Origin: Vulcanimicrobiota bacterium
GTDB taxonomy: Bacteria; Vulcanimicrobiota; Vulcanimicrobiia; Vulcanimicrobiales; Vulcanimicrobiaceae
Assembly: GCA_963820825.1 (NCBI GenBank)
Contig: CAWGBN010000008.1
Coordinates: 162,011-226,010, forward strand
Reading direction: 5' to 3'
Length of the DNA: 64,000 nt
In this document: positions 1 through 64,000 of the stretch, in pieces
Position numbering within the stretch: position 1 is the stretch's first letter
How the letters are laid out: the number at the start of each line of letters is the position of its first letter
The notes under the pieces: model-generated
What the model saw: only the letters and a program-made list of their open reading frames with translations
Database searches by the model: none
What the model was told of the DNA's origin: nothing
Made by a program: the position numbers and the translations under genes

Positions 1-946
1 GACCGGCGGCGCCGACGCCCCCGCACTCGAAAGCGCGCTGGCCAACGATGGCACCCTGGTCTTTCTCGCCAGCTCGACGGCGCAGCCGCCCGAGCTCTAC
101 AAATACTCGCCCGACGGTACGACGACGAAGGTGACGGCCTTCAATGCCGCGCTCGCGCAATATCAGTGGGCCGCGGCCGAACGGATGACGTTTCCGTCGA
201 GCACCGGCGTGACCGGCGACGGCGTGCTCTACCTTCCGCCGGGATTCTCACCCGCGCGACGGTACCCGCTCGTCGCCTTCATTCACGGCGGTCCCGACGA
301 CCCGTCGATGCTCGAGTTCGATTTTTGGGCGCAAGTAATGGCCGCGCGCGGATGGCTCGTGCTTCGTCCGAACTATCGCGGCACGCCGAATCTCGGTTTG
401 AAATACCAACGCGCGATTCTCTACGACCCCGAGGACGGCCCGGGCAAGGACATCGTCGCGGCGATCGATGCGGTTCGCGCCCGCCGCATCGTCGACGAAT
501 CCCGCGTCGCGGTCTGCGGGTGGTCGTACGGCGGCATCATGACCGCCTGGCTCATCTCGAAGTATCACTTTTGGCGCGCTGCCGTCTCCGGGGCATCGGT
601 CAACGATTGGATTACCGACTACGGGACCGCCGACGACAGCCTCGCCGACTCCGACCTTCTGCACGGATCGCCCTTCGTCGGAAACGAGGCGGCGGAGTGG
701 CGGCGCGTCTCCCCGATCTGGTACGCGCGCAACGTGACGACTCCGGTCCTCATTCTCTCCGACGTCGGCGACAATCGCGATCCGTTCGCGACCTCGTCGA
801 TGTATTGGCGCGCGCTACGCGACAATCATAAAGACGCGACGCTGCGGGTCTGGCCGGTCAACGGACACTTCCCGACAGACCCGGTGCGCATCGTCGACAT
901 CTACCACTACTGGATCGACTTCATCGCCCAGCACTTCGAGAACTAG
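1..946 (+). CDS. S9 family serine peptidase (prolyl oligopeptidase/dipeptidyl peptidase type), C-terminal catalytic domain; 5' end outside window
   Basis: Frame of ORF 131..946 stays open back to nt 2; nucleophile elbow GWSYGG, FIHGGP, alpha/beta-hydrolase layout. Confidence 0.8.
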   Translation, partial: TGGADAPALESALANDGTLVFLASSTAQPPELYKYSPDGTTTKVTAFNAALAQYQWAAAERMTFPSSTGVTGDGVLYLPPGFSPARRYPLVAFIHGGPDDPSMLEFDFWAQVMAARGWLVLRPNYRGTPNLGLKYQRAILYDPEDGPGKDIVAAIDAVRARRIVDESRVAVCGWSYGGIMTAWLISKYHFWRAAVSGASVNDWITDYGTADDSLADSDLLHGSPFVGNEAAEWRRVSPIWYARNVTTPVLILSDVGDNRDPFATSSMYWRALRDNHKDATLRVWPVNGHFPTDPVRIVDIYHYWIDFIAQHFEN

Positions 947-2394
947 AACAGGCTCCACAGGTACTGGTTGTAGACCTCGTGGTGGTAGATCACTTCCTGC
1001 GACTTGACGAACGTTCCGAGTAGGCGCGGACAGCGATCGGCACTCGCCTGTTTGAGATCGGCGTAGCGCTTCTTTACGTCGTCGCCGAGCAGCTTGCCGG
1101 TCCACTCCGATTCGCGGAACGCCGCAAGCGCGTCGTAGATGTTGTCGGGCAGATAGCGATCGGCTTGACGCAGATTTTTGAGACTGCTGGTCGTTCCTTC
1201 GAGACCCGTCTTGAAGACCGCGAGCATCACCATATAGGGATTGGCGTCGGGCGCAACCGAACGCACTTCAGTACGCATGCTGCGCTCGTTGCCGATCGGG
1301 ATGCGAACCATCGAGCCGCGATCGATCGCCGAAGCCTTGAGCTGATTGGGGGCTTCGAAATGCGGGTCGAGCCGCCGGTACGAGTTGACGCTCGAGTTGA
1401 GCATCAAGCAGATGTCGTTGCCGTGGGTTAGGATCCGGTCGACGAACTTCCAACCGAAGCCGCTGAGCTGCTCTTGGCCTTTGGGGTCCCAAAAAAGGTT
1501 CTTGCCGTTCTTGCTGACCGAGACGTTGGTGTGCATGCCGCTGCCGTTGACGCCGACGACCGGCTTGGGCAGGAAGCTTGCGGTCATGCCCAACTTCGTC
1601 GCGACTTGGCGACAGATCAGCTTGTAGAGCTGGATCTGATCGGCGGCCGCGACGACCTCGCCGTAGCTGTAGTTGATCTCGAACTGCGAAGGCGCGACCT
1701 CCGGGTGATCCTTTTCGTTTTGGAAGCCCATCGCGCGCTGCACCTCCGCGACCGTGTCGATGAAGTTGCGCAGCGGATCGCCCGGAAGCGAATGATAGTA
1801 GCCGCCGGTGTTGACGTACTCGAACTTACCGGTCTCGTGATAGCGGCGTTCGGCGTCGAGATCCTTGAAGAGGAAGCCTTCGATTTCGTTGGCAGCATTG
1901 AGTGCGTAGCCTTCCTTCGCGTAGCAATCGTTCGCGAACTTCTTGAGCGCGCCGCGAATGTCGCCGGCAAACGGTTTGCCGTCGCGGTCGAAAACGTCGC
2001 CGAAGACCAGCACTTTCCCCGGCCCGAAGATATCGGCAGGGCCCCAATAGAACGCGCTCCAGTCGAGCGAGAGACGCAGATCGCTCTCTCGCTGCGGCGT
2101 AAAGCCGCGAATCGAGGAACCGTCGAAAGTTAGGTTATCGTGGGAGCGCAGTAAAAACTTTTTGTCGTAGTCGAGCATGTGCAGGCGCCCCTCGAGGTCG
2201 CTGAAGAGCACCGTGAGTGCTTTGATGCGCGGCTCGCCGGCGAGATAGCGGAGGCGTTCCTCTTGAAGCGCTCGCAGCGGCACGCGTTCTTGGCGTTGCG
2301 CCTTCGCGCGCAGGTTGAGCTCTTCGAGCTCGGAGTAAGGCAACGTGAGAAAGTCGCGCAGTTCGGCGCCGGTCGGCAGGTCCGTCGAATGCAT
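943..2394 (-). CDS. glnA: glutamine synthetase family protein
   Basis: 483 aa; GS catalytic motifs NGSGMHTNVS and NSYRRL, QFEINY region. Confidence 0.8.
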   Translation of the reverse strand: MHSTDLPTGAELRDFLTLPYSELEELNLRAKAQRQERVPLRALQEERLRYLAGEPRIKALTVLFSDLEGRLHMLDYDKKFLLRSHDNLTFDGSSIRGFTPQRESDLRLSLDWSAFYWGPADIFGPGKVLVFGDVFDRDGKPFAGDIRGALKKFANDCYAKEGYALNAANEIEGFLFKDLDAERRYHETGKFEYVNTGGYYHSLPGDPLRNFIDTVAEVQRAMGFQNEKDHPEVAPSQFEINYSYGEVVAAADQIQLYKLICRQVATKLGMTASFLPKPVVGVNGSGMHTNVSVSKNGKNLFWDPKGQEQLSGFGWKFVDRILTHGNDICLMLNSSVNSYRRLDPHFEAPNQLKASAIDRGSMVRIPIGNERSMRTEVRSVAPDANPYMVMLAVFKTGLEGTTSSLKNLRQADRYLPDNIYDALAAFRESEWTGKLLGDDVKKRYADLKQASADRCPRLLGTFVKSQEVIYHHEVYNQYLWSLF

Positions 2395-2554
2395 CGTCGC
2401 TCGAATCTCCTTTAGTGCGGCGAGTTGTTGGGACGACGATTACCCGGCCGGCCGGGCGCGCCTTTGTCCACTTGGTACACGTGCTTGGGACAAACGTGGG
2501 CCGGACCGCTCTCCCAAGGGCATCGAAAAGCAGTATCGGGCGCCTCGAGTGCCA

Positions 2555-3151
2555 ATGAGTCGCCTGATGAAGCCATTGCGTACGAGCGCCTTGACGCTAC
2601 TTGCTCTACTCGGTACGCTGCCGGCGGTAGCCGCCGAGAGCTGGACCGTGGACCCGGTCCACTCGACGGCGCAGTTTACCGCACGCCACTTCGGCATCGT
2701 TCCGGTCATCGGAACGATACCGATCGTCCGGGCCTCGCTCGAGCTGAACTCCGGCTCGCAGATCCCCGCGGTCGTGACGGCGGAGCTCGATGCCTCGAAG
2801 GTCGACACGCACAACGACATGCGCGATTCGGATCTTCGATCCGTGCACTATTTCAACGTCGACGCGACGCCGGCGATCAAATTCGTCAGCACGAAGGTCA
2901 CCGCCGGAACCGATTCGGCACACTTCACCATCACCGGCGATCTGACGATGCACGGCCAGACGCATCCCGTCACCATGAGCGCGCAGATCGTCGCTTCGGG
3001 CAAGACGCCGCGCGGCCGATCGGTCATCGCGTACTCTGCGGTAGTTACGATCGATCGCACGCAGTGGGGAATGACCTACGGCCCGCTCATCGTCGGCAAT
3101 AGCGTCGACATCTCGATCAACGTGGAGGCGGACGCTCCGCCGAGCTCTTAA
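2555..3151 (+). CDS. YceI family periplasmic protein
   Basis: Start moved to ATG 2555 (MSRLMKPLRTSALTLLALLGTLPAVAA signal peptide); W.VDP.HS...F...H motif typical of YceI. Confidence 0.75.
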   Translation: MSRLMKPLRTSALTLLALLGTLPAVAAESWTVDPVHSTAQFTARHFGIVPVIGTIPIVRASLELNSGSQIPAVVTAELDASKVDTHNDMRDSDLRSVHYFNVDATPAIKFVSTKVTAGTDSAHFTITGDLTMHGQTHPVTMSAQIVASGKTPRGRSVIAYSAVVTIDRTQWGMTYGPLIVGNSVDISINVEADAPPSS

Positions 3152-5292
3152 GGCGGCAATACCTGGGGCGCGACGGAGGCATCGCCGCGAAGGCGCAGCG
3201 CATCGGAAGCGGATCCGAGCGACGCGTCGTACGAACCTCCGCCAACCACCCATTCGTCCTTTGCCGCATCGAAGTCGGCGAGCAGCCGCGGGTCGGCGAC
3301 GACGGTGAGGCTGCGGCTCGCGCCCGGCGCGAGCGTCACCGCCATCCACCCAAGCAGCCGCATCGCGGGTTGGCCGAGCCGCGCGGTGAGGTAAATCTGG
3401 GGCACGTCGGTTCCGGCACGCCCTCCGGTGTTGGTGACGGTGAAGCTTGCGGTCAACGTTCTGCCGCCGGTCACGCGGAAGTCGCCGTAGCGAAAGCTCG
3501 TGTACGAAAGACCGTAGCCGAAGGCAAAGAGCGGCTGCAGGTTCTCTCTTGCAAAGCGCCGGTAACCAACGTCGCTCCCTTCGGAATACTCCACGGAGAA
3601 TGGACGAAGGTCGAGCGCCGTTCGGTATCCGCGGACGCCCGCGGCTTCGAGCGAGAGCAGTTCCTCGAGCCCTGGCAGGTCGGGATGGACCAGCTGCGAT
3701 TGTGCCGCCGGAAAGGTGATCGGGAGCCTTCCGCTCGCATCGACTGAGCCGAAGAGCACGTTCGCGATCGCCTCTCCGCCCCGCTCGCCCGGATACCAGG
3801 CTTCGAGTACCGCACGCACGCGATCGAGCCATGGCATCACGATCGGATTGCCGGTCTCGAGCACGACGACGGTGCGCGGATTGGCCGCCGCGACCGTGGC
3901 GATCAGAGCATCTTGGCCCGACGGAAGCTCGAGTTCGGGGAGGTCGGTGCCCTCCGACGCCCATTGCGTGGCGAAGACGATCGCAACGTCGGCATCCTTC
4001 GCCAGTTTCGCCGCCACGCCGGGATAACGGCCGTCGTTGAAGCTCACCGCGGCGCGCGGCGCGATCGCGCGGATGGCGGCCAGCGGCGGCGAGCGATCGA
4101 AGAACATGAAGGGCGTATCCTCGCCGCCGATTGGGACGAGCAGCGCCCGCGCGACGGGCAGAACCTGCGACGAGCCCCCGCCCGACAAGACGCCGGCATC
4201 GGCGTAGCCGCCGATCACCGCGATGCGCGATACCGAATGCCCGAGCGGCAGTATCCCGTCGTTCTTGAGCAGGACGCTGCCGCGCTGCGCGACCTGTAAG
4301 GCAACGTTGCCATGCGCGGGGGCGTCGATCGGCGACGGTTGCGGCGGCTGCTCGAAGAGTCCGGCCGCGAGCATCGATCGTAGGATGCGACGATTCATGT
4401 CGAGCAGCCGCGACTCGGGAACCGCGCCCGCCGCGAGGACCGCACGATTGCTCTGCGCCGCCGACTCTTGATCGAGTCCGTTCGTTGCCGCATCGAGCGC
4501 GTGAACGGCTCCCCAATCCGACATCACCCAGCCGGAAAAGACCCAATCGCGTTTGAGGACGTCGTCGAGCAGGTGTGCGTTTTCGCAGGCGTACGTGCCG
4601 TTGACGCGATTGAGCGCGCACATAACCGCGCCGGGCCGGCCGCGCTCGAGCGCGAGCTCAAAGGCCAGCAGATCGCTCTCGCGCATCGCGGCTTCGCCGA
4701 CATCGGCCGAGAGCACGAAGCGTCCCGTCTCCTGATCGTTCACCGCAAAGTGTTTCACCGCGGCGACGACGTGCTGGTCCTGGATGCCGCAGATTGCTTC
4801 GCCGGCGAGCCTTCCGGCGAGCAGCGGATCCTCGCCGAAGTATTCGAAGGTTCGGCCGTTGCGCGGATCGCGCGCGAGATTGAGTCCGGGTCCCAAGAGG
4901 ACGTTAAAGCCCTTGCGCCAGGCTTCATCGCCGACGACCGCTCCGTAGCGATAGGCGAGCTGCGGGTCCCACGTTGCGGCCAGCGCAATCGCCGACGGCA
5001 TCGCGGTCGCCGGCGCGTGACGGCGCGTATTCGTCGAGCTTGCGACGCCGAGGCCGGCATCGGTCTCCTGCAAGGCCGGAACGCCGAGGCGCGGTATCCC
5101 GGGCACGTATCCCGCCGAACCGATTGCGCCGGTGCGTACGCCGTCACGAACCGGTACGCCCGATTCGCCGCGCACGAGTACGAAGCGTTCGTCCGGCGTC
5201 ATTGCCGAGACGATCTGCGTACTCTTGGCCTCAATCGCGGCCGACGTAAGCAGCGATCCGCAGAGCGCTACTGCAAGGATCACCTCTTCCAC
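3148..5292 (-). CDS. glycoside hydrolase family 3 (beta-glucosidase-like), secreted
   Basis: 714 aa; GH3 signatures (GPGLNLARDPRNGR, VMSDWGA nucleophile region), N-terminal signal-like segment. Confidence 0.85.
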   Translation of the reverse strand: MEEVILAVALCGSLLTSAAIEAKSTQIVSAMTPDERFVLVRGESGVPVRDGVRTGAIGSAGYVPGIPRLGVPALQETDAGLGVASSTNTRRHAPATAMPSAIALAATWDPQLAYRYGAVVGDEAWRKGFNVLLGPGLNLARDPRNGRTFEYFGEDPLLAGRLAGEAICGIQDQHVVAAVKHFAVNDQETGRFVLSADVGEAAMRESDLLAFELALERGRPGAVMCALNRVNGTYACENAHLLDDVLKRDWVFSGWVMSDWGAVHALDAATNGLDQESAAQSNRAVLAAGAVPESRLLDMNRRILRSMLAAGLFEQPPQPSPIDAPAHGNVALQVAQRGSVLLKNDGILPLGHSVSRIAVIGGYADAGVLSGGGSSQVLPVARALLVPIGGEDTPFMFFDRSPPLAAIRAIAPRAAVSFNDGRYPGVAAKLAKDADVAIVFATQWASEGTDLPELELPSGQDALIATVAAANPRTVVVLETGNPIVMPWLDRVRAVLEAWYPGERGGEAIANVLFGSVDASGRLPITFPAAQSQLVHPDLPGLEELLSLEAAGVRGYRTALDLRPFSVEYSEGSDVGYRRFARENLQPLFAFGYGLSYTSFRYGDFRVTGGRTLTASFTVTNTGGRAGTDVPQIYLTARLGQPAMRLLGWMAVTLAPGASRSLTVVADPRLLADFDAAKDEWVVGGGSYDASLGSASDALRLRGDASVAPQVLPP

Positions 5293-5738
5293 CCATAGAG
5301 CGCATCGCGCTCACGCTCTTCGTTTCCCGAACCGTCAGTCGTCTGCACTAGGTTAAATCCGGCGCGCTCGTAGAACGCGATCGCCTCGACATTGCGCTGA
5401 AAGACCCATAGCTGCAGGGCATCGTGGGCTTCCATCGTCCGCGCCAGCAGTGCGGAACCAATCCCGTGTCGTTGCTGCAGCGGATGGACGTACAGATGAT
5501 TGAGCCACCCGTTTCGATAGGCGCAATACGCAACGACGGTGCCGCGAAGCTCCGCGACCAGCACTGCGCTCTCGCACAGAACGCCGAAAAAATATGCGAC
5601 GTCTTCCTCAGGTGTATGAAGGTCCGGTAGATACGGCATGCAGGCTTCTCGCACCAGCCGATGGAGTCGCGCAATCGACACGACGTCGCTAGGCGTCGCG
5701 GGCCGAATCCGTGGCAGGTCCTTTGCATCGGAGAACAT
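5280..5738 (-). CDS. GNAT family N-acetyltransferase
   Basis: 152 aa; acetyl-CoA binding motif QQRHGIGSALL, ERAGF tail. Confidence 0.75.
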   Translation of the reverse strand: MFSDAKDLPRIRPATPSDVVSIARLHRLVREACMPYLPDLHTPEEDVAYFFGVLCESAVLVAELRGTVVAYCAYRNGWLNHLYVHPLQQRHGIGSALLARTMEAHDALQLWVFQRNVEAIAFYERAGFNLVQTTDGSGNEERERDALYGWKR

Positions 5739-5841
5739 GAGCGTTCGCTCTTACGGTTTTGAAGAAAAACTGCCTGTAGAGCGGCTAGGCTTCCGCGCGA
5801 GCTTCGAGGAGCGGCCGAATCGAGAGTGAAGCATCGAGAGG

Positions 5842-7230
5842 ATGAGATTCGATTGCCGTTGCCCGCACGCTCGATACTCTCCGCTGGTCTTCGCCGAGGC
5901 CCAGCGCGTCCTTGGCCGGCGCGCCTTTCTGGCCGGCGCCGGCGCCGCAGGCGCTGCGCTCCTCTTGCCGTGGCGCGCCCGAGCGGCCACCGTCACCGTC
6001 ATCAAGACGACGCGGCTCTTCGACGGCCACACGATGCACGCACCCGGCGTGCTGGTCATGAGCGGCGACCGAATCGTTTCGATGTCGGAAGGCGACGCGG
6101 GCGCGGGAGCGGCGGTCGTCGAGCTCGGCGACGCGACGATCATGCCGGGCCTGATCGACTGTCACACGCACGTCGCCGATTTTGTCTTGCCCTCGCACTA
6201 CCTCACGATGCTGTTTCCGAAGTACCGCGCGGCCGATAACGTTCCGGAAGCGACGATTTACAGCGTTCGCAACGCGCAGACGATGCTGCGCAACGGGTTC
6301 ACGACCGTGCGCGACGTCGGCGGCGGGGCGGGCATCGATCTCGCCGTTCGCAATGCCATTGCGAACGGGGCCATCGTGGGACCGCAGATCTTTGCGGCCG
6401 GACAGGCGCTCTCGATCACCGGCGGACACGGCGACTCCAACGACGTTCCGGGGTGGGTCGAGGAAGACCCCAGCGTACGAGTCGGCGCGATCTCGTACGG
6501 ACCCTACGGATTTCGCGAGCTCGTCCGGCAGAACGTGAAGCTGCACGTCGACGTCATTAAGATTCTCGCCACGGGCGGCGTGCTCTCCTATGGCGACGTG
6601 TGGGATATCCCGCAGTTCAACCTCGACGAAGTGCAAGCGGTCGTCGAAGAGTCGACGAAGTTCCGGCGCAAGGTTGCCGCCCACGCGCACGGGGACGAAG
6701 GCATCGCCGTCGCCGTCAACGGCGGCGTGCACTCCGTCGAACACGGAACCGGCGTAAGCGAGAAGACCCTCGACGTCATGGTGCAGCGCGGAACGAATCT
6801 CGTGCCCACGATCTGGGCACTCGATTCGATTCTGCAACCCGGCAACCCGAACCACATCCCGCCGGGATCCGTGCAGAAGGCCGAGTACGCCGCGCAGCTT
6901 CGCAACGCCGGCATGCACCGCGCCGTCGCGTCGAGCGTGAAGATCGCCTACGGAACCGATGCCGGCGTCTTCCCGCACGATCAGAACAACAAGGACTTCG
7001 CGCTGATGGTGGGGCTTGGCATGCGCCCGATCGGCGTGCTGCGCTCGGCGACCGCGAACGCAGCCGAGCTGATCGGCGTGACCGATCGCGGCGTGTTGGC
7101 GCCGGGCAAACGCGCCGACGTCGTCGTCTTCAACGGCGATCCGAGCCGCGATATCGCGTTGATGGAACGCCAGCCGGCGATGGTCGTTCTCGGCGGCCAA
7201 AAGATCGACATCGCGATTCTTCCAAGTTAG
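5842..7230 (+). CDS. amidohydrolase family metallohydrolase with Tat-type signal
   Basis: GRRAFLAGAGAAGAALLLP twin-arginine leader; metal-binding IDCHTHV, AHAHG, GTDAG. Confidence 0.8.
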   Translation: MRFDCRCPHARYSPLVFAEAQRVLGRRAFLAGAGAAGAALLLPWRARAATVTVIKTTRLFDGHTMHAPGVLVMSGDRIVSMSEGDAGAGAAVVELGDATIMPGLIDCHTHVADFVLPSHYLTMLFPKYRAADNVPEATIYSVRNAQTMLRNGFTTVRDVGGGAGIDLAVRNAIANGAIVGPQIFAAGQALSITGGHGDSNDVPGWVEEDPSVRVGAISYGPYGFRELVRQNVKLHVDVIKILATGGVLSYGDVWDIPQFNLDEVQAVVEESTKFRRKVAAHAHGDEGIAVAVNGGVHSVEHGTGVSEKTLDVMVQRGTNLVPTIWALDSILQPGNPNHIPPGSVQKAEYAAQLRNAGMHRAVASSVKIAYGTDAGVFPHDQNNKDFALMVGLGMRPIGVLRSATANAAELIGVTDRGVLAPGKRADVVVFNGDPSRDIALMERQPAMVVLGGQKIDIAILPS

Positions 7231-7235
7231 CGATC

Positions 7236-7757
7236 TTGGTTCCGGTCATCGAAACGCCGCGTCTGCGTCTGCGCGGGCACCGCTACGGCGATTTACCCGA
7301 TTGTGTCGCGATGTGGTCGGATCCGAACGTGACGAAGTTCATCGGCGGGCGAGCCTCGACCGAGCAGCAGACCTGGGCGAGGCTGCTCGCGTATGCCGGA
7401 CACTGGTCGCTGATGGGCTTCGGTTATTGGGCGATCGAGGAAAAGCTCTCGAAAGATTTCGTTGGAGAGGTCGGCTTTGCCGATTTCAAGCGCGACATCG
7501 CGGCTTCGATGAAAGGCAAGCCCGAGCTGGGATTCGCCTTGGCATCCCGATTTCACGGAAAGGGTTATGCGACGGAGGCCGTACGTGCCGCGCTCGCGTG
7601 GGCCGACGCGCATCTGGGGTACGCCGGCACCGTCTGCCTGGTGAGCCCGCAGAATCTCGCATCGTTGCGGGTCGTAGAGAAATGCGGCTATAGCCTCTTC
7701 GAGCGGAGCCTCTATAACGAGCAGCCGGTGCTCTTTCTTTCGCGCGGCGCGGGCTGA
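7236..7757 (+). CDS. GNAT family N-acetyltransferase (RimJ/RimL-like)
   Basis: C-terminal part of ORF 6600..7757; N-terminus IETPRLRLRG typical of the family; TTG 7236 is the first start after the upstream stop (start uncertain). Confidence 0.6.
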   Translation: MVPVIETPRLRLRGHRYGDLPDCVAMWSDPNVTKFIGGRASTEQQTWARLLAYAGHWSLMGFGYWAIEEKLSKDFVGEVGFADFKRDIAASMKGKPELGFALASRFHGKGYATEAVRAALAWADAHLGYAGTVCLVSPQNLASLRVVEKCGYSLFERSLYNEQPVLFLSRGAG

Positions 7758-7772
7758 CGCGCACGACGCACT

Positions 7773-9005
7773 TCAGGCGAACGCGGTTTCGCGCCGTGCC
7801 TCCCAATCGATGCGCGTCAACGGGCCGGTGAGGAAGACCCAGGCTGCCGCACCGACCAGAGCAACCGCCGCTTCGATGGTGAACGGCAGCCTGAAGCTGC
7901 CGGTGACGTCGACCAAAATGCCGGTCAGCGCCGGCGCGATCAAGCCGGCGAAATTCGCGATGAAGTTCTGCACTCCCGTCCATCGCCCGGCGGCAGCGCT
8001 ACCACCGCGCACTTGAGCGACGACGTAGCAATGCACCGCAAAGGTTCCGCCGAAGAGGCCGCCGATCACGAGCCACACGGTCGAGCCGATGGTATCGGAG
8101 TAGCCGACTCCGATCAGCGAGATCGCCAGCCCCACGCCGCCAATCGCCCAGCACGACTTTCGAACCATCGTCGGCGAACCACCGTTGCGGACGAGCCGGT
8201 CGGCAACCCAGCCGGTTACAATTGCCGACGTACCCGATGCCAGATACGCCGCACCACCGATCACCGCCATCTGCTGCAGCGACCAGTGACGCTCGTGCAC
8301 CAGATAATACGGAATCCACGTAGTGTTGAAATAGAGAACGAAGTTGCCGCAAAAATGGCCGATCGACGCGCCCCAGAGCGATGGCTCGCGTAAGATCAGA
8401 TCCATCGGCACGGCGTCGGGCGATCGAGTGCTTTCGGTCCGCCGCACGTAGCCGTGCGCCAACGTCAGCCACGCGAGTGCCCAAAGTAAGCTGAACGCGC
8501 CGAAGCTAACGAAAAACAGGCGCCATCCGAACGCCGCCGTCAGCATCCCGCCGAAGAAGACGCCAAAGGCTGGGCCAAAAGAGATTCCCGCCATCACAAT
8601 TCCATTTGCGATGCCGCGCCGCTCCTCGTCGACGGTTTCCGCCAGGAGCTTCGCGGTTGCCGGGAACGAAACCGATTCACCGATGCCGAGCAACAATCGG
8701 CACGCAAAGAGCGCGGCAAAGCCGGCCACGAGTCCGGTGACGACCGTTGCGAACGACCAAATGAGAAAGCCCGCAAGCAGGACGCGGCCTGCACCGAAGC
8801 TCTCGACGAGCCAGCCGACTACCGGTTGCATCGGCACGTAGGTGATGAAAAATGCCGTCAGCAGAAAGCCGAGTTGCGTCGCGCTGATGTGCAACTCGGC
8901 TTTGATGAGCGTCGAGGCGGTAGCAAGATTACCGCGATCTACATAGTTGATGAGGATCGCAAGACCAAGCAGAATCAGAATCGCCGTTATTTGGCGCTGC
9001 CTCAC
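7773..9005 (-). CDS. MFS transporter
   Basis: 410 aa, about 12 hydrophobic segments, DRGN/GRV-type loop motifs. Confidence 0.8.
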   Translation of the reverse strand: MRQRQITAILILLGLAILINYVDRGNLATASTLIKAELHISATQLGFLLTAFFITYVPMQPVVGWLVESFGAGRVLLAGFLIWSFATVVTGLVAGFAALFACRLLLGIGESVSFPATAKLLAETVDEERRGIANGIVMAGISFGPAFGVFFGGMLTAAFGWRLFFVSFGAFSLLWALAWLTLAHGYVRRTESTRSPDAVPMDLILREPSLWGASIGHFCGNFVLYFNTTWIPYYLVHERHWSLQQMAVIGGAAYLASGTSAIVTGWVADRLVRNGGSPTMVRKSCWAIGGVGLAISLIGVGYSDTIGSTVWLVIGGLFGGTFAVHCYVVAQVRGGSAAAGRWTGVQNFIANFAGLIAPALTGILVDVTGSFRLPFTIEAAVALVGAAAWVFLTGPLTRIDWEARRETAFA

Positions 9006-9047
9006 AGCGCCGGCTTATTCCTCACCGTACGAAAAAGCCCTCGGTCG

Positions 9048-9956
9048 CTACCGCCGAGAATACCACCTCAGGACGCGCATCGCGCGCAGCGTGTTCCAGC
9101 GGCTCGCTCTACCGGTCTCTACTTCCAATGGAAAGCCCAACCGATCCGCGTGGAGATGGTTCATCGGCCACCGTCCGTTTTGATGGCGTCGCGCCTCGAC
9201 GATGCCGATCGCTTCGGCGACGCGTTCGTCGGGCTCGAGACCGGCGCTTGCCAGATACGCAAGGCCACGCAAGACGTCGTAATGCCACACGGTAGGAAAT
9301 GCAAAGCGCGTCCACATGCGGTCGACGATCTCTCCGGTAGACAACCGCCTGAACATCCGGCGCTCCAGCAGATACTCGTGCGCTCTCCGGCGCGCCTCGG
9401 TAACGGCCGCCGCGGCGCCCCATCGCCGTTCGAACTCCAATAGACCTTCCAATACGCGGCTCGTCGAATGAAATGACGCGCGGGTGCTCGGCGGCGCCTT
9501 GCAGTTCCATCCGCCGTCAGCGAGTTGTTCGCCGAGCAGACCCTCGACGACGCGATCGCAGCGCTCGCCAAAATAACTGCCGAACGCAAGAATCGCACCG
9601 TTGATGCACGGCTCGGTCTCGCCCTCAAAATAGGGACGGTTCTCGAGGCTCTCCCACTTCAGATTCTCGTTCACTCGCGAGATCGCACGGCGGGCCCCGT
9701 CGCTCGACGGATCCAGACCCATTTCGCGCAAGAGCGCGAGCGCATCCATCGTGATCATCCAGCCTCGATCGTTTGGGGTCCACCACCCCTGCGGAGCCTG
9801 ACGCTCGAGCAACGCTCGCCCCCAGCCTTCGCGCGCCACGCGCGCTCGCTCCACGGCGACGGCCTCGGCGGGCTCGTCGGTCAGATCGCGCATAACCTGC
9901 CATCGAATCGCCGGGTCGCCGTCGAGAAGCCAGCGGATAACGCTCGCCTCGCTCAC
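9048..9956 (-). CDS. hypothetical protein, possibly prenyltransferase/terpene-cyclase-like alpha-alpha toroid repeats
   Basis: Trimmed to GTG 9956 because the longer ORF overlaps the upstream gene; repeated W/G-rich helical repeats (GGWN, QNGRW). Function is a guess. Confidence 0.45.
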   Translation of the reverse strand: MSEASVIRWLLDGDPAIRWQVMRDLTDEPAEAVAVERARVAREGWGRALLERQAPQGWWTPNDRGWMITMDALALLREMGLDPSSDGARRAISRVNENLKWESLENRPYFEGETEPCINGAILAFGSYFGERCDRVVEGLLGEQLADGGWNCKAPPSTRASFHSTSRVLEGLLEFERRWGAAAAVTEARRRAHEYLLERRMFRRLSTGEIVDRMWTRFAFPTVWHYDVLRGLAYLASAGLEPDERVAEAIGIVEARRHQNGRWPMNHLHADRLGFPLEVETGRASRWNTLRAMRVLRWYSRR

Positions 9957-9969
9957 CGGCGTTTCGTGC

Positions 9970-11397
9970 TTAGTCCGAGTCCGGCGGACGCTCGTCGAGC
10001 GGCTGGTGCAAGAAATAGTTCCGGCTGTACGGTGCCGTAAACGGCACGAACGCACGCGGTGACTGATTGAAGTCGAAGCAGAATTTCTGGGGCGAGTTGG
10101 CGCGCGTATCGCTCGCCTCCATGCGGGGCAGACCGAACTGATCCTCGACAAACTTCAGGATGCTGCCGTGCTCGTAGTGCTCGTGCGAGACGAGTCCTTT
10201 TCTCGCGTAGGGCGAGATGATGAGCATGGGAAGGCGGAAGCCCAGCCCGTCGTTATCGAGATACTTCGGCGGTTCGGGATCGTACCAGCCGCCATAGTCG
10301 TCCCAGAAGATGAAGATCGCGCTCGACTCCCAATACTGCGACTCGCCGACGGCGTTGACGAGCGAGGTAACCCACGACGGTCCGGTGTCCGAGTCGTTGC
10401 CGCCATGATCGGAGTTCGCGAAGGTCGGCGTGACCCACGTTACCGATCGCAGATTACCGTTGTGGACGTCCGTGATGAACTGCTGTGGCGGCGTAATGAC
10501 GTCGTTCTTCCAGTCGGGATGCTTGTAGATGTGCTGGATCGCCTGATAGGCGCTCCATATGCCGTGTCCGTTCGAAGATCCGCTGTCGGGGTCGGCGGCC
10601 TTCTGACCCGGAAGCGCAACCGCGTAGAAGGCCCACGAAATCTTCTTGGCGTCGAGCTCGTCGCCGAGCGTCGTCGGATTCCAGCACGGCCGCTCCGTCT
10701 CGGGGCCAAGCTTCCGATCCGGTCCGAGGATTTTGATTTGATCGGCCTTGCCGCCGGGGCAGCCCCAGGCGCCATCCGGCGAACCGACCGACGACTTCGG
10801 ATTGACGCCGGCGATGATGTACTGGTGCGACGTGAAGCTCTCGGAGTCGAAATTCGATGCGTACATTTGATCGGCCAAAACGTACTGGCCGGCCATATCG
10901 AAGTACGGCTGAACTTCGGATTGTGGAACGTATGCGTACGGCGGAAACTTGATCGGGCAGTGCGGCTCGGAGGGCTGATTGCATTTCCAGGACTCGTTAT
11001 TGAAGCCGTTCATCCGGCAATGAGTGCCGGGGATCTTGCCCTTGCCGTTGCAAGCGGCCTCCATCCCGTTGGGATTATGCTCCAGATCCCACTGCGTCTT
11101 TATGCTGACGGGCTGCAGCTCGACCTTCTTGCCGGTCGAGGTGTAGCCGTACGATTGCGTCATTGCACCGGGATAGCCGAAAAAGAGATTGTTGAAGCTC
11201 CGGTTCTCTTGAACGATGATGATAACGTGCTTGATCTTGCCCTGCGTAGTGAGCGGCTGGAGTGCATCGAGAGCGTCCGTTACGCGGGCGACCGGCGGCA
11301 TGGGCGCTGAGGCCGGTCCGTTCCCGCCCGCGCACGCCGATAACGCGGCGAAGGCTAAGCTCGCCGCGACCAGAGGCCGGGTCCACGAGGTGCTCAT
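9970..11397 (-). CDS. phosphoesterase family lipoprotein (phospholipase C / AcpA acid phosphatase family)
   Basis: Start at ATG 11397 gives lipobox LSAC; hallmark IIIVQENRSFNNLFFGYPG; C-terminal GFRLPMLIISPY. Confidence 0.8.
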   Translation of the reverse strand: MSTSWTRPLVAASLAFAALSACAGGNGPASAPMPPVARVTDALDALQPLTTQGKIKHVIIIVQENRSFNNLFFGYPGAMTQSYGYTSTGKKVELQPVSIKTQWDLEHNPNGMEAACNGKGKIPGTHCRMNGFNNESWKCNQPSEPHCPIKFPPYAYVPQSEVQPYFDMAGQYVLADQMYASNFDSESFTSHQYIIAGVNPKSSVGSPDGAWGCPGGKADQIKILGPDRKLGPETERPCWNPTTLGDELDAKKISWAFYAVALPGQKAADPDSGSSNGHGIWSAYQAIQHIYKHPDWKNDVITPPQQFITDVHNGNLRSVTWVTPTFANSDHGGNDSDTGPSWVTSLVNAVGESQYWESSAIFIFWDDYGGWYDPEPPKYLDNDGLGFRLPMLIISPYARKGLVSHEHYEHGSILKFVEDQFGLPRMEASDTRANSPQKFCFDFNQSPRAFVPFTAPYSRNYFLHQPLDERPPDSD

Positions 11398-11613
11398 CAA
11401 GGTTCTCTCCCCAAAACGAAACGGATACGCGCATAAGAACGTTCGGCAAAGGCGGTCCGAGTTCCATCGTAGCAACCAGGCTCCAGGCAGTGACCCCTAA
11501 CGACGCCTCATTGCGCAGGCCTATCGCTCAGAAGGGCGCGTGATCTCATGTGCGAGCGTCTTGGGATCACCCGCTGAAAGTTGTACCGCAGCTACGGCTA
11601 AGGCGCTAACGCG

Positions 11614-12048
11614 CTAAAAGGGTATTTCGTCTTCGAGTTCGTCGCCGAAGGCGTCGCCCGCGCTCGCCGGGCGCGAAGCGGCGGCGCCGCCGTTGAACGA
11701 GCCGCCTGCCTCGGCGTCACCGCTGCGGTCGCGCGGCGAACCGAGCATCTGCATGTTGTCGATCACGACCTCGGTCGCTTTACGCTTGTTGCCGTCTTTG
11801 TCGTCGTAGCTGCGAATGACCAAACGGCCCTCGACGAGGCAGTTCGAGCCCTTCTTCAAATAGGTATTGCACGTTTCGCCGAGCCGGTCCCAAGCGACGA
11901 TGTCCACGAAGGTCGTCTCTTCCTTGTTGCGCGGATTGTTCACCGCAAGGGTAAACTTCGTCACCCCCTTGCCCGACTGCGTGTACCGAATCTCCGGGTC
12001 GCGGGTTAGGTTGCCGACCAGGATGATGCGATTGTAAGAACCTGCCAT
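11614..12048 (-). CDS. ssb: single-stranded DNA-binding protein
   Basis: OB-fold N-terminus NRIILVGNLTRDPE, Gly-rich linker, acidic tip DEIPF. Confidence 0.9.
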   Translation of the reverse strand: MAGSYNRIILVGNLTRDPEIRYTQSGKGVTKFTLAVNNPRNKEETTFVDIVAWDRLGETCNTYLKKGSNCLVEGRLVIRSYDDKDGNKRKATEVVIDNMQMLGSPRDRSGDAEAGGSFNGGAAASRPASAGDAFGDELEDEIPF

Positions 12049-12141
12049 TGCTTATCCTCTTTTGCCGATTGCGTTGGTTCGAAGCTATCGCCCCGGAGTG
12101 TCAACTGTATGGCACAGATGTTGCCGAAAGGCTGCCCCCTC

Positions 12142-12492
12142 TCAGGGCTGGGGCAGCGGGGCCGGCGGAGCGGCGGCGGCCAGCGCCGCCATGTGCGTCA
12201 GCATCTTCGCGTCGAGCCGGACGATCAGCGCGCGCAGCACGTCCTCGTGCAGCTTGAGCTGGCGCTCGAGCTCCTTCGAGACCGCGGCGTCGCTCTTGAA
12301 CTGCATGACCACGTAGTTGCCTTCGCGCAGGTCCTTGATTTCATACGCGAGACGCTTCTTGCCGAGTCGCTCGGTGCTGCTTACTTCGCCCCCTTGACCC
12401 TTGACGATCTCGGCGATCGCGTTGAGGCGCTCTTCGACCTCGCTCTCTTCGAGCGACGGTCGCAAGATATAGGTTACCTCGTAGATGCTCAT
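12142..12492 (-). CDS. rpsF: 30S ribosomal protein S6
   Basis: MSIYEVTYILRP... typical S6 N-terminus; ATG 12492 preceded by GGGGA; Ala/Pro-rich C-terminal tail. Confidence 0.9.
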   Translation of the reverse strand: MSIYEVTYILRPSLEESEVEERLNAIAEIVKGQGGEVSSTERLGKKRLAYEIKDLREGNYVVMQFKSDAAVSKELERQLKLHEDVLRALIVRLDAKMLTHMAALAAAAPPAPLPQP

Positions 12493-12640
12493 TCGTGTCC
12501 CCATACTATGGACGCCCGCTACTGCGGGCGGCCCACCCGTAGCGAAGTGGGCAGCAGGTAAAGCGGCCTACTTCGGTCACGATGAAGAAATCCCCATCCG
12601 TAGGAGCCCGAGTCGCTCTTTTTGAACCAGCGGCTTTCAG

Positions 12641-14098
12641 ATGTTCTCCAAAGCGTTAGCCGTTTTCGTGCTCGGCGTGGCCGTTTTTGTCGCAGGGTGC
12701 GGCTCGAACGCGGCGGGCGTAACCGGCGCGCCCGAGCGCAGCGTCGTGCCTACGGCGGGTCGCCACCACTCTGGCGGCAAGATCGAGAACGTCATCGTCA
12801 TCGTTCAAGAGAACCGCAGCTTCGAGAACTTCTTCGCCGGATACCCGAACGCGGACGCGCCGCTGACCGGCTGCGCCTCGCCGTCGCCGAGCGGCAGCTT
12901 GCGCGGCTTCAATCCCGCCACGGCAACTCCAACGCCGTCGCCGTCGCCCTCGCCGACGCCCTCCGGTTGTCCGGCCGGCGATACGCTGGTCTCCTTGCAC
13001 AAGGTCACGTTCGCCAACAATTCCGATTTGAAGCATAACTGGAAGTCGTCGATGATCGATTGGAACAACGGACAGATGGACGGCTTCTCGGAGTGGGGCA
13101 AGAAGAACGGCCTCTACAAGGCCTATGCCTACGTCGAGCATAGCCAGACGAAACCGTACTGGACGATGGCGCAGCAGTACGTGCTCGCCGACGAGATGTT
13201 CCCCACGGAGTTTGGCGGGAGTTTCACCGCGCACCTCACCCTCGTCGCCGGCACCGACGATATCAAACTGCCGGGGAGAGCCGAGGTGAACTTCCCCAAC
13301 GCCGCGCCCGACGATTGCGACTCCCCGCCCGGCACGAAGAGCTCATACGTCTCCGCCGTGCCGTACCGGAGGATCCACCCCTGGCAGGGCGGCTTTCCGT
13401 GCTTCGACCAGTTCAATACGATCGCACAGGTGCTCGACAACGCCGACATCTCGTGGAAGTACTACGCAACGCGACTGCTCGATGCCGGCTTCTGGGAACC
13501 CTTCGAAGCGATCAAGTACGTTCGTTACGGCCCCGATTGGAAGACAAATATCATCGCTCCGCAAACGAAGGTGCTCACCGACGCACAATACGGGCAGCTT
13601 GCTTCCGTAAGCTGGGTTACGCCGACCGGCCCGGATTCCGATCATCCGAGCTATCACAGCGATCAGGGACCGTCGTGGGTATCGTCGGTCGTCAACGCAA
13701 TCGGCGAGAGCAAGTACTGGCCGAACAGCGCGATTATTATTATTTGGGACGATTGGGGCGGATTCTACGACGACGCACCGCCGCCGCAGCTCGACTATCG
13801 CGGCCTCGGCATTCGCGTGCCGTGCTTGATCATCTCGCCGTACGCCAAGAAAGGATACGTCTCGCACGTACCTTACGAGTTCGGCAGCATCCTAAGATTC
13901 ATCGAGGAAGTCAACGGGCTTCCCGCCGGCAGCATCGGGTCGACGGAACAAGGGTACACCGACGCTCGCGCCAGCAGCCTCGACGACGCCTTCGACTTCA
14001 GCCAAAAGCCGCACAAGTTCTCCGCGATCAAAGCGAAGTATCCGCTCGAGCATTTCTTGAAAGAGCCGCCCTCGAACGGTCTGGTCGATAGCGAATAG
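12641..14098 (+). CDS. phosphoesterase family lipoprotein (paralog of 9970..11397)
   Basis: Lipobox VAGC; VIVIVQENRSFENFFAGYPN; GIRVPCLIISPY; same domain order as the paralog. Confidence 0.8.
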   Translation: MFSKALAVFVLGVAVFVAGCGSNAAGVTGAPERSVVPTAGRHHSGGKIENVIVIVQENRSFENFFAGYPNADAPLTGCASPSPSGSLRGFNPATATPTPSPSPSPTPSGCPAGDTLVSLHKVTFANNSDLKHNWKSSMIDWNNGQMDGFSEWGKKNGLYKAYAYVEHSQTKPYWTMAQQYVLADEMFPTEFGGSFTAHLTLVAGTDDIKLPGRAEVNFPNAAPDDCDSPPGTKSSYVSAVPYRRIHPWQGGFPCFDQFNTIAQVLDNADISWKYYATRLLDAGFWEPFEAIKYVRYGPDWKTNIIAPQTKVLTDAQYGQLASVSWVTPTGPDSDHPSYHSDQGPSWVSSVVNAIGESKYWPNSAIIIIWDDWGGFYDDAPPPQLDYRGLGIRVPCLIISPYAKKGYVSHVPYEFGSILRFIEEVNGLPAGSIGSTEQGYTDARASSLDDAFDFSQKPHKFSAIKAKYPLEHFLKEPPSNGLVDSE

Positions 14099-14168
14099 TG
14101 CGTCCACCGCATCAAAGGCGAAGGGACCTCCAAGCGGAGGTCCCTTCGTTCTTACGCGCGGGCTCGAT

Positions 14169-15332
14169 CTACGGCTCGAGCTCTTGCAGATTGTTCTTAT
14201 TGGTGTCGGTAAAGAACAGCTTGGTATCGGTATCGTTTGTCCCGGTCGCTCCAAGCCCGAAAACGGCCGCGGTCTTATTGGTGTCGACGACCTTCGTGTC
14301 GAGCACTTGTCCGGTCGGCGTCATTTCGACGAGCGTGTTTCCGCCCGCCGTGTTGGCAACGACAAGATTACCGTTGGGGAGGATCGTCATCGCCACGGGC
14401 GCGTTGAGCGGGCTGCCGGACTTCACCAGCGTGCCGCAGGTGGTCTTCGGATACTTGCATTTGAAGGTTTTGCCGCCTTTTTGAACGACGATCTCGTCGG
14501 ATACGAGCAGCTCGCTCGCGTGCGAGAAGGCGACCACCGTATTGTCAACACCGTCGACGGCGTAGAGCGTGTCTTTCTTCGCATTATATGCCAGGCCCGA
14601 CGGACCGAGCGCGGTCCATCCCGACTTCTTGTTCACGTCGAAGCCGGAGATGACCGCGGTCGGCTTCGTGTTGCCGTAGTAGTTGATGCTGAAGCTCACG
14701 ATCGATCCGCTGCCGGCATCGCTGGCGAAGATGTACTCGGCCGCATACAAGTTCGGATTCGACGCGTCGAGCACCGAGAACGGCGCGACGAACGGCGCGC
14801 CTTTCGTATCTTTGCTGATGAGCTTACCCTTGTCGGTGTAAAGGGCGAGATAACCGCTCGTCATGCCCGCCGCGGCGACGTCGTTGGCGCTCGTAATGGC
14901 ATCGCCGGCGCAGCCTTCGCTCTTGGCATTCTGCACGAGCGTCGTCGGCTTCGAGCCGGGCGATGGATTGAAGACGTCGACGGTCGTGCCCTTGCCGGCC
15001 GCACCGGTCTTGTCTGCGAAGTTGCAGACGAGCACTTGCCCCTTCTTCAACCCGTAAGTCCCCTTGACGATTGCGACACCGTGGCCGAGCTTGTCTCCGT
15101 TCTTCGGATCGACCGTCGAGCCGATCACGACGTCCTTCTTCAGCTTCTTGAGAATCGACGTCGTATCGTCGGGTTGGATGCCGAGCGGTTCGATACCAGC
15201 GCCGGCCTGTGCCGCTGCGGCATTGGGCGCTCCTTGCGCCATGGACGGTACCGCGTTGTTTCCGCCACAAGCCGAAACTGCCACGAGCAACGCCGCCGAA
15301 AGCAGCGCTATTCGTGTATTGGAAAACGTCAT
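14169..15332 (-). CDS. lipoprotein, beta-propeller-like repeats
   Basis: Lipobox VSAC; repeated short beta-strand motifs (NLVVANT, TLYAVDG). Confidence 0.55.
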   Translation of the reverse strand: MTFSNTRIALLSAALLVAVSACGGNNAVPSMAQGAPNAAAAQAGAGIEPLGIQPDDTTSILKKLKKDVVIGSTVDPKNGDKLGHGVAIVKGTYGLKKGQVLVCNFADKTGAAGKGTTVDVFNPSPGSKPTTLVQNAKSEGCAGDAITSANDVAAAGMTSGYLALYTDKGKLISKDTKGAPFVAPFSVLDASNPNLYAAEYIFASDAGSGSIVSFSINYYGNTKPTAVISGFDVNKKSGWTALGPSGLAYNAKKDTLYAVDGVDNTVVAFSHASELLVSDEIVVQKGGKTFKCKYPKTTCGTLVKSGSPLNAPVAMTILPNGNLVVANTAGGNTLVEMTPTGQVLDTKVVDTNKTAAVFGLGATGTNDTDTKLFFTDTNKNNLQELEP

Positions 15333-15427
15333 TCTAAACCTCGCGTATTAGCGTAGTGCGCACGTTCATCGCCCTTCGAATCGCTTTTTTGCCCACCCTG
15401 CAAGAACAAGCGACCGCCGTTAATCTT

Positions 15428-16177
15428 TTAAACGAAAGTTTTGAGAAAAAATACTAAAGTCATCGCGCATCCGATCGAGACGACGATCGAACGCGCAACC
15501 GGTTGGGGTACGCGCCGAAAGAAGCGAGCGCCGAAGTAACCGCCAAGCAACGCTATGAGTGCCATCGGCACGGCAAATCGCCAATCGACGATACGCGCGA
15601 CGACGAACGGAATGAGTGCGACGCCGTTGATCGTAGCCGAGAGCACGTTCTTGATGGCATTCTGCGCGTTGAAGCTCGGCAGGCCCGAGAAGGCAAGCAC
15701 GGCGAGCATCAAAATTCCCATGCCGGCCCCGAAGTACCCGCCGTAAATTGCAACGGCGAACTGCACGGCGATCTGCCACGGCAGGTGCCGCGGCGCCGCG
15801 TGCAGGCCGCGCGTCAGGCGCGGACTCGCGGCAAAAACGAGCGTTGCAAAGAGCAAGAGCCACGGTATCAATCGTTCGAAGAGCGCCGGCGGCGTAACCA
15901 ACAGCAAGCAGGCTCCGATGAGCGATCCAGCGACGCTGACGACGACGACGGGAAGCAAGAGCGCTCGATGTTCGCGCAGCTCCTCGCGGTAGCCGTGCGC
16001 GCTGCCGAGCGTGCCGACCCACATCGCCGCGTTATTCGTCGCGTTGGCCGAGATCGGCGCGATGCCGGCAAAGAGCAGCGACGGAAACGAGAGAAAGCTG
16101 CCGCCGCCGGCGACGCTGTTCATTCCGCCCGCTACGAACGCCGCTATCGCGGGGACGAGGAGATGTGCGCTCGGCAC
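15428..16177 (-). CDS. TauE/SafE family sulfite/anion exporter
   Basis: C-terminal 249 aa of ORF 15428..16939; GGGSFLSFP and GGYFGAG motifs; GTG 16177 lies just after the relA stop. Confidence 0.75.
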   Translation of the reverse strand: MPSAHLLVPAIAAFVAGGMNSVAGGGSFLSFPSLLFAGIAPISANATNNAAMWVGTLGSAHGYREELREHRALLLPVVVVSVAGSLIGACLLLVTPPALFERLIPWLLLFATLVFAASPRLTRGLHAAPRHLPWQIAVQFAVAIYGGYFGAGMGILMLAVLAFSGLPSFNAQNAIKNVLSATINGVALIPFVVARIVDWRFAVPMALIALLGGYFGARFFRRVPQPVARSIVVSIGCAMTLVFFLKTFV

Positions 16178-16182
16178 GCCTC

Positions 16183-18345
16183 CTACAGTGCCGTTCGCTC
16201 GCGCTTGGTAACGCGGTAGACGCGGCGCACGTTCTTGAGCGTTTCGAGCTTCGTCAACAGCTTGTGGAGGTGATCGAGATCGCGGATCTGCACCGTCAGG
16301 CTGGCGACCGCGACGCCATCCTTGCGCACGCGCGCGTTGACCGAACTCACCTGCGTCTTGATCTCGGCGAAGACGCCCATGATATCTTGCAGCAGCTGCG
16401 TGCGATCGTCGGCTTCGACCTCGACGTCGACGCCGTGGGTCAGCCCGGCGTCGTCGAGCCACTGCGCCTGCAGGATCCGCTCCGGCGTGGCGTTCATGAA
16501 GGCGACGTTCGGGCAATCGGCGCGATGGACGCTCACGCCGCGACCGATCGTGACGTAGCCGATGATCGGGTCGCCGGGCACCGGCGAGCAGCACTTCGAG
16601 AGGCGCACGAGCACGTCGTCGACGCCGGCGATGCGCACGCCGCTCGTCCGGCGCACGGTTTTGCGCGGGACCGGTTTGCGCCCAATCTTGGTAAGGTCGA
16701 CGACGTTGTCGTGCTTGAGTTCGTCGCGAACCCGGTTGGCGACGGCCTGTGCCGACGCGTCGCCGAAGCCGATCGCGGCGTAGAGGTCGGTCGGCGTGGC
16801 GTAGTTCAAGCGCGACGCGATGCGTTCGAGCAACGCACCGCGCGCGGCGTCGGTCCGCAGCCCCGCGCGCGCCAGCTCCTGCTCGAGCGACTCTTGACCG
16901 GCGAGCACGTTCTCCTCGCGCCGTTCCTTGCGGAACCACTGCTTGATCTTGTGCTTCGCGCTCGAGGTCTGGACGATCGAGAGCCAGTCGAGCGACGGGC
17001 GTCCGCTCGACTTATTGACGAGAATCTCGCAAATGTCGCCGTTCTGCATCGCGTAGTCGAGCGGGACGATCCGCCCGTTGATCTTCGCGCCGACACAATG
17101 GTTACCGACGTCGGTGTGCACTTGGTAGGCGAAATCGAGCGGCGTACCCCCGGCGGAAATCGAATAGACGTCGCCCCGCGGCGAGAAGACGAAGACCTGC
17201 GAGTCGAAGAGATCGAGCTTGAGGTTCTCCATGAAGACGCGCGAGTCGCGCATGTCTTTCTGCCATTCGAGCAGCGCGCGCAGCCACGACAGCTTGTTCT
17301 CGAACTGGTCGGCCTTGCCGCCTTCCTTGTATCGCCAGTGGGCCGCGATCCCATACTCGCTCGTCCGGTGCATCTCCCAGGTGCGGATCTGGATCTCGAG
17401 CGGTTCTCCGCTCGGGCCGACGACCGTCGTGTGGAGCGACTGATACATATTCGGCTTGGGCATCGCGATGTAATCTTTGAACCGGCCCGGGAGGGGCGTC
17501 CACATCGCGTGCACCGCACCGAGCGCGGCATAGCAATCCTTCACCGAGTCGACGATGATGCGGATCGCCGTGAGGTCGTAAATCGTCGAAAAGTCTCGAC
17601 CCTTGCTGATCTTGGAGTAGATCGAGTAGAAGTGCTTGGGCCGTCCTTGGATCTCGGCGTTGATCTTTAGGTCTTTGAACTCGACGCGGAGCCGGGCAAT
17701 CGCCTTGTCGACGTCGGCTTCGCGTTCGCGCCGCGTCTTTGCCACGCGCTCGACGATGTCGCCGAACGAGGCCGGATCGAGGTAGCGCAGGCATTCGTCC
17801 TCGATCTCCCACTTGATCTTCCAGATTCCGAGCCGGTGCGCGATCGGTGCGTAAATGTCGAGCGTCTCGCGCGCGATCGACTGCCGCTTCGCATCGGGGA
17901 GGCTCGCAAGCGTCCGCATGTTATGGAGGCGATCGGCCAGTTTGATGATGATGACGCGAATGTCTTTGGCCATTGCCAAGAACATCTTGCGGAGGTTCTC
18001 GACTTGCGCGTCTTCCTTCGATTGGTATGGAATGCGCGTAAGCTTGGTGACGCCTTCGACGAGGCGAGCGACCTCTTCGCCGAACTGCTCGCCGACCTGC
18101 TCGCTGGTAATCGAGGTATCCTCGACCACGTCGTGCAGCAGGGCCGCGGCGATGGTTTGATGATCGACTTCAAGCTCGGCCAGGATCCCCGCTACCGCGA
18201 GCGGGTGCTCGATATACGACTCACCCGAGGCGCGGCGTTGCCCCCGATGGGCGGCATCGGCGACGTCGTAGACGTGACGAAGCCACTCCGGGTCGGCGGA
18301 GGGCTCGTAGCGCCGAACTCGCTCGATGAGCTCCTCGATGGTCAT
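16183..18345 (-). CDS. relA: bifunctional (p)ppGpp synthetase/hydrolase (RelA/SpoT homolog)
   Basis: 720 aa; HD hydrolase LLHDVVEDT, synthetase YQSLHTTV, TGS and ACT regions. Confidence 0.95.
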   Translation of the reverse strand: MTIEELIERVRRYEPSADPEWLRHVYDVADAAHRGQRRASGESYIEHPLAVAGILAELEVDHQTIAAALLHDVVEDTSITSEQVGEQFGEEVARLVEGVTKLTRIPYQSKEDAQVENLRKMFLAMAKDIRVIIIKLADRLHNMRTLASLPDAKRQSIARETLDIYAPIAHRLGIWKIKWEIEDECLRYLDPASFGDIVERVAKTRREREADVDKAIARLRVEFKDLKINAEIQGRPKHFYSIYSKISKGRDFSTIYDLTAIRIIVDSVKDCYAALGAVHAMWTPLPGRFKDYIAMPKPNMYQSLHTTVVGPSGEPLEIQIRTWEMHRTSEYGIAAHWRYKEGGKADQFENKLSWLRALLEWQKDMRDSRVFMENLKLDLFDSQVFVFSPRGDVYSISAGGTPLDFAYQVHTDVGNHCVGAKINGRIVPLDYAMQNGDICEILVNKSSGRPSLDWLSIVQTSSAKHKIKQWFRKERREENVLAGQESLEQELARAGLRTDAARGALLERIASRLNYATPTDLYAAIGFGDASAQAVANRVRDELKHDNVVDLTKIGRKPVPRKTVRRTSGVRIAGVDDVLVRLSKCCSPVPGDPIIGYVTIGRGVSVHRADCPNVAFMNATPERILQAQWLDDAGLTHGVDVEVEADDRTQLLQDIMGVFAEIKTQVSSVNARVRKDGVAVASLTVQIRDLDHLHKLLTKLETLKNVRRVYRVTKRERTAL

Positions 18346-18357
18346 GGTATCCCGGTA

Positions 18358-18888
18358 TTATAACGCTTTTTGGGGCTGGCTAGGAGTTGCCGACGGGGAC
18401 GGGGTGACCGTCTCGACGTCCATCCGGTTCTTGAAGAAGATCGTGGCGATCTTGCCGTCGGCGTTGAGGGCCAGCCAAAGATAGACGTTTCCGAGGGTGC
18501 AGCGCATCTGATAGATGTAGCCGGAGACCCCGGGCGGGAAGTCCGGATTGACCCAGCGTCCCATATAAACCATGTCGGTCAGTGCGCCGAGCTGGGCGAG
18601 CAGCCGGGAGGTCTCGGAGACCTTATCATCGGTGAGTTGGGCCAGAACCTGCGGCGCGTAGAGGCTCTTGTTGATGTCGCCGGCCTGCCATTGGACGAAC
18701 TGGTGCCGCGCGATATTCGTAATCGCCGGATCGGCACTCGGAGCCGCAGTCGGCGATGGAGTCGGCGTCGGATGCGCGCGGGCCCAGCTCGCCGGCGGAA
18801 AGGCGATTGCCAGTGCGGCGAGTGCCGCTGCAGGTAGGATCCAGCCTACGCGATCAGTACGAAACGAACGAAACGACATCGGCATCAC
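18358..18888 (-). CDS. hypothetical secreted protein
   Basis: Signal-like N-terminus, Pro/Thr-rich linkers; no family recognised. Confidence 0.5.
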   Translation of the reverse strand: MMPMSFRSFRTDRVGWILPAAALAALAIAFPPASWARAHPTPTPSPTAAPSADPAITNIARHQFVQWQAGDINKSLYAPQVLAQLTDDKVSETSRLLAQLGALTDMVYMGRWVNPDFPPGVSGYIYQMRCTLGNVYLWLALNADGKIATIFFKNRMDVETVTPSPSATPSQPQKAL

Positions 18889-19366
18889 CGAGCTTTGCGC
18901 GTCCTCCCAGTGCCGTCAGCTCGACCAAAAACGCGAAGGCTTCGACGTGTGCGCCGAGCCGCTCGAGAAGCCGCCCCGTCGCAGCCGCGGTGCCGCCGGT
19001 CGCGAGCAGATCGTCGACGACGAGCACGCGCTCTCCCCGAGCGAGCGCATCGGCGTGGACTTCCAACGAATTCGTGCCGTACTCGAGCGCGTACTCTTCG
19101 CTCAGCTTCTGGAAGGGCAGCTTGCCGGGCTTTCGTACGGGGATGAACCCCGCGCCGAGCGCGTAAGCAATCGGTGCGCCGAAGATATAGCCGCGCGATT
19201 CGATGCCGACGACGTGCTCGATGCCTCGGTCGCGAAATCGATCGACAAAGAGGTCGACCGCGCGCCGGAAGCCTTGCTTATCTTTCAACAACGGGGTAAT
19301 GTCACGGAAAAGGATCCCTGGAATCGGAAAATCCGGGATCGCTCGAATTAAGGCTTCGATCTCCAC
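18854..19366 (-). CDS. apt: adenine phosphoribosyltransferase
   Basis: 170 aa; PRPP loop VLVVDDLLATGGT. Confidence 0.9.
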   Translation of the reverse strand: MEIEALIRAIPDFPIPGILFRDITPLLKDKQGFRRAVDLFVDRFRDRGIEHVVGIESRGYIFGAPIAYALGAGFIPVRKPGKLPFQKLSEEYALEYGTNSLEVHADALARGERVLVVDDLLATGGTAAATGRLLERLGAHVEAFAFLVELTALGGRAKLGDADVVSFVSY

Positions 19367-19416
19367 GAAGTCCGGGTTGGAGCCGGGGGGTCGAATGGCC
19401 TGCAGAAAGGACGGAC

Positions 19417-19725
19417 ATGAAGAAACCGCAAGCCCTAGCTGCCGTGCTCACCGCAGCGCTTGCTGCAAGCATCGCGGCTCCCGCGCTTGCCGACGGCTCG
19501 GGCAGCACGAATACCATCATCCTCGTAACCGCGGCTGCCGCAGCCTCAGTACCGTTGGTCGTCAACTACAACCACAAGGTCCGCGAAAAGCGCGCCGAAC
19601 AGCAAGAAGTGACGCGCAGGCAAGACGCTTATCGCGACTGGTTCTACCACAAGTACGGCTACTATCCGACGTACGACCAGTTCAAGCAATGGTACGTGCA
19701 GACGTACAACACGAGCCCTGAGTAA
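19417..19725 (+). CDS. small secreted hypothetical protein
   Basis: MKKPQALAAVLTAALAASIAAPALA signal peptide; Tyr/Trp-rich C-terminus. Confidence 0.5.
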   Translation: MKKPQALAAVLTAALAASIAAPALADGSGSTNTIILVTAAAAASVPLVVNYNHKVREKRAEQQEVTRRQDAYRDWFYHKYGYYPTYDQFKQWYVQTYNTSPE

Positions 19726-19855
19726 GCACCGCCTCCTTGACGCCGAGCCCTTCTCTACCGAACGGCTCGGCGTTTTCTTTGGGGGCTCGAACGGCCGCCG
19801 GCTTGCCATCGCTTTTGCGATCGCCATCGCGATCCACGAAGTCGCCGCGGGACTC

Positions 19856-20596
19856 GTGCCCGCCAATTCCGCGCGTCGCCCGCCGCGCGAAGAGATCGTC
19901 AGCCGCATGCAGATCGCAACGCTGAGCGTCCGCTCGACGCCGGCCCCAACGCCGACGCCGCTTCCGCCCGCACCGGCGCCGCAATGGGTCGCAGCGCTCT
20001 CCAAGGCGGTCGCGAGCCCCGCCGCTGCGAGCCCGTCCCGCGCGCGACCCGCTGCACGCGCCGCGGCGGTCGCGCGCAACTCGGCGCGGCTTACCGCGAC
20101 GAGGCCGATCTGGGATGTCGCAGCCGCGCGCAAGAGTGCCTTCGCGACGGATGCAGGCAACGCGACGACGAGTGCGGGCAACGCCTCCGGCGCCGGCACG
20201 CAAGGTAGCGGCGGCGCAACCGGCGGAGCGCCTCCGTGCGGTTACGTAACGTTCTCCGATCCGCACGGCTCGCATTACGACGCGCGGACGCACGGCTTCT
20301 GGGTCGACATCCGCATGTCGGTGCACTTTGCCGACGGTTCCGCGCAGTCAATGGTACTCGACTATCCGTGGTACTATCCCAGCGAAGCGGCGAACCCGTG
20401 GTCGGATCGCAACCTCAACGATCCGAGGTTTCCAACGCGATTCCAGCCGCCGCCCTCGGAGAAGATCGCCGACGAGCCGCAGCTGGTGAAGTACGTCATG
20501 GAGCACAGCACGCCCGAGGGGACGACGCTCTTGCGCGACTGCCCCGAAGCGCCGCCCACACCGGCGAAGCGGCGCTTACTCTTTAGAGCGCGTTAG
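19856..20596 (+). CDS. hypothetical protein with Pro/Ala-rich linker; true start probably upstream
   Basis: Globular-looking C-terminal domain (GYVTFSDPHGSHYD...DYPWYYPSEAANPW); a TM helix lies in-frame upstream of the first canonical start (see findings). Confidence 0.5.
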   Translation: MPANSARRPPREEIVSRMQIATLSVRSTPAPTPTPLPPAPAPQWVAALSKAVASPAAASPSRARPAARAAAVARNSARLTATRPIWDVAAARKSAFATDAGNATTSAGNASGAGTQGSGGATGGAPPCGYVTFSDPHGSHYDARTHGFWVDIRMSVHFADGSAQSMVLDYPWYYPSEAANPWSDRNLNDPRFPTRFQPPPSEKIADEPQLVKYVMEHSTPEGTTLLRDCPEAPPTPAKRRLLFRAR

Positions 20597-21603
20597 AGTA
20601 CGGTGTCGGGGCTGACGGCGATCGGCCACTCGCCGTAGGTCTTGCTGCTGATTTTGGTCGTCAACGAGGTGCCTTTGGGGTAGCCGAGTGTTTGCACGAT
20701 GAAGCCGCCGCTCACCTCGACGCTGACGTAGACCTGCGTCTCTTTCTTATTGAGGCTGAGGGCGAACGGATAACCGGCGGTTACCGGGATTTCTTTCGAC
20801 GGTTGCGTCTGTCCGGCTTGGAAAACGTCGATGCCGCCGGTGCTCTCGTCGATGATGATGATGTTCCCCGACTTGTCGACTTCCAGCGCACCCGGCGAGC
20901 CGATGTTCAGGTTGAGGTCCGTTCCACTCGTCGATCCGGGCGGATACTTGTAAACGTTGTAGCCTTCCGAAGCGTACAGATTGTCCTGCCCGTCGATCGC
21001 GAGATACTCGGCGAATGCATCGATCGTAAGCGAGGGCGACGTCTTGCCCTTCGGGTACTCCGTGATCGTTTGGTTTCCGACGTTCGCGCAGTACACCGTA
21101 CCTTCGGCGTCGACGGTGAGACCCGTCGGGCTGTTCACGCCGTTGCTGATCGTGATAAAGGGCGAGCCGACGCCGCGCTTGTACGCGGTGATCGTGTTGT
21201 TGCCCAGGTTCGTCGCGTAGACGTTGAGCGACTTATCGACGAAGAGCCGCTCGGGGTTGGAGAGACCCGTGGTGATCTGCCCTTTCTGGGGCGGATCGGT
21301 GCCCTTAGCGGTAAAGACGTCGATGGTGCTAGCGTCGAAGCTGCCCCAGTAGATCAGGGTCTTTTTCTTCTTCTTCCGCTTTGCATCCGGCGCCATCCAG
21401 CCCGGCGACGCAGCCCTGTGGCTGGAGACCGCGCCGAAGCCGCGCGAGTGCATTTCGTTCAGGCCCGTTTTTGCGGCGGGAGACGCGCCGAGTTGAGCCG
21501 TGCTCGATGATGTGGTGGAGTTCGTGGAACAGCCGGCGAGCGCTGCCCCGAGCAGCACGGCGCAGTTAAGGCGGCGCACGCGCGACGTGAGGTGGTCAGG
21601 CAA
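20593..21603 (-). CDS. NHL/beta-propeller repeat lipoprotein
   Basis: Lipobox LAGC; repeats of the type SPTGLTVDAEGTVYCANVGNQTITEY. Confidence 0.6.
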   Translation of the reverse strand: MPDHLTSRVRRLNCAVLLGAALAGCSTNSTTSSSTAQLGASPAAKTGLNEMHSRGFGAVSSHRAASPGWMAPDAKRKKKKKTLIYWGSFDASTIDVFTAKGTDPPQKGQITTGLSNPERLFVDKSLNVYATNLGNNTITAYKRGVGSPFITISNGVNSPTGLTVDAEGTVYCANVGNQTITEYPKGKTSPSLTIDAFAEYLAIDGQDNLYASEGYNVYKYPPGSTSGTDLNLNIGSPGALEVDKSGNIIIIDESTGGIDVFQAGQTQPSKEIPVTAGYPFALSLNKKETQVYVSVEVSGGFIVQTLGYPKGTSLTTKISSKTYGEWPIAVSPDTVL

Positions 21604-21701
21604 GGTAGACTCCTTTTGATAGCGTGTGTTGGCGGGGAAAACGCTACTCTACTACCACGCTGCGTTCCAACTGCCTTGCCGAGTAAGCCGACGGCGGGCG
21701 G

Positions 21702-22586
21702 CTAAACCTTCAGCTCTACCTTTTCGAGCGCACCCTTCGTGGAAACGACGTGGTGGTTGAGGCGCAACTGATCCGGCTCGAAACCGAACGCCAAGCCCAA
21801 GAGCTGCGGCAGATGGAAGATCGGCACGCCGATATCTTTCTTGAGCACGCGTGCCGCGTCGGGCTGCTGTCCGTCGAGATTGAGGTGACAGAGCGGGCAC
21901 GGCGTCACGAGCAGATCCGCGCCCTTCTCCTTGGCCTCGATGATGTGATTGCCGCCCATCGCCAGCGCCTTGTCGCGATTGAAGGTGAGCATCGGAAATC
22001 CGCAGCACTTGGTCGCGCCGCGATACTCGACCGCCTCGGCTCCCAGCAGCTCGATGAGCCGGTTGAGATACGTCTTCCGTTCCGGGCGCTCGCGCAGCCC
22101 GAGCGCTTCGCTCGGTCGCAGAATGTAGCAGCCGTAGAACGGTGCGATCTTCAATCCGGTCAGCTTGCGCTTGATCGCGGCGGCGACCCGGTCGATCCCG
22201 ATATCTTCGAAGAGCATCCAGAGCAGATGCTTGACCGTCGCTTTGCCTTCGTAACGGAACCCTTGGTCGGCGATCGTCGCGTTCGCCTTCTCGCGCCGCG
22301 CCTCGTCCTTCTTGAGGTGGTAATTATGATCGGAGAGCACCCCCTGGCAGGTGCTGCAGATCGTCATAAGATCGGCGCCTTCGGCCTCGGCCATCGCCAG
22401 CGTCAACCCGTTGAGCGCGTCGGCGAGTTCGCGATTCTGCTCGCTCAGGACGCCGGCGCCGGTGCACGGTGCCGACTGGAGTTCGTGCAGCTCGAGGCCG
22501 AGCGGCTCGGCGATCAGTTTTGCCGAAATGTAAAGCTCCGGACAGGCGCCCTTCGAGACGCAGCCGGGATAGAACGCAACCTTCAC
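21702..22586 (-). CDS. succinate dehydrogenase/fumarate reductase CCG-domain subunit (HdrB-like, SdhE-type)
   Basis: Two Cys-rich CCG motifs (FYPGC...C..CTGAG; FYGCY...ATKCCGFP); 4-nt overlap with sdhB. Confidence 0.8.
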   Translation of the reverse strand: MKVAFYPGCVSKGACPELYISAKLIAEPLGLELHELQSAPCTGAGVLSEQNRELADALNGLTLAMAEAEGADLMTICSTCQGVLSDHNYHLKKDEARREKANATIADQGFRYEGKATVKHLLWMLFEDIGIDRVAAAIKRKLTGLKIAPFYGCYILRPSEALGLRERPERKTYLNRLIELLGAEAVEYRGATKCCGFPMLTFNRDKALAMGGNHIIEAKEKGADLLVTPCPLCHLNLDGQQPDAARVLKKDIGVPIFHLPQLLGLAFGFEPDQLRLNHHVVSTKGALEKVELKV

Positions 22587-23590
22587 TTGAACCGTCCTCC
22601 GACGCGCTCGAAAATTTTCCTGATGCGATTGACCCCTGGTATGGCTTTATGGATTAGCGGCGGCAACTTGCCGGCGCGCGCCATGTTGATCGCGCTCGGC
22701 AACGTCTTGAGCTGTCCGACGATGTTGAAGAGTCCGGTCGACTTCGGCATCAGCGTGAGTTCGTTGAGCCGCCCGCTATGCTTGACCGACTCGGCGAACG
22801 CATCGGCGTGACGCGTTCCGGCATTGTGCGTGTAACCGGCGTCGACCGCCATCTTCCGCAGCTTGAGAATCTGCTCGAGCGGGGCGACGCCTTTGGGACA
22901 CTGCGTCACGCACTCGAAACAGTGGGTGCAGTCCCAAATTCCACCCGGCTTGCTGAGTTCGCCCAGACGCTCTTTCGTCTTGTCATCGCGCGGGTCGCCG
23001 ACGTAGCGATAGGCCTGCGCGAGCGCCTGCGGTCCAAGGAACTCCGGATTAACCGCGAACGACTCGCAGTCCATCAAGCACGCGCTGCAGCTGATGCAGC
23101 TCACCTCTTGAATGAGCTCTTCCATCGAGGCATTGGGAACGCGATACTCTTGGTCGGGCGGCGGAACCGGCTTGTTCTCCAGCCAGGGCTTGACCGCTAA
23201 GTGTTTATCCCAAAACGGTTTCATGTCGCAGACGAGATCGCGGATGATCGGCATCGAGGGTGGCGATTCGACGCGCGTCTTGCCCTCTTGGGTGAAGGCG
23301 GCGAGCTTGCTCTTGCACGCGAGGTTGGCGTGTCCGTTGATCCACATCGCGCACGAGCCGCAGATCGCGCTGCGGCAGGCGCAGCGGACGGCAAGCGACG
23401 GATCCTGGTACTCGCGGATCGCGATGAGCGCATCGAGGACGACCGCATGCTCGGGAAGCTCGACCGTGTAGGTCTGATACCGGCGCACCGGCGACGCATT
23501 CCACGGTGCAGGAAACGGCTGGCCCGGCTGGGCCGCGTCGGCGTAGCTGCCCTCGGGATTGTACCGTCCGACTTCGATCGTAAACTGCAT
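22583..23590 (-). CDS. sdhB: succinate dehydrogenase/fumarate reductase iron-sulfur subunit with C-terminal extension
   Basis: Start ATG 23590 (MQFTIEVGRYNPE); clusters CRSAICGSCAMWINGH, CISCSACLMDC, CTHCFECVTQCP. Confidence 0.85.
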   Translation of the reverse strand: MQFTIEVGRYNPEGSYADAAQPGQPFPAPWNASPVRRYQTYTVELPEHAVVLDALIAIREYQDPSLAVRCACRSAICGSCAMWINGHANLACKSKLAAFTQEGKTRVESPPSMPIIRDLVCDMKPFWDKHLAVKPWLENKPVPPPDQEYRVPNASMEELIQEVSCISCSACLMDCESFAVNPEFLGPQALAQAYRYVGDPRDDKTKERLGELSKPGGIWDCTHCFECVTQCPKGVAPLEQILKLRKMAVDAGYTHNAGTRHADAFAESVKHSGRLNELTLMPKSTGLFNIVGQLKTLPSAINMARAGKLPPLIHKAIPGVNRIRKIFERVGGRFK

Positions 23591-25272
23591 TAGTAGGTGC
23601 GTACCTCGGGCTTCCAGCGAGTAATCGTCACGGGAACGTGCGAGATCTCGGGCTCCTCGCCGTCGCGGCGCAGCGTAAGCAGCGTATGCTTGAGCCAATC
23701 GCGATCGTTGCGCTCGGGATAATCGACGTGCGTGTGGGCGCCGCGGCTCTCTTTTCGCACGATCGCGTCGCGAATGATCGTCTCGCCGCAGTCGAGCAGA
23801 AAGCCAAGCTCGAGGACGAAGGTCAGAGCCTGATTGAAGACGCGCCCCTTATCGCCGACGGCGACGTTCTCGTAGCGTTTGCGGAAACCATGAAGCGCTT
23901 CCAGCGCCTCGTGCAAGCCGGTATCGCTGCGATAGAGACCGACCTTCTGATCCATCATCGTCGCCAGCTCGAGCCGCAGCCCCGCACAGGTCTCTCCGGT
24001 GTACGGCCGCGCGAGCAGATCCTCCAGGCGCTTCTGCTCCGACCGCAGCAGCTCTTCGCCGCCGGTGCTAGGCTGCACGCCTTTGGCGTAGCCGGCCGAT
24101 GCGAGTCCCGAACGCCGGCCGAAGATGATCGTGTCGAGCAGCGAGTTCGCACCGAGGCGATTCCCGCCGTGGACGCTGACGCAGGCAACTTCGCCGGCCG
24201 CATAGAGTCCCGCAATGAGCGTCGCACCCTCGACGTCGGTCTTGATGCCGCCCATCTGATAATGCATTCCCGGGCGAACGGGAACCGGATCCTTGATCAT
24301 GTCGATGCCGAGATAATCGAGCGCCATTTCGTGAATCTGCGGCAGCTTCTTGAGGATGACGTCGGGACCGAGATGGCGCAGGTCGAGCAGCACGTTGCCG
24401 TCAATGCCGCGCCCTTCGGCGATCTCGGTCGCTTCTGCGCGCGAAGTCACGTCGCGTGCCGCCAGCTCCATTTTGTTCGGCGCGTACTTCTTCATGAAGC
24501 GCTCGCCGAGCGAGTTCAGGAGGTAGGCGCCCTCGCCGCGGGCCGCTTCGGTCATCAAAAAGCCGCTGCCGGCGAGCGTCGTCGGATGGTACTGCACCAT
24601 CGACATGTCCATCAACGGCGCGCCGGCGCGATAGGCAAGCGAATAGCCGTCGCCGGTGCAGATCAAGGCGTTGGTGCTCGGCTCGTAGAGGCGTCCCAAG
24701 CCGCCGCTGGCAACGACGACTGCCTTGGCGCGCAGCAGGTGCAGCCCGCCGCTGACCATCTCGAGTGCGACGACGCCGCGACAAGCACCGCCGTCCATGA
24801 AGAGGTTGGTAGCGAACCACTCTTCGTAGACCTTGACGCCGGCCTTCAGAATTTGGTCGTAGAGCGTAACGAGCAGCGCCTGGCCGGTAATGTCTCCGAC
24901 GAAATACGTCCGGGCCAGCGAGGCGCCCCCGAAGGCGCGCGTGCCGAGCTTACCGTCTTCGTTCCGATAGAAGATGACGCCCATGTGCTCGAACTCGATG
25001 ATGTCCTGGGGTGCTTCCCGGCACATCACCTCGACGGCGTCTTGATCGGCGAGATAATCGCTGCCCTTGATGGTATCGAAGGCATGCGATTCCCAGCTAT
25101 CGAGCTCGCCGATGGCGGCGTTGATGCCGCCTTGCGCCGCGCTCGAATGGCTACGAATAGGATGAACCTTGGTGACGATGGCCACGTCCGCGCCGGCGCG
25201 GGCCGCTTCGAGGGCCGCACGCATACCGGCCAGACCGGCACCTAATACTATGACGTCGTGATCGGCAATCAC
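23590..25272 (-). CDS. sdhA: succinate dehydrogenase/fumarate reductase flavoprotein subunit
   Basis: Start set to GTG 25272 (IADHDVIVLGAGLAGMRAA dinucleotide fold); covalent-FAD His region RSHSSAAQGG. Confidence 0.9.
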   Translation of the reverse strand: MIADHDVIVLGAGLAGMRAALEAARAGADVAIVTKVHPIRSHSSAAQGGINAAIGELDSWESHAFDTIKGSDYLADQDAVEVMCREAPQDIIEFEHMGVIFYRNEDGKLGTRAFGGASLARTYFVGDITGQALLVTLYDQILKAGVKVYEEWFATNLFMDGGACRGVVALEMVSGGLHLLRAKAVVVASGGLGRLYEPSTNALICTGDGYSLAYRAGAPLMDMSMVQYHPTTLAGSGFLMTEAARGEGAYLLNSLGERFMKKYAPNKMELAARDVTSRAEATEIAEGRGIDGNVLLDLRHLGPDVILKKLPQIHEMALDYLGIDMIKDPVPVRPGMHYQMGGIKTDVEGATLIAGLYAAGEVACVSVHGGNRLGANSLLDTIIFGRRSGLASAGYAKGVQPSTGGEELLRSEQKRLEDLLARPYTGETCAGLRLELATMMDQKVGLYRSDTGLHEALEALHGFRKRYENVAVGDKGRVFNQALTFVLELGFLLDCGETIIRDAIVRKESRGAHTHVDYPERNDRDWLKHTLLTLRRDGEEPEISHVPVTITRWKPEVRTY

Positions 25273-25502
25273 CAGCCGGTAGTTTCCCGAAAAGAGGCGG
25301 CCCCATTCCGAACGCTTGTTCGGCCGGATAGGTAAGCCGGAATAGGTTGGATCATCTGGTAAAGAGGATACCGGCCGGCCCGCGAGGCCGATATGCGTTT
25401 CGTAGCGACCAGCAAAGGTAGGTGTTCGCCGTGTGTACGTGCCGTTCTCATCGTTGCTCCTCGCTCTTCGGGTTACCGCTCGCTGGGAGCGTGCATGCGT
25501 GC

Positions 25503-27554
25503 ATGGCCGGCGATCTGCCAATGCCGCGCCGCAGTTGGCTCTCCGCGGTCGGCTCGGCCGCCGCAGTAGCCTGGGCGTCGCCGGCATTTGCCGCCGCCAA
25601 GCTCTATGGCAGCGCGGTCGAGTACGACTTCGTTTCGTCAGGCATCGTCAAGGGCTCGCAAACGACGGTACGCCTGCCCGACGGCTCGCTTTACGTGCGC
25701 TTCGAGTACGTCGATCGAGGGCGCGGACCGAAGGTGCGCAGCACGATCGCGCTCGACGACGCCGGCCTGATTCGAACGCTGCAAACGAGCGGATACAACT
25801 ACCTCAAAGTTCCGGTGAACGAACGCTTCATCGCGCGCCACGAAACGGCCACCTGGAAGAACTCCGCCGAGCGAGAGACGCAGGCGTATTCGGCGCCGCG
25901 CTTTTACGTGAGCATGGACGGAACGCCGGAGGAAGGCGCGATCCTCGTGCGGGCGGCGCTGCGCGCGCCGCACGGCTCGCTCGATCTTTGGCCGAGCGGC
26001 ACCACGAAGGTCGCTGCAATCAAGACGCTCACCGTTCGCGGCGGCACCTCGAGCCGGCGCGTGACGATGTACGAGGCGACGGGTCTCGATTTTACGCCGG
26101 TGCGGATCTGGCTCGACGAGAACGGCCAACTCTTCGCCTCCGGCGCCATCTGGGGCGCGGTCGTGCAGCGAGGATGGAGCTCGGTGCTGCCTCAGCTCTT
26201 CGACGCGCAGAACCTACGCGTCACCGAGCTTGGCCGCGAGGTTGCGCGATCGCTGCCGCAGCGCAGCGCAACGGCGATCGCGATCGCCAACGTCTCGCTC
26301 TTCGACTCGGAGGCCGGTGCCGTCGTTCCGAACGCGACGGTCGTTTTCGGCGGCGAGCGCGTGGTCGCGGTCGGCGGATCGGAGATGACGGTTCCAAGCG
26401 ACGCGCGCCGGATCGACGGCAGCGGTAAGATGCTGCTGCCCGGGCTGTGGAACATGCACATGCACCTCTTTGCCGATTTCGGTCCGCGACTGCTTGCTGA
26501 GGGCGTTACCACGATTCGCGATCCCGGAAACTCACCCGAGTATATCGCCAAGACGAAGGCGCAGTTCGAGAGCGGTGAGCTGGTCGGGCCGCGGGTGATC
26601 ATCGCCGGGCTGATGGACGGCACGGGAAAGTATACCGCCCCGATCGGCACGACGACCGCGACTCCGGACGAAGCGATCGCGCAGGTGCGCATGTGGAAGC
26701 AACTCGGCGCGGTGCAAATCAAGATCTATAGCTCGATGGATCCGAAGCTCGTGCCGGTCATCGTGAAAGAGGCGCACGCGCAAGGAATGCGCGTAAGCGG
26801 CCACATTCCCAGCGGAATGCTCGCGCAGGACGCGGTCCGCGAGGGGTTCGACGAGATCCAGCACGTGAACTTTCTCTTCCTGAACTTCATGCCGGATACG
26901 GAGAGTCTCACCCAGACGCCCGTCCGGTTGACGGCGACGGCGCAGCGCGCCGGGACGATCGATTTGCAGAGCCAGGCAGTCAAAGAGTTCCTCGCGCTGC
27001 TCAAGGCCAAAGAGATCGTCAGCGATCCGACCGTCGGCATCTTCTACACCGACACGATGACCCGGACGGGAGATATCGCGTCAACGGGCTTCGCCGAAAT
27101 CGCCGATTGGCTGCCGCCGCAGGTGCGTCGAACGCTCACTACCGGCGGCCTTCCGCTCGGCCCGGGGCTCGACGCGAAATATCGCGCCTCCGCGCAGGCC
27201 TATCTCGACATGGTCATGCTGCTGCATACCAACGGTATTCGCATCGTCGCCGGAACGGACGACATTCTACCGGGTTTCGACCTCATCCACGAGTTGGAGC
27301 TCTACGCGCAAGCCGGCATTCCGGCAGGCGACGTGCTGCAAAGCGCCACGATCGTGCCGGCGCGGGTGATGCAGATGGACGAATCGCTCGGTTCGCTGAA
27401 AGCCGGCAAGCTCGCCGACGCGATTTTGGTAAACGGCAATCCGATCGCTTCGATCGCGCAGCTGCGCAACGTCGAAACGACCTTCAAGGGCGGCGTGATG
27501 TACGACACTCGCGCGCTGTACGCCAGCGCCGGCGTTACCGCGCCGCCCGCGTGA
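25503..27554 (+). CDS. two-domain secreted amidohydrolase family protein
   Basis: Start ATG 25503 (RRSWLSAVGSAAAVAWASPAFA leader); C-terminal domain with WNMHMHLF and GTDD metal ligands. Confidence 0.75.
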   Translation: MAGDLPMPRRSWLSAVGSAAAVAWASPAFAAAKLYGSAVEYDFVSSGIVKGSQTTVRLPDGSLYVRFEYVDRGRGPKVRSTIALDDAGLIRTLQTSGYNYLKVPVNERFIARHETATWKNSAERETQAYSAPRFYVSMDGTPEEGAILVRAALRAPHGSLDLWPSGTTKVAAIKTLTVRGGTSSRRVTMYEATGLDFTPVRIWLDENGQLFASGAIWGAVVQRGWSSVLPQLFDAQNLRVTELGREVARSLPQRSATAIAIANVSLFDSEAGAVVPNATVVFGGERVVAVGGSEMTVPSDARRIDGSGKMLLPGLWNMHMHLFADFGPRLLAEGVTTIRDPGNSPEYIAKTKAQFESGELVGPRVIIAGLMDGTGKYTAPIGTTTATPDEAIAQVRMWKQLGAVQIKIYSSMDPKLVPVIVKEAHAQGMRVSGHIPSGMLAQDAVREGFDEIQHVNFLFLNFMPDTESLTQTPVRLTATAQRAGTIDLQSQAVKEFLALLKAKEIVSDPTVGIFYTDTMTRTGDIASTGFAEIADWLPPQVRRTLTTGGLPLGPGLDAKYRASAQAYLDMVMLLHTNGIRIVAGTDDILPGFDLIHELELYAQAGIPAGDVLQSATIVPARVMQMDESLGSLKAGKLADAILVNGNPIASIAQLRNVETTFKGGVMYDTRALYASAGVTAPPA

Positions 27555-27564
27555 AGGTTAGCAG

Positions 27565-28056
27565 GTGAAACGAGTGTGGCTCGCGTGCATCCTCGCGGCC
27601 GCCGCGGTTGCAACGGCCGATGGGCAGACCCCGAGCGAAATGGCGGCAATGCAGTACTTCGTCGGTACGTGGGCGTGCGTCGCCGGACCGGTCGGGATGG
27701 CCCCGTACGCGGCGACGGCTACGTTCGCAATCGATTCCGGCATCATGCGCGAATCGGACGTCGTTCAGATTCCGCACCGGGCCGCGCCGTATACCGTAAG
27801 CAAGTCGATCTCGTACGACGCGAAGAACGTCCGCTGGGTCCAAACACAGCTCGACGACGAAGGCGCCTGGAGCGTGTCGTATTTGAAGCCTTGGACCGGG
27901 AAGAACGAGGAGTGGTTGGACCAGTCGAGTTCCGACGGTCGGCTCGGGCGAAACGAGACCGTTCGCACCGGCGCGAACGACTTTGCCTTTTACGGCTATG
28001 CCGCTCCCGCCGACACCAAACCGGACTTCGCGGGGAAGTGCACGCGCTCCACGTAA
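27565..28056 (+). CDS. hypothetical secreted protein
   Basis: Signal peptide MKRVWLACILAAAAVATADG; no family recognised with confidence. Confidence 0.5.
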   Translation: MKRVWLACILAAAAVATADGQTPSEMAAMQYFVGTWACVAGPVGMAPYAATATFAIDSGIMRESDVVQIPHRAAPYTVSKSISYDAKNVRWVQTQLDDEGAWSVSYLKPWTGKNEEWLDQSSSDGRLGRNETVRTGANDFAFYGYAAPADTKPDFAGKCTRST

Positions 28057-28122
28057 GCGACGTCTAGTCGTCCGGCGTCTTCGTCGCAGTAGGCCTCCGC
28101 AATCACCGCTTCAGGAGGCTTC

Positions 28123-29361
28123 ATGCTGCAGAACGTCACCGTCACCCCATCTCGCCGGTCGCTCGAGTTCGGCATCTACCGCGACGGCGACAACAATCTC
28201 GACCGAATTCAGGAGTCGACGCTAACGCAGGCGCTTCGGACGAGTGCGCGCGACGGGCGAATCGAGTTCACCGTCGAGGATACCACCCATCTTCGCGCCG
28301 GCGACGATTGGATCGCTTCGGGCAAGCTCCACACCGAACGATACACCATTGCGGGCGGCGACGTCGCACACGTGCGCGTCGACAAGGCACACGATATGAG
28401 CGACGAGGAGAACTTAGCGCGTTTCGTTGCGAGCACGCTCGACAACGCGGAATCGAACGGTGCGCGGCAGACGTGGATCGATCTCGTCGATCACGGCGGC
28501 GGCGACGGCGGCGGCCTCGAAACCGGAGACGGCGACGTGATGCCGATGCCGGAGATCGCTCGCGCAATCGCCGACGGCATTGCACTTCATACCCGCGCGC
28601 ATCCCGAAGATCGAGAGCGCGGCGTCGACGGCGTGGTTGCCAACCAATGCTTGATGGATACCATGGGCTTCGCCGACGCGCTCTCGCGCGTCGGGGTGCA
28701 CTATCTCGCCGCGAGCCCCGAGACGATGCTGGCGCCCGGCGTCCCGAGCGGCGTCGCCCACGCGATTGCATCGCACGAAAACGATCCCCGCGCGATGGCG
28801 AAGGCCGTCGTCGGAGAGGTGATGCGCACGAAATACGACGCCGGCGACTTCGGAGGATTCGGTCCCGCGGCCGCCTTCGACGTGCTCGACCTCGATTCGC
28901 AGAAGATTCAGCACGCCGAAGCGACGATCAAGGCCCTAAACGACGACGTAGCGAGCGAAGCCGCCAACGCGGGCATTCGCCGTGCCGTGCGGGAAGATGC
29001 CCGCGCGATCGACGGCATGATCCGCTTTCCGCAAGGTTCGAAGGACATGCCGTGGCATGCCGACCGTCCGGCAATCGCGTTCTACGACACGCTCGCCGGC
29101 GACGGGCGCCTCGACGACCGCCTCCGCAACGACGCCGGCGCTTCGCGCGACGCCGTGCGCGATCTCGTCCTCGCGCATCGCGAGAGTGCCTCGTTCGGAC
29201 CCTTCGGCGGCGCCGATTACTCCGATGCGGCCGGGCCGACGATCCATCTTCCGACGTCCCGTGGCCAAATCGATCCGTGGGCCGCTGACGGCGTCAAAGA
29301 GACCGACAACGATTTCTATCGCAACGTCGACGAAGCGAAGATGACGCACGTCTTGGCGTAG
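28123..29361 (+). CDS. clostripain-like (peptidase C11 family) protein
   Basis: YRDGDNNLD, DLVDHGGG (His-Gly) and ANQCLMDT (catalytic Cys context) resemble the C11 His/Cys dyad; no signal peptide seen. Confidence 0.55.
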   Translation: MLQNVTVTPSRRSLEFGIYRDGDNNLDRIQESTLTQALRTSARDGRIEFTVEDTTHLRAGDDWIASGKLHTERYTIAGGDVAHVRVDKAHDMSDEENLARFVASTLDNAESNGARQTWIDLVDHGGGDGGGLETGDGDVMPMPEIARAIADGIALHTRAHPEDRERGVDGVVANQCLMDTMGFADALSRVGVHYLAASPETMLAPGVPSGVAHAIASHENDPRAMAKAVVGEVMRTKYDAGDFGGFGPAAAFDVLDLDSQKIQHAEATIKALNDDVASEAANAGIRRAVREDARAIDGMIRFPQGSKDMPWHADRPAIAFYDTLAGDGRLDDRLRNDAGASRDAVRDLVLAHRESASFGPFGGADYSDAAGPTIHLPTSRGQIDPWAADGVKETDNDFYRNVDEAKMTHVLA

Positions 29362-29375
29362 TTCCGCAGCGCGGG

Positions 29376-31433
29376 CTAGCGCCGCAGCTCGATGCGCGAC
29401 GGATAGATCGGCCGGTTGATGATGCGCTCGAGCGTCGTCGCCGGCGCGCTCAATGCGATCTCGGCAAAGCGCGTGAAGGCTTCGCGCGTCGCCTCTCCTT
29501 CCGCATAGCGCTCGTTGTGCTCCATCTCGACTCGACCGCGCACCGGCAGCAAGCGGATTGCGCGCCCGTCGTCGTCCTCGCCGATCTCGGCAAGCTCGGA
29601 GTCGGCAAAGATGCGCAACGCCGCGCCAACCGTGCGATCGCGCGCCCGGTCGATATCTAAGGTTCCGGCGATCTCCGCATCGCCGCCGCGCACGACTCCG
29701 GAGCGTGCCAATCCGCGAAGTCCGCGATAGATCTCGCGCAGAACGCCGATCGGCGGCGCGTCGAGATCGATGAGAAACTCGTTGAGCCCGCGATCCTTCT
29801 TCCCGTAAAGCAAGTGGATGCGCGCGGCGTCGCCGTCGCGGCCGGCGCGGCCCGCCTGCTGGTTGAACTCGCCGAAGTCAAAGTTGAGGTGATAGAGCAC
29901 GACGTCGGCGACGTCCGGAAGATCGATCCCCTCGCCGAACGCGGACGTGGCGATCACGACGCGCAAGCGACCTTCGCGAAAGAGCCGCTCGACCTCGAGC
30001 CGCTCGGCGTTGGGCATCTTGCCGTGATAGAACATCACCTCATTGCCGAGTTCGCGGCGGAGCCGCCGCGCCACGCTCGCCGCCTCGCTGCGCGAGTTGC
30101 AGTAGACGATGCCTTTCCCGCGCTCGCCGGATGCGAAGAGCTCGACCAGATAGGCGTGCTTGTCGCGCGTCTCGCGCGCGTCGACGATGCTCAGGTTCTC
30201 GCGCACCGTGGGATCGATCACCCAGGCGTCGATTCGCAGATCCTCGACGATGCGGCGGAACGTCTCGTCGCTCGCGGTCGCGGTCAGCGCGAGCACCTGC
30301 GGATTGCCCAGGCCGGCGATCGTTGCGCTCAGCCGGGCGTAGGCGGGCCGGTGGCGCGATTCTTGCACGTGGTGCGCCTCGTCGACGACGGCAAACGCGG
30401 GCGTACTCGCGCCGCGCAACGCCTCGCGATGAAACTCGAGAAACTCCGGCGTCGCGAGCACGAGATCCCACGCGCCCTCGCGTAACGCGGCGAAGAGCTC
30501 GTCGCGCTCCTCGTTCTCGATCGAGCCGTTGGCACGGAAGCAGCGCAGCCCGAGCGGATCAAGCGTGCGCCGCAGAGCCTCGTATTGATCGTTGGCCAGC
30601 GCGCGCAGCGGATAGATGACCAGCGTCTTGCCCGCGCCGGCGAACGCGCGCAGCGCCGCGGCGTACTGAAAACAGAACGATTTTCCGCGCCCGGTTCCCA
30701 GCACCGCCAGCGTGTTCTTTCCGGCGGCGAGCCGATCGAGCACCGCGCGCTGCGCTTCGTGCGGCTGCGAAGTGCCGATCAGCGCGCCACGCACGCGTTC
30801 GGCGAGCGCGTCGCCATCGCCGAGCTCCGGCGATGCCGCGACATCGCGGCGCGGCGCCGCGCGCGGCGCCGCGCTCACGCGCTCGACGAAGATATTGACG
30901 CCGCGATACTTCCCCCCGGTCTGCGGCGGCGCCATTGCGGACCCGGTGAGCGAGGCGATCCGCGCGGTGTACCGCGCCCCCGCGTCGATGAGCGGCGCCA
31001 AATGCGCGGCCAGCCGCTTATTGAAGAATCCGAGATGGAGGTTGCCGTAATGGACGGCAATCGCATTGGCGTCGTGCGGGTTCTCGAGTTGGCGATGGAG
31101 TTCGAGCGGCGCTCCGGCATGCAGACCGGCGATCACGTCCTGCCGCCCTTCGAACGACACGCCGGCGATCTTGGTGTGAAAGTGCGGGGCGTCGCCGATC
31201 GTCGCGTAGGGATCGTTGAGGTATTCGTCGCTCTTGGCAAAGACGCGCTCGATGAACGCATTCGCGGGATCGCCAAACGCGCGAAACGCCGCTTCGAAGG
31301 CGGCTTCCGACGGCGTGGGCGGGGGAAGTTCTTTAGTGCGTGCTCTCTTCTTCTCCACGCTCGGCTTGCGCCGAGCCTGGGAGGTCGTCGAGGTTGAGCG
31401 CGATCTCTTCGTGGCCTTGCTCGAGCGCGGCAT
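29376..31433 (-). CDS. RecQ-family ATP-dependent DNA helicase with N-terminal basic tail and HIRAN domain
   Basis: HIRAN-like KIAGVSFEGRQ...NPHDANAI; Walker A GTGRGKS, DEAH box VVDEAHH, helicase-C motifs; start ATG 31433 (GTG 31358 is an alternative). Confidence 0.8.
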   Translation of the reverse strand: MPRSSKATKRSRSTSTTSQARRKPSVEKKRARTKELPPPTPSEAAFEAAFRAFGDPANAFIERVFAKSDEYLNDPYATIGDAPHFHTKIAGVSFEGRQDVIAGLHAGAPLELHRQLENPHDANAIAVHYGNLHLGFFNKRLAAHLAPLIDAGARYTARIASLTGSAMAPPQTGGKYRGVNIFVERVSAAPRAAPRRDVAASPELGDGDALAERVRGALIGTSQPHEAQRAVLDRLAAGKNTLAVLGTGRGKSFCFQYAAALRAFAGAGKTLVIYPLRALANDQYEALRRTLDPLGLRCFRANGSIENEERDELFAALREGAWDLVLATPEFLEFHREALRGASTPAFAVVDEAHHVQESRHRPAYARLSATIAGLGNPQVLALTATASDETFRRIVEDLRIDAWVIDPTVRENLSIVDARETRDKHAYLVELFASGERGKGIVYCNSRSEAASVARRLRRELGNEVMFYHGKMPNAERLEVERLFREGRLRVVIATSAFGEGIDLPDVADVVLYHLNFDFGEFNQQAGRAGRDGDAARIHLLYGKKDRGLNEFLIDLDAPPIGVLREIYRGLRGLARSGVVRGGDAEIAGTLDIDRARDRTVGAALRIFADSELAEIGEDDDGRAIRLLPVRGRVEMEHNERYAEGEATREAFTRFAEIALSAPATTLERIINRPIYPSRIELRR

Positions 31434-32670
31434 CGTGCAACCCGGCTTGCTGCGCGTCGAGCGGGTCGATCACCTCTTGCGCGGTATCGGGCTCTTCGAG
31501 CGCGACGCCGCTGGGGGCGTCGGTGCCGGTCGCGTCGGCGACCCCGTCGCCGCGCTTCTTGCGATACCGTGCCGGCGTCGCCGGCACGGTGGTGCGCGCC
31601 GTCTTCGCCTTTTGGCGACGCTCGCGCCGGGCCGCGACGATATCCTCGCGGGCGACGCCGCTGCGGCTCTGCAGCGCGGCGGATTCGGAACGCGAGCGTG
31701 AGGTAACCGTCCGATCCTGCGCGAGACCCGCGCGGCGCCGCTTTGCGGCCGCTTCGAGCTGCCGCTTGCGAAAGACGAGCACCAGCGGTGCGGAGTAGAA
31801 GATCGAGTGGTAACCGCCCGAGCAGATGCCGACGAGCAGCGCAAAAGCAAAGTTCTTCAGGCTCGCGCCGCCGAGCGCGAGCAGCGCGACCAGCGTAATG
31901 ACCACCGTTGCGAGCGTGTTGAACGAGCGCGTCATCGTCTGCTTGATCGACTCGTTGACGATCTTCTCGTACGGCGCGCCCGCCATCAGCTTGGTATTCT
32001 CGCGTATTCGATCGAGGATGACGATCGTGTCCATGACCGAGTAGCCGATGACGGTCAAGACGGCGGCGAGGAAGGCGTCGTCGGCGCGCTTGTCGGCAAG
32101 CGCGTAGATGCCGATCATCATCGCCGCGTCGCGGACGAGCGCGATGACCGTAACCAAACCGAAGATATAGTTCCAGCCGAAGCGGAAGGCGATGTACAGG
32201 AACTGGATGCTGAGCGCGATGACCAGCGCCCAGAGGGCCCTGGTGAGATACTCGCGTCCGAGCGACGGGCCTACCGAGGTAATCTGCGAGGCAGCCCGGT
32301 CGACCGGCGCGACCGTATTGAGCGCGTTCCAAACGGGCGCCGAGTTATTCGCGAACGCCGTCTGAGTCTGAATGATGAAGCCTTTGCCGTCGGTCCCGGC
32401 CGTCGTCACCGACTCTTCGCTCATGCCGAACCCCGAAAGGGCCTGCTTTACCTTATCGGCGGTCGTCGCTTCAGTGAACCGCACGGTGATATCGGTTCCG
32501 CCGGTAAACGAGAGGCCGAGCCGCAGCATGCGGTTGGCGTGGAAGCCGTCGCCGCCGGCAAAGCCGTGGTAGATCATCGAGCCGACGCCCAGCGCAATGA
32601 CGAGATACGAGATCGTCGAGACGATCCTGAACCACCCGACGATATTCCAGTTTAAGCGGCGAAAGAGCAT
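31333..32670 (-). CDS. secF: protein translocase subunit SecF with about 140-aa low-complexity C-terminal tail
   Basis: SecF TM core (GLSFTGGT, LHDA/IVILDRIRE-type motifs) followed by a charged tail. Confidence 0.9.
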   Translation of the reverse strand: MLFRRLNWNIVGWFRIVSTISYLVIALGVGSMIYHGFAGGDGFHANRMLRLGLSFTGGTDITVRFTEATTADKVKQALSGFGMSEESVTTAGTDGKGFIIQTQTAFANNSAPVWNALNTVAPVDRAASQITSVGPSLGREYLTRALWALVIALSIQFLYIAFRFGWNYIFGLVTVIALVRDAAMMIGIYALADKRADDAFLAAVLTVIGYSVMDTIVILDRIRENTKLMAGAPYEKIVNESIKQTMTRSFNTLATVVITLVALLALGGASLKNFAFALLVGICSGGYHSIFYSAPLVLVFRKRQLEAAAKRRRAGLAQDRTVTSRSRSESAALQSRSGVAREDIVAARRERRQKAKTARTTVPATPARYRKKRGDGVADATGTDAPSGVALEEPDTAQEVIDPLDAQQAGLHDAALEQGHEEIALNLDDLPGSAQAERGEEESTH

Positions 32671-32673
32671 CGC

Positions 32674-34053
32674 TTACGCTCCCGCCTCGGATGCCGCGGC
32701 AGTCCGGGCAAATATGCCCACGTCGGAGCGCTTGACGCCGTAGAGCTCGGGGCTGGTGAGCACGTTGTTGTCGACGAGCGCGTCGACGAAGAATCGGGTG
32801 ATGAAGACCGCGGTAACGAGCGAGACGACGGTTCCCCAGAAGAGCGTGAATGCAAAGCCCTTGACCGTGCCGGTGCCGAGCATGTACAGCACGCCCGCAC
32901 CGACGATCGTCGTAAAGTGGCTGTCGAAGACGGCCGAGAAGGCGCGCTGGAACCCGACGCGCACGGCCGCGCGCATCGTCTTGCCGTTCCAGAGCTCCTC
33001 TTTAATGCGCTCGAAGATCAGTACGTTTGCGTCGACCGCCATACCGATCGAGAGCACGAAGCCGGCGATGCCGGGCAGCGTGAGCGTCGCGTGCGAGAGC
33101 GCGAGGATCGCCATCATCACGAGCACGTAGATCGCGAGCGCGAGGTCGGCGAGAAGGCCCGGCAGGCGATAGACCGCGATCATGAAGATCAAGACGAGAC
33201 CGAGCCCGAGCGCCGCCGCGCGCATCGACTGAGTCAAGTCGATCTTACCGAGCGTCGGGCCGATCGTCTCCTTCTCGATGATGCTGATGCTCACCGGAAG
33301 GGCGCCGGCATTGAGCTCGTTGGCAAGTGTGATCGTCTCTTCTTGGGTGAAGTTGCCGGTGATCTGACCGTTATCATAGATCGCCCCTTGAATGATCGGC
33401 GCCGAGAGATAGCGGTGATCGAGGAAGATGCCGAGCGGCTTCTGGAGATTTGCCGTCGTGAGCTTGCCGAACCGCGCGGGATCCTTCGTTTGGAAGAGGA
33501 TGTCCGGGCGCCCCGCTTGGTCGTAGCCCGCCTGCGCGGCCTTGAGGTCTTTGCCGGAGTAGACGACGTCGCCGCTCTTCTCGTATGCGGTCTTCGAAAC
33601 GTAGAGTTCCGCTGCCGCCTTGTCCTTCGGCGATACGTTCGGCTGCGCGAGCACGGCATTGGCGGCGTCGGCCTTCTGCATGATGTCGAAGGGTACGATC
33701 TTATATTCGAGCACCGCGGCCTGTTTGAGGAGTTTCTCCGCTTCGTCGGGATTCTTCACTGCCGGGAGCTCGACGAGAATCCGGTCGGTTCCGACGTTGC
33801 TGATCGAGGGCTCGGCGACGCCGAGACCGTTGATGCGGCGGTCGATGACCTCGCGCGTCTGCGCCTGAACCTCGCTGGTAACCCGCGGCACCTCCGCGGT
33901 CGGCGAAAGCTGGAGCAAGAGCCGCGCGCCGCCCTGCAGATCGAGCCCGAGATGAATCGTCTTCTGCAGCGGCCAGACGGCCCAAATCGAAATCGCACAA
34001 ACAGCGACGATGACGAGCGCCTTGAACGGCGCCTTCCACGTATTCCAGTTCAT
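32674..34053 (-). CDS. secD: protein translocase subunit SecD
   Basis: 459 aa; LGLDLQGG, GPTLG, AVDANVLIFERIKEE. Confidence 0.9.
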   Translation of the reverse strand: MNWNTWKAPFKALVIVAVCAISIWAVWPLQKTIHLGLDLQGGARLLLQLSPTAEVPRVTSEVQAQTREVIDRRINGLGVAEPSISNVGTDRILVELPAVKNPDEAEKLLKQAAVLEYKIVPFDIMQKADAANAVLAQPNVSPKDKAAAELYVSKTAYEKSGDVVYSGKDLKAAQAGYDQAGRPDILFQTKDPARFGKLTTANLQKPLGIFLDHRYLSAPIIQGAIYDNGQITGNFTQEETITLANELNAGALPVSISIIEKETIGPTLGKIDLTQSMRAAALGLGLVLIFMIAVYRLPGLLADLALAIYVLVMMAILALSHATLTLPGIAGFVLSIGMAVDANVLIFERIKEELWNGKTMRAAVRVGFQRAFSAVFDSHFTTIVGAGVLYMLGTGTVKGFAFTLFWGTVVSLVTAVFITRFFVDALVDNNVLTSPELYGVKRSDVGIFARTAAASEAGA

Positions 34054-34068
34054 TGGAGCCGGTGGAGT

Positions 34069-35865
34069 TTAGCCTTCGGCGGGCGCCGGGCCTGCCGCGG
34101 GTCGCCAGAGACGGCGTCCGATCACGAGGAGCCCGACGACCGCCGCCGCGGCGACCGCGCTCCAGACTAGACCTTGCGCCGGGCGGCCGTAGACGAAGGC
34201 GCCGGCCGCGAAGAGCGCGCCGTAGACCGAGGCTAGGCCGAGCACCCACCCGGCAAGCGCGAGCGTCATCGAATCGGGTGAGGCCGGCAGATCGCACTCG
34301 CGGCGAATCTTCGCCCACCCGGGACCCGCCGGACGGACGCGCGCGTAGAACGAGGCGAGCACGCTGCGCTCGACCGGCGGCGTGCAGTACGTTACCGCGA
34401 TCCACACGACGGTGGTCACGGCGATGGTCGTCAAGAGCACGGTCGTCGTCGCGGCGGTGTGACCGAGTTTGGCGGAGACGAAGAAGGCGACTGAGACGAC
34501 GAACGACGAGAGCATCGCGCTGACCTCGCTCCACGCGTTGATCCGCCACCAGAACCAGCGCAATAAGTAGATCAAGCCCGTTCCCGCTCCGATCGAGAGC
34601 AGCAGGTTGAAAGCATTCTTCGCGTTGTCGAGCGCGAGCGTGAAGAGCACGCCGAGCGCCATCAACAGCGCGGTGACCAGCCGTCCGGCAAAGACCAGCT
34701 CGCGTTGGGTGGAGTTCGGACGAATGAAGCGCTGGTAGAAATCGTGCACGAGATACGAGGTGCCCCAGTTGAGATGGGTCTCGATCGTCGAGCGATAGGC
34801 GGCGAAGATTCCCGCGACCATGAAGCCCGCGAATCCGGCGGGCAAGTACACCAGCATCGCCGGATAGGCGATGTCGTTGCCGATCAAGTTCGGCGCCACG
34901 CCGGGAAAGCGCAGTTGAATATCGTGCAGCGTCGGATAGACGATCGTCGAGGCGAGAGCGACGACGATCCACGGCCACGGCCGCAGTGCGTAGTGCATCA
35001 CCTGAAAGGCGAAGGTGCCGAAGAGCGCATCCGATTCCGTCTTCGCGGCGAGCATGCGCTGCGCGACGTAGCTGCCGCCGCCCGGTTCCGCGCCGGGATA
35101 CCAGACCGACCACCAGACCACCGTGAGCGGGATGACGAAGATGCCTAGCGCCGTCGGCCAGTCTTTGAAGTTCGGTAATATCGCCAGCGCGCTCGGATTG
35201 GCGCGCGTGAAATGAGCGATGAGGCCGTGCAGACCGCCGACGCCGGGCGCGTGGATCGCGAAGTAGGCCGCGGCGAACGCCGAGGTTATCGTGATGCAGA
35301 ACTGGATCGTGTCCGTCACCATGACGCCCCAGAGTCCCGCCGTCGCGGCAAAGATGATGGGCACGACGACCGAGATCGCGAGCGTCTCGGCGCGCGGCCA
35401 GCCGAAGAGAACGCCGGCAATCTTCACCAACGCCAAGTTGACCGTTGCGATGATCCAGCAGTTGAAGAATAGGCCGAGATAGAGCGCGCGAAAGCCGCGC
35501 ACGAACGATGCCGCGGGCCCGGCGTAGCGCAGCTCGTAGAACTCGAGATCGGTCAGAACGTTCGAACGGCGCCAGAGCCGCGCGTAAAAGAAGACCGTCG
35601 CCATACCGGTGAGCAGGAACGACCACCAGACCCAGTTCTCGGCGACGCCCCCGTCGCGCACCAGATTGGTGACGAGGTTCGGCGTATCGGTCGAGAAGGT
35701 CGTGGCGACGAGCGATATCCCGATGAGCCACCACGGTGCCGCGCGGCCGGCCGCAAAGAACTCGGTGATGTTGCGCCCGGCTCGCCGCGCCAGCACGATC
35801 GCCGGCACGAAGCTCACGCCCAAGGAAACGACGACGATAACCCAGTCGAGCGTCGTTAAGTGCAC
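34069..35865 (-). CDS. sodium:solute symporter (SSS) family transporter
   Basis: 598 aa, more than 12 TM segments, GGxxxxW N-terminal SSS pattern; start overlaps the flhA stop by 10 nt. Confidence 0.8.
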   Translation of the reverse strand: MHLTTLDWVIVVVSLGVSFVPAIVLARRAGRNITEFFAAGRAAPWWLIGISLVATTFSTDTPNLVTNLVRDGGVAENWVWWSFLLTGMATVFFYARLWRRSNVLTDLEFYELRYAGPAASFVRGFRALYLGLFFNCWIIATVNLALVKIAGVLFGWPRAETLAISVVVPIIFAATAGLWGVMVTDTIQFCITITSAFAAAYFAIHAPGVGGLHGLIAHFTRANPSALAILPNFKDWPTALGIFVIPLTVVWWSVWYPGAEPGGGSYVAQRMLAAKTESDALFGTFAFQVMHYALRPWPWIVVALASTIVYPTLHDIQLRFPGVAPNLIGNDIAYPAMLVYLPAGFAGFMVAGIFAAYRSTIETHLNWGTSYLVHDFYQRFIRPNSTQRELVFAGRLVTALLMALGVLFTLALDNAKNAFNLLLSIGAGTGLIYLLRWFWWRINAWSEVSAMLSSFVVSVAFFVSAKLGHTAATTTVLLTTIAVTTVVWIAVTYCTPPVERSVLASFYARVRPAGPGWAKIRRECDLPASPDSMTLALAGWVLGLASVYGALFAAGAFVYGRPAQGLVWSAVAAAAVVGLLVIGRRLWRPAAGPAPAEG

Positions 35866-37910
35866 GCTAGCGCGTTCGGTTCGTCCTCTGCGATGACCTC
35901 GGCCGGGGCGAGTGCGATCTCGTTGGGAAGCTCGCCGTAGGCGTAGACGCTCACGCGAATGCCCGAGCGCTGCAAGAAATCGGCGAGCACGGGACGCAGC
36001 GATGCGGTGCAGACGACCGCGGCGCGTTCGCGCGGCACTTCAGCAGCATACGCTTCGATGCGGGCGCGCAGGGCGAGCGCCGTTGCGGGGTCGAGCCCCT
36101 CCGCTCCATGACCGCACCACGCTGCAACGAGCCTTCGTTCGAACGGCGCCTCGAAGATCACCGGCTCGAGCCGGACGAGCCCGCGGCGGCGTAACAGGTC
36201 CGGTACGATCGCGCGCCGCGCGGCCTCGGCGAGCTCTTGCGGATCGGCCGTCCGCGCCTCGAGCATTGCTTCGAGCACCGCGACGGGATCGCGCGGCCAC
36301 GCGCACTCGCGCAAGAGCAGAGCGAAGGCGCGATGCACCGATCCGAACGGCAGGGCCTCGCCGCCGACTTCCTTGATCAGGGCGGGCACGGTCGCGCGCA
36401 GGTGCTCGAGCAGCGTGTGGAGCTCTTGCCGGCCGACGAGCTCGGCGGCGTGCGTTCGCGCGATCTCGGCCAAATGCGACCCGAGCACCGAGATCGGATC
36501 GAAGACGAGCGCGCCCGCATTGCTCGCGCGCTCGCGCCCCGAGGGTTGGATCCACGCCGCCGGCAATCCGTAGACGGGCTCGCGCTCGATTCGCGCGTTG
36601 AAATGCGCGAGGATCGCTTCGTCTGCGACGGCCAGGAGCCGATCGAGATCGAGCCTGCCGGCGCCTTCCAGACGGTCCCGCACGCGGATTCCGTAGGTGC
36701 GCGGATCGCGTGCGAGATCGTCGCGGAGGCGAACGCCGGGAAGCACGACGCCGATGTCCGCTGCAAGTGCGCGACGCACCTCGCCGATGCGATCGAGTAA
36801 AGCATCGGCAAGGGGTTGTGCGAGAAGCAGTGCGAGATCGGCACCGATCTCGATTGCGATCGAATCGACGCCGACGAGGCCGAGTGCGAGCTCGGGACGC
36901 CGCATCGCGTGACGCTTCGCGCGCTCGCGCGCGCCGATCGTCTCCTCTTCCCGCCGGCGGCGTTGCCGTTGCGCGGCATGAGCGACCGCGAACGCACCGG
37001 CCCCGAGAACCACGAAGAGCGGCCGCGGCAGAGCGGGAACGAGCGCGAGTGCAAGCAGGAGCGCGCCGGCGCTGCGCAGCGCATCGGGGCGTGCGAGCAG
37101 CTGTGAGGCGAGGTCGGCTCCCAACGCGCCGTCGGAAGCGACTCGCGTGACCATCATCCCCATCGCCGTCGAGATGAGAAACGCGGGCAGCGTCGTGACG
37201 AGCGCGTTGCCGATGGAGAGCAGCGCGAAGGTGTCGAGCGCGTCGAGCGGTGAGAGCGCGTGATAGGCGATACCGACGATCACGCCGCCGCAGAGATTGA
37301 GCGCCACGATCACGAGCGCGGCGACCGCATCGCCCTTGACGAACTTTCCGGCCCCGTCCATCGCGCCGTAGAAGTCCGCCTCCCGCTGCACGGCCTCTCG
37401 CTTGCGCCGCGCGCCTTCGCCGTCGAGCACGCCGGCATGAATGTCGGCGTCGATCGCCATCTGTTTTCCCGGCATCGCATCGAGCGTGAAGCGTGCCGCA
37501 ACCTCCGCGACGCGCTGCGAGCCGCTTGCAATGACGACGAACTGAATCGTCACCAAGATCGAGAAGACGATGAGCCCGACGACCAAGTTTCCGTGGACGA
37601 CAAATGCGCCGAAGGCCGGAATGATCGCGCCGACCGCGCCCGGCGTCGCACCTGAGGTCAGAATGAGGCGCGTCGCCGAAACGTCGAGCGAGAGCCGAAA
37701 GAGCGTCGCGACAAGCAGCGCGGGTGCGAAGGCCGAAAACTCGAGCGGATCGTCGACGGTCACCGAGAGCAGCAGCACGAGCGACGAGCCGAAGACGTTG
37801 ACCCCCAAGAGCACGTCGAGCAGCCATGGCGGCAGCGGAACGATCAGAATTCCGACGATCGCCAACAGCAGCGCCGCAAAGGCGTAGACCGCCCGCCTCT
37901 TCGCGTTCAC
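35856..37910 (-). CDS. flhA: flagellar/T3SS export gate protein FlhA (SctV family)
   Basis: Start GTG 37910; FHIPEP signature FTLDAMPGKQMAIDAD, GAMDGAGKFVKGD; 684 aa. Confidence 0.9.
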   Translation of the reverse strand: MNAKRRAVYAFAALLLAIVGILIVPLPPWLLDVLLGVNVFGSSLVLLLSVTVDDPLEFSAFAPALLVATLFRLSLDVSATRLILTSGATPGAVGAIIPAFGAFVVHGNLVVGLIVFSILVTIQFVVIASGSQRVAEVAARFTLDAMPGKQMAIDADIHAGVLDGEGARRKREAVQREADFYGAMDGAGKFVKGDAVAALVIVALNLCGGVIVGIAYHALSPLDALDTFALLSIGNALVTTLPAFLISTAMGMMVTRVASDGALGADLASQLLARPDALRSAGALLLALALVPALPRPLFVVLGAGAFAVAHAAQRQRRRREEETIGARERAKRHAMRRPELALGLVGVDSIAIEIGADLALLLAQPLADALLDRIGEVRRALAADIGVVLPGVRLRDDLARDPRTYGIRVRDRLEGAGRLDLDRLLAVADEAILAHFNARIEREPVYGLPAAWIQPSGRERASNAGALVFDPISVLGSHLAEIARTHAAELVGRQELHTLLEHLRATVPALIKEVGGEALPFGSVHRAFALLLRECAWPRDPVAVLEAMLEARTADPQELAEAARRAIVPDLLRRRGLVRLEPVIFEAPFERRLVAAWCGHGAEGLDPATALALRARIEAYAAEVPRERAAVVCTASLRPVLADFLQRSGIRVSVYAYGELPNEIALAPAEVIAEDEPNALACT

Positions 37911-38917
37911 GCTTCCGACGCGTTCGCTCGCGAAAGGGTCGCGACGACTTCGGCAACGGCTACGAAATGAATCGCCGGAATCGGTTCGCCGGTCCGCCCG
38001 TCGCGGAAGAGCGCGCGAGCCAGCACGACGTCCTCGACGACCGGAATGCGGTATCGTTCCGCGAGCGCGCGCACGTGCAGCGCGGCCGCCTCCGCGGCGC
38101 GCGCCAGCACGCGCGGCACGGGAACCGCCGGCGGCCGGTATTCGAGCGCGACGGCGACGTGCTGCGGGTTCGTTACGACGAACGACGCCTCTTTGAGCCG
38201 GCCGATCCCGCCGCGCAGCAACGCACGATGCAGCGCGCGCCGGCGCCCGCGCGCGATCGCATCGCCCTCTTCTTCTTTCGCCTCGCGTTTGCGCTCCTCG
38301 AAGCTCATTCGCAGATTGCGCAGCCAGGCGCGCCGTGCCGCCGCATACTCGCCGACGGCGAAGCAGAATCCGACCGTGCACGCGGCCACCGCTACCTCGC
38401 GCGCCGCGGCCCAGGCCGTCGCCGCGACGTCTCCGACCGACGACGCCTGCAACGACGCCGCGCAGCTCCACGCGACGAACGGCGTCATCGCCGCGCTCGC
38501 ACAGACGAACGCAAGCGCCGCTCGCAGCGAATGCGCGAGCGTTTCGCGAGAGAGAATTCGCTTGACGCCTTCGACCGGATTCAACCGCTCGAGTTTTACG
38601 GCGATCGAAAGTGCGGCAAGGCCGCCGTTCTGAGCGAGGTTTCCGAGCGCACCCGCCAAGGCGGCGGCGCCGACGGGTAAGCAGGCTACGGCAAGGATCA
38701 GCGCGCTTGCCGGGGTCGCTCGCCCGGCGAAACCGGCGACGAATGCATTGCTCGCCGCGGCGGCAAGCACCGGGGCAGTCGCCATCGCGGTCAAGGCCGC
38801 CGCGGCGAATGCGAGATTCGCCGCGAGCTCGCTCGAACGTGCGACGTTACCCTCGCGCAGCGCCTTGGCAATCCGGCGCGGCGTCGCCTCGAACGGTTTC
38901 TCTGCGGTATCGCTCAC
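37907..38917 (-). CDS. flhB: flagellar/T3SS export switch protein FlhB (SctU family)
   Basis: Start GTG 38917 (SDTAEKPFEATPRRIAKALREGNVARS); autocleavage-site variant NPQH in VVTNPQHVAVAL. Confidence 0.85.
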   Translation of the reverse strand: MSDTAEKPFEATPRRIAKALREGNVARSSELAANLAFAAAALTAMATAPVLAAAASNAFVAGFAGRATPASALILAVACLPVGAAALAGALGNLAQNGGLAALSIAVKLERLNPVEGVKRILSRETLAHSLRAALAFVCASAAMTPFVAWSCAASLQASSVGDVAATAWAAAREVAVAACTVGFCFAVGEYAAARRAWLRNLRMSFEERKREAKEEEGDAIARGRRRALHRALLRGGIGRLKEASFVVTNPQHVAVALEYRPPAVPVPRVLARAAEAAALHVRALAERYRIPVVEDVVLARALFRDGRTGEPIPAIHFVAVAEVVATLSRANASEA

Positions 38918-39618
38918 GGAATTTCCAACAACGGCGAAGGCAAGCGTTGCGTGACGACCGGAACCGCGATCGCGGTCGCGATCAGCGCGGCCGCGAATGC
39001 CAGCGGAAAGGCCAGCGTGAAGCTGCCGAAGCGGGGGATCACGCGCGACAGGGCGCCGAGCGCGATCTGCACGACGAAGGCCAGCGCGATCGCCGGCGCG
39101 GCAACCTGCAGTGCGACGAGCGCAATCGTCGATGCAAATGCCGCCGCGTACGCATGCCATCCCGCCGGACGCATCTCGGCAGCGAGCGGAATGCGAGCGA
39201 AGCTCTCGCTAAAGCCCAGCAGCACGCTGCGATAGGCGCCTGAGAGAAAGAATCCGCCGGTGAACGCCAGCGACCAGACGCGGCCGAAACCGCTCGGCGC
39301 GACGAGTTCCAGGCTCGGCGCGATCGCCTTCACCCCGACGTAATCGTCGACGACACGGCCGCCGGCATAGGCTGCATCGTAGATCAGCGAAGCCGTCATG
39401 CCGATCGCGCCGCCTACGAGAGACTCTAGCAGCAGCGCCGCCACGATCGTCGCGCCGTCCACTCCCTTCGCTGCCTTGCCGATGCCCGGCAGAATCGCGC
39501 CGGCAAGCGCCAGCGCAAAGCCCGCGCGAAGCGGTGCCGGTACGCTCGGATGCGAGAATCCGGGCGCGCGAAAGACGAAACCCGCGCACCGGGCGAAGAC
39601 GAGCAGCCCGGTTACCAT
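38914..39618 (-). CDS. fliR: export gate protein FliR (SctT family)
   Basis: 234 aa polytopic; FARCAGFVF..PGF N-terminus typical of FliR; position between fliQ and flhB. Confidence 0.8.
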   Translation of the reverse strand: MVTGLLVFARCAGFVFRAPGFSHPSVPAPLRAGFALALAGAILPGIGKAAKGVDGATIVAALLLESLVGGAIGMTASLIYDAAYAGGRVVDDYVGVKAIAPSLELVAPSGFGRVWSLAFTGGFFLSGAYRSVLLGFSESFARIPLAAEMRPAGWHAYAAAFASTIALVALQVAAPAIALAFVVQIALGALSRVIPRFGSFTLAFPLAFAAALIATAIAVPVVTQRLPSPLLEIP

Positions 39619-39881
39619 CCGCTATCGATCGTCGGAATCTCCGCGATCGCGCGATCGAAGAGCGCGCCGAGCAGGTGCATCGCGCCGGGCCCGAAGAGCG
39701 CAATCATCAGACCGACCGCAACGATCTTCGGAAGGAGCGTCAGCGTCTGCTCCTGCACTTGAGTCGCCGCCTGCACGACGGCGATCGCCGTTCCCACTGC
39801 AGCGGCGACGGCCAGCATCGGCAGCGCAATGGTCGCGGTCGTGATCAGCGCATCGTGCAGTAAGCCGCTGAGGACGTCCAC
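39612..39881 (-). CDS. fliQ: export gate protein FliQ (SctS family)
   Basis: 89 aa two-TM hairpin; QATQVQEQTLTLLPKI motif. Confidence 0.85.
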   Translation of the reverse strand: MDVLSGLLHDALITTATIALPMLAVAAAVGTAIAVVQAATQVQEQTLTLLPKIVAVGLMIALFGPGAMHLLGALFDRAIAEIPTIDSGW

Positions 39882-39915
39882 GCCTCAACGGTAGCGGTGC
39901 GCCGTTACGCGCGCG

Positions 39916-40827
39916 TTACCGGCTTGTTATTGCGCCGGAATCGGCAAAGGCCGGGCGCCAGGCGCTCGCGGCCAAGAGCGACGAGACGATCGCCCTCGTC
40001 GCCGGCGAGCGATTGAGCGTATAAAAATGAATTCCCGGAACGCCGGCCTGGAGCAACGCGAGTACCTGCATGGAAGCGTACGCGACGCCGAGATCTTCCA
40101 CCGCCTTATCGTCTCCCTTGCGCGACTCCATCTCCACACGCAGTTTCGGCGGAATGCTCGCACCGCAGACGGCGACGAAACGCTCGATCTGGGCGAAGTT
40201 GGTGATCGGCATCAAACCGGGAAGAACCGGCACCTCGATCCCCGCGCTTCGCGCCCGCCGGGCAAACTCCAAGAAGTTGGCGTTATCGAAAAAGAGCTGC
40301 GAAACGAGAAAATCGGCGCCGGCATCGGCCTTCTGCTTGAGATGCAGCAAGTCGTCGTCGAGCGATGCCGCCTCGGGATGCTTCTCCGGATAGCAAGCCG
40401 CGCCGATGCAGAAATCGTAGTTGCGGCGCAGCATCGAGATCAGTTCGCTCGCGTGCGCGAAGCCGCCCGGAGTCTGCACGAACGGTCTCCCCGTTGGAGG
40501 ATCTCCGCGCAGCGCGAGCACGTTCTCGATGCCGGCACGCGCCAAGTCGTCGAAGAGCGCGCGCAGCTCGCCGCGATCGGCACCGATGCAAGTGACGTGC
40601 GCGACGACCGTCAGACCGATCTGCTGCTGAATCTCCTTCGCAAGTGCGACCGTGCGCGCTCGAGTCGAGCCGCCGGCACCGTAGGTGATCGAGACGAACG
40701 CGGGCCGCAGGGGCCGCAGCGCGGCGATCGTGGTAAAGAGCCGGCGCGAACCTTCGTCGTCTCGGGGCGGAAAGAACTCGAACGAGAAGAACGGCCGCTG
40801 CGTCGCAAGCGCTTCACTAATGCGCAT
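39916..40827 (-). CDS. metF: methylenetetrahydrofolate reductase
   Basis: Start ATG 40827; FSFEFFPP, SITYGAGGSTR, ALRGDPP, FYTLN motifs; full length (303 aa). Confidence 0.9.
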   Translation of the reverse strand: MRISEALATQRPFFSFEFFPPRDDEGSRRLFTTIAALRPLRPAFVSITYGAGGSTRARTVALAKEIQQQIGLTVVAHVTCIGADRGELRALFDDLARAGIENVLALRGDPPTGRPFVQTPGGFAHASELISMLRRNYDFCIGAACYPEKHPEAASLDDDLLHLKQKADAGADFLVSQLFFDNANFLEFARRARSAGIEVPVLPGLMPITNFAQIERFVAVCGASIPPKLRVEMESRKGDDKAVEDLGVAYASMQVLALLQAGVPGIHFYTLNRSPATRAIVSSLLAASAWRPAFADSGAITSR

Positions 40828-40838
40828 CGGCTCACTCC

Positions 40839-41492
40839 TTATCGGAAGCTTGCGGCAACGCCTCCGCAGAGCAGCGCCCAGCCGTCGACCATGACGAAGA
40901 GCAGGAGCTTGACCGGCAACGAGACGACGGGCGGACTCAGCATCATCATGCCCAGCCCCATCAGCATTGCCGCAACCGCCAAGTCGATGGCAACGAACGG
41001 CAGATAGAGCGCGAATCCGATCGCAAAGGCACTGCGCAGCTCGCCGACGACGAAGGCGGGAACCACCACCACGATCGGCACCTGCCGCTGCCGTTCGGGC
41101 GGGCGGTGCGCGATGCGTTCGAAGATGGCGACGTCCGCGGCGCGAGTCTGGCGCAGCATGAAGGCGCGCAACGGGACGACCGTCCGGGCAATCGCCTGCG
41201 ACGGCGCGATCGTGCCCCGCGCGTAGGGAGCGAGTGCTTCGCGCTCGATTCGTTCTCCAGTCGGTGCCATGACGACGAACGTCAGGACGAGCGCGAGCCC
41301 GGTGAGAACGGCGTTGGGCGGCAATGCCGAGGCGCCGATCGCCGAACGCACCAGCGAGAGCACGACTACGATGCGGACGAACGAGGTGCACGTCACCAGC
41401 AGCAGCGGCACGAGGGAGAGCATCGTGAGCGCGAGGAGCAGGTCGAGTGGGAGGGCCGCGTGTCGCGAAGCCGTTAGCAGCTCGAAAGGCAC
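40839..41492 (-). CDS. fliP: export gate protein FliP (SctR family)
   Basis: Start GTG 41492; TSFVRIVVVLSLVRSAIG, AFAIGFALYLPFVAIDL, GMMMLSP motifs. Confidence 0.9.
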   Translation of the reverse strand: MPFELLTASRHAALPLDLLLALTMLSLVPLLLVTCTSFVRIVVVLSLVRSAIGASALPPNAVLTGLALVLTFVVMAPTGERIEREALAPYARGTIAPSQAIARTVVPLRAFMLRQTRAADVAIFERIAHRPPERQRQVPIVVVVPAFVVGELRSAFAIGFALYLPFVAIDLAVAAMLMGLGMMMLSPPVVSLPVKLLLFVMVDGWALLCGGVAASFR

Positions 41493-41502
41493 GGAGAAAT
41501 CC

Positions 41503-41769
41503 TTACAGCGCGAGCAACTCGGTGACGCGCAAGGCAAAACGCTCTTCGACCGCGACGATCTCACCGCGCGCGATCGGCCGGTCGTTGACGAGCAGCTCGA
41601 CCGGCTGACTGATCGGGCGATCGAGTTCGACGATCGAGCCCGTACCGAGTCTCAGCACCTCGGCGACCGACATGCTGCAGGTGCCGAGCCGAACGCTGAG
41701 GTGCAGCGGCACGTGCATGAGCAAGCCGATGTTCTCGCGCGCGTCCGGCGGCTTCGCGTCTCCCGCCAT
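41503..41769 (-). CDS. fliN: FliN-like SpoA-domain C-ring protein
   Basis: 88 aa; VPLHLSVRLG...SVAEVLRLGTGSIVELD...VELLVNDRPIARGEIV. Confidence 0.8.
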   Translation of the reverse strand: MAGDAKPPDARENIGLLMHVPLHLSVRLGTCSMSVAEVLRLGTGSIVELDRPISQPVELLVNDRPIARGEIVAVEERFALRVTELLAL

Positions 41770-41775
41770 CGCCGA

Positions 41776-42558
41776 CTAGATCGCTTCGCGAACGGCGTCG
41801 ACGAAGAACGCGAATCGTCCGTTGCGCGCGCCGCCGCTTCCACGCGCGATCCGCCGGCCATGTGCCGTCAGTTCTCCCCGCTGGAAGGCCGTGGGATCGA
41901 TCGGCATCGTCGCTCCGACGGTCAGGCGGGTAATCGCTTCCGCTTGCGTCGTACCGAGATCGAGTGTCGCGCGAACCGGCAGCTCGACGGCGCTGAGGTG
42001 GGCGGCTTCGAGGCAGCCCCGCGTCTCGGGCGACGGATCGCGCGAGAGCGCGATGCCGATGCGCGCACGCACCGGCTCTTCGACCGAGAGCTCGAAGTAG
42101 GTGACAAAGCCGTCGATTGCGGCGGCGCGTTCGATCGCGCGGCCATCGCGCGTTCCGCAGACGGCGCTGAAGTTCGTTGCGATCCCGGCGACGAGCCGAT
42201 CCAACACGTCACATTCGATCGGCGAGAGCCCGCGCTCGACCGGTGCTGCCGGCGATTCGCCGAAGAGCGCCGACGCGAGCGCGCCGGCATCGCAGGCGCG
42301 AAGGACGATCGCCGCATCGGCAACCTCACCGCGCACGCGATAGAGACGCGCATTGCAAAGAATCGCGCGCCACGCCTGCGGCGCAGGGATGAGCGGCGCG
42401 AAGAGCCGCATGGCAACGGCTACGCCGAGCAGGGAGCTCAAGGTTTCGCGAACGCCGTTGGCTACGACGCATGCAGCGCTGATCGGTAACGACGAACGCG
42501 TTTCGAATCGGGCTTCTTTCAAGCGTCTTCCGGAAGGGGGAAAGCCCAGCGACTTCAT
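41776..42558 (-). CDS. FliM/FliY/SctQ-like C-ring protein (divergent) with C-terminal SpoA-like domain
   Basis: Position upstream of fliN; C-terminus LPVRATLDLG...ITRLTVGATMPID...GELTAHGRRIARGS resembles the SpoA fold; no CheY-binding N-terminal peptide seen. Confidence 0.5.
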   Translation of the reverse strand: MKSLGFPPSGRRLKEARFETRSSLPISAACVVANGVRETLSSLLGVAVAMRLFAPLIPAPQAWRAILCNARLYRVRGEVADAAIVLRACDAGALASALFGESPAAPVERGLSPIECDVLDRLVAGIATNFSAVCGTRDGRAIERAAAIDGFVTYFELSVEEPVRARIGIALSRDPSPETRGCLEAAHLSAVELPVRATLDLGTTQAEAITRLTVGATMPIDPTAFQRGELTAHGRRIARGSGGARNGRFAFFVDAVREAI

Positions 42559-43277
42559 TTGAGCAGATCCATCGTGGTCTTGCCGAGGTGCACTTTGGCG
42601 GCTTCGGCGGCTTGCAAGGCATCGAAGGCCAAGTACGCTTCCTTCAATCGCACGAGGCTTTCGTCAACGTCGATCCGGCTGCGTTCGCGTCGCATCGGTA
42701 CGAGCGATCCAAAGGTTGCGTCGCCGGCGAGCCCGACCTCGGCGCTGACGCCGGCCGGGGCGACGGACCGGCCGCCTTCGCTCGTCTGCAGACGCGTACC
42801 GGCGGGGAATCGCGCGAGTACGATTCGACCGGCGACGACGCGCTGCAGCTCTCTCGCTCCACTGCGCGGATCGACGATCTCCCGCCGGTAAGTTAGGCTG
42901 CCGTCGGCTTCGATCCCGACGTCGCGAACGCGCCCCAGTGCAACGTCGACCGGATCGACCGCGAGCTCGTCGAGTGCGCCGCCGGGCGCCCGTAGGCCGA
43001 GAATCGGAGTGCCGTTGCTGCCGACTAACCGTCCGCCGTGCAGCGCGAAGGACCCGTCGCGGGTGTACGATCGCTGCCCGCGTTCGTCGGCGGTGATAAA
43101 GTACGCGCCTTCGGGAGCGGCGACGGCGAGCGGCTCGAGCGTGAAATCGGAGAGAGGCGCGGGCGTGGCAACGTCGTCGTGCATCGGCAGCGCACCCGGC
43201 GTGTAGGCACGACGAACGTCGGCGGCGCGTTCGGCGATTCGATCGAGCGCGGCGCTCAGCGTCGAGTTCAGGAACAT
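42555..43277 (-). CDS. flagellar hook/rod family protein (FlgE/FlgF/FlgG-like), short
   Basis: DGSF..GGRLVGSNGTPILG core and C-terminal helix RIDVDESLVRLKEAYLAFDALQ like the rod/hook C-terminal heptads; occupies the flgE slot. Confidence 0.55.
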   Translation of the reverse strand: MFLNSTLSAALDRIAERAADVRRAYTPGALPMHDDVATPAPLSDFTLEPLAVAAPEGAYFITADERGQRSYTRDGSFALHGGRLVGSNGTPILGLRAPGGALDELAVDPVDVALGRVRDVGIEADGSLTYRREIVDPRSGARELQRVVAGRIVLARFPAGTRLQTSEGGRSVAPAGVSAEVGLAGDATFGSLVPMRRERSRIDVDESLVRLKEAYLAFDALQAAEAAKVHLGKTTMDLLK

Positions 43278-43867
43278 GCGACCGCTCCGATCGCGCAGAA
43301 CTCAACGCCTCGAGCCGCGAGCGCGATCCGCGCCTGCGAGAGCGCACGCGCGACGACGTTGCGGAGCTCCGGGCGGCAGATGGCGAGCAGCGTCGTTCGC
43401 CCAGCGCTCGTCTGCAAGATGACGTGGACGCGAGCGCTGCCGCGCCCGAGCGAAAACGTCGCCCTCTTCGGGTTGCCGCCGGATGCGCTGAATGCGCGCT
43501 CGATTCGTTCGGCGAGCCGTCCGCGGCCGGCGCTGCGGTGGAGCGGAGTTGCGCTCTCGCGGCCGGGAGCACTCGCGATACGCTTCGTTCTTATCGCAGG
43601 CGGCCGAAGGATCTCTGAATTGCGGCGCAACGATGGCGCCGCGTTTTCGCGCCGGGCCGCGAGCGGATGCGCGCGCGCGCTTGCGGCCGTCGGGACGGCT
43701 CTCGGTTTTGCCGATTGCGAAGCCATGCCCAGCGCCGAATACCACGCCTGTGAGAGCGCGCGCCGGTCGATCGCGCCCAGCGGCGCCGCCAAGATGCTGA
43801 CCTCGAGCTGATGCGTCATCATGGAACCGATCATCGCAACGGCATATGAGCGACCGCTCAACGTCAC
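43268..43867 (-). CDS. hypothetical, possible FliK/SctP-like ruler (T3S4-like C-terminus)
   Basis: Sits at the fliJ/fliK position; C-terminus RVHVILQTSAGRTTLLAICRPELRNVVARALSQARIALAARGVEF resembles the FliK C-terminal domain pattern. Confidence 0.35.
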   Translation of the reverse strand: MTLSGRSYAVAMIGSMMTHQLEVSILAAPLGAIDRRALSQAWYSALGMASQSAKPRAVPTAASARAHPLAARRENAAPSLRRNSEILRPPAIRTKRIASAPGRESATPLHRSAGRGRLAERIERAFSASGGNPKRATFSLGRGSARVHVILQTSAGRTTLLAICRPELRNVVARALSQARIALAARGVEFCAIGAVACS

Positions 43868-44907
43868 GTTGCCGAGTTGAGAACGAGGAGCTCGGCGATC
43901 GCTCGCAACTCCGCGACGGTCTCGACATCAGCCGATGCGAGGCGGCTCTGGCGAAGGAAGGCTTCGACGCGGTTCTCCGCCGCGATCGCCGCCGCAATCG
44001 AACGACCCTGCGGAATGATGCCGAGTGAACGCGCATCCTCAACGCGATCGAGCGCCGCAATGGCTGCGCGCACGAGCATGGCATCGGTTTGGTGCGCTTC
44101 GCCGACGACCGCATCCATCGTGCGGCTCGCGCTGGCCGCAACGTCGACGGCCGGGAACCTTCCGGCGTCGGCGAGGCGCGCGCAGAGCGCGATATGTCCG
44201 TCCAAGAGCGAGCGCGCCGCCTCGCTCACCGGATCGCGTGCGTCGCCATCTTGAATCACCGTCGCAACGAGCGTGATCGAACCGCCGGAGAGTTCGCCGG
44301 CAACTTCTATGAGACGCGCCATCTCCGCGAAGACGCTGGGCGGATAGCCGCCGCGGCCCGCGCTCTCGCCGGCCGCGATCCCGATCTCGCGCAGCGCCGC
44401 TGCAAACCGTGCCAGACTGTCGAGGATGAGCAGCACGTGCAGTCCCCGTTCGCGCAGCGCGCCGGCATGTGCGAAAGCGACGTGAGCGGCCCGTACGCGT
44501 TCGTGCGCCCCGCGATCGCTGGTGGCGCAGACGACGGTCGTTCGCCGGTCGCAGCCTTCGATCCAAAGCTGTGCTTCGCGGCCGCGTTCACCGACGAGCG
44601 CGACGACGACGGCATCCGCGGCACATCCCGCGACGATCGTTTCGATCAACGTCGTCTTTCCGGCACCCGGCGGCCCGAAGATGCCGACGCGCGCGCCGCG
44701 TCCGATCGTCAGCAACGCGTCGACGACGCGGATCCCGGTCCAGAGTGGTACGGCGATCGGCGCACGCTGCGCGGGCGCCGGAGGGTGAAGCTCGACGGCG
44801 ACGGTGCGCCCCTGCAAGGGCTTACCGCCGTCGAGCGGCAGACCCCACGCATCGATCGCTCGTCCGAACGCACAGGTCCCTAAAGCAAGGCGGTGCGGCG
44901 CGGTCAC
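43864..44907 (-). CDS. fliI: flagellar/T3SS ATPase FliI (SctN family), N-terminally short
   Basis: Walker A GPPGAGKT, Walker B LLILDSLARFA, GGYPPSVF, SITLVATV; only 347 aa. Confidence 0.9.
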   Translation of the reverse strand: MTAPHRLALGTCAFGRAIDAWGLPLDGGKPLQGRTVAVELHPPAPAQRAPIAVPLWTGIRVVDALLTIGRGARVGIFGPPGAGKTTLIETIVAGCAADAVVVALVGERGREAQLWIEGCDRRTTVVCATSDRGAHERVRAAHVAFAHAGALRERGLHVLLILDSLARFAAALREIGIAAGESAGRGGYPPSVFAEMARLIEVAGELSGGSITLVATVIQDGDARDPVSEAARSLLDGHIALCARLADAGRFPAVDVAASASRTMDAVVGEAHQTDAMLVRAAIAALDRVEDARSLGIIPQGRSIAAAIAAENRVEAFLRQSRLASADVETVAELRAIAELLVLNSAT

Positions 44908-45377
44908 GCCAACGCGGCGAGCGCCGCGTCGAGGCGCGCGGAGAGCGTTACGTCGATCGTTCCGCTTCGCAACTGGAGCGCAACGTCGCCCCGCTCCAAC
45001 GTGCGGTCGGCAACTCGTTCGAACTCAATCTCGTGCAGCGCGGCGAGGTCGTCGGGATGGACGCGGACCGCGAGCACGTTCTCGCATTCGAACCGATTGC
45101 AGGCCGCCGCGACGATCGCGCGGATCTCCACCGGCCGCAGCTCGAGCTCACGCGCGAGCACGTCGCGCGCGATGCGCGGTAAGAGCTCTTCGATAGCCGC
45201 TTCGAGCGCGTCGGCAAGAGCGGCGCGAAAGCGGCGCGCCGCGCGGATCGCCTCGTCCCGATCGGTCGCGTCGGGGACGGACGCCAGGCCGTCCCGTTGC
45301 GGCGACACCGGCTCGACTGCCGGATCGCTTGGCGTCGGACGCAAGAACGCTGCCAGCGGGACGAAGGGGCTAGACAT
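44904..45377 (-). CDS. fliH: FliH/SctL-like ATPase stator/regulator
   Basis: Start ATG 45377; position between fliF and fliI; C-terminal pattern VRVHPDDL...V..D..L..G.V.L....G.IDV. Confidence 0.55.
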   Translation of the reverse strand: MSSPFVPLAAFLRPTPSDPAVEPVSPQRDGLASVPDATDRDEAIRAARRFRAALADALEAAIEELLPRIARDVLARELELRPVEIRAIVAAACNRFECENVLAVRVHPDDLAALHEIEFERVADRTLERGDVALQLRSGTIDVTLSARLDAALAALA

Positions 45378-46842
45378 GCCGCCGTAGCAGTTCGTCGGGG
45401 TTCGAGAGCAGAGGCGTGTGCCGGCGCTGCATCCGGTTGACGATCGCTTCGCGCTCGTGCGGCGGATAGAGCTCGAGAACGGCCGTCGCCGTCGCCGCGG
45501 GCAGCGCGCTGATGATCGCCGCTGCGGCGTGCGGCGGCTCCTCTTCCAGCATGCTGCGTACGCGCGCCGGCGGGAAACCGGCGGCGGCCTTCGTCGCACG
45601 ATCGACGGCCGCGCGCTCGACGAACGCCTGCACGAACGCAACTGCCGCCGGTAACGCAATCTTCGCGGCCGCAACGAATCCCGCGGCGACGATGATCGCC
45701 GGAAAGAGCGCGACGAATGCACCGTAGATCAGCCACCGGATCCTTGCGCGCGCGACCGGCGCATGGCGAAAGGCAACGGCCTCGACGGCAAGCGTGTCGC
45801 CGCGCCGGGCGTCGTAACCGAGCGCGGCAGCGGCGAGTTCGCGCACTCTGGCCAGATCCAACTCGCGCGCGCGATCGACGAAGACCGCCGCCGAGAGCCG
45901 TTTTACTCCTCCGGGCGGCGCAATCGAAAGCGCCTCGCGCGTCTCGTCCCCGCGGTCTTCGGCCTCGTCGAGTTGACGGTATCGCTTCCCGTTTGCGTCA
46001 TAGCTTTCGCTGCGGCGAGTCCGGACCACCGCCGTCCCGCTCCCGGGTGCGCGGGTCACGTCGCGTTGGGATCTTCGCGCGACCTCGTATTCCGGGCGGA
46101 CCCGCACGATTGCAGCTCCCTCACCGAACGCGGCATCGAGCGCCGATTGCAGCGATCGCTGCAGATCGGCCGGGTCGTCGCTCGTTGCGGGATCGTCGCC
46201 GAGTGCGACGCCGCGGTCGTCCAGAATTGCGACGCGTGCCGGTTCGAGTTGCGGAACGCTCGCCGCGACGAAGGACCGGATACCCGCAATCGCCTGATGC
46301 GAGAGCCGCGCACCGGGATGCAGGCGCAACCGGACCGACGCAGTCGCATCCCTGCTCGATTCGTCGGCAAACTCCGCCGGCTTGGCCGGCGCGACGATGA
46401 CTCGCGCGTCGTCGACGCCGTCGATACCGCGCAATCCGGCTTCGATATCGCCGGCAAGGCCGGCTCGCGTCTGCGCTTCGATGACGGCCTGCGGCGTGAG
46501 CGCACCGACGTTCGCCAGCGCCTCAACGGTACTCGATAGATGCGCGTGCGGAACGCCGGCCAGCGATAGGCGGAGTAAGAGATCGGCGCGACGCCGAGCA
46601 TCGACGACGACGTTATCGGTCGTCGGCGTAAACGGAACGTTCCACGCTGCGAGACGCTCCTCGACCTCCGTTCGCTGTTCGGGATAGAGCGGCGACGAGA
46701 AGAGCGCGACTCTCGTCTGATGTCCGAGGGCGAGCACAGCGATGGCAAGGACGCATGCGACGCAGAGCGCGCCACTGGTGACGTAGCGGACGGCTCGCGG
46801 CAACGTATTCCAACGAGCGAGGAGCGGCAGTACGCCGTTCAT
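45370..46842 (-). CDS. fliF: MS-ring protein FliF with extended FliG-like cytoplasmic tail
   Basis: Start ATG 46842; N-terminal TM, YscJ/FliF ring-building region (LYPEQRTEVEERLAAWNVPF, GIDGVDDARVIV), second TM, then about 80 cytoplasmic residues. Confidence 0.85.
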   Translation of the reverse strand: MNGVLPLLARWNTLPRAVRYVTSGALCVACVLAIAVLALGHQTRVALFSSPLYPEQRTEVEERLAAWNVPFTPTTDNVVVDARRRADLLLRLSLAGVPHAHLSSTVEALANVGALTPQAVIEAQTRAGLAGDIEAGLRGIDGVDDARVIVAPAKPAEFADESSRDATASVRLRLHPGARLSHQAIAGIRSFVAASVPQLEPARVAILDDRGVALGDDPATSDDPADLQRSLQSALDAAFGEGAAIVRVRPEYEVARRSQRDVTRAPGSGTAVVRTRRSESYDANGKRYRQLDEAEDRGDETREALSIAPPGGVKRLSAAVFVDRARELDLARVRELAAAALGYDARRGDTLAVEAVAFRHAPVARARIRWLIYGAFVALFPAIIVAAGFVAAAKIALPAAVAFVQAFVERAAVDRATKAAAGFPPARVRSMLEEEPPHAAAAIISALPAATATAVLELYPPHEREAIVNRMQRRHTPLLSNPDELLRRHV

Positions 46843-46853
46843 CCGCCCGGTCC

Positions 46854-47117
46854 TTAGACTTGCATGTTCAAGACGGACTGCACGGATTGAACGACCCGCT
46901 GCGCCGTCGAGGTCGCGATTGCGAGCGCGACGTCGGCCTGGGCGCGCTCGTAGACGGCGTCCTGCAGCGTTCCGTGGCCATAGGCGAAGCCTTCCTCGGC
47001 GCGGTTGGCGCCGGTCAGCAGAGCGTCGGCGGCGTCGAGCGCTCGGGCAAAATCGTCCGCTCCGACGGTTCGGGCCGCCGTCGCCGGAACGTCGGGGACG
47101 AACGGTTCGACTCTCAC
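46854..47117 (-). CDS. fliE: hook-basal body complex protein FliE
   Basis: 87 aa; FARALD...A....G.....AV....A....A....QRVVQSVQSVLNMQV like the FliE C-terminus; position after flgC. Confidence 0.7.
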   Translation of the reverse strand: MRVEPFVPDVPATAARTVGADDFARALDAADALLTGANRAEEGFAYGHGTLQDAVYERAQADVALAIATSTAQRVVQSVQSVLNMQV

Positions 47118-47443
47118 AGTCGCTCCAAGTCGAGCGTCTTTTCGGCCAGTCTCTTGCCGACGTCGAAGATCGAGGCATCCGACTCATACGCGCGCGACGC
47201 GTTCATCACGGCGATCATCTCGGTGAGGATGTCGACGTTTCTTCCGCTCTCGCTGCGCGTGCCGACGAAGTCGACGCGGGCGTCGTCGGGGTCGCCCTCG
47301 ATGCGAAAGAGCGGAATCAATCGGGAATACTCGGCGTTCGGGCCTGCCGCCTCGGCGGCGGCGACGTTGCGAGCAGCCACGTCCAGCGCCGCTCGCTGCG
47401 CATCCATTCCGGCCGCCGCGGCGTCGAGCAGCTCGATCCTCAT
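47114..47443 (-). CDS. flgC: proximal rod protein FlgC (short)
   Basis: N-terminal AGMDAQRAALDVAARNVAAAEA and C-terminal VDILTEMIAVMNASRAYESDASIFDVGKRL match rod-family terminal helices. Confidence 0.75.
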   Translation of the reverse strand: MRIELLDAAAAGMDAQRAALDVAARNVAAAEAAGPNAEYSRLIPLFRIEGDPDDARVDFVGTRSESGRNVDILTEMIAVMNASRAYESDASIFDVGKRLAEKTLDLERL

Positions 47444-47658
47444 TTTGCGACCGCCTTAATCTCTGCAAAGCGAGCGCGTTGCGCGGAGAGCAGCGCCTCG
47501 GTGAAGATCGCAGCTTGCGCCGTCGCCGCAAGCGCAGCGTCGGCGGAGCGGCCGGCGTTCTCGCCCGCATTGGCTCGGGCAACCGCGGCCTGCGCATCGT
47601 TGAGACGCGTCCGGGACGCCAAGAGTGCATCGCGCAGGGTATCACCGACGTCAAACAT
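47440..47658 (-). CDS. small helical protein in the flgB position (FlgB-like assignment tentative)
   Basis: 72 aa, first gene of the operon, ATGA overlap with flgC; lacks a clear rod N-terminal motif. Confidence 0.35.
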   Translation of the reverse strand: MFDVGDTLRDALLASRTRLNDAQAAVARANAGENAGRSADAALAATAQAAIFTEALLSAQRARFAEIKAVAK

Positions 47659-47817
47659 GCGGAGAGTTTAGCAGCGCCGAGTGGCCGCCAGCCGTACCCG
47701 AGATGGACGCCATGTGACGTGAGAGGGCGATGAGGAACGAGTTAGCAAGCACTGATTCTGGGGTAAGAATCCTGTGAAACCGCTAGCGAGCGCCCTTATA
47801 GGCCGGTGCGGCTAGGC

Positions 47818-47823
47818 TATAAT
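47818..47823 (+). promoter_or_regulatory. candidate sigma70-type -10 box (TATAAT) for the YXWGXW gene
   Basis: Perfect TATAAT about 20 nt upstream of GGGAGG-N5-GTG; no good -35 seen. Confidence 0.35.
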
Positions 47824-47844
47824 ACTCTCGGAAAGGGAGGATCA

Positions 47845-48915
47845 GTGAAAACCTTAAGACCGCTCTCCGCAATCATCGCAACCATTCTTATTGCGGCAAT
47901 GCCCTTGGTCGCGTCGGCGCAAGTCAGCATTGGCGTTGGCTTTACCATCGGGAGCGCGCCGCCGCCGCTGCCATACTATTCGCAGCCCGAGGCGCCGTAT
48001 CCGAACTATCAGTGGCAGCCGGGCTACTGGGCCTGGGGCCCGGCCGGATACTACTGGGTGCCCGGCACGTGGGTTGCTCCGCCGACCGTCGGCGTGTTGT
48101 GGACCCCGGGATACTGGGGTTATAACAACGGCTATTACGGCTGGAACAACGGCTACTGGGGCGCGACCGTCGGCTTCTACGGCGGTATCAACTACGGCTA
48201 CGGCTACCCGGGCAGCGGCTTCTACGGCGGCGGCTGGAACGGCGGCAACTTCGCCTACAATACCGCCGTCGCCAACGTCAACCGGACCGTGATCCACAAC
48301 ACCTACAACAAGACCGTCATCAACAAGAACGTCTGCAACAACTGCAAGAACGTCAGCTTCAACGGCGGCAAAGGCGGAACGACCGTTCGTCCGACGTCCG
48401 GGGAGATCCAGGCCCGGAAGAATGGCCGCCCACCGACTACCGCCCAGGTTCAGCAAGCCAAGGTTGCCGCTCAAGATCGCAATCTCTACGCGAACGTCAA
48501 CAAAGGCAAACCGCCGGTGACGGCCGTGCAGAAACCGATTAGCGATCCCAAACAGCTCCCGAAGTTCACGCCGGTGACGACTGCCGATAAGCAGGCTGCT
48601 CAGAAGCAAGTCCATACGGCAAACAATGCCAACAACTCGATGCAGAACAAACCGGCGAACCAGAACCCGAACAAGCCGGCCAATAACACCATGCAGGGCA
48701 AGCCTCCTTCGTCGCAGCAGCATCACAATCAACCGCCGAACAACTCGATGCAGTCGTCGACGCACAAGCCGCCGCAGAACTCGACGAACAAAGGCAACAC
48801 GCATCAAGGCAGCACGCAGAGCAAGCCGCCGCAAGGCCAGAATCAGAACAAGAACGGCCAAGGCAAACCGCCGCAGAACAATAATAACGGCGGAAACAAA
48901 CCGCCTCGCGCTTAG
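47845..48915 (+). CDS. secreted YXWGXW-repeat protein with N/Q/P/K-rich low-complexity tail
   Basis: GTG 47845 preceded by GGGAGG; signal peptide ...MPLVASAQ; repeats GYWAWGPAGYYWVPGTW, GYWGYNNGYYGW; tail rich in NKPxxN and QN. Confidence 0.75.
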   Translation: MKTLRPLSAIIATILIAAMPLVASAQVSIGVGFTIGSAPPPLPYYSQPEAPYPNYQWQPGYWAWGPAGYYWVPGTWVAPPTVGVLWTPGYWGYNNGYYGWNNGYWGATVGFYGGINYGYGYPGSGFYGGGWNGGNFAYNTAVANVNRTVIHNTYNKTVINKNVCNNCKNVSFNGGKGGTTVRPTSGEIQARKNGRPPTTAQVQQAKVAAQDRNLYANVNKGKPPVTAVQKPISDPKQLPKFTPVTTADKQAAQKQVHTANNANNSMQNKPANQNPNKPANNTMQGKPPSSQQHHNQPPNNSMQSSTHKPPQNSTNKGNTHQGSTQSKPPQGQNQNKNGQGKPPQNNNNGGNKPPRA

Positions 48916-48934
48916 GGATCCGATACGTTAAAGC

Positions 48935-48965
48935 GGGGACTCCGAAAAGGAGTTCCCACTTTTTT
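48935..48965 (+). terminator. intrinsic terminator
   Basis: 9-bp stem GGGGACUCC/GGAGUUCCC (one G-U), GAAAA loop, then ACUUUUUU; abuts the stop of the convergent gene. Confidence 0.6.
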
Positions 48966-49974
48966 ATCGCGCGATCGGCAGCCTTTGCGCGTCGAGTGGT
49001 ACACCGAGCATCAACCGCGTGACCTCGTCGTAATTCTCGACGCCGGCCGCAATCCGATTGCTCTTGAGGTAGACGTTATAGGTGCGCCACGTCCAGTGGG
49101 CGAGCATCACGTTGATATGCCGTGCGTCGCGACGGCGCAGGGCGGCGAAATCTTGCCAGACGAGCGGCACGAACTCGCGATGGGCGTATCGTCGCTTCTG
49201 CGGCAGATAGAGAAAGAGCTCGAGCCATCCCGAGTATTGCATGACCGGATCGGGTGAGCGCAGACAGGTGACGATCGCGAGATAGTTCGCTTCGTCTTCG
49301 CGGGCGTACGCGGCGTCGTGGCTCCACTCGTGCGCGAGATCGAACGGGCGCTCGAACCAGAGGAGGTCCGAGGCGAGCGCGACGTTGAGGGTGAGCGGAT
49401 TGATGAATCCGCTCGTGCCCGTCGCGAGCATGAAGGGATTCGCGACCGTCGGCTTCGGCTCGCCGACCGAGGGCGTCCAGTCGTCGCCGGCGCGCCGCAC
49501 CGCGGGCAGCCACGCCGTAAAGAGCGCATCGCGGTCGAGCGGCATCGTCGCGCGCGCGTGCGCCGCGGCGGCGAGCTGGTTCATCTCTGAGATCGCCTGC
49601 GCACGCAGCGCCGTTGCCTTGCCCGGCGTCACGGCAGCGGCGTCGAACTCGACGCGCGCTTCAAGCGGCGCGCGCGCGTAGTTCCAACCCCAGCTCAGTT
49701 CGAACCAAATTGCGTAGAGTCCAAGTATCGCGGCGCAGTCGAGGAGCAGCATTCCGAAATCGCGCGAACGCTTCGTGCGACCGCGTGCGAAGATCGCGAT
49801 CCGCCAAGCGATCGCCGCGATGCCGGCGAGACCGGCGACGTCGCCGAGCGACCATGGCAACGGATGCGTGATCGTGAAGGCGAGGTGCTCCCAACCCGGA
49901 TAGGCCCCGTTGACGTATGCCCGCTCGATCCATCCGGCCGAGGGTTGCCAAAGCAAAGCGACCGCGCCAAGCAC
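48964..49974 (-). CDS. DUF3810-like membrane-associated putative zinc hydrolase
   Basis: N-terminal TM segments and HEWSH metal motif (LAHEWSHDAAYAREDEANY). Confidence 0.6.
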   Translation of the reverse strand: MLGAVALLWQPSAGWIERAYVNGAYPGWEHLAFTITHPLPWSLGDVAGLAGIAAIAWRIAIFARGRTKRSRDFGMLLLDCAAILGLYAIWFELSWGWNYARAPLEARVEFDAAAVTPGKATALRAQAISEMNQLAAAAHARATMPLDRDALFTAWLPAVRRAGDDWTPSVGEPKPTVANPFMLATGTSGFINPLTLNVALASDLLWFERPFDLAHEWSHDAAYAREDEANYLAIVTCLRSPDPVMQYSGWLELFLYLPQKRRYAHREFVPLVWQDFAALRRRDARHINVMLAHWTWRTYNVYLKSNRIAAGVENYDEVTRLMLGVPLDAQRLPIAR

Positions 49975-50000
49975 GATCGCGAGAACTTTCGGGAGCGTCT

Positions 50001-50399
50001 TTAGCGTTTGCTGTACTGGAATCGCTTGCGGGCGCGCTTGCGGCCGTACTTCTTCGATTCCTTTTCGCGCGGATCGCGCGTGAGGAAACCGTTCTTGCGC
50101 AGCGTCTCCTTGAGCGACTCGTCGACCGCCAGCAACGCGCGAGCGATGCCGTGGCGAACCGCACCGGCCTGACCGGTGACGCCGCCGCCTTCCGCTTTTA
50201 CCCGGACGTCGAAGCGCGAGATGCTCTGCGTCGCCTCGAGCGGCTGACGCACGATCTGCAGGAGCTGAGGACGCGGAAAGTATTCTTCGACCGGCTTACC
50301 GTTCACGATGATGACGCCCTGACCGAGCGAGAGCTTCACTCGCGCGACCGCACGCTTTCTGCGTCCGGTCGATTGCACGACGTCGATCGATTCGTCCAA
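50001..50399 (-). CDS. rpsI: 30S ribosomal protein S9
   Basis: GRRKRAVARV, GGG.TGQAGA.RHGI.RAL, C-terminal KRFQYSKR. Confidence 0.95.
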   Translation of the reverse strand: MDESIDVVQSTGRRKRAVARVKLSLGQGVIIVNGKPVEEYFPRPQLLQIVRQPLEATQSISRFDVRVKAEGGGVTGQAGAVRHGIARALLAVDESLKETLRKNGFLTRDPREKESKKYGRKRARKRFQYSKR

Positions 50400-50407
50400 A
50401 GCGGCTC

Positions 50408-50848
50408 CTACGATACCGACGAGAGCGGCGCCGGGTTCTGCGCCTCGTGTGGATGAGTTCCGTCCGCGTAAACGTTCAAACGTCGAAGCTGCACGTCGCG
50501 CATGCGATTGGTCGGGAGCATTCCGCGCACGGCCTTCTCGATGAGACGCTCGGGGTATTTATCGGCGATTTCGCGCGCGGTCTGAACCTTCAGGCCACCG
50601 GGGTAGTTGCTGTGACGGTAGTACAGCTTCTGATTCCATTTCTTGCCGCCCAGCTCGACCTTCGCCGCGTTCACGACGATGACGTGATCGCCGTCGTCGA
50701 TGTGGGGCGTCCAGGTCGGTTTGTGCTTACCGGAGAGCGCGCGCGCAATGCGAACCGCAAGCGTTCCAAGACGCTCGCCGGCGGCATCGACGATATACCA
50801 TCGATGCGCGGTCTCAGCACTCTTCTGCTGGTAGGTGCGCACAACCAA
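50408..50848 (-). CDS. rplM: 50S ribosomal protein L13
   Basis: WYIVDA.G..LGTLA..IA..L.GKHKP..TPH.D.GD.VIVVNA. Confidence 0.95.
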   Translation of the reverse strand: MVVRTYQQKSAETAHRWYIVDAAGERLGTLAVRIARALSGKHKPTWTPHIDDGDHVIVVNAAKVELGGKKWNQKLYYRHSNYPGGLKVQTAREIADKYPERLIEKAVRGMLPTNRMRDVQLRRLNVYADGTHPHEAQNPAPLSSVS

Positions 50849-50903
50849 CGTATCCTACGGGAAAGGACGGTGCGGCGTCAAGCGGACGGGACGCACCGCA
50901 AGG

Positions 50904-51779
50904 CTACCGGCACAGGATCGGGGGCTCGGCAAAGGAGTCGTATCCGCCGGCGTAGCGGACGCCCGCTAAGTAGAGGCCGTGCGCGGGCGCCGTCGGGCCG
51001 GCCGCCTCACGGCTGCGGGCGGCCAGCACCGCGGCCAGGCCCGCTGGATCCCGGCGGCCGGTCCCGCACTCGAGCAGCGTTCCGGCGATCGTCCGCACCA
51101 TGTGATGGAGAAAGCCGTCGGCGGCCGCCTCGAGGCGCACGAGCTCGCCGCGCGGCTCGATCTCGAGCCGCCGCAGGCAACGGACCGTGCGCTCGTCTGG
51201 GCGGGCTGCCGCGAACGAGCGGAAATCTCGCTCGCCGACGAGGTGAGCAGCCCCAGCCCGCATCGCCTCGAGATCGAGCGGAGGGGGAACGTGCGCGGCG
51301 TAGCGCGCGAGCAGGGCGTTGCGCTCTCTCCGGTTGAGAACGGCGTAGACGTAGGTACGCTCGCGAGCGGAGAAGCGCGCCGAGAAACCGGTCTCGACGA
51401 TTTCGCTCTCGCGGACTGAAAGATCCGGCGGCAGTATCCCGCGCAGGGCGACGAGCAGGCGGTCGAACGGAAAGCCGGACCCGGTCGCGAGGGAGACGAC
51501 CTGTCCGGTGGCATGAACGCCGCTGTCGGTGCGTCCGGCTCCGGTGATCTTAACGGGCTCCTCGAAGAGCCGCGAGAGAGCGCCCTCCAAGACGCCGGCG
51601 ACCGTCCGGACCTCGGGCTGCCACTGAAAGCCGCAGAAATCGGCGCCGTCGTACTCGACGGTGAGCCGAAGGGTCGTCAGAGCTCGGCCCGGCGCAGCTC
51701 CGCCGCCGCTGCGGCGTAGTCGCGCCGGAACGCGGCGTCGCTCATCATGACGTAGGCGGCGAGCGTCCCGGCCGTCCAA
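50904..51779 (-). CDS. truA: tRNA pseudouridine(38-40) synthase TruA (start uncertain)
   Basis: LRLTVEYDGADFCGFQWQ, AGRTDSGVHATGQV catalytic Asp motif; the only canonical start (TTG 51779) overlaps the upstream gene by about 100 nt. Confidence 0.85.
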   Translation of the reverse strand: MDGRDARRLRHDERRRVPARLRRSGGGAAPGRALTTLRLTVEYDGADFCGFQWQPEVRTVAGVLEGALSRLFEEPVKITGAGRTDSGVHATGQVVSLATGSGFPFDRLLVALRGILPPDLSVRESEIVETGFSARFSARERTYVYAVLNRRERNALLARYAAHVPPPLDLEAMRAGAAHLVGERDFRSFAAARPDERTVRCLRRLEIEPRGELVRLEAAADGFLHHMVRTIAGTLLECGTGRRDPAGLAAVLAARSREAAGPTAPAHGLYLAGVRYAGGYDSFAEPPILCR

Positions 51780-52345
51780 CCCGAGGCGACGTCGCTGGGA
51801 TAGTGGACTCCCAAGATGATGCGGTTCTCGGCGAAGGTCCGCGCTTGTGTAAAGATCGCGTCACGTTTACCGGGCAAGAGCTGCGCGAGCACGATCGCGC
51901 TCGCAGCCGCGAAGGCCGCGTGCCCGCTGGGGTAGGAACCGCGCCGCTTCTGCGCGCCGTCGGGACGTGGGCGCGCCCAGTACGACTTAGCTCCGTCGAT
52001 GAGCTCCTTCACGTCCGAGCCGATCCGCGCGAAGAATGCCGCCGTTACCGGCAGCCGCTCCGCGGTAAACCCCGGTCCGGCCGAGGGCTCGTAAAAGAAG
52101 ACGGTCCGCACCGAGGCATCTTCGGCTTGAAGGAGCTGCGTGCGGCTGCGCGCGGCGACGGCGGCAGCGACTTGCTGCTCGTCGGCGAGCGCCTGCGCCG
52201 AGGCGACGTCCGGCGGCGGCGGCAGCAAGTGCGTCAGATCGAGCTGCGACGGATTCAAGTAGTAGAAATGCTGTTCGGCCGGCGCGCTCATCGGAACCAC
52301 GAGCGCGGCGAGAACGAGCAGCAGCGCGATCGCGCGAAGGTTCAT
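51677..52345 (-). CDS. PAP2 family (class A acid phosphatase-like) secreted phosphatase
   Basis: Start ATG 52345 with signal peptide; KSYWARPRP, PSGHA, NRIILGVHYPSD tripartite motif. Confidence 0.8.
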   Translation of the reverse strand: MNLRAIALLLVLAALVVPMSAPAEQHFYYLNPSQLDLTHLLPPPPDVASAQALADEQQVAAAVAARSRTQLLQAEDASVRTVFFYEPSAGPGFTAERLPVTAAFFARIGSDVKELIDGAKSYWARPRPDGAQKRRGSYPSGHAAFAAASAIVLAQLLPGKRDAIFTQARTFAENRIILGVHYPSDVASGWTAGTLAAYVMMSDAAFRRDYAAAAAELRRAEL

Positions 52346-52352
52346 GGCCCGC

Positions 52353-53849
52353 TCAGCCGTGCTGGCGTTGGAGCGGAAAGAGCGTGACGTCGCGGATCGA
52401 TCGCTCTCCGGTAAGCAGCATGATGAGCCGGTCGACGCCGATCCCGATTCCGGCAGTCGGCGGCATGCCGTATTCGAGCGCGCGAACGTAATCCCAATCG
52501 GGTTCGGGAATCTCCTCATTTCCTTCGGCTCGCTCGGCGACTTGCGCGGCAAAACGCAAGCGCTGGTCGTCGGGATCGTTGAGCTCGGTGAAGGCGTTTG
52601 AGATCTCCATATGCGCGCAGAAGAGCTCGTAGCGATCGACGATGGCATCGTCGCCGGCGCGGCGTTTCGCGAGCGGCGAGATCACCACCGGATAGCCGGT
52701 CACGAAGGTCGGAGCGATCAAGTTCGGCTCGACGACCCGTTCGAAGATCTTGTCGAGAGCGTGCCCGTGCGAGGGCGAGGGCGGCACGCCGAGTTCCTCG
52801 AGGATGATCTGCGCGTCGTACGGATCGAGGAGGCGTTGGCGCGTGTACTTCCCGTCGCTGAAGCGCGCCATCGCCTCGAGGTACTCGACTCGGGCGAAGG
52901 GGCGCGCGAAAGAGATCGTCACCTCGCCAAACGGCAGATCGGTACCGCCATCGGTCGCAATCGAGACGAGATGCGCGATCAGCGCTTCGTTGAACTCCAT
53001 CATGTCCGAAACGTCCCAGTAGGCCGCGTAGAGCTCGAGCATCGTGAACTCCGGGCTGTGGGTCGTATCGATGCCCTCGTTGCGAAAGATCCGGCCGATC
53101 TCGTAGACGCGCTCGAGCCCGCCGACGATCAACCGCTTCAGGTTCAGCTCCGTCGCTATACGCAGCTGCATGAGTTGATCGAGCGCGTTGCACTCGGTGA
53201 CGAACGGGCGCGCCGCGGCGCCGCCGGCAACGTGCAGCAGCGTCGGCGTCTCGACCTCGAAGAAGCCGTGCCCGTCGATGAACCGGCGCATCTCGGCAAT
53301 CAGGCGGCTGCGCATGATCATCGTGTCGCGGACCTCGGGATTGACGATGAGATCCACGTATCGCTGGCGATAGCGCTTCTCGACATCCTGCAAGCCGTGC
53401 CACTTATCGGGCAGCGGCATGAGCGCTTTGCCCAGGACCGAGAAGGCGGTGACGTGCAGCGTCAGCTCGCCCATCTTAGAGCGGAACATATAGCCGCGCA
53501 CGCCGACGAGGTCGCCGCGATCGAGATCGCTCCAGTTGACGAAGGCCTCGTCACCCACTTCTTCTCTGCGCAGGTAGATCTGGAGCTTGCCGGTGCGGTC
53601 GGCGAGATCGGCAAAGCTCGTCTTGCCCATCCTCCGCTTCGAGAGGATCCGCCCAGCCAGACTCCATCCTTCGGCGCTCGCGTCTTGGCCGGGCACCAGA
53701 AACCCGTAACGCTCCAGCAGCTCGCCGGCGGTCGCGTCCACGTCGAAACGCCGCGCCGCAAACGGATCGCTTCCCCGCGAACGCAAAGCGGCCAGATTCT
53801 CACGTCTGGCCGCCACGAGTGCCGCTTCGGTCTTGCCGAGTTCTTCCAA
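52353..53849 (-). CDS. lysS: lysine--tRNA ligase (class II)
   Basis: 498 aa; OB anticodon-binding domain, class II motifs (FRNEG, ELSNAFTELNDP, GIGIGVDRL). Confidence 0.95.
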   Translation of the reverse strand: MEELGKTEAALVAARRENLAALRSRGSDPFAARRFDVDATAGELLERYGFLVPGQDASAEGWSLAGRILSKRRMGKTSFADLADRTGKLQIYLRREEVGDEAFVNWSDLDRGDLVGVRGYMFRSKMGELTLHVTAFSVLGKALMPLPDKWHGLQDVEKRYRQRYVDLIVNPEVRDTMIMRSRLIAEMRRFIDGHGFFEVETPTLLHVAGGAAARPFVTECNALDQLMQLRIATELNLKRLIVGGLERVYEIGRIFRNEGIDTTHSPEFTMLELYAAYWDVSDMMEFNEALIAHLVSIATDGGTDLPFGEVTISFARPFARVEYLEAMARFSDGKYTRQRLLDPYDAQIILEELGVPPSPSHGHALDKIFERVVEPNLIAPTFVTGYPVVISPLAKRRAGDDAIVDRYELFCAHMEISNAFTELNDPDDQRLRFAAQVAERAEGNEEIPEPDWDYVRALEYGMPPTAGIGIGVDRLIMLLTGERSIRDVTLFPLQRQHG

Positions 53850-53869
53850 AATTGAATCTCTTTGCGGCC

Positions 53870-54379
53870 TCAGGAGGCCTTCTTTGCGGCCTTCTTCGGT
53901 GAGTTGCTCTTGATCGACTCGATCTTATACTTCACGAGCCCGCGCGGCGTCGCGACGTCGACCGTCGTACCTTTCTTATGCCCCATCAGCGCGCTGCCGA
54001 GCGGCGACTCGTTCGAGATGCGCCGGTTCGGCGGATCGGCTTCGGCAGATCCAACGATCGAGAACTCGTACGTCTCGTTATTCTTGAGGTCTTTGACCTT
54101 GACGACGGCGCCTAGATGCACTTCATCGGCTGCGTACTCGAATTCGTCGATCAGCCGCGCGTTGCGGATCATCGCCTCGAGCTTGAGAATCCGACCTTCG
54201 ATGAAGGCCTGTTCCTGCTTGGCGTCTTCGTACTCCGCGTTTTCGCTCAGGTCGCCATACTCTTTGGCCTGGCGAATGCGGTCGTTGACCTCGCGCCGAT
54301 GGACGCTCTTAAGCTCGTCGAGCTCCTGCTCCAACTTCGCCAGACCCTCCGCGGTCAGTACGATCTCTTTTTCGTTCAA
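53870..54379 (-). CDS. greA: transcription elongation factor GreA
   Basis: LT.EG..KL..EL..L, DLSENAEY acidic tip, C-terminal globular domain plus short Lys-rich tail. Confidence 0.9.
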   Translation of the reverse strand: MNEKEIVLTAEGLAKLEQELDELKSVHRREVNDRIRQAKEYGDLSENAEYEDAKQEQAFIEGRILKLEAMIRNARLIDEFEYAADEVHLGAVVKVKDLKNNETYEFSIVGSAEADPPNRRISNESPLGSALMGHKKGTTVDVATPRGLVKYKIESIKSNSPKKAAKKAS

Positions 54380-54524
54380 CGATTAGGTCCTCACGGGTCG
54401 CTCACGAGGAGAAACCCCAAAGCATTTTCATGGCGCTCTCCAACGCTGGCGCGGGTTGTTCTGAAGGGGCGGCTCCAAGGCCTTCTCCCCCGCCCGGACG
54501 CCCGAAGGTATACCCAGGCCGGCG

Positions 54525-55430
54525 CTACGGGAATCGGATAACCCGCGGTTTGAGCTCCAGTTCGCGCAGCAGACGCTCGTAGTCGGCCGGCTCGACGTCT
54601 TTCCACGCCTTGCCGAGCAACGCCAAGAGCGCGGCCTCCAAAACGTTGGTCCCGAACGATCGCCCCGCAATCTCCGGCGTGGTGGTGATAAGCAGTTTGA
54701 CGCCGCGGGCCGCCAGCTCGTCGAGATTCCCCTGAGTCACCGTGTTGGTCAAAACGATCTTGCCGTCGAGCCGGTCGGGCATGAACTGGCGCATGAAGTG
54801 AAAGTCGCCGGCGATGATTTCGGCCCGCTCGTAGTATTGCGGATACTTCGGCTCGGGCGGCTTCTCTTGTTTCTTCCCGGTCGGATAGAAGAACTGAAAC
54901 GGCAGCTTGCAGGCATCGGGAAGATACTTCTCGGCCATCGTTTCGAACTCGTGGAGGTCGCGAACCGGCATATCCTTGTCGAGTGCGAAGATAAAATCGC
55001 CGAAGAGCACGTCGGCGCCGGCATCGACGAAGGCTTGCGCCATCCCGAAGCGATCGAGCGCGCTGACCATCAGCACGTGCCGGCCGCGCAGGTCGATCCC
55101 GAGCTGCTCCTGCATGAAGGCGACCGCCTTTCGCTCGAGCGTGTTCTTCAAGCCGCTGCCGTCTACGACCGGCGTGATCTTGGCGGCCTCGAGCAGGCGG
55201 AGTCCATCTCGCAGCGCGTAACGGTGGCGTCCGGCGTAAAGGTAGACGTCGATGCCGCCGAGTCCGATCGCGTCGACTTTGCCGTCGAGCTCGCGCACTT
55301 TCGCAATGGCCGCATCGAGTTTGCCGTCCATGCCGATTCGCGCGATGTCGAACTCCTCGCCCAAGAAGGTCACCCGTGCTTGGTGATCGCGGCTGCTCGA
55401 ACCGAGCGATACCGAGACGACGCGCTTCAT
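54525..55430 (-). CDS. conserved hypothetical protein (family I recall being annotated as quinate 5-dehydrogenase-like)
   Basis: Start ATG 55430 (MKRVVSVSLGSSSRDH...GLGGIDVYLY); ATGA-type overlap with the upstream gene. Confidence 0.55.
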   Translation of the reverse strand: MKRVVSVSLGSSSRDHQARVTFLGEEFDIARIGMDGKLDAAIAKVRELDGKVDAIGLGGIDVYLYAGRHRYALRDGLRLLEAAKITPVVDGSGLKNTLERKAVAFMQEQLGIDLRGRHVLMVSALDRFGMAQAFVDAGADVLFGDFIFALDKDMPVRDLHEFETMAEKYLPDACKLPFQFFYPTGKKQEKPPEPKYPQYYERAEIIAGDFHFMRQFMPDRLDGKIVLTNTVTQGNLDELAARGVKLLITTTPEIAGRSFGTNVLEAALLALLGKAWKDVEPADYERLLRELELKPRVIRFP

Positions 55431-56524
55431 ACGTGACCCACCGCGGCCGCGCGAGCGGCGGCGATCTTCTCCGGCGTGATCGCGGCGTCGAATGCGCGCA
55501 TGCCGGCGAGCTCGAAACCGCATCGCTGCGCCATCACTTCGATCTCGATGATCTTTGCCAGCTCGATCCCGCGGCCAAGCGTGAACGGCTCGAGGCGTCC
55601 CTCGAGCGCAAGAACCATCGTCTCGCCCATGCAGGCCAGTGCGGTACGCGGCGGGAGATTCAAGTCGAAATCGGTTCCCGGTTCGCGCACGCGCTCGAAA
55701 CGAGGACTTCCCGGCACGACGACGTTCCCGCCTTCGATGACCAAGACGTCGGGACGTTGCTGCGCGACGCGCCGGCTAACGTCGTGCGGCAGCGAGAGCT
55801 CGCAGACGACCGCGCCGGCTCGAAGATCTTCGGGCTCGATCACGTCCTGCGTCGAGGTCGTCGCTGTGAGAACGAGCTGCGCTCGCCGCACGGCGTCGGA
55901 GACGACGGTCGTGTACTCGCTCGCACACGGGAGCTCGCCGGCAACTTGTTCGTGAAACTTTCGCAGGCGCGTCTCGTTGCGCGCAACGAGGATGAGCCGC
56001 TCGACCTTCGGAGCGATCAGCCGTGCGCAGGCGCTGCCGATCGAGCCGGTCGCACCGATGACGACCGCCGTCGACGAGGCCGGATCGACGCCCATCTCGC
56101 TCGCGCCGCGGAAGAGGCTCTGCACGCCCGCGGCAATCGTCAGCGAGTTGCCGGTGGTCACCGGAATCGGGGAGCGCTCGTTGATGGTTATCCCCGCGTC
56201 GCCGACGACCGCGGTAAAGGCGCCGAGACCCGCGACCTGCGCGCCCAGCTCGGCACCGATCTCGATCGCGCGCACGACGCGGCTGTAGACCTCTTCGCGC
56301 GGAAACTCGACGAGCTGCTGCGGCAGCAGCGGCGCCGCAACGAACCAGCCTTCGGTCTCGCGACCGTCGGGCGTACGTACGCCGGTAACATGAACTGCCG
56401 CATACGACGGCATCCACTCCATGATCTTGCGCAGGATCGCCTCACCCTTGCCCTTCGCACCGGGCTCGTAACGCGCGATGTCCTCGAACGAGAGCGGGTG
56501 AATGACGAAACAGAACTTGTTCAC
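55427..56524 (-). CDS. acyl-ACP reductase-like / shikimate-dehydrogenase-fold NAD(P) oxidoreductase
   Basis: Start GTG 56524 (GTGA overlap); FVIHPLS, GLGAFTAVVGD, TTGNS, VVIGATGSIGSACARL, ALACMGETMVLALEG parallel cyanobacterial AAR as I remember it. Confidence 0.6.
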   Translation of the reverse strand: MNKFCFVIHPLSFEDIARYEPGAKGKGEAILRKIMEWMPSYAAVHVTGVRTPDGRETEGWFVAAPLLPQQLVEFPREEVYSRVVRAIEIGAELGAQVAGLGAFTAVVGDAGITINERSPIPVTTGNSLTIAAGVQSLFRGASEMGVDPASSTAVVIGATGSIGSACARLIAPKVERLILVARNETRLRKFHEQVAGELPCASEYTTVVSDAVRRAQLVLTATTSTQDVIEPEDLRAGAVVCELSLPHDVSRRVAQQRPDVLVIEGGNVVVPGSPRFERVREPGTDFDLNLPPRTALACMGETMVLALEGRLEPFTLGRGIELAKIIEIEVMAQRCGFELAGMRAFDAAITPEKIAAARAAAVGHV

Positions 56525-56967
56525 GCGCACGGCTCCGACTCGGCCTCGCGCTTGAGCGCCGCCAGCATCATCTCGCTGTTCTCGCGCACCTTCTTCTGCA
56601 GGGTCGGACCGATGAGCTCGGCGAGCGTCGGCACGCCGAAATCGTACTCCACGCCGAGCACGACGTGCGTGAGGCCGTCGCGGTGCTCGAACGTCCAAGC
56701 ACCTTCGAACTTGTCGAGATCGCCCTCGATCAGCTTGTAGTCGATTCGCAGCGACGCGTCGTCGAAGCGATCCTCTTCCGTCCACTCGATCGGCGCTTCC
56801 TCGACGAGCGTCTTCCAACGCGAGATCACGCCGTCGGCGCGGCGCGCGAGGATCGTCACCTTCTCCACGTCGGGCATGAACTGCGGAAACCGCTCTTGGT
56901 CCTTAGCAAGCTCGTAAACGCGGCGGGCCGGTGCGTCGATCACGATTCTACTCTCAACATACGGCAT
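56521..56967 (-). CDS. SRPBCC (polyketide cyclase/dehydrase-like) ligand-binding protein
   Basis: 148 aa; I.A....VY.L..D.ERFP.FMP...V.IL; typical START-like length. Confidence 0.7.
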   Translation of the reverse strand: MPYVESRIVIDAPARRVYELAKDQERFPQFMPDVEKVTILARRADGVISRWKTLVEEAPIEWTEEDRFDDASLRIDYKLIEGDLDKFEGAWTFEHRDGLTHVVLGVEYDFGVPTLAELIGPTLQKKVRENSEMMLAALKREAESEPCA

Positions 56968-56976
56968 CGCGAACGG

Positions 56977-58269
56977 TTAGAGAGCGCCCAGCTTCTCGTG
57001 CGCGGTAGCGACCCCGGCACGCAAGGCCTCGAGCGCGCGATCGACCTCGGCTTCGCTCACGATCAACGGCGGTTCGAGGCGGATGACGCGCTGCGCGTTG
57101 AGCGTCCAGGCGGCGGTGACGCCGCGCTTGAGCATCTCCGGAATGATCCAACCGCCGTATCCCTCGTTCGTTAGTTCGACGCCGACGAGCAGGCCCAATC
57201 CGCGCGCCTCGCGCACGACCGCCGGGTACTCCGCGGCGACAACGCGTGCACCCTCCAATAACTGCTCGCCGCGAACGCGCGCGCGCTGCGCCAACCCTTC
57301 TTCCTCGAGCACGTCCATCGCGGCGATTGCGGCCGCGCAGGCGATCTCGCTTCCGCCGAAGGTCGAGGTGTGCAGCAGCGGCGCCTTTCCAAACGCGCGA
57401 TTCCAGGGGCCGGGACGCGCGATGAAGGCTCCCACGGGAACCACTCCGCCCGAGAGACCTTTGGCCAGCGTCATTACGTCGGGAACGACGTCGTCGCGAT
57501 TGCACGCAAACCGATAGCCGCAGCGCCCCATTCCCGTCTGAATCTCGTCGGCAATCAAGAGCGCACCGGTTCGGTCGCAGAGCTCTCGCACCGCTTTCAG
57601 ATACCCGGCGGGAGGGACGTGTACGCCTCCTTCGCCCTGCACCGGCTCGACGACGAAGGCGGCCGCGTCGCGCAGCGCCTCCTCGAGCGACTCGACCTCG
57701 CCGAACGGGAGGCGGACCGAATCGGCGAGCAGCGGACGAAACGGCGTTTGGAAGGTCTCGCGACCGCTCACCGAGAGCGCTCCGAACGTCTTGCCGTGAA
57801 ATGCATCGAACGTTCCGACGATCTTCGCGCGTCCGGTCGCCGCTCGCGCGAGCTTGATCGCACCTTCGATCGCTTCGGTTCCGCTGTTACACCAAAACGA
57901 GATTTGCAGGTCGCCCGGCGCGAGCTCCGCCAGCCGGCGCGCGGCGCGGCCGAGCAGCACGTTGAACATGGTTTTACCGGAGAGCGAGATCCGGTCGAGC
58001 TGCAGGCGCACCGCCTCGACGACGCGCGGATGGCAATAACCAAGTGTAAAGACGCCGTATCCTCCGGCGAAATCGAGATACTCCTTGCCGGTATGATCCC
58101 AAATCGTGCAGCCGCGCGCGCGAACCTCGACCGGCGATCCTGAGAGCTTCATTACCCGTGCGAGCGGCGGATTGACGAACTCTTTGTAGTTCTCGTATAC
58201 CTCGCGCGCCAGCGCCTCCGGCGTCGGCGCGCCGTAGAGTTCCGTCCGCTCCTCGATCATCGCGAGCAC
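56977..58269 (-). CDS. class III (omega) pyridoxal-phosphate aminotransferase
   Basis: 430 aa; FWCNSGTEAIE, LIADEIQTGMGR, PLP-lysine context DVMTLAKGLSGG. Confidence 0.85.
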   Translation of the reverse strand: MLAMIEERTELYGAPTPEALAREVYENYKEFVNPPLARVMKLSGSPVEVRARGCTIWDHTGKEYLDFAGGYGVFTLGYCHPRVVEAVRLQLDRISLSGKTMFNVLLGRAARRLAELAPGDLQISFWCNSGTEAIEGAIKLARAATGRAKIVGTFDAFHGKTFGALSVSGRETFQTPFRPLLADSVRLPFGEVESLEEALRDAAAFVVEPVQGEGGVHVPPAGYLKAVRELCDRTGALLIADEIQTGMGRCGYRFACNRDDVVPDVMTLAKGLSGGVVPVGAFIARPGPWNRAFGKAPLLHTSTFGGSEIACAAAIAAMDVLEEEGLAQRARVRGEQLLEGARVVAAEYPAVVREARGLGLLVGVELTNEGYGGWIIPEMLKRGVTAAWTLNAQRVIRLEPPLIVSEAEVDRALEALRAGVATAHEKLGAL

Positions 58270-58305
58270 TTCGTCATCGCGAACGCAGGGCGTGAATCGT
58301 CAAGA

Positions 58306-58381
58306 ATCCCCCATAGCTCAAATGAGAGCTCGGTATTGACTACACCGCAGATGCGGGTTTGAGTCCCGCCAGGGGCAACCA
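58306..58381 (+). ncRNA. degenerate tRNA-like element (possible tRNA pseudogene or tRNA-like domain of a larger sRNA)
   Basis: T-arm GCGGG-UUUGAGU-CCCGC, 3' ...AGGGGCA-A-CCA, D-like AGCU/AGCU and anticodon-like CGGU/ACCG hairpins; acceptor pairs only 5 of 7, D-loop lacks GG, T-loop is UUU rather than UUC. Confidence 0.3.
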
Positions 58382-58470
58382 TACTAACTACGCATCTTGA
58401 TGCGGACCAGTCACCCGCGTTAGAGTCGAGGCGTGTAGTCAGTACTGAAGCCCGAGAGCTACAGATTGAC

Positions 58471-58499
58471 GGGGCCGGAGGAGTCCGGCCTCGTTTTTT
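58471..58499 (+). terminator. intrinsic terminator oriented for the plus strand
   Basis: GGCCGGA-GGAG-UCCGGCC stem-loop (7-9 bp) followed by CGUUUUUU; no U-tract in the minus orientation. Confidence 0.55.
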
Positions 58500-58501
58500 A
58501 T

Positions 58502-59533
58502 TCATGCGGCGACCAGCGCTTCGGATTCCAAGCACGCGATCGCCCCTTCGATAACGCCCGTTGCTTCCGCGGCGCCATCGATATGCATGATGCGCTCGCG
58601 CAGCGCCGCCGCGCCCGGGATGCCTTTGAGATAGAGCGCGACGTGCTTGCGCATCTGCGGAACCGCACGCGCTTCGCCGAGCTCGTCGACCATCGTGCGG
58701 TAATGTACCAGCGCGAATCGCAATCGTTGCGCGGGCGAGGGCAGCGGCAGCGCGGGGCGACCCTCCATGAGATCGCGGATCTGGGTGATGAGCCATGGAT
58801 TGCCGAGCGTCGCCCGTCCGAGCATGATCGCATCGGCGCCGCTGGAGCACATGCGCTCGATTGCGCCATGGGCATCGTCGAGATCGCCGTTGCCGATCAC
58901 CGGAATATCGACCGCGCACTTGAGCCGCGCTATGTGTTCCCAGTCGGCCTCGCCGCGATAGAACTGTTTTGCCGTGCGCGCGTGCAAGGTCACCGCTGCG
59001 ACGCCGGCTCGTTGCGCCCGCCGCGCCACGTCAACGTACACCATTGTGTCTTCGCTCCAGCCGAGCCGCATCTTCATCGTGACGGGACAGTCGACCGCGG
59101 CGACGACCGCGCGCATGATCTCCTCGCAGCGCTGGGGATCGCGCAGACAGGCCGAGCCGCCATTCGTTTTCGTTACCTTCGGCGCCGGGCAGCCGAAGTT
59201 GATGTCGACGATGTCGGCGCCGCACTCCCGAACGACCTTCGCGGCACGTGCCATCGTCTCGGGATCGTCGCCCCAGAGCTGGGTCGCGACGGGCTTCTCG
59301 AGTCCGTGCTGATCGATCATCTCCATCGTTCGCCGGTTGCCGTACTTCAGCGCGTTCGACGAAACGAATTCGGTGACGGTGAGGCCGAGTCCAAACGGAC
59401 GATAGAGCGCGCGCATGGTCCGATTCGTCACGCCGGACATCGGCGCGAGAATCAACGGCGGCCAGACTTCAATTGGACCGATTCTCAGCGGGGCGAATCC
59501 CATTGCGGTAGGAGCCTGTAGGGGTATATTCAT
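58502..59533 (-). CDS. dus: tRNA-dihydrouridine synthase
   Basis: LAPMSGVTN, DINFGCP, catalytic Cys/Lys region; start ATG 59533 (59503 is an alternative). Confidence 0.85.
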   Translation of the reverse strand: MNIPLQAPTAMGFAPLRIGPIEVWPPLILAPMSGVTNRTMRALYRPFGLGLTVTEFVSSNALKYGNRRTMEMIDQHGLEKPVATQLWGDDPETMARAAKVVRECGADIVDINFGCPAPKVTKTNGGSACLRDPQRCEEIMRAVVAAVDCPVTMKMRLGWSEDTMVYVDVARRAQRAGVAAVTLHARTAKQFYRGEADWEHIARLKCAVDIPVIGNGDLDDAHGAIERMCSSGADAIMLGRATLGNPWLITQIRDLMEGRPALPLPSPAQRLRFALVHYRTMVDELGEARAVPQMRKHVALYLKGIPGAAALRERIMHIDGAAEATGVIEGAIACLESEALVAA

Positions 59534-59672
59534 TTTCGGATTCGATGCCGAGTTTTGTTCGAAGACGAGGCGCGATGAGGGAGCGAAGCCGCAGCTTCGT
59601 GACCGAAGAGCAACGACGTATTCGGGCAAAAGACGGCTCGAAGGCGGAAATGTGACATAATCCTACAGGCTC

Positions 59673-60434
59673 CTAGACTTTACGGTGAAAGAGCTCCAAT
59701 CCCACCAGGCTCAGGTGCGGATCGACGGCCTCGATGACGGGCGTCTGCTTGGCGACCACCTCGGCGAGGCCGCCCGTCGCGACGACGCGCGCGTCGATTC
59801 CCATCTCGGCGCGCAGCCGAGCGACGATCGCTTCGGTTTGGCCGGTAAATCCGTAGACGATCCCGCTCTGGAGCGCCTCGACCGTGTTACGGCCAATCGC
59901 GCGTGCTGGTGCTTCGAGCGCTACCTGCGGGAGCTTCGCGGTTCGACCGATCAACGCGTCGACCGAGATCGCGATTCCCGGGGCAATCGCAACGCCGAGG
60001 TACTCGCCCGCTCGCGAAACGGCGATGAAGGCGGTAGCCGTACCGAAGCTTACGATGATGAGCGGGGCGCCGAATCGTTCGCGTCCGCCGAGTGCAGCCG
60101 CGACGAGGTCGGCGCCGACCTCCGACGGGTTCTCGGTCGCAATGGTGATCAGCGGCTGCCGCTGCGGTTTCAAGAAGCGCGGCGTCGCGCCGAAGAAACG
60201 CCGGCAGGCCGACTCGAGCACGGGGTCGAGTTGCGGAACGACGCTCGCGATGACGATTGCGTCGATTGCGCTCGGAGCCAGTTCGCTCGCGGCAAAGAGC
60301 TGCGTGAAGAAGACTCCGTATTCGTCGGGCGTGCGACGAAGCTCGGTCGTCACGCGCCACGTCTTGAGCAGGTCGCTCTCGGAGAAACACCCGAGTTTCG
60401 TCTCGGTGTTGCCGACGTCGATCGCTAGGAGCAT
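59673..60434 (-). CDS. coaX: type III pantothenate kinase
   Basis: MLLAIDVGNTETK, GTATAF, ATGGLA motifs. Confidence 0.9.
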   Translation of the reverse strand: MLLAIDVGNTETKLGCFSESDLLKTWRVTTELRRTPDEYGVFFTQLFAASELAPSAIDAIVIASVVPQLDPVLESACRRFFGATPRFLKPQRQPLITIATENPSEVGADLVAAALGGRERFGAPLIIVSFGTATAFIAVSRAGEYLGVAIAPGIAISVDALIGRTAKLPQVALEAPARAIGRNTVEALQSGIVYGFTGQTEAIVARLRAEMGIDARVVATGGLAEVVAKQTPVIEAVDPHLSLVGLELFHRKV

Positions 60435-61624
60435 TTCATCAGTTCCTCCACGGCATCGAGCAGACGCACTGCGAGTTCGTCTTTTTGCGCGGTGCCGAGC
60501 TCGCGGCGTCCCGCGTCGCCCCAGAGCAGAACGAGCGAGTTCTCACCGGTGCCGAAGCCGCGTTCGTCGCGCACGTCGTTGACCGCAATTGCATCGAGAT
60601 GCTTACGGTGCAGCTTTGCGCGCGCGCGCGCCTCGTGGTCGTCGGTCTCCGCGGCGAAGCCGACCAAGAACGTCGTGCCTTTTCGCTCGCCGAGCGAGGC
60701 GAGAACGTCGGGGTTCGGAACCAGCTGCACGGTCAAGTCGCCTCCGTTCTTTGCCAGCTTCGAGGCGGAACGCTCCGCGGGACGCCAATCGGCGACGGCG
60801 GCGGCGGCGATCACGAGGTCGGCGCCGGCCGCGTGCCGCAGCGCGGCCTCTTGCAGCTCTTGCGCCGTGGTGACGCGGATCACGCTCACGCCGGGCGGCG
60901 GTTCCAACAGCGTCGGGCCGAGCAGAAGCGTTACCGTTGCGCCGCGCAGCGATGCCTCGCGCGCGAGCGCGATCGCCGTCGCGCCCGTCGAAGCATTGCT
61001 CAAGAAACGAATCGGGTCGAACGGCTCGCGCGTCGGGCCGCCGGTGATCGCGACGCGCTTGCCGCGCAGCGACGCTCGGCGCGCGAGGCTGCGTTCGATC
61101 GCTTCGAGCAAACGCTCCTCGGCGGCGAGCCGCCCGACCCCGCTCTCGCGCTCGGCCAGAAACCCGCGCTCCGGATCGACGAACTCGTACCCGCGCGCGC
61201 GCAATGCGGCGATATTTGCCTGCGTTACCGGCTCGTCGTACATCGCGGCATTCATCGCCGGGGCGAGGATCCGGGGAATGCGGGCGGCCAGCAGCGCGGT
61301 CGTCAGCAGATCGTCGGCGACTCCGGCCGCGAGTTTGGCGATGATGTTCGCCGTTGCCGGCGCGACGAGCGCGACGTCGGCTTCGCGTACGAGCCGAATG
61401 TGCGGTATCCGCTCGGGTGAATCCCAGAGGGACGTGTAGACCGGACGTGCGGTGAGCGACGCAAACGTCAGCGGCGTGACGAAGCGTTCGGCTTCGGCGG
61501 TCATCACCACGTCGACGATCGCGCCGCGCTGGACGAGCGTGCTCGTCAACGCCGCCGCCTTGTAGGCGGCGATGCCGCCGCTGACCCCCAAGAGTATGCG
61601 CGCGCCGTTCATTACGGCATCCAC
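60425..61624 (-). CDS. coaBC: bifunctional phosphopantothenoylcysteine decarboxylase / phosphopantothenate--cysteine ligase
   Basis: 399 aa; flavoprotein N-domain GVSGGIAAYK, PAMN, C-domain ITGGPTREPFDPIRFLSN.STG. Confidence 0.9.
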   Translation of the reverse strand: MDAVMNGARILLGVSGGIAAYKAAALTSTLVQRGAIVDVVMTAEAERFVTPLTFASLTARPVYTSLWDSPERIPHIRLVREADVALVAPATANIIAKLAAGVADDLLTTALLAARIPRILAPAMNAAMYDEPVTQANIAALRARGYEFVDPERGFLAERESGVGRLAAEERLLEAIERSLARRASLRGKRVAITGGPTREPFDPIRFLSNASTGATAIALAREASLRGATVTLLLGPTLLEPPPGVSVIRVTTAQELQEAALRHAAGADLVIAAAAVADWRPAERSASKLAKNGGDLTVQLVPNPDVLASLGERKGTTFLVGFAAETDDHEARARAKLHRKHLDAIAVNDVRDERGFGTGENSLVLLWGDAGRRELGTAQKDELAVRLLDAVEELMKCS

Positions 61625-62436
61625 AGATTGTCGATCAGGCGGGTCGCACCGAAACGCGCCGCACCGATGATAAAAGCGGGGTGTTGCAGGCGCTCGAGCG
61701 GCTCGAACGTCTGGGCGTCGACGAGGTCCAAGTAATCGAGCCGCGCCGAGGGGCTCAACGCAGCCTTGCCGACGCCGATCGCCGCGGCTTTACCGGCTCC
61801 GAGCTCGAGCGCTTCGCGCATCGCCAGCAGCGCTGCATGCAACGTCGGCGCTTGCGCGCGCTGCACCGGATCGAGATACGCGTTGCGGCTCGACATCGCC
61901 AGCCCGTCGTGCTCGCGGACCGTCGGGACGACCTCGACGTTCACGGGGAACTCGAGATCGGCGATCATGCGGCGCAAGACGACGCTTTGCTGCGCGTCCT
62001 TCTGCCCGAGGAAGAGCGCGTCGGGCCGCACGACGTTGAGCAGCTTGGCTATCACGGTCGCGACGCCGCGAAAATGACCCGGACGGATCGCACCTTCGAA
62101 TGCGGTGCCGAGCGGTCCGACGTCGACGGAGGTGGCAAAACCGTGCGGGTAGAGCGCGGCGGCATCGGGCGCGAAGAGCGCATCGACGCCGGCGCTCGAG
62201 AGCATCGCTGCGTCCGCCTCGGGTTGGCGCGGATACCGCGAGAGGTCCTCGTTCGGACCGAACTGGAGCGGATTGACGAAGATCGATGCCGCAACGGAGG
62301 CGCAATGCCGGCGCGCGCACGCGACGAGTTCGAGGTGCCCGTCGTGGAGGGCGCCCATTGTCGGCACGAATCCCAGCGGCCGCGGCAGCGCAGCGAAGAG
62401 CGCGCGCGCCCGCGCAATGTCAACGACCAGTTCCAT
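61612..62436 (-). CDS. panC: pantoate--beta-alanine ligase
   Basis: PTMGALHDGH, FVNPLQF, GQKD.QQ motifs. Confidence 0.9.
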   Translation of the reverse strand: MELVVDIARARALFAALPRPLGFVPTMGALHDGHLELVACARRHCASVAASIFVNPLQFGPNEDLSRYPRQPEADAAMLSSAGVDALFAPDAAALYPHGFATSVDVGPLGTAFEGAIRPGHFRGVATVIAKLLNVVRPDALFLGQKDAQQSVVLRRMIADLEFPVNVEVVPTVREHDGLAMSSRNAYLDPVQRAQAPTLHAALLAMREALELGAGKAAAIGVGKAALSPSARLDYLDLVDAQTFEPLERLQHPAFIIGAARFGATRLIDNLWMP

Positions 62437-62442
62437 TGAAGG

Positions 62443-62736
62443 CTACGCGCGCGTCACCCGCAAGATCGTGCGGCCGACGACGAACGGCGCGCCGACCGCC
62501 AGCGGAACCGCTCCGACCACGGGCTTTCCGCCCAGGCGGGTACCGTTGCGGCTGCGCAGGTCGACGAGGCGTATCGAATCCGCCTCGATCTGAAGGCGGG
62601 CGTGCTCGCGGGAGACGTACCGGTCGAGCGCCAGGCAGGCTTCGGCAAGCGCATCGTCCCGGCCGATCGTGATCTCTCGCTCGAACGGCCAGGTCTTGCC
62701 GTCGAGCGGGCCGCTCAGCACTTCGAGCAGGTACAT
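62443..62736 (-). CDS. FHA domain-containing protein
   Basis: 97 aa; ITIGRD....C..L....VSREHARL......L.DL.S.NGT. Confidence 0.7.
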   Translation of the reverse strand: MYLLEVLSGPLDGKTWPFEREITIGRDDALAEACLALDRYVSREHARLQIEADSIRLVDLRSRNGTRLGGKPVVGAVPLAVGAPFVVGRTILRVTRA

Positions 62737-62838
62737 GGCCGCCAGCCCTTCTCTAACGGCTCCGGCCGCTTCCTGGCGAAGAGCCCCCGCTGGGGAGCGC
62801 TAAAAAACGGGTGCCCCCGGCCGATTACTGGGATAGCG

Positions 62839-63054
62839 ATGAAAGACCGAATCGACGACCTTCTCAACCTGATCGAAGTCGAGCCCGACCGGCTGCACGC
62901 AGCCGAGCTTCTGAACGCGCAAGCCTCGCTCGAGCGGCTCGCCGGCAAGACCGTGGCATCGGCAACGGTCGACGAAACGCGCGTCACGATCGTCACCGAG
63001 GACGGCGTCCGTTATCACTTTTACGGGTTCCTCGGCTTCGAACCGTCTCCGTAG
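62839..63054 (+). CDS. small hypothetical protein
   Basis: 71 aa from ATG 62839; non-repetitive composition, no family recognised. Confidence 0.35.
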   Translation: MKDRIDDLLNLIEVEPDRLHAAELLNAQASLERLAGKTVASATVDETRVTIVTEDGVRYHFYGFLGFEPSP

Positions 63055-63057
63055 CGA

Positions 63058-64000
63058 TCACGCTTCGACGGCGCGAGCGGCAAAGAGCGCGCCCAGATAG
63101 GCGTGGGCGGCACTCACGCCGCCCTGCACGTAGACTTCGAACGGCGCGCGCAACGGCGCGTCGCAGGAGAGCTCGACCGTCGCACCGCTGACGAACGATC
63201 CCGAGGACATCAATACCGGCTCTGCATAGCCAGGCACGGGTCCCGGTTCCGGACGAAACCGCGCGTTCACGGGCATCGCCGCTTGTAATCCCGCGGCGAA
63301 GCGCCGCAGCGCTTGGGGCGAGCCGAGCCGAATCGCCTGCACGATATCGGTACGTCGTGCGCCCGGCGCCGGGTCGACCGCGTAACCGAGTTCGTCGAAG
63401 AGCGCCGCGATAAAGTCGAGGCCGTGCAGCGTCTGCTCGACGATCAGCGGTGCGAGGAAGAGGCCTTGGGCGAGCGCGCGTCCGGTGCCGAGCGTGGGTC
63501 CGAGCGCATCGCCGAGCCCGGGCGCGTAGATCCGGGATGCGACGCGCTCGACGAGATCGGCGCGCCCGGCGACGTAGGCACCGGCCGGCGCAAGCGATCC
63601 GCCGAGATTCTTGATCAGCGAGCCCATGATCAGATCGGCTCCCGCGTGCGACGGCTCTCGTTCCTCGACGAGTTCGCCGTAGCAGTTGTCGACCAGCACG
63701 ATCGCGTTGCGCGCGACGCGTTTCACGCGCGCAATCGCTTCCTCACACTCCGCAACGAAGAGCGAGCGGCGCGGCGCGTAACCGCGTGAGCGCTGAATGA
63801 AAACCGTCGCTACATCGGCATGCGCGAGCGCCTCCTCGACCGCACGAAGATCGACGCCGCCGTCGCCGCCGAGCGCGATCTCGCGATACTCGATGCCGTG
63901 ACGCACGAGCGCCTCAGGCGCGTCGCAGATCGCGTTGCGCAGCGTATCGTACGGCCGACCCGTAATCGAGAGCAGCACTCGGCCCGGAGGCGTACAGGCC
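63058..64000 (-). CDS. methionine gamma-lyase family / YnbB-like PLP-dependent protein; 5' end outside window
   Basis: ORF open to the window edge; LVDNCYGE, GSLIKNLGG (PLP-Lys context) as in aluminium-resistance/YnbB family proteins. Confidence 0.7.
   Translation of the reverse strand, partial: ACTPPGRVLLSITGRPYDTLRNAICDAPEALVRHGIEYREIALGGDGGVDLRAVEEALAHADVATVFIQRSRGYAPRRSLFVAECEEAIARVKRVARNAIVLVDNCYGELVEEREPSHAGADLIMGSLIKNLGGSLAPAGAYVAGRADLVERVASRIYAPGLGDALGPTLGTGRALAQGLFLAPLIVEQTLHGLDFIAALFDELGYAVDPAPGARRTDIVQAIRLGSPQALRRFAAGLQAAMPVNARFRPEPGPVPGYAEPVLMSSGSFVSGATVELSCDAPLRAPFEVYVQGGVSAAHAYLGALFAARAVEA

What the first reader, a model, noticed from the sequence alone, without database searches (positions are those of the whole stretch)
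35856..47658. Stripped-down flagellar-type T3SS operon: basal body and export gate without rotor, stator or filament genes
Seen: 16 co-directional genes with seven 4-nt ATGA/GTGA start-stop overlaps (flgB-like/flgC, flgC/fliE, fliH/fliI, fliI/fliK-like, hook-like/fliM-like, fliR/flhB, flhB/flhA). The order is flgB-like, flgC, fliE, fliF, fliH, fliI, fliK-like, FlgE/G-like, fliM-like, fliN, fliP, metF, fliQ, fliR, flhB, flhA. Established: this matches the Bacillus-type fla/che operon order as I recall it (flgB flgC fliE fliF fliG fliH fliI fliJ ylxF fliK flgD flgE fliL fliM fliY cheY fliO fliP fliQ fliR flhB flhA). At their expected slots fliG, fliJ, flgD, fliL, cheY and fliO are absent, with junctions too tight to hide them. 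The flanks (a YXWGXW protein upstream; an SSS transporter and secDF downstream) contain no motAB, flagellin, fliD, flgKL, flhFG or fliA. Several retained parts are miniaturised (72-aa FlgB-like, 109-aa FlgC, 240-aa hook-like, 347-aa FliI). Its composition looks the same as the surrounding GC-rich genome, so it does not look recently acquired. Inference: a non-rotating, flagellum-derived secretion or basal-body machine. It could resemble the intermediates postulated between flagella and injectisomes, or a secretion-only basal body.
Basis: partly seen in the sequence, partly recalled or inferred. Interest (0 to 1): 0.85.

Follow-up and report, generated by a model that had tools for sequence, protein, structure and literature searches.

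The report
Motor-less flagellar secretion machine in Eremiobacterota
A soil bacterium of the phylum Eremiobacterota keeps a tightly packed, well-conserved set of flagellar base and protein-export genes, but the torque-generating rotor domain is deleted and no stator or filament genes lie nearby, so it probably builds a non-rotating, flagellum-derived secretion or envelope-spanning machine rather than a swimming organelle.

Summary
On the minus strand, 47658..35856 holds 16 tightly packed co-directional genes: 15 flagellar-type T3SS/basal-body genes plus metF. All seven 4-nt start/stop overlaps are present. The organism is Candidatus Cybelea (Eremiobacterota/Vulcanimicrobiota).

The same gene order, metF included, recurs in 80 related species-level genomes. 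Gene lengths are near-constant and dN/dS is 0.06-0.39, so this is a maintained machine, not decay.

- fliG is not simply absent. About 50 residues of the FliG middle domain are fused to the C-terminus of FliF, and they are the best-conserved part of FliF. FliG-N and the torque-generating FliG-C are gone.
- The "FliM-like" gene is a true FliM (CheC-like middle domain plus SpoA domain). I saw no CheY-binding N-terminal motif.
- The gene string continues into an SSF transporter and secDF.

The window's sublineage is the most reduced. It has lost an SLT lytic transglycosylase and a periplasmic aspartyl-protease-like gene that most relatives keep, and its FliI lacks the N-terminal domain.

The two nearest outgroup FlhAs whose loci were informative sit in canonical flagellar operons. 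The only cultured relative has no flagella and no flagellin gene. Whole-genome absence of motAB, fliC and other flagellar genes could not be tested here.

Verdict: a new variant of the known kind "flagellum-derived, non-motility T3SS". It appears undescribed for this phylum.

The parts
47440..47658 (-). 72-aa protein in the flgB slot (possible minimal FlgB; unassigned)
   Evidence: No Pfam or PDB sequence hit. It is 70-72 aa in 22 of the 24 sampled orthologues, with mean column identity 65%. dN/dS is 0.12-0.19. hhalign places its N-terminus in register with the FlgC N-terminus, E 0.003, probability 10%.
47114..47443 (-). FlgC, short form (109 aa)
   Evidence: Pfam Flg_bbr_C. NCBIfam FlgC scores 50.9 bits, below its cut-off. 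Conserved in relatives.
46854..47117 (-). FliE (87 aa)
   Evidence: Pfam FliE, 28 bits, above cut-off.
45370..46842 (-). FliF (MS-ring protein, 490 aa) with a FliG middle-domain remnant fused at the C-terminus. The remnant is about residues 425-472, i.e. about 45424-45567, inside the modelled C-terminal 100 aa at 45373-45672.
   Evidence: Pfam YscJ_FliF, YscJ_FliF_C and FliG_M (27.3 bits vs cut-off 25). A profile of the C-terminal 100 aa puts FliG chains at its eleven best PDB matches, aligned over the EHPQ region. The AlphaFold model's best Foldseek matches are FliG middle domains, rmsd 1.2-1.6 A over 47-51 columns. This is the most conserved stretch of FliF.
44904..45377 (-). FliH (157 aa)
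   Evidence: Pfam FliH. The independent gene call on a second contig gives the same length.
43864..44907 (-). FliI ATPase lacking the N-terminal domain (347 aa)
   Evidence: Pfam ATP-synt_ab + T3SS_ATPase_C. It aligns from residue 4-5 onto residue about 90-108 of full-length FliI. Walker A and B motifs are intact. Among relatives, 20 of 55 have about 410 aa and 34 have about 347 aa.
43268..43834 (-). FliK-like protein (about 188 aa; the ORF could start at 43867)
   Evidence: It sits in the fliK slot. The N-terminal about 35 aa and C-terminal about 60 aa are conserved around a variable linker. Two of 26 orthologues weakly hit Pfam Flg_hook, the only family hit more than once. No PDB sequence hit. 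dN/dS is 0.26-0.38.
42555..43277 (-). Rod/hook-family protein without a D2 domain (240 aa)
   Evidence: Pfam FlgE/F/G D1. The profile hits FlgE (1e-15), FlgG (1e-8) and FlgF (2e-4) in the PDB.
41776..42558 (-). FliM (260 aa): CheC-like middle domain plus C-terminal SpoA domain. I saw no CheY-binding N-terminal motif.
   Evidence: Pfam FliMN_C. The AlphaFold model has pLDDT 92-96 across most of residues 31-170, dipping to 75-85 in three ten-residue blocks. Foldseek matches Salmonella FliM at E 4e-13 and FliM middle domains at TM 0.55-0.63. The N-terminal 22 residues are disordered and variable.
41503..41769 (-). FliN (88 aa)
   Evidence: Pfam FliMN_C, 88 bits. NCBIfam fliN scores 92 bits, above cut-off.
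40839..41492 (-). FliP
   Evidence: Pfam FliP. NCBIfam fliP scores 222 bits, above cut-off.
39916..40827 (-). MetF (methylenetetrahydrofolate reductase), a housekeeping gene lodged between fliP and fliQ
   Evidence: Pfam MTHFR, 309 bits. It holds the same position in relatives. dN/dS is 0.06-0.08.
39612..39881 (-). FliQ
   Evidence: Pfam Bac_export_3.
38914..39618 (-). FliR
   Evidence: Pfam Bac_export_1.
37907..38917 (-). FlhB, with an NPQH autocleavage-type motif
   Evidence: Pfam Bac_export_2. The NPxH motif is present in 69 of 70 orthologues.
35856..37910 (-). FlhA
   Evidence: Pfam FHIPEP, 630 bits. It is 78-92% identical to the 119 other listed clusters. NCBIfam FlhA scores 595 bits against SctV 475.
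31333..35865 (-). SSF transporter, SecD and SecF: a co-directional continuation of the gene string
   Evidence: Pfam. The SSF start overlaps the flhA stop by 10 nt. The same neighbours occur in L001, and secD follows flhA in L082 and L085.

Best explanation
This is a lineage-wide, vertically inherited derivative of a Terrabacteria (Bacillus)-type flagellar operon. It has been stripped of torque generation, switching and the filament, but it still builds a complete type III export apparatus on an MS ring.

Proposed assembly (inferred):
1. FliF forms the MS ring.
2. Its covalently attached FliG middle domain docks the FliM middle domain directly. FliM and FliN form a static C-ring or sorting platform.
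3. That platform holds FliH and FliI under the FliPQR-FlhB-FlhA gate.
4. The gate exports FliE, the 72-aa protein, FlgC and the 240-aa FlgE/G-like protein, which form a short rod or hook-like tube in the periplasm. In most relatives an SLT lytic transglycosylase helps it cross the wall.
5. The FliK-like protein and the FlhB NPxH site set the tube's length and switch substrate class.

The end product is inferred to be a non-rotating, envelope-spanning conduit or anchor. It would export still-unknown proteins to the periplasm or cell surface. It does not propel the cell.

Shown: gene content, domain identities, the FliF-FliG_M fusion, conservation and purifying selection.
Inferred: the assembly order, the FliG_M-FliM contact, secretion as the function, and absence of the missing genes elsewhere in the genome.
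For: - Gene identities.
- FliF-FliG_M fusion, by three independent routes: Pfam above cut-off, a PDB profile search whose eleven best matches are all FliG chains, and Foldseek. It sits where fliG follows fliF in the ancestral order, and it is the most conserved part of FliF.
- True FliM fold.
- The hook/rod protein matches FlgE, FlgG and FlgF.
- The same 16-gene order occurs in 80 genomes, with near-constant gene lengths.
- dN/dS is 0.06-0.39 for every gene, with dS about 0.4-1.6.
- Walker motifs and NPxH are retained.
- The locus is embedded between rplM-rpsI and secDF, a core-genome setting.
- Outgroup FlhAs at 42-43% identity lie in canonical flagellar loci with motAB, fliL, fliO and flhFG.
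- V. alpinus, the only cultured member of the phylum, shows no flagella by TEM and has no flagellin gene. Its gene table lists fliN, and it moves by type IV pili (PMC9758169).
- Precedents exist for flagellar T3SS loci in non-flagellate bacteria (PMC3459982; Buchnera, PMC8109811) and for a FliF-FliG_M fusion in non-flagellate Chlamydiaceae (PMC4768692).
Against: - The rest of this genome (the contig is 680 kb; only 64 kb was seen) could not be searched, so fliG, motAB, fliC, flgKL and fliD elsewhere are not excluded.
- No secreted substrate, chaperone, secretin or outer-membrane component was identified, so 'secretion' is function by analogy.
- In the window's sublineage FliI lacks its N-terminal domain and the SLT gene is gone. 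That could mean function is weakening or changing.
- The FliK and FlgB assignments are weak.
- There are no expression data.
- V. alpinus may have a differently arranged cluster. fliN (WPS_28550) lies only four locus tags after ugpB (WPS_28510), so it is an imperfect proxy.
Confidence: 0.6

Rival explanations
1. This is one piece of an ordinary flagellar regulon. The missing genes (fliG, motAB, flgD, flgKL, fliD, fliC, fliS, fliA) lie elsewhere in the genome, and the cells swim under conditions not yet observed.
For: Only 64 kb of a 680-kb contig was examined. Split flagellar regulons are common. Most components score best against flagellar models. Chemotaxis genes exist in V. alpinus.
Against: - A FliG remnant occupies the fliG slot and lacks the N and C domains.
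- I saw no CheY-binding motif at the FliM N-terminus.
- motAB, fliL and flbD are missing from their ancestral slot between the hook gene and fliM (compare).
- FlgC, the FlgB-slot protein and the hook protein are minimal.
- V. alpinus shows no flagella and has no flagellin gene; its motility is by type IV pili.
- FliI is truncated in most Cybelea-like genomes.
Confidence: 0.12
2. This is a decaying relic. The genes are leftovers of a lost flagellum with no present function, kept only because they are interleaved with essential genes (metF, secDF).
For: Losses are stepwise within the phylum: SLT, the Asp-protease-like gene and the FliI N-domain. A deeper lineage (L082) keeps only hook-like through flhA at this site. 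Most proteins fall below NCBIfam equivalog cut-offs.
Against: - All 15 genes are intact, with near-constant lengths, in about 80 species whose synonymous sites are near saturation.
- dN/dS is 0.06-0.39, including for the small unannotated genes.
- FlhA is 78-92% identical across the listed clusters.
- Catalytic and cleavage motifs are kept.
- A relic would show frameshifts and patchy loss.
Confidence: 0.06
3. The basal body is kept for a structural or other non-secretory role, for example an envelope tether, a nanotube or membrane-structure platform, or a sensor. Export would serve only self-assembly.
For: No effector, chaperone or outer-membrane pore gene lies in or near the operon in any locus. 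Flagellar export-core proteins have been linked to nanotubes and to a 'hat-shaped' inner-membrane structure (PMC9380563). The rod and length-control genes are retained.
Against: There is no direct evidence either way. Retention of the ATPase complex, the FlhB switch motif and a FliK-like ruler suggests that a second substrate class is exported after the rod.
Confidence: 0.2

Closest known systems
Bacterial flagellum of the Bacillus/Terrabacteria operon type (fla/che operon)
   Same: The gene order is flgB-slot, flgC, fliE, fliF, (fliG remnant), fliH, fliI, fliK-slot, hook gene, fliM, fliN, fliPQR, flhB, flhA. Outgroup FlhAs at 42-43% identity sit in such loci. FliP and FliN pass the flagellar equivalog cut-offs.
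   Different: - There is no FliG N or C domain.
- motAB, fliL, flbD, flgD, fliJ, fliO, cheY and flhFG are absent from the locus, and no filament genes lie in 64 kb.
- I saw no CheY-binding motif in FliM.
- The rod and hook proteins are minimal.
- Most proteins score below equivalog cut-offs.
Chlamydiaceae orphan flagellar genes, with FliF fused to the FliG middle domain (Bergeron 2016, PMC4768692)
   Same: A non-flagellate lineage in which FliF carries a C-terminal FliG_M-like domain in place of a separate FliG.
   Different: Chlamydial FliF is about 330 aa and has lost part of its periplasmic ring motifs. Only a few flagellar genes remain there, beside a full injectisome. Here FliF keeps the YscJ_FliF and FliF_C regions and sits in a complete 15-gene system with rod, FliM and FliN. 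Whether the two fusions share ancestry was not tested.
Buchnera aphidicola hook-basal bodies without filament (PMC8109811)
   Same: Flagellar basal-body and T3SS export genes are kept, while flagellin and motility are lost. A protein-export role has been proposed.
   Different: Buchnera is a tiny-genome endosymbiont in a gammaproteobacterial setting. The present case is a free-living soil phylum, with the FliG remnant fused to FliF and no L/P-ring genes seen in the locus. The Buchnera gene complement is recalled from memory and was not checked here.
Myxococcales 'needleless' T3SS* / early NF-T3SS (Abby & Rocha 2012, PMC3459982)
   Same: A T3SS lacking motility parts and a secretin. It is conserved and not decaying, and it is proposed to translocate proteins. 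It fits step one of their exaptation scenario.
   Different: The Myxococcales systems belong to the monophyletic NF-T3SS clade and carry Sct-type components. This system keeps the flagellar rod proteins FliE, FlgC and a FlgE/G-like protein plus FliM, and mostly scores higher against flagellar models. It would therefore be an independent exaptation.

Membership tests
Bacterial flagellum (motility organelle) | fT3SS export gate FliP, FliQ, FliR, FlhB, FlhA | tested here: met
   The Pfam families are all above cut-off. Flagellar NCBIfam models outscore Sct models for FlhA, FliP, FliQ and FliR, but not for FlhB.
Bacterial flagellum (motility organelle) | MS ring FliF and rod proteins FliE, FlgB, FlgC, FlgF/G | tested here: inconclusive
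   FliF, FliE, FlgC and one FlgE/F/G-family protein are present. The FlgB-slot protein has no family hit. Only one distal rod/hook paralogue is present instead of FlgF, FlgG and FlgE.
Bacterial flagellum (motility organelle) | Rotor protein FliG with a C-terminal torque-generating domain | tested here: not met
   In the locus, only a FliG_M-like segment of about 50 aa is present, fused to FliF. There is no FliG_N or FliG_C. A second fliG elsewhere in the genome was not testable.
Bacterial flagellum (motility organelle) | Stator MotA/MotB | tested here: not met
   Absent from the operon and from the scanned ORFs of the 64-kb window, and absent from the about 20-kb loci of relatives where gene calls were seen. 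The rest of the genome was not testable.
Bacterial flagellum (motility organelle) | Hook cap, junction, filament cap and flagellin (FlgD, FlgK/L, FliD, FliC) | not testable with these tools
   None lies in the window (same calls as above). V. alpinus is reported to lack flagellin and flagella (PMC9758169). This genome could not be scanned as a whole.
Bacterial flagellum (motility organelle) | Switch input: CheY-binding N-terminal peptide of FliM | tested here: not met
   The N-terminal 22 residues are variable and disordered, and the LSQxEIDxLL-type motif (recalled from memory) was not seen in the alignment.
Non-flagellar T3SS (injectisome) | Secretin SctC, outer inner-membrane ring SctD, needle SctF and inner rod SctI | tested here: not met
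   No such domains occur in the operon or window. Flagellar rod proteins are present instead. A lone 97-aa FHA protein 15 kb away hits Yop-YscD_cpl, but that is a generic FHA fold.
Non-flagellar T3SS (injectisome) | Core proteins closer to Sct than to flagellar families | tested here: not met
   Only FlhB (SctU 216 vs FlhB 183 bits) and FliI (SctN 333 vs FliI 308) lean towards Sct. FlhA, FliP, FliQ, FliR, FliN and FliF lean towards flagellar models. No rooted phylogeny was made.
Chlamydia-type FliF-FliG_M fusion | FliG middle domain fused to the cytoplasmic C-terminus of FliF | tested here: met
   description of the chlamydial case.
Chlamydia-type FliF-FliG_M fusion | Shortened FliF periplasmic region (about 330 aa), with orphan genes beside an injectisome | tested here: not met
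   FliF here is 490 aa with YscJ_FliF and YscJ_FliF_C, and it sits within a full cluster.

The most novel reading that the evidence does not exclude
Eremiobacterota carry a phylum-wide, non-rotating nanomachine that arose by an exaptation of the flagellum independent of the injectisome. It would be a static FliF-FliG_M/FliM/FliN platform, a flagellar export gate and a short length-controlled rod, used by free-living soil bacteria to export unknown proteins. It would be a living, experimentally tractable analogue (V. alpinum is cultured) of the 'motility lost, secretion kept' first step postulated for injectisome origin.
Probability: 0.45. Interest if true: 0.8.

Novelty: new variant of a known kind. 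Interest (0 to 1): 0.66.

Why it matters
Flagellum-derived secretion machines are known mainly from host-associated bacteria: injectisomes, Buchnera and Chlamydia. Here, a complete but motor-less flagellar T3SS is conserved under purifying selection across an abundant free-living soil phylum.

That would show that repurposing the flagellar base is not tied to eukaryotic hosts. It would also supply a natural minimal design in which FliG is reduced to its FliM-docking domain and fused to FliF. This is useful for understanding what the C ring does for export as opposed to rotation.

The phylum now has a cultured member with no flagella, so the idea can be tested directly by cryo-ET, knockouts and secretomics.

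A practical consequence follows for annotation. Automatic pipelines that read 'flagellar' genes in Eremiobacterota MAGs should not infer swimming motility from them.

Tried and rejected
- Looking up the window's own contig by exact protein failed for FlhA. For FliN it gave only a 6-kb twin contig without DNA, so the rest of the genome stayed out of reach.
- PDB sequence and profile searches for the 72-aa and FliK-like proteins found nothing meaningful. Per-member Pfam scans gave only two weak Flg_hook hits for the FliK-like protein and none for the 72-aa protein.
- The promoter and terminator scan gave counts no higher than shuffled sequence. No transcription-unit claim rests on it.
- Ji et al. 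2021 (ISME J), the main genomic survey of the phylum, is not held in the library. Literature searches for Eremiobacterota with flagell*, motility or type III secretion found no description of this system.
- I considered that L082 (FlhA 49% identical, further reduced cluster) might be V. alpinus. I rejected this on GC content: 62% against the published 68.4%.
- I considered reading the 97-aa FHA protein (Yop-YscD_cpl hit) as an SctD remnant. I rejected this because it is a stand-alone FHA domain 15 kb away, next to panC.
- No rooted FlhA/FliI phylogeny was built, because the representative library carries no labels. HMM score comparisons and genomic context of the nearest outgroups were used instead.

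Full report
**1. What is in the sequence**

On the minus strand from 47658 down to 35856 lie 16 co-directional ORFs. Pfam identifies them as follows:
- FlgC (C-terminal rod motif)
- FliE
- FliF
- FliH
- FliI
- a 240-aa FlgE/F/G D1-domain protein
- a 260-aa protein with a FliMN_C domain
- FliN, FliP
- a methylenetetrahydrofolate reductase (MetF)
- FliQ, FliR, FlhB and FlhA

Two ORFs have no family hit: 72 aa at the head of the string, and about 188-199 aa after fliI.

The other junctions are gaps of 6-34 nt or overlaps of 7-10 nt.

The string does not end at flhA. An SSF-family transporter starts 10 nt inside flhA, followed by secD and secF.

GC content of the region is at the upper end of the window's range.

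About 38 further ORFs of the window were scanned against Pfam. They are housekeeping or metabolic genes (rplM, rpsI, truA, lysS, greA, relA, sdh/frd, pantothenate genes and others). None is flagellar.

**2. Whose genome, and how widespread**

FlhA homologues at 78-92% identity fill the top 120 clusters of a 5.8-billion-protein search. Where named, most are Candidatus Cybelea, Baltobacteraceae or Eremiobacterota.

A scan of one genome per GTDB species with FliP found 354 relatives. The best 80 loci are almost all Eremiobacterota/Vulcanimicrobiota MAGs, including six complete chromosomes.

tblastn of the 16 window proteins shows the same order in every locus long enough to judge, with metF between fliP and fliQ. 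Gene lengths are nearly invariant across the 27 loci sampled:
- the small protein: 70-72 aa in 22 of 24 sampled orthologues
- FlgC: about 109 aa
- FliF: 483-490 aa, apart from three mis-called starts
- hook-like protein: about 239 aa
- FliM: 252-271 aa

Pairwise Nei-Gojobori dN/dS against five relatives is 0.06-0.39 for all 16 genes, at dS about 0.4-1.6. This includes the unannotated ones: 72-aa protein 0.12-0.19, FliK-like 0.26-0.38.

Upstream synteny (rplM-rpsI-DUF3810) and downstream synteny (SSF-secDF-HIRAN helicase) are shared too.

This is an old, vertically inherited, selectively maintained system. It is neither a recent acquisition nor a wreck.

**3.

(a) fliG is not simply missing.
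- FliF residues 425-472 match Pfam FliG_M above its gathering score. The same hit is precomputed for nearly all FliF homologues of the clade.
- A profile of the C-terminal 100 residues from 24 species puts FliG chains at its eleven best PDB matches. It aligns 'EPPHAAAAIISALP...' with the 'EHPQTIAVVLSYLD...' stretch of the Thermotoga FliG middle domain.
- An AlphaFold model has pLDDT 80-85 over residues 40-80. Its best Foldseek matches are FliG middle domains from FliG-FliM complexes, rmsd 1.2-1.6 A over 47-51 columns, followed by MgtE N-domains. The E-values are weak because the domain is small. The three routes nevertheless agree.
- This segment is the most conserved part of FliF in the phylum.
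- It sits where fliG follows fliF in the ancestral order. The simplest history is therefore an in-frame deletion that removed the FliF tail with FliG-N, plus loss of FliG-C. By established knowledge, FliG-C is the domain that meets the stator.

(b) The 260-aa protein is a true FliM.
- Its model has pLDDT 92-96 across most of residues 31-170, dipping to 75-85 in three ten-residue blocks.
- The model matches full-length Salmonella FliM at E 4e-13, and crystal structures of FliM middle domains at TM 0.55-0.63.
- The C-terminus is a SpoA/FliN domain.
- The first 22 residues are variable and disordered, and I saw no CheY-binding peptide there. The canonical motif is recalled from memory.

(c) The 240-aa protein is a D0/D1-only member of the FlgE/FlgG/FlgF family.

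The FliK assignment rests on three things: its position, a conserved-variable-conserved layout, and two weak Flg_hook hits among 26 orthologues. The FlgB assignment rests on position and a weak, in-register hhalign match to the FlgC N-terminus. Both remain unproven.

**4. Variation within the phylum**

Among the 55 loci complete across this stretch, the genes between fliI and the FliK-like gene vary:

| Content between fliI and the FliK-like gene | Loci |
|---|---|
| SLT lytic transglycosylase + about 555-aa signal-peptide protein with an Asp_protease_2 domain hit and a second DTG-type motif | 23 |
| SLT only | 22 |
| Asp-protease-like protein only | 4 |
| neither (as in the window) | 6 |

- FliI is about 410 aa in 20 loci and about 347 aa in 34. 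The window's FliI aligns only from residue about 90-108 of full-length FliI, so it lacks the N-terminal domain.
- The fliP|metF junction holds 0-9 kb of unrelated inserts in different species. The second half of the cluster must therefore be separately transcribed at least in those species.
- A lineage with 49%-identical FlhA (L082) keeps only hook-like, a short FliM-like protein, FliN, FliPQR and FlhBA next to secD at this site, with no metF.
- The window thus shows the most reduced form of a system that has been trimmed repeatedly.

**5. Ancestry**

- FlhA representatives at 42-43% identity, among the nearest outside the clade, sit in canonical flagellar loci. One has flgE-flbD-motA-motB-fliL-fliM-fliN-fliPQR-flhBA and fliW. 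The other has fliO-fliPQR-flhBA-flhG-flhF. A third, at 43% identity, lies on a 5-kb contig too short to be informative.
- Against NCBIfam, flagellar models beat injectisome models for FlhA, FliP, FliQ, FliR, FliN and FliF. SctU and SctN models score slightly higher for FlhB and FliI.
- Only FliP and FliN pass the equivalog cut-offs. PDB comparisons agree.
- The system is flagellar in composition and origin but strongly diverged.

**6. How it most likely works**

Shown:
- the parts
- the fusion
- retention of the FliI Walker motifs and of the FlhB NPxH site, which is present in 69 of 70 orthologues
- purifying selection

Inferred from established flagellar biology: an MS ring whose fused FliG_M domains hold a static FliM/FliN ring. 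That ring positions FliH/FliI under the export gate. The gate exports FliE, the 72-aa protein, FlgC and the FlgE/G-like protein to build a short periplasmic rod. A FliK-like ruler and FlhB then switch substrate class.

The machine has no FliG-C, no stator, no FliL, no CheY input and no L/P-ring or secretin gene in sight. It should therefore not rotate, and it has no obvious outer-membrane pore. What it exports after the rod, if anything, is unknown.

In support of non-motility, V. alpinus is the only cultured member of the phylum. It has an outer membrane, shows no flagella by electron microscopy, has no flagellin gene, and moves by type IV pili. Its gene table still lists fliN (PMC9758169). 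A caveat is that its locus tags suggest a differently broken cluster.

**7. Rivals**

- An ordinary split regulon is unlikely, given the FliG remnant in the fliG slot and the V. alpinus data. It is not excluded, because the rest of this genome could not be searched.
- A functionless relic is contradicted by the conservation statistics.
- A structural or non-secretory role cannot be separated from secretion with sequence alone.

**8. Comparison with what is known**

- Flagella-like loci in non-flagellate species, and repeated exaptation of the flagellar T3SS, were noted by Abby and Rocha. They also proposed a first step of 'motility genes lost, translocation kept' on the way to injectisomes (PMC3459982).
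- Buchnera keeps basal bodies without a filament (PMC8109811).
- Chlamydiaceae have a FliF fused to a FliG middle domain (PMC4768692). All other FliF-FliG fusions found in the literature search are engineered or laboratory mutants.
- The Eremiobacterota system combines these themes in a new setting: a free-living soil phylum, with a complete gate + ATPase + rod + FliM/FliN set.
- I found no paper describing it.
- It is best filed as a new variant of a known kind. It is neither a member of the canonical flagellum, because the defining rotor and stator features are not met in the locus, nor of the injectisome family, because there is no secretin, SctD or needle.

**9. Limits**

- No whole-genome scan was possible.
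- No phylogeny was built.
- There are no expression data.
- The FlgB and FliK assignments are weak.
- The Foldseek support for the 50-residue FliG_M domain has high probability but poor E-values.

Noticed in passing
window 39916-40827 (-): metF, a housekeeping folate gene, sits between fliP and fliQ here and in the related Eremiobacterota loci sampled. The fliP|metF junction carries 0-9 kb of unrelated insertions in different species. A lineage with 49%-identical FlhA (L082) has no metF at this site.
   Followed up: partly
window 31333-35865 (-): An SSF-family transporter starts 10 nt inside the end of flhA and is followed by secD and secF. secD follows flhA even in distant relatives (L082, L085). 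The T3SS gate genes are thus physically coupled to Sec-translocon accessory genes across the lineage.
   Followed up: partly
L032:5315-7538 and equivalents in L005, L047, L049: Most relatives encode two further genes between fliI and the FliK-like gene: an SLT lytic transglycosylase, and a protein of about 555 aa with a signal peptide, an Asp_protease_2 domain hit and a second DTG-type motif. Both are absent from the whole 64-kb window.
   Followed up: partly
window 62443-62736 (-): A stand-alone 97-aa FHA-domain protein whose best Pfam hit is Yop-YscD_cpl, the cytoplasmic domain of the T3SS inner-membrane ring protein. It lies next to panC, 15 kb from the operon. This is probably a generic FHA fold.
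   Followed up: no
window 9970-11475 (-) and 12641-14098 (+): Two divergently oriented paralogues of the PF04185 phosphoesterase family (phospholipase C / acid phosphatase type) lie about 1.2 kb apart.
   Followed up: no
L019, L028, L038, L046, L075, L080 and named protein hits: Contigs carrying this Eremiobacterota-type operon are labelled Candidatus Acidoferrum, Acidiferrales, Binatia, Babeliales or Rhodospirillales in public records. These are probably binning or labelling errors.
   Followed up: no
L082 (GCA_035654355.1, DASRXC010000005.1) 5330-12070: A deep relative (FlhA 49% identical, GC 62%) keeps only hook-like, a 185-aa FliM-like protein, FliN, FliPQR and FlhBA next to secD, directly downstream of an ABC sugar transporter. 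The flgC-fliI half is not at this site.
   Followed up: partly
window 47806-48915 (+): A divergently transcribed 369-aa protein with a WXXGXW repeat lies immediately upstream of the operon. A 376-aa protein sits in the same position and orientation in L004, but its homology was not tested, and no such gene is seen at this position in L047.
   Followed up: no

Follow-up and report, generated by a model that had tools for sequence, protein, structure and literature searches.

Probable natural fusion of FliF with a fragment of the FliG middle domain in a streamlined type III export operon of flagellar descent in Eremiobacterota/Vulcanimicrobiota

FliG links the MS ring of the flagellum to the C ring and takes torque from the stator, and to our knowledge it counts among the core proteins that a flagellum cannot do without. 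The canonical chain of contacts runs from the C-terminal peptide of FliF to the FliG N-terminal domain (FliG_N), from the EHPQR motif of the FliG middle domain (FliG_M) to the GGXG motif of its known partner, the FliM middle domain (FliM_M), and from the FliG C-terminal domain (FliG_C) to MotA. The armadillo-like motif of FliG_M also stacks on the C-terminal-domain motif of the neighbouring FliG; we know of no partners of the EHPQR face other than FliM_M and this FliG C-terminal armadillo-like motif.

Covalent fusions of FliF and FliG have been made in the laboratory in Salmonella, and one of two such fusions is reportedly a deletion that removes the FliF C-terminus together with FliG_N. As far as they are cited in PMC4768692, these fusions assemble and rotate, so that a fused FliF-FliG can be functional. 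A natural fusion is found in the Chlamydiaceae, in which the cytoplasmic C-terminus of FliF is homologous to FliG_M (Bergeron 2016, PeerJ, PMC4768692); the organisms are non-flagellated and have no separate FliG, the fusion stands with few other flagellar genes beside a complete injectisome, and binding of a FliM/FliN-family protein (SctQ) has been proposed for it. The 'ancestral', needleless T3SS of the Myxococcales has lost motility-essential elements and is read as a protein-translocation device (Abby & Rocha 2012, PMC3459982). In the injectisome, a non-rotating T3SS, a FliM/FliN-family ring (sorting platform) lies under the inner-membrane ring, to which it is linked by SctK and the SctD cytoplasmic domain.

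The window (the whole stretch of DNA analysed, 64,000 nucleotides), from a soil bacterium of the phylum Eremiobacterota (Vulcanimicrobiota), carries on its minus strand a 15-gene operon for an export gate, FliH/FliI, a fused FliF, FliM, FliN and four rod-type proteins. The first gene (47440..47658; 72 aa) stands in the flgB position and has no Pfam or NCBIfam match; it is kept at this position in 10 of 12 Eremiobacterota loci, and the contigs of the remaining two end earlier. It is followed by a gene for a flgC-like proximal rod protein (47114..47443; 109 aa; Pfam Flg_bbr_C, 1e-5; NCBIfam FlgC, 1.8e-13, below the cut-off), by fliE (46854..47117; Pfam FliE, 2.5e-6, 28 bits against a gathering cut-off, GA, of 22.4), fliF (45370..46842; 490 aa) and fliH (44904..45377; 157 aa; Pfam FliH, 5e-11), and by a gene for a FliI/SctN-type ATPase (43864..44907; 347 aa; Pfam ATP-synt_ab, 3e-61, and T3SS_ATPase_C) with no N-terminal domain, the NCBIfam matches starting at model position ~70-98. 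Next are a gene for a conserved protein of unassigned family (X199; 43268..43867), a gene for a rod/hook-family protein with a FlgE/F/G D1 domain (42555..43277; 240 aa; Pfam LlgE_F_G_D1, 1e-6, 29.3 bits against a GA of 27; NCBIfam FlgEFG subfamily, 7e-9), a fliM homologue (41776..42558; 260 aa), and fliN (41503..41769; 88 aa; Pfam FliMN_C, 3e-25; NCBIfam fliN, 92.1 against a cut-off of 84.05). The operon is completed by fliP for the export gate (40839..41564; Pfam FliP, 1.6e-71), fliQ (39612..39881; Pfam Bac_export_3, 5e-20), fliR (38914..39618; Pfam Bac_export_1, 2e-30), flhB (37907..38980, start approximate; Pfam Bac_export_2, 1e-69) and flhA (35856..37922, start approximate; Pfam FHIPEP, 7e-189).

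The operon shares with the canonical switch complex the FliM_M fold, FliN, the MS ring, the gate, FliH/FliI and the FliE/FlgB/FlgC-type rod genes, whereas it lacks the FliG_N, FliG_C, GGXG motif, CheY-binding peptide and stator, hook and filament of the latter. Neither the 64-kb window nor the regions of up to 10 kb around 15 related loci contain candidates for the stator (MotA/B), hook (FlgE), flagellin or FliG_C, and the operon contains no junction or cap genes; tblastn with E. coli FliJ and FliK gave no match in the window or the loci, which is uninformative at such divergence. No match was obtained in the cluster for the injectisome genes either (secretin SctC, SctD, SctK, needle/translocon), and the presence of FliE, FlgC-like and FlgE/F/G-like proteins sets the system apart from the injectisomes. 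The Myxococcales T3SS belongs to the non-flagellar (Sct) lineage, whereas the system here keeps FliE/FlgB/FlgC-type genes and FliF, and would therefore be a separate derivative on the flagellum side. Unlike in the Chlamydiaceae, where few flagellar genes accompany the fusion, the operon is self-contained, with its own FliM, FliN, gate, ATPase and rod genes, and without Sct-specific genes.

The preliminary description of this DNA had reported that fliG is missing between fliF and fliH, and the DNA itself confirms this: on the minus strand, the TAG that ends fliF occupies 45372-45370 and the fliH ATG 45377-45375, giving an overlap of 8 nt with no space for an intervening gene. The usual fliG slot is empty in the window. 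Inspection of the open reading frames revealed no fliG at the locus or in the rest of the 64-kb window, nor was one found in the 15 related loci including flanks of up to 10 kb; tblastn with E. coli FliG, an insensitive comparison that is uninformative at such divergence, gave no match in the window or related loci. The translation of FliF ends in ...RVRSMLEEEPPHAAAAIISALPAATATAVLELYPPHEREAIVNRMQRRHTPLLSNPDELLRRHV, identical to the C-terminal sequence quoted earlier. Absence of FliG_C had likewise been proposed, and no cluster protein matches this domain, which carries the charged torque helix; FliF stops about 20 residues past its FliG_M-like segment. The absence extends to FliG_N, for which no match at E <=0.1 was obtained in FliF or any other cluster protein.

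FliF comprises a first hydrophobic segment (about aa 20-40), the ring-building motifs RBM1-2 and a partial RBM3, a second hydrophobic segment (about aa 368-405), and a FliG_M-like cytoplasmic tail; the hydrophobic segments flank the YscJ/FliF domains (Pfam YscJ_FliF, 1e-24, and YscJ_FliF_C, 3e-13, both above GA). The two transmembrane segments, the ring-building domains and the fliE gene immediately upstream identify it as an MS-ring protein; its NCBIfam fliF score of 65.7 bits lies under the cut-off of 129.75, so that it is not an equivalog by the NCBI rule. The Chlamydiaceae fusion has a shortened periplasmic region and about 330 aa, whereas both YscJ_FliF domains are present here in 490 aa. 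The canonical FliG_N-binding C-terminal peptide (of the ...LA.E.P..VA.LL..WL type) is absent from FliF, which carries the FliG_M-like tail instead; canonical FliFs from the same search have the usual C-terminal motif, whereas the fusion family is without it.

The tail (about aa 408-490; 45373..45621, minus strand) follows the second hydrophobic segment and consists of a FliG_M-like four-helix fragment (aa ~425-474, with E435-P-P-H438 and R470) and a short terminal helix; the interval 45373-45620 named in the preliminary description corresponds to these tail residues. The initial proposal of a FliG-middle-domain-like tail was borne out by a profile comparison, in which FliF 425-472 aligned to positions 1-48 of 76 of Pfam FliG_M (PF14841; E 4.3e-6; 27.3 bits against a gathering cut-off of 25), with MgtE_N as the weaker second match (E 2e-3, below threshold). 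FliG_M is also precomputed for nearly all of the 120 homologues among the matches listed, and in the wider family 24 of the 42 members gave a match to it, the best at E 6.7e-11; the likeness goes beyond chance. An AlphaFold2 (AF2) model of the tail (pLDDT 74.5) is a small helical bundle with helices at tail residues 18-27, 30-39, 42-50 and 54-67; in a Foldseek search, its first eight PDB matches were all FliG, with FliG_M from the crystallised FliG-FliM complexes 4fq0, 4fhr and 4qrm among them, and MgtE-N came next; probabilities were 0.8-1.0 and query TM-scores 0.5-0.66, but E-values 0.15-1.5. A profile of the tail searched against PDB sequences gave T. maritima FliG as its top three matches over the EHPQ..R region, but with E ~1, and hhalign of the tail with the single sequence of E. 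coli FliG 114-160 gave the same register at a probability below 1%; these last two alignments serve for residue mapping only. The FliG likeness spans only about 48 residues, and the comparisons other than Pfam are individually weak. On the Pfam profile and the predicted structure, about 50 residues of the FliF tail are homologous to the first four helices (armadillo-like motif) of FliG_M. MgtE-N was rejected as the main identity of the tail because of its score, which is below that of FliG_M and below its own threshold, and because of the flagellar gene context.

In the aligned register, EPPH falls on EHPQ and R470 on FliG R160. The earlier designation of the tail as EHPQ-type hence stands for the position of the motif and for E435, P437 and R470, and does not stand for the H and Q, which are replaced by P436 and H438 (two of five EHPQR residues changed). 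The tail is nearly invariant across 31 homologues, in an alignment in which the whole FliF proteins are 64-79% identical. The number of synonymous codon differences in the tail is 11-23 per genome, against 1-13 non-synonymous; for the nine closest genomes (59-79% identical overall), the 50 tail codons show 13-23 synonymous against 1-5 non-synonymous differences, while the non-synonymous/synonymous ratio in the rest of FliF is 0.7-1.2 (computed for five of these nine). Nowhere in FliF is constraint higher than in the tail, on which purifying selection acts strongly.

The 260-aa neighbour described initially as FliM-like comprises a FliM middle (CheC-like) domain and a FliN-type C-terminal domain (Pfam FliMN_C, 3e-6). 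Foldseek of its AF2 model (pLDDT >90 in the N-domain) recovered Salmonella FliM in the C ring (E 2e-12, full-length) and the known partner of FliG_M, i.e. FliM_M from FliG-FliM complexes (E 7e-7 to 5e-5); judged by its predicted structure, the protein is a true FliM. It starts with MKSLGF... and has no CheY-binding N-terminal peptide (no LSQxEIDALL-type motif). The GGXG loop is replaced by F99-G-E101-S, which hhalign places on E. coli GGDG; this alignment with the single E. coli FliM has the expected register and negligible probability, and is used for residue mapping only. The FxES loop together with a downstream Glu (R-x-L-S-x-I-E in most members) aligns to E. coli FGGDG...REFTHTE, and both features are retained down to relatives whose FliF is ~33% identical. 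Both sides of the FliG-FliM contact hence appear to be present in an altered, clade-specific form (EHPQ..R to EPPH..R, and GGXG to FGES).

The tail probably anchors the FliM/FliN ring directly in the export machine, and in this it would correspond to the Chlamydiaceae fusion, for which binding of SctQ was proposed. Each FliF of the MS ring would present E435-P-P-H438 and R470 to the FliM middle domain, where the clade has FGES for the usual GGXG loop, and the FliM/FliN ring, and via FliN-FliH also the ATPase, would be tethered to the MS ring without FliG. In the injectisome this link is made by SctK and SctD, whereas here it would be a FliG_M remnant fused to FliF. With two of five EHPQR residues changed and GGXG missing from FliM, however, the canonical contact may be lost, and the tail could then be derived from FliG_M without being a dock for FliM: it might stack with neighbouring tails as a face of the M ring, as the armadillo-like motifs of neighbouring FliG molecules do in the C ring, or bind some other partner in the cytoplasm, for instance FliH, the cytoplasmic domain of FlhA or a regulator. 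The translational coupling of fliF and fliH in every locus would agree with such a role. We nevertheless consider it unlikely: the altered residues are invariant within the clade on both proteins, which fits a co-adapted pair, the operon has kept a conserved FliM whose middle domain is intact, and FliG_C, the other known partner of the EHPQR face, is absent.

The gene order flgB-like, flgC, fliE, fliF, fliH, fliI, X199, flgEFG-like, fliM, fliN, continuing with fliP, (metF), fliQ, fliR, flhB and flhA, is found in 12 Eremiobacterota genomes. A survey of related genomes, as had been suggested for the fusion, recovered it in these 12 and in three metagenomic relatives with ~30-37% identity, whose clusters are likewise without fliG; the 8-nt fliF/fliH overlap (ATGnnTGA or GTGnnTGA) is present in 15 of 15 related loci. 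More than 1000 FliF homologues have a near-constant length (~490 aa). A profile search with the distant fusion members yielded 14 proteins, one of them a canonical FliF from Frigoribacterium that has no FliG_M tail.

The organism might still make a rotary flagellum, with fliG, stator, hook and filament genes located elsewhere and the tail as an accessory. Flagellar genes are spread over several loci in many bacteria, and a phylogenetic study names Eremiobacterota as one of several phyla with sequences that at times fall close to the flagellar genes of Chloroflexota, the genes being unspecified (PMC10284905). This reading is nonetheless very improbable in our view: a FliF without the FliG_N-binding peptide has no attachment site for a canonical FliG, the near-universal position of fliG is vacant in all 15 loci, and even the gene-rich clusters of distant relatives, with ~20 flagellar-type genes, have no fliG, mot, hook or flagellin gene within 10 kb. 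Vulcanimicrobium alpinum, the sole representative of the phylum in culture, lacks both flagella and a flagellin gene, and uses type IV pili for its movement (PMC9758169).

For the machine itself, we moderately favour a natural fusion of FliF with a FliG_M fragment as part of a streamlined type III export system that derives from the flagellum and is conserved throughout the Eremiobacterota/Vulcanimicrobiota. The fusion would most likely have originated by an in-frame deletion inside an ancestral fliF-fliG pair. It would resemble the Salmonella laboratory fusions in the covalent link between FliF and FliG, and the deletion fusion reportedly also in the loss of the FliF C-terminus and FliG_N; the laboratory fusions keep a complete FliG_M and the torque-generating FliG_C, whereas the natural tail has about 50 FliG_M residues and about 20 more. 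Since the absence of FliG_C leaves no surface for a stator, the system is read as a non-rotating exporter, in line with the gene content of the cluster and with the lack of flagella and flagellin in V. alpinum (PMC9758169); it would build no more than a short, rod-like axial structure, and export further substrates.

The lineage of the window looks reduced in comparison with its distant relatives: it is without SLT, FliJ, extra rod proteins and a sigma factor, and its FliI is without the N-terminal domain; genes for FliJ, extra rod proteins and sigma factors were seen only in two distant relatives (L015 and L016). Ongoing decay would agree with this, and the cluster might be no more than a functionless remnant of an ancestral flagellum. 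The loss of SLT and of the FliI N-terminal domain would then be part of the decay, and the housekeeping gene metF inside the operon and the scores of cluster components far below the NCBIfam equivalog cut-offs (FliN being above) point the same way. This reading appears very improbable, as all open reading frames are intact, with coupled and overlapping start and stop codons, and the gene order is kept across genomes whose LysS is 78-95% identical, and in part in a more distant contig (L013). Identity between genomes is 81-94% for FlhA and close to 100% for the FliF tail, synonymous changes in the tail far exceed non-synonymous ones, and the length of FliF is near-constant in more than 1000 homologues.

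X199 (~185-199 aa) has its gene in the same place in 10 of the 12 Eremiobacterota loci, and L015 and L016 have an unnamed ORF of ~190 aa there. The protein is conserved in an N-terminal motif and a C-terminal domain, with a variable part between them, and is possibly, as a guess, a FliK/SctP-like ruler; no PDB match was obtained, and Pfam Flg_hook matched only one of 12 members (E 0.24).

The system shares the core feature of the Chlamydiaceae type (PMC4768692), a FliF cytoplasmic C-terminus homologous to FliG_M, so that a FliF-FliG(M) fusion as such is not new. No account of the Eremiobacterota system was found in literature searches on flagellar or type III secretion systems of this group and on FliF-FliG fusions, and a self-contained, phylum-wide FliF-FliG(M) export system appears to be undescribed. 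More tentatively, and with less than even confidence, the operon may represent a third, hitherto undescribed kind of type III machine in Eremiobacterota and related uncultured lineages, i.e. a motor-less and filament-less flagellum derivative that keeps the rod, with a possible ruler, a 50-residue FliG_M module on FliF in place of FliG, and a matching FliM loop. If so, the flagellum would have been exapted for export independently in this case, and the system would show in a living organism the motility-losing first step that has been postulated for the origin of the injectisome.

Throughout a phylum, a flagellar-type export apparatus has stayed intact and under selection, with FliM and FliN present and FliG missing from the locus, and of FliG only the FliM-facing helices of FliG_M appear to have been retained, joined to FliF. 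If the proposed docking is right, the tail would define the minimal part of FliG that is needed to hang a FliM/FliN ring on the MS ring, and studies of C-ring assembly and type III export would gain a naturally occurring control that does not rotate. The system would also offer a testable, extant model of how a flagellum becomes a secretion device, in a phylum that is abundant in soil and has a cultured representative.

The genes of interest are all carried on the minus strand. FliF (46842 to 45370; 490 aa) ends with a TAG stop codon at 45372-45370, and fliH (157 aa), which comes next, starts with an ATG at 45377-45375; as read from the DNA, the two genes overlap by 8 nt, which leaves no room for a gene between them. 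The FliF translation contains a hydrophobic segment (residues ~368-405) followed by 83 further residues, and positions 45373-45620 encode residues ~408-490, the cytoplasmic tail. The preliminary description, in which no fliG was placed between fliF and fliH, was borne out, and the tail sequence given there is identical to the translated FliF C-terminus. The 8-nt fliF/fliH overlap (ATGnnTGA or GTGnnTGA) was present in all 15 of the 15 loci examined. In E. coli K-12, the fliF/fliG and fliG/fliH junctions each overlap by 8 nt, with a geometry equal to that of the junction at 45370-45377; this shared geometry could be explained by an in-frame internal deletion, with one of the original junctions retained.

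The periplasmic part of FliF matches the Pfam families YscJ_FliF (1e-24) and YscJ_FliF_C (3e-13). Residues 425-472 match the FliG middle domain, FliG_M (profile positions 1-48 of 76; E 4.3e-6), with a score of 27.3 bits against a curated cut-off of 25 bits, and MgtE_N is a second, weaker match. When a profile of 26 tails was searched against all PDB sequences, three Thermotoga FliG entries were the only flagellar matches, at an E-value (about 1) that is not significant alone. The EHPQR motif of FliG (E-H-P-Q plus R) touches FliM in canonical motors; in the PDB profile alignment and in hhalign against E. coli FliG residues 114-160, E435-P436-P437-H438 of the tail falls onto E-H-P-Q, and R470 onto R160. 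The AlphaFold2 model of the tail (mean pLDDT 74.5) consists of four consecutive short helices and a terminal helix. When the model was compared with the PDB by Foldseek, FliG chains took the first eight places, among them FliG_M from crystal structures of FliG bound to FliM (4fq0, 4fhr and 4qrm), and MgtE N-domains came next; the matches have probabilities of 0.8-1.0 and query TM-scores of 0.5-0.66, yet E-values of 0.15-1.5. The segment is short and the Pfam score alone is significant by itself; with these comparisons combined, identification of the tail as a FliG middle domain fragment is sound, and the profile and structure comparisons that had been set beforehand as a check agree with the likeness proposed from the sequence.

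The tail holds the most conserved stretch of FliF, RVRSMLEQEPPHAAAAIISALPAATATAVLELYPPHEREAIVxRMQRR, which is almost invariant in an alignment of 31 homologues of 64-79% overall identity. Across 50 tail codons, each of the nine closest genomes (59-79% identity overall) shows 13-23 synonymous and 1-5 non-synonymous differences from the window, and the non-synonymous count rises to 8-13 in the three most divergent genomes; for the rest of FliF, the five close genomes with a computed non-synonymous/synonymous ratio give values of 0.7-1.2. This near-invariance and synonymous excess demonstrate strong protein-level selection on the tail, as expected of an interaction surface. Such a surface might, less probably, serve another partner or the stacking of the tail into a ring. 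Two further rivals, a normal flagellum encoded elsewhere in the genome and a decaying relic, agree poorly with the absence of the FliG_N-binding peptide (FliG_N, the N-terminal FliG domain), the intact, coupled ORFs and the synonymous/non-synonymous pattern.

The candidate partner is the 260-aa product of fliM (41776-42558), which by sequence matches FliMN_C only. Its structural model (N-terminal domain pLDDT above 90) corresponds to full-length FliM of the Salmonella C ring (E 2e-12) and to FliM middle domains, including ones crystallised with FliG_M (E 7e-7 to 5e-5); on these model matches, the protein is a FliM. The position of the canonical GGXG loop is occupied by F99-G-E101-S, with F99 and E101 invariant in 30 of 30 close homologues; relatives with a FliF identity of ~33-37% have F-R-E-E and F-N-E-S there. 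Both sides of the canonical contact between FliG_M and the FliM middle domain, i.e. EPPH/R470 in the tail and the FGES loop in FliM, are present, altered and fixed within the clade, and we infer from the sequences that they would still touch. In FliM residues 1-25, two conserved stretches, the N-terminal motif MKSLGF and the segment RSSLPxSAACVVANGVRETL, replace the CheY-P-binding peptide; the N-terminal 22 residues were modelled at low confidence.

The operon (35856-47658) comprises, in this order, a 72-aa gene in the flgB position (no family match), a flgC-like gene and fliE (both rod-type), the fliF-FliG_M fusion, fliH, fliI (43864-44907; 347 aa, N-terminal domain missing), X199 (43268-43867; a conserved protein of about 185-199 aa, family not assigned), a 240-aa FlgE/F/G-D1 protein (rod/hook family), fliM, fliN (88 aa), fliP, the housekeeping gene metF (39916-40800; Pfam MTHFR, 6e-91), and fliQ, fliR, flhB and flhA, which with fliP represent the export gate. 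No lookalike of FliG_N, the C-terminal FliG domain (FliG_C), MotA/B, hook, junction, cap, flagellin, P-/L-ring proteins or secretin was found in the operon or the rest of the 64-kb window, as had been anticipated for FliG_C. For nearly every component, the score falls far short of the NCBIfam equivalog cut-off (FliN lies above, FliE narrowly below), and the system is very divergent from model flagella as well as injectisomes.

FliI aligns with FliI/SctN models only from position ~70-98 on, which indicates the missing N-terminal domain; this domain ordinarily binds FliH. The ATPases of the distant loci L013, L015 and L016 have 416-433 aa, and in L005, L007 and L010 the ATPase is probably longer as well, since ~210-225 nt more lie between fliH and the fliI match there. 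X199 has an N-terminal LSQAWYSAL motif and a conserved C-terminal domain of ~60 residues, separated by a variable stretch rich in Ala, Arg and Pro; it has no PDB match, and its layout is similar to that of FliK/SctP rulers, for which one of 12 members gave the sole support (Pfam Flg_hook, E 0.24). The fliP-fliQ gap (~950 nt), which holds metF in the window, is of equal size in L003, L008, L009 and L011, and larger in L007 and L012. The operon is flanked by genes for SecDF, a solute symporter, a helicase, rpsI-rplM, truA, lysS and greA. Adjoining it in divergent orientation on the plus strand (47806-48915) is a gene for a secreted WXXGXW-repeat protein with a long, low-complexity, Asn/Gln/Lys/Pro-rich C-terminal half, which eight related loci have in the same place; DUF3810, rpsI, rplM, truA and lysS (48964-53849) are common to all nine Eremiobacterota loci with upstream flank.

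The host phylum is the Eremiobacterota (Vulcanimicrobiota, formerly WPS-2). With FliF as the query, over 1000 proteins were retrieved, of which the best 120 are 63-100% identical, nearly all ~490 aa long and almost all with the same three Pfam domains; those named are mostly Candidatus Eremiobacteraeota, Cybelea, Baltobacter and Tumulicola, with a few MAGs labelled otherwise. In the survey of relatives proposed beforehand, the fusion and the fliG-less gene order were found in 12 of 12 species-representative genomes. The lysS-truA-rplM-rpsI neighbourhood is conserved as well, even in the distant contig L013 (RpsI 70%, RplM 59% identical), which suggests that the cluster was long inherited vertically at one chromosomal site.

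Among 1.8 billion cluster representatives, the fused family (~480-512 aa; tails E-P-P-H..AAA..S.LP...A.AVL......R..I..R) extends down to ~33% identity, with more distant members (tails e.g. E-A-P-R-TAAYVL) at ~35-37% over the matched stretch and 29-30% in full alignment. FliG_M was detected at E up to 0.01 in 24 of 42 sampled members (best 6.7e-11); canonical FliFs in the same list end in the usual FliG_N-binding peptide. L015 and L016 (FliF 33-37% identical) contain richer clusters: FliI is full-length, and FliJ, a lytic transglycosylase, two additional rod proteins and a sigma-70-family gene with a small ORF after it are also encoded, but genes for FliG, Mot, hook or flagellin are likewise absent within 10 kb. 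These clusters may show the FliG-less system in its fuller, ancestral form. In the window's lineage, both the transglycosylase gene and the N-terminal domain of FliI have been lost. The soluble lytic transglycosylase (SLT), which would aid rod passage through peptidoglycan, is encoded in L003, L005-L009, L011, L013, L015 and L016, between fliI and the X199 homologue (L013: directly after fliI); it is absent at ~43864, being lost in the window, L012, L004 and apparently L010.

The best-supported reading combines loss of most of fliG with docking of FliM by the tail. An ancestral fliF-fliG pair would have been reduced to one gene retaining the first four helices of FliG_M alone; these would dock the FliM middle domain, such that the FliM/FliN ring, and with it FliH/FliI, would hang directly on the MS ring. 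Without FliG_C there would be no surface for a stator to push, and the machine is thus probably a non-rotating exporter, which would assemble a short rod-type axial structure. The interpretation in the preliminary description is supported in part: the FliG_M similarity and the FliM fold are shown, and the tail-FliM contact and loss of rotation, like the deletion scenario proposed here, are still what we infer.

Vulcanimicrobium alpinum, the sole cultured member of the phylum, has no flagella and no flagellin gene, moves by type IV pili, and has only fliN listed in its gene table (PMC9758169). No description of the system in Eremiobacterota was found in the literature searched. The Chlamydiaceae FliF resembles the present fusion in being joined to a FliG_M-homologous region, which might bind SctQ (Bergeron 2016, PMC4768692), and laboratory FliF-FliG fusions of Salmonella assemble and rotate, as cited in that paper. 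The fusion as such is therefore already known; what appears new is the setting, a phylum-wide, FliG-less, complete flagellar-type system with FliM/FliN of its own and a contact motif altered on both proteins. Injectisomes have been proposed to derive from flagella through an intermediate without elements essential for motility (Abby and Rocha, PMC3459982). The fliG-less system bears on how flagella and type III secretion evolved.
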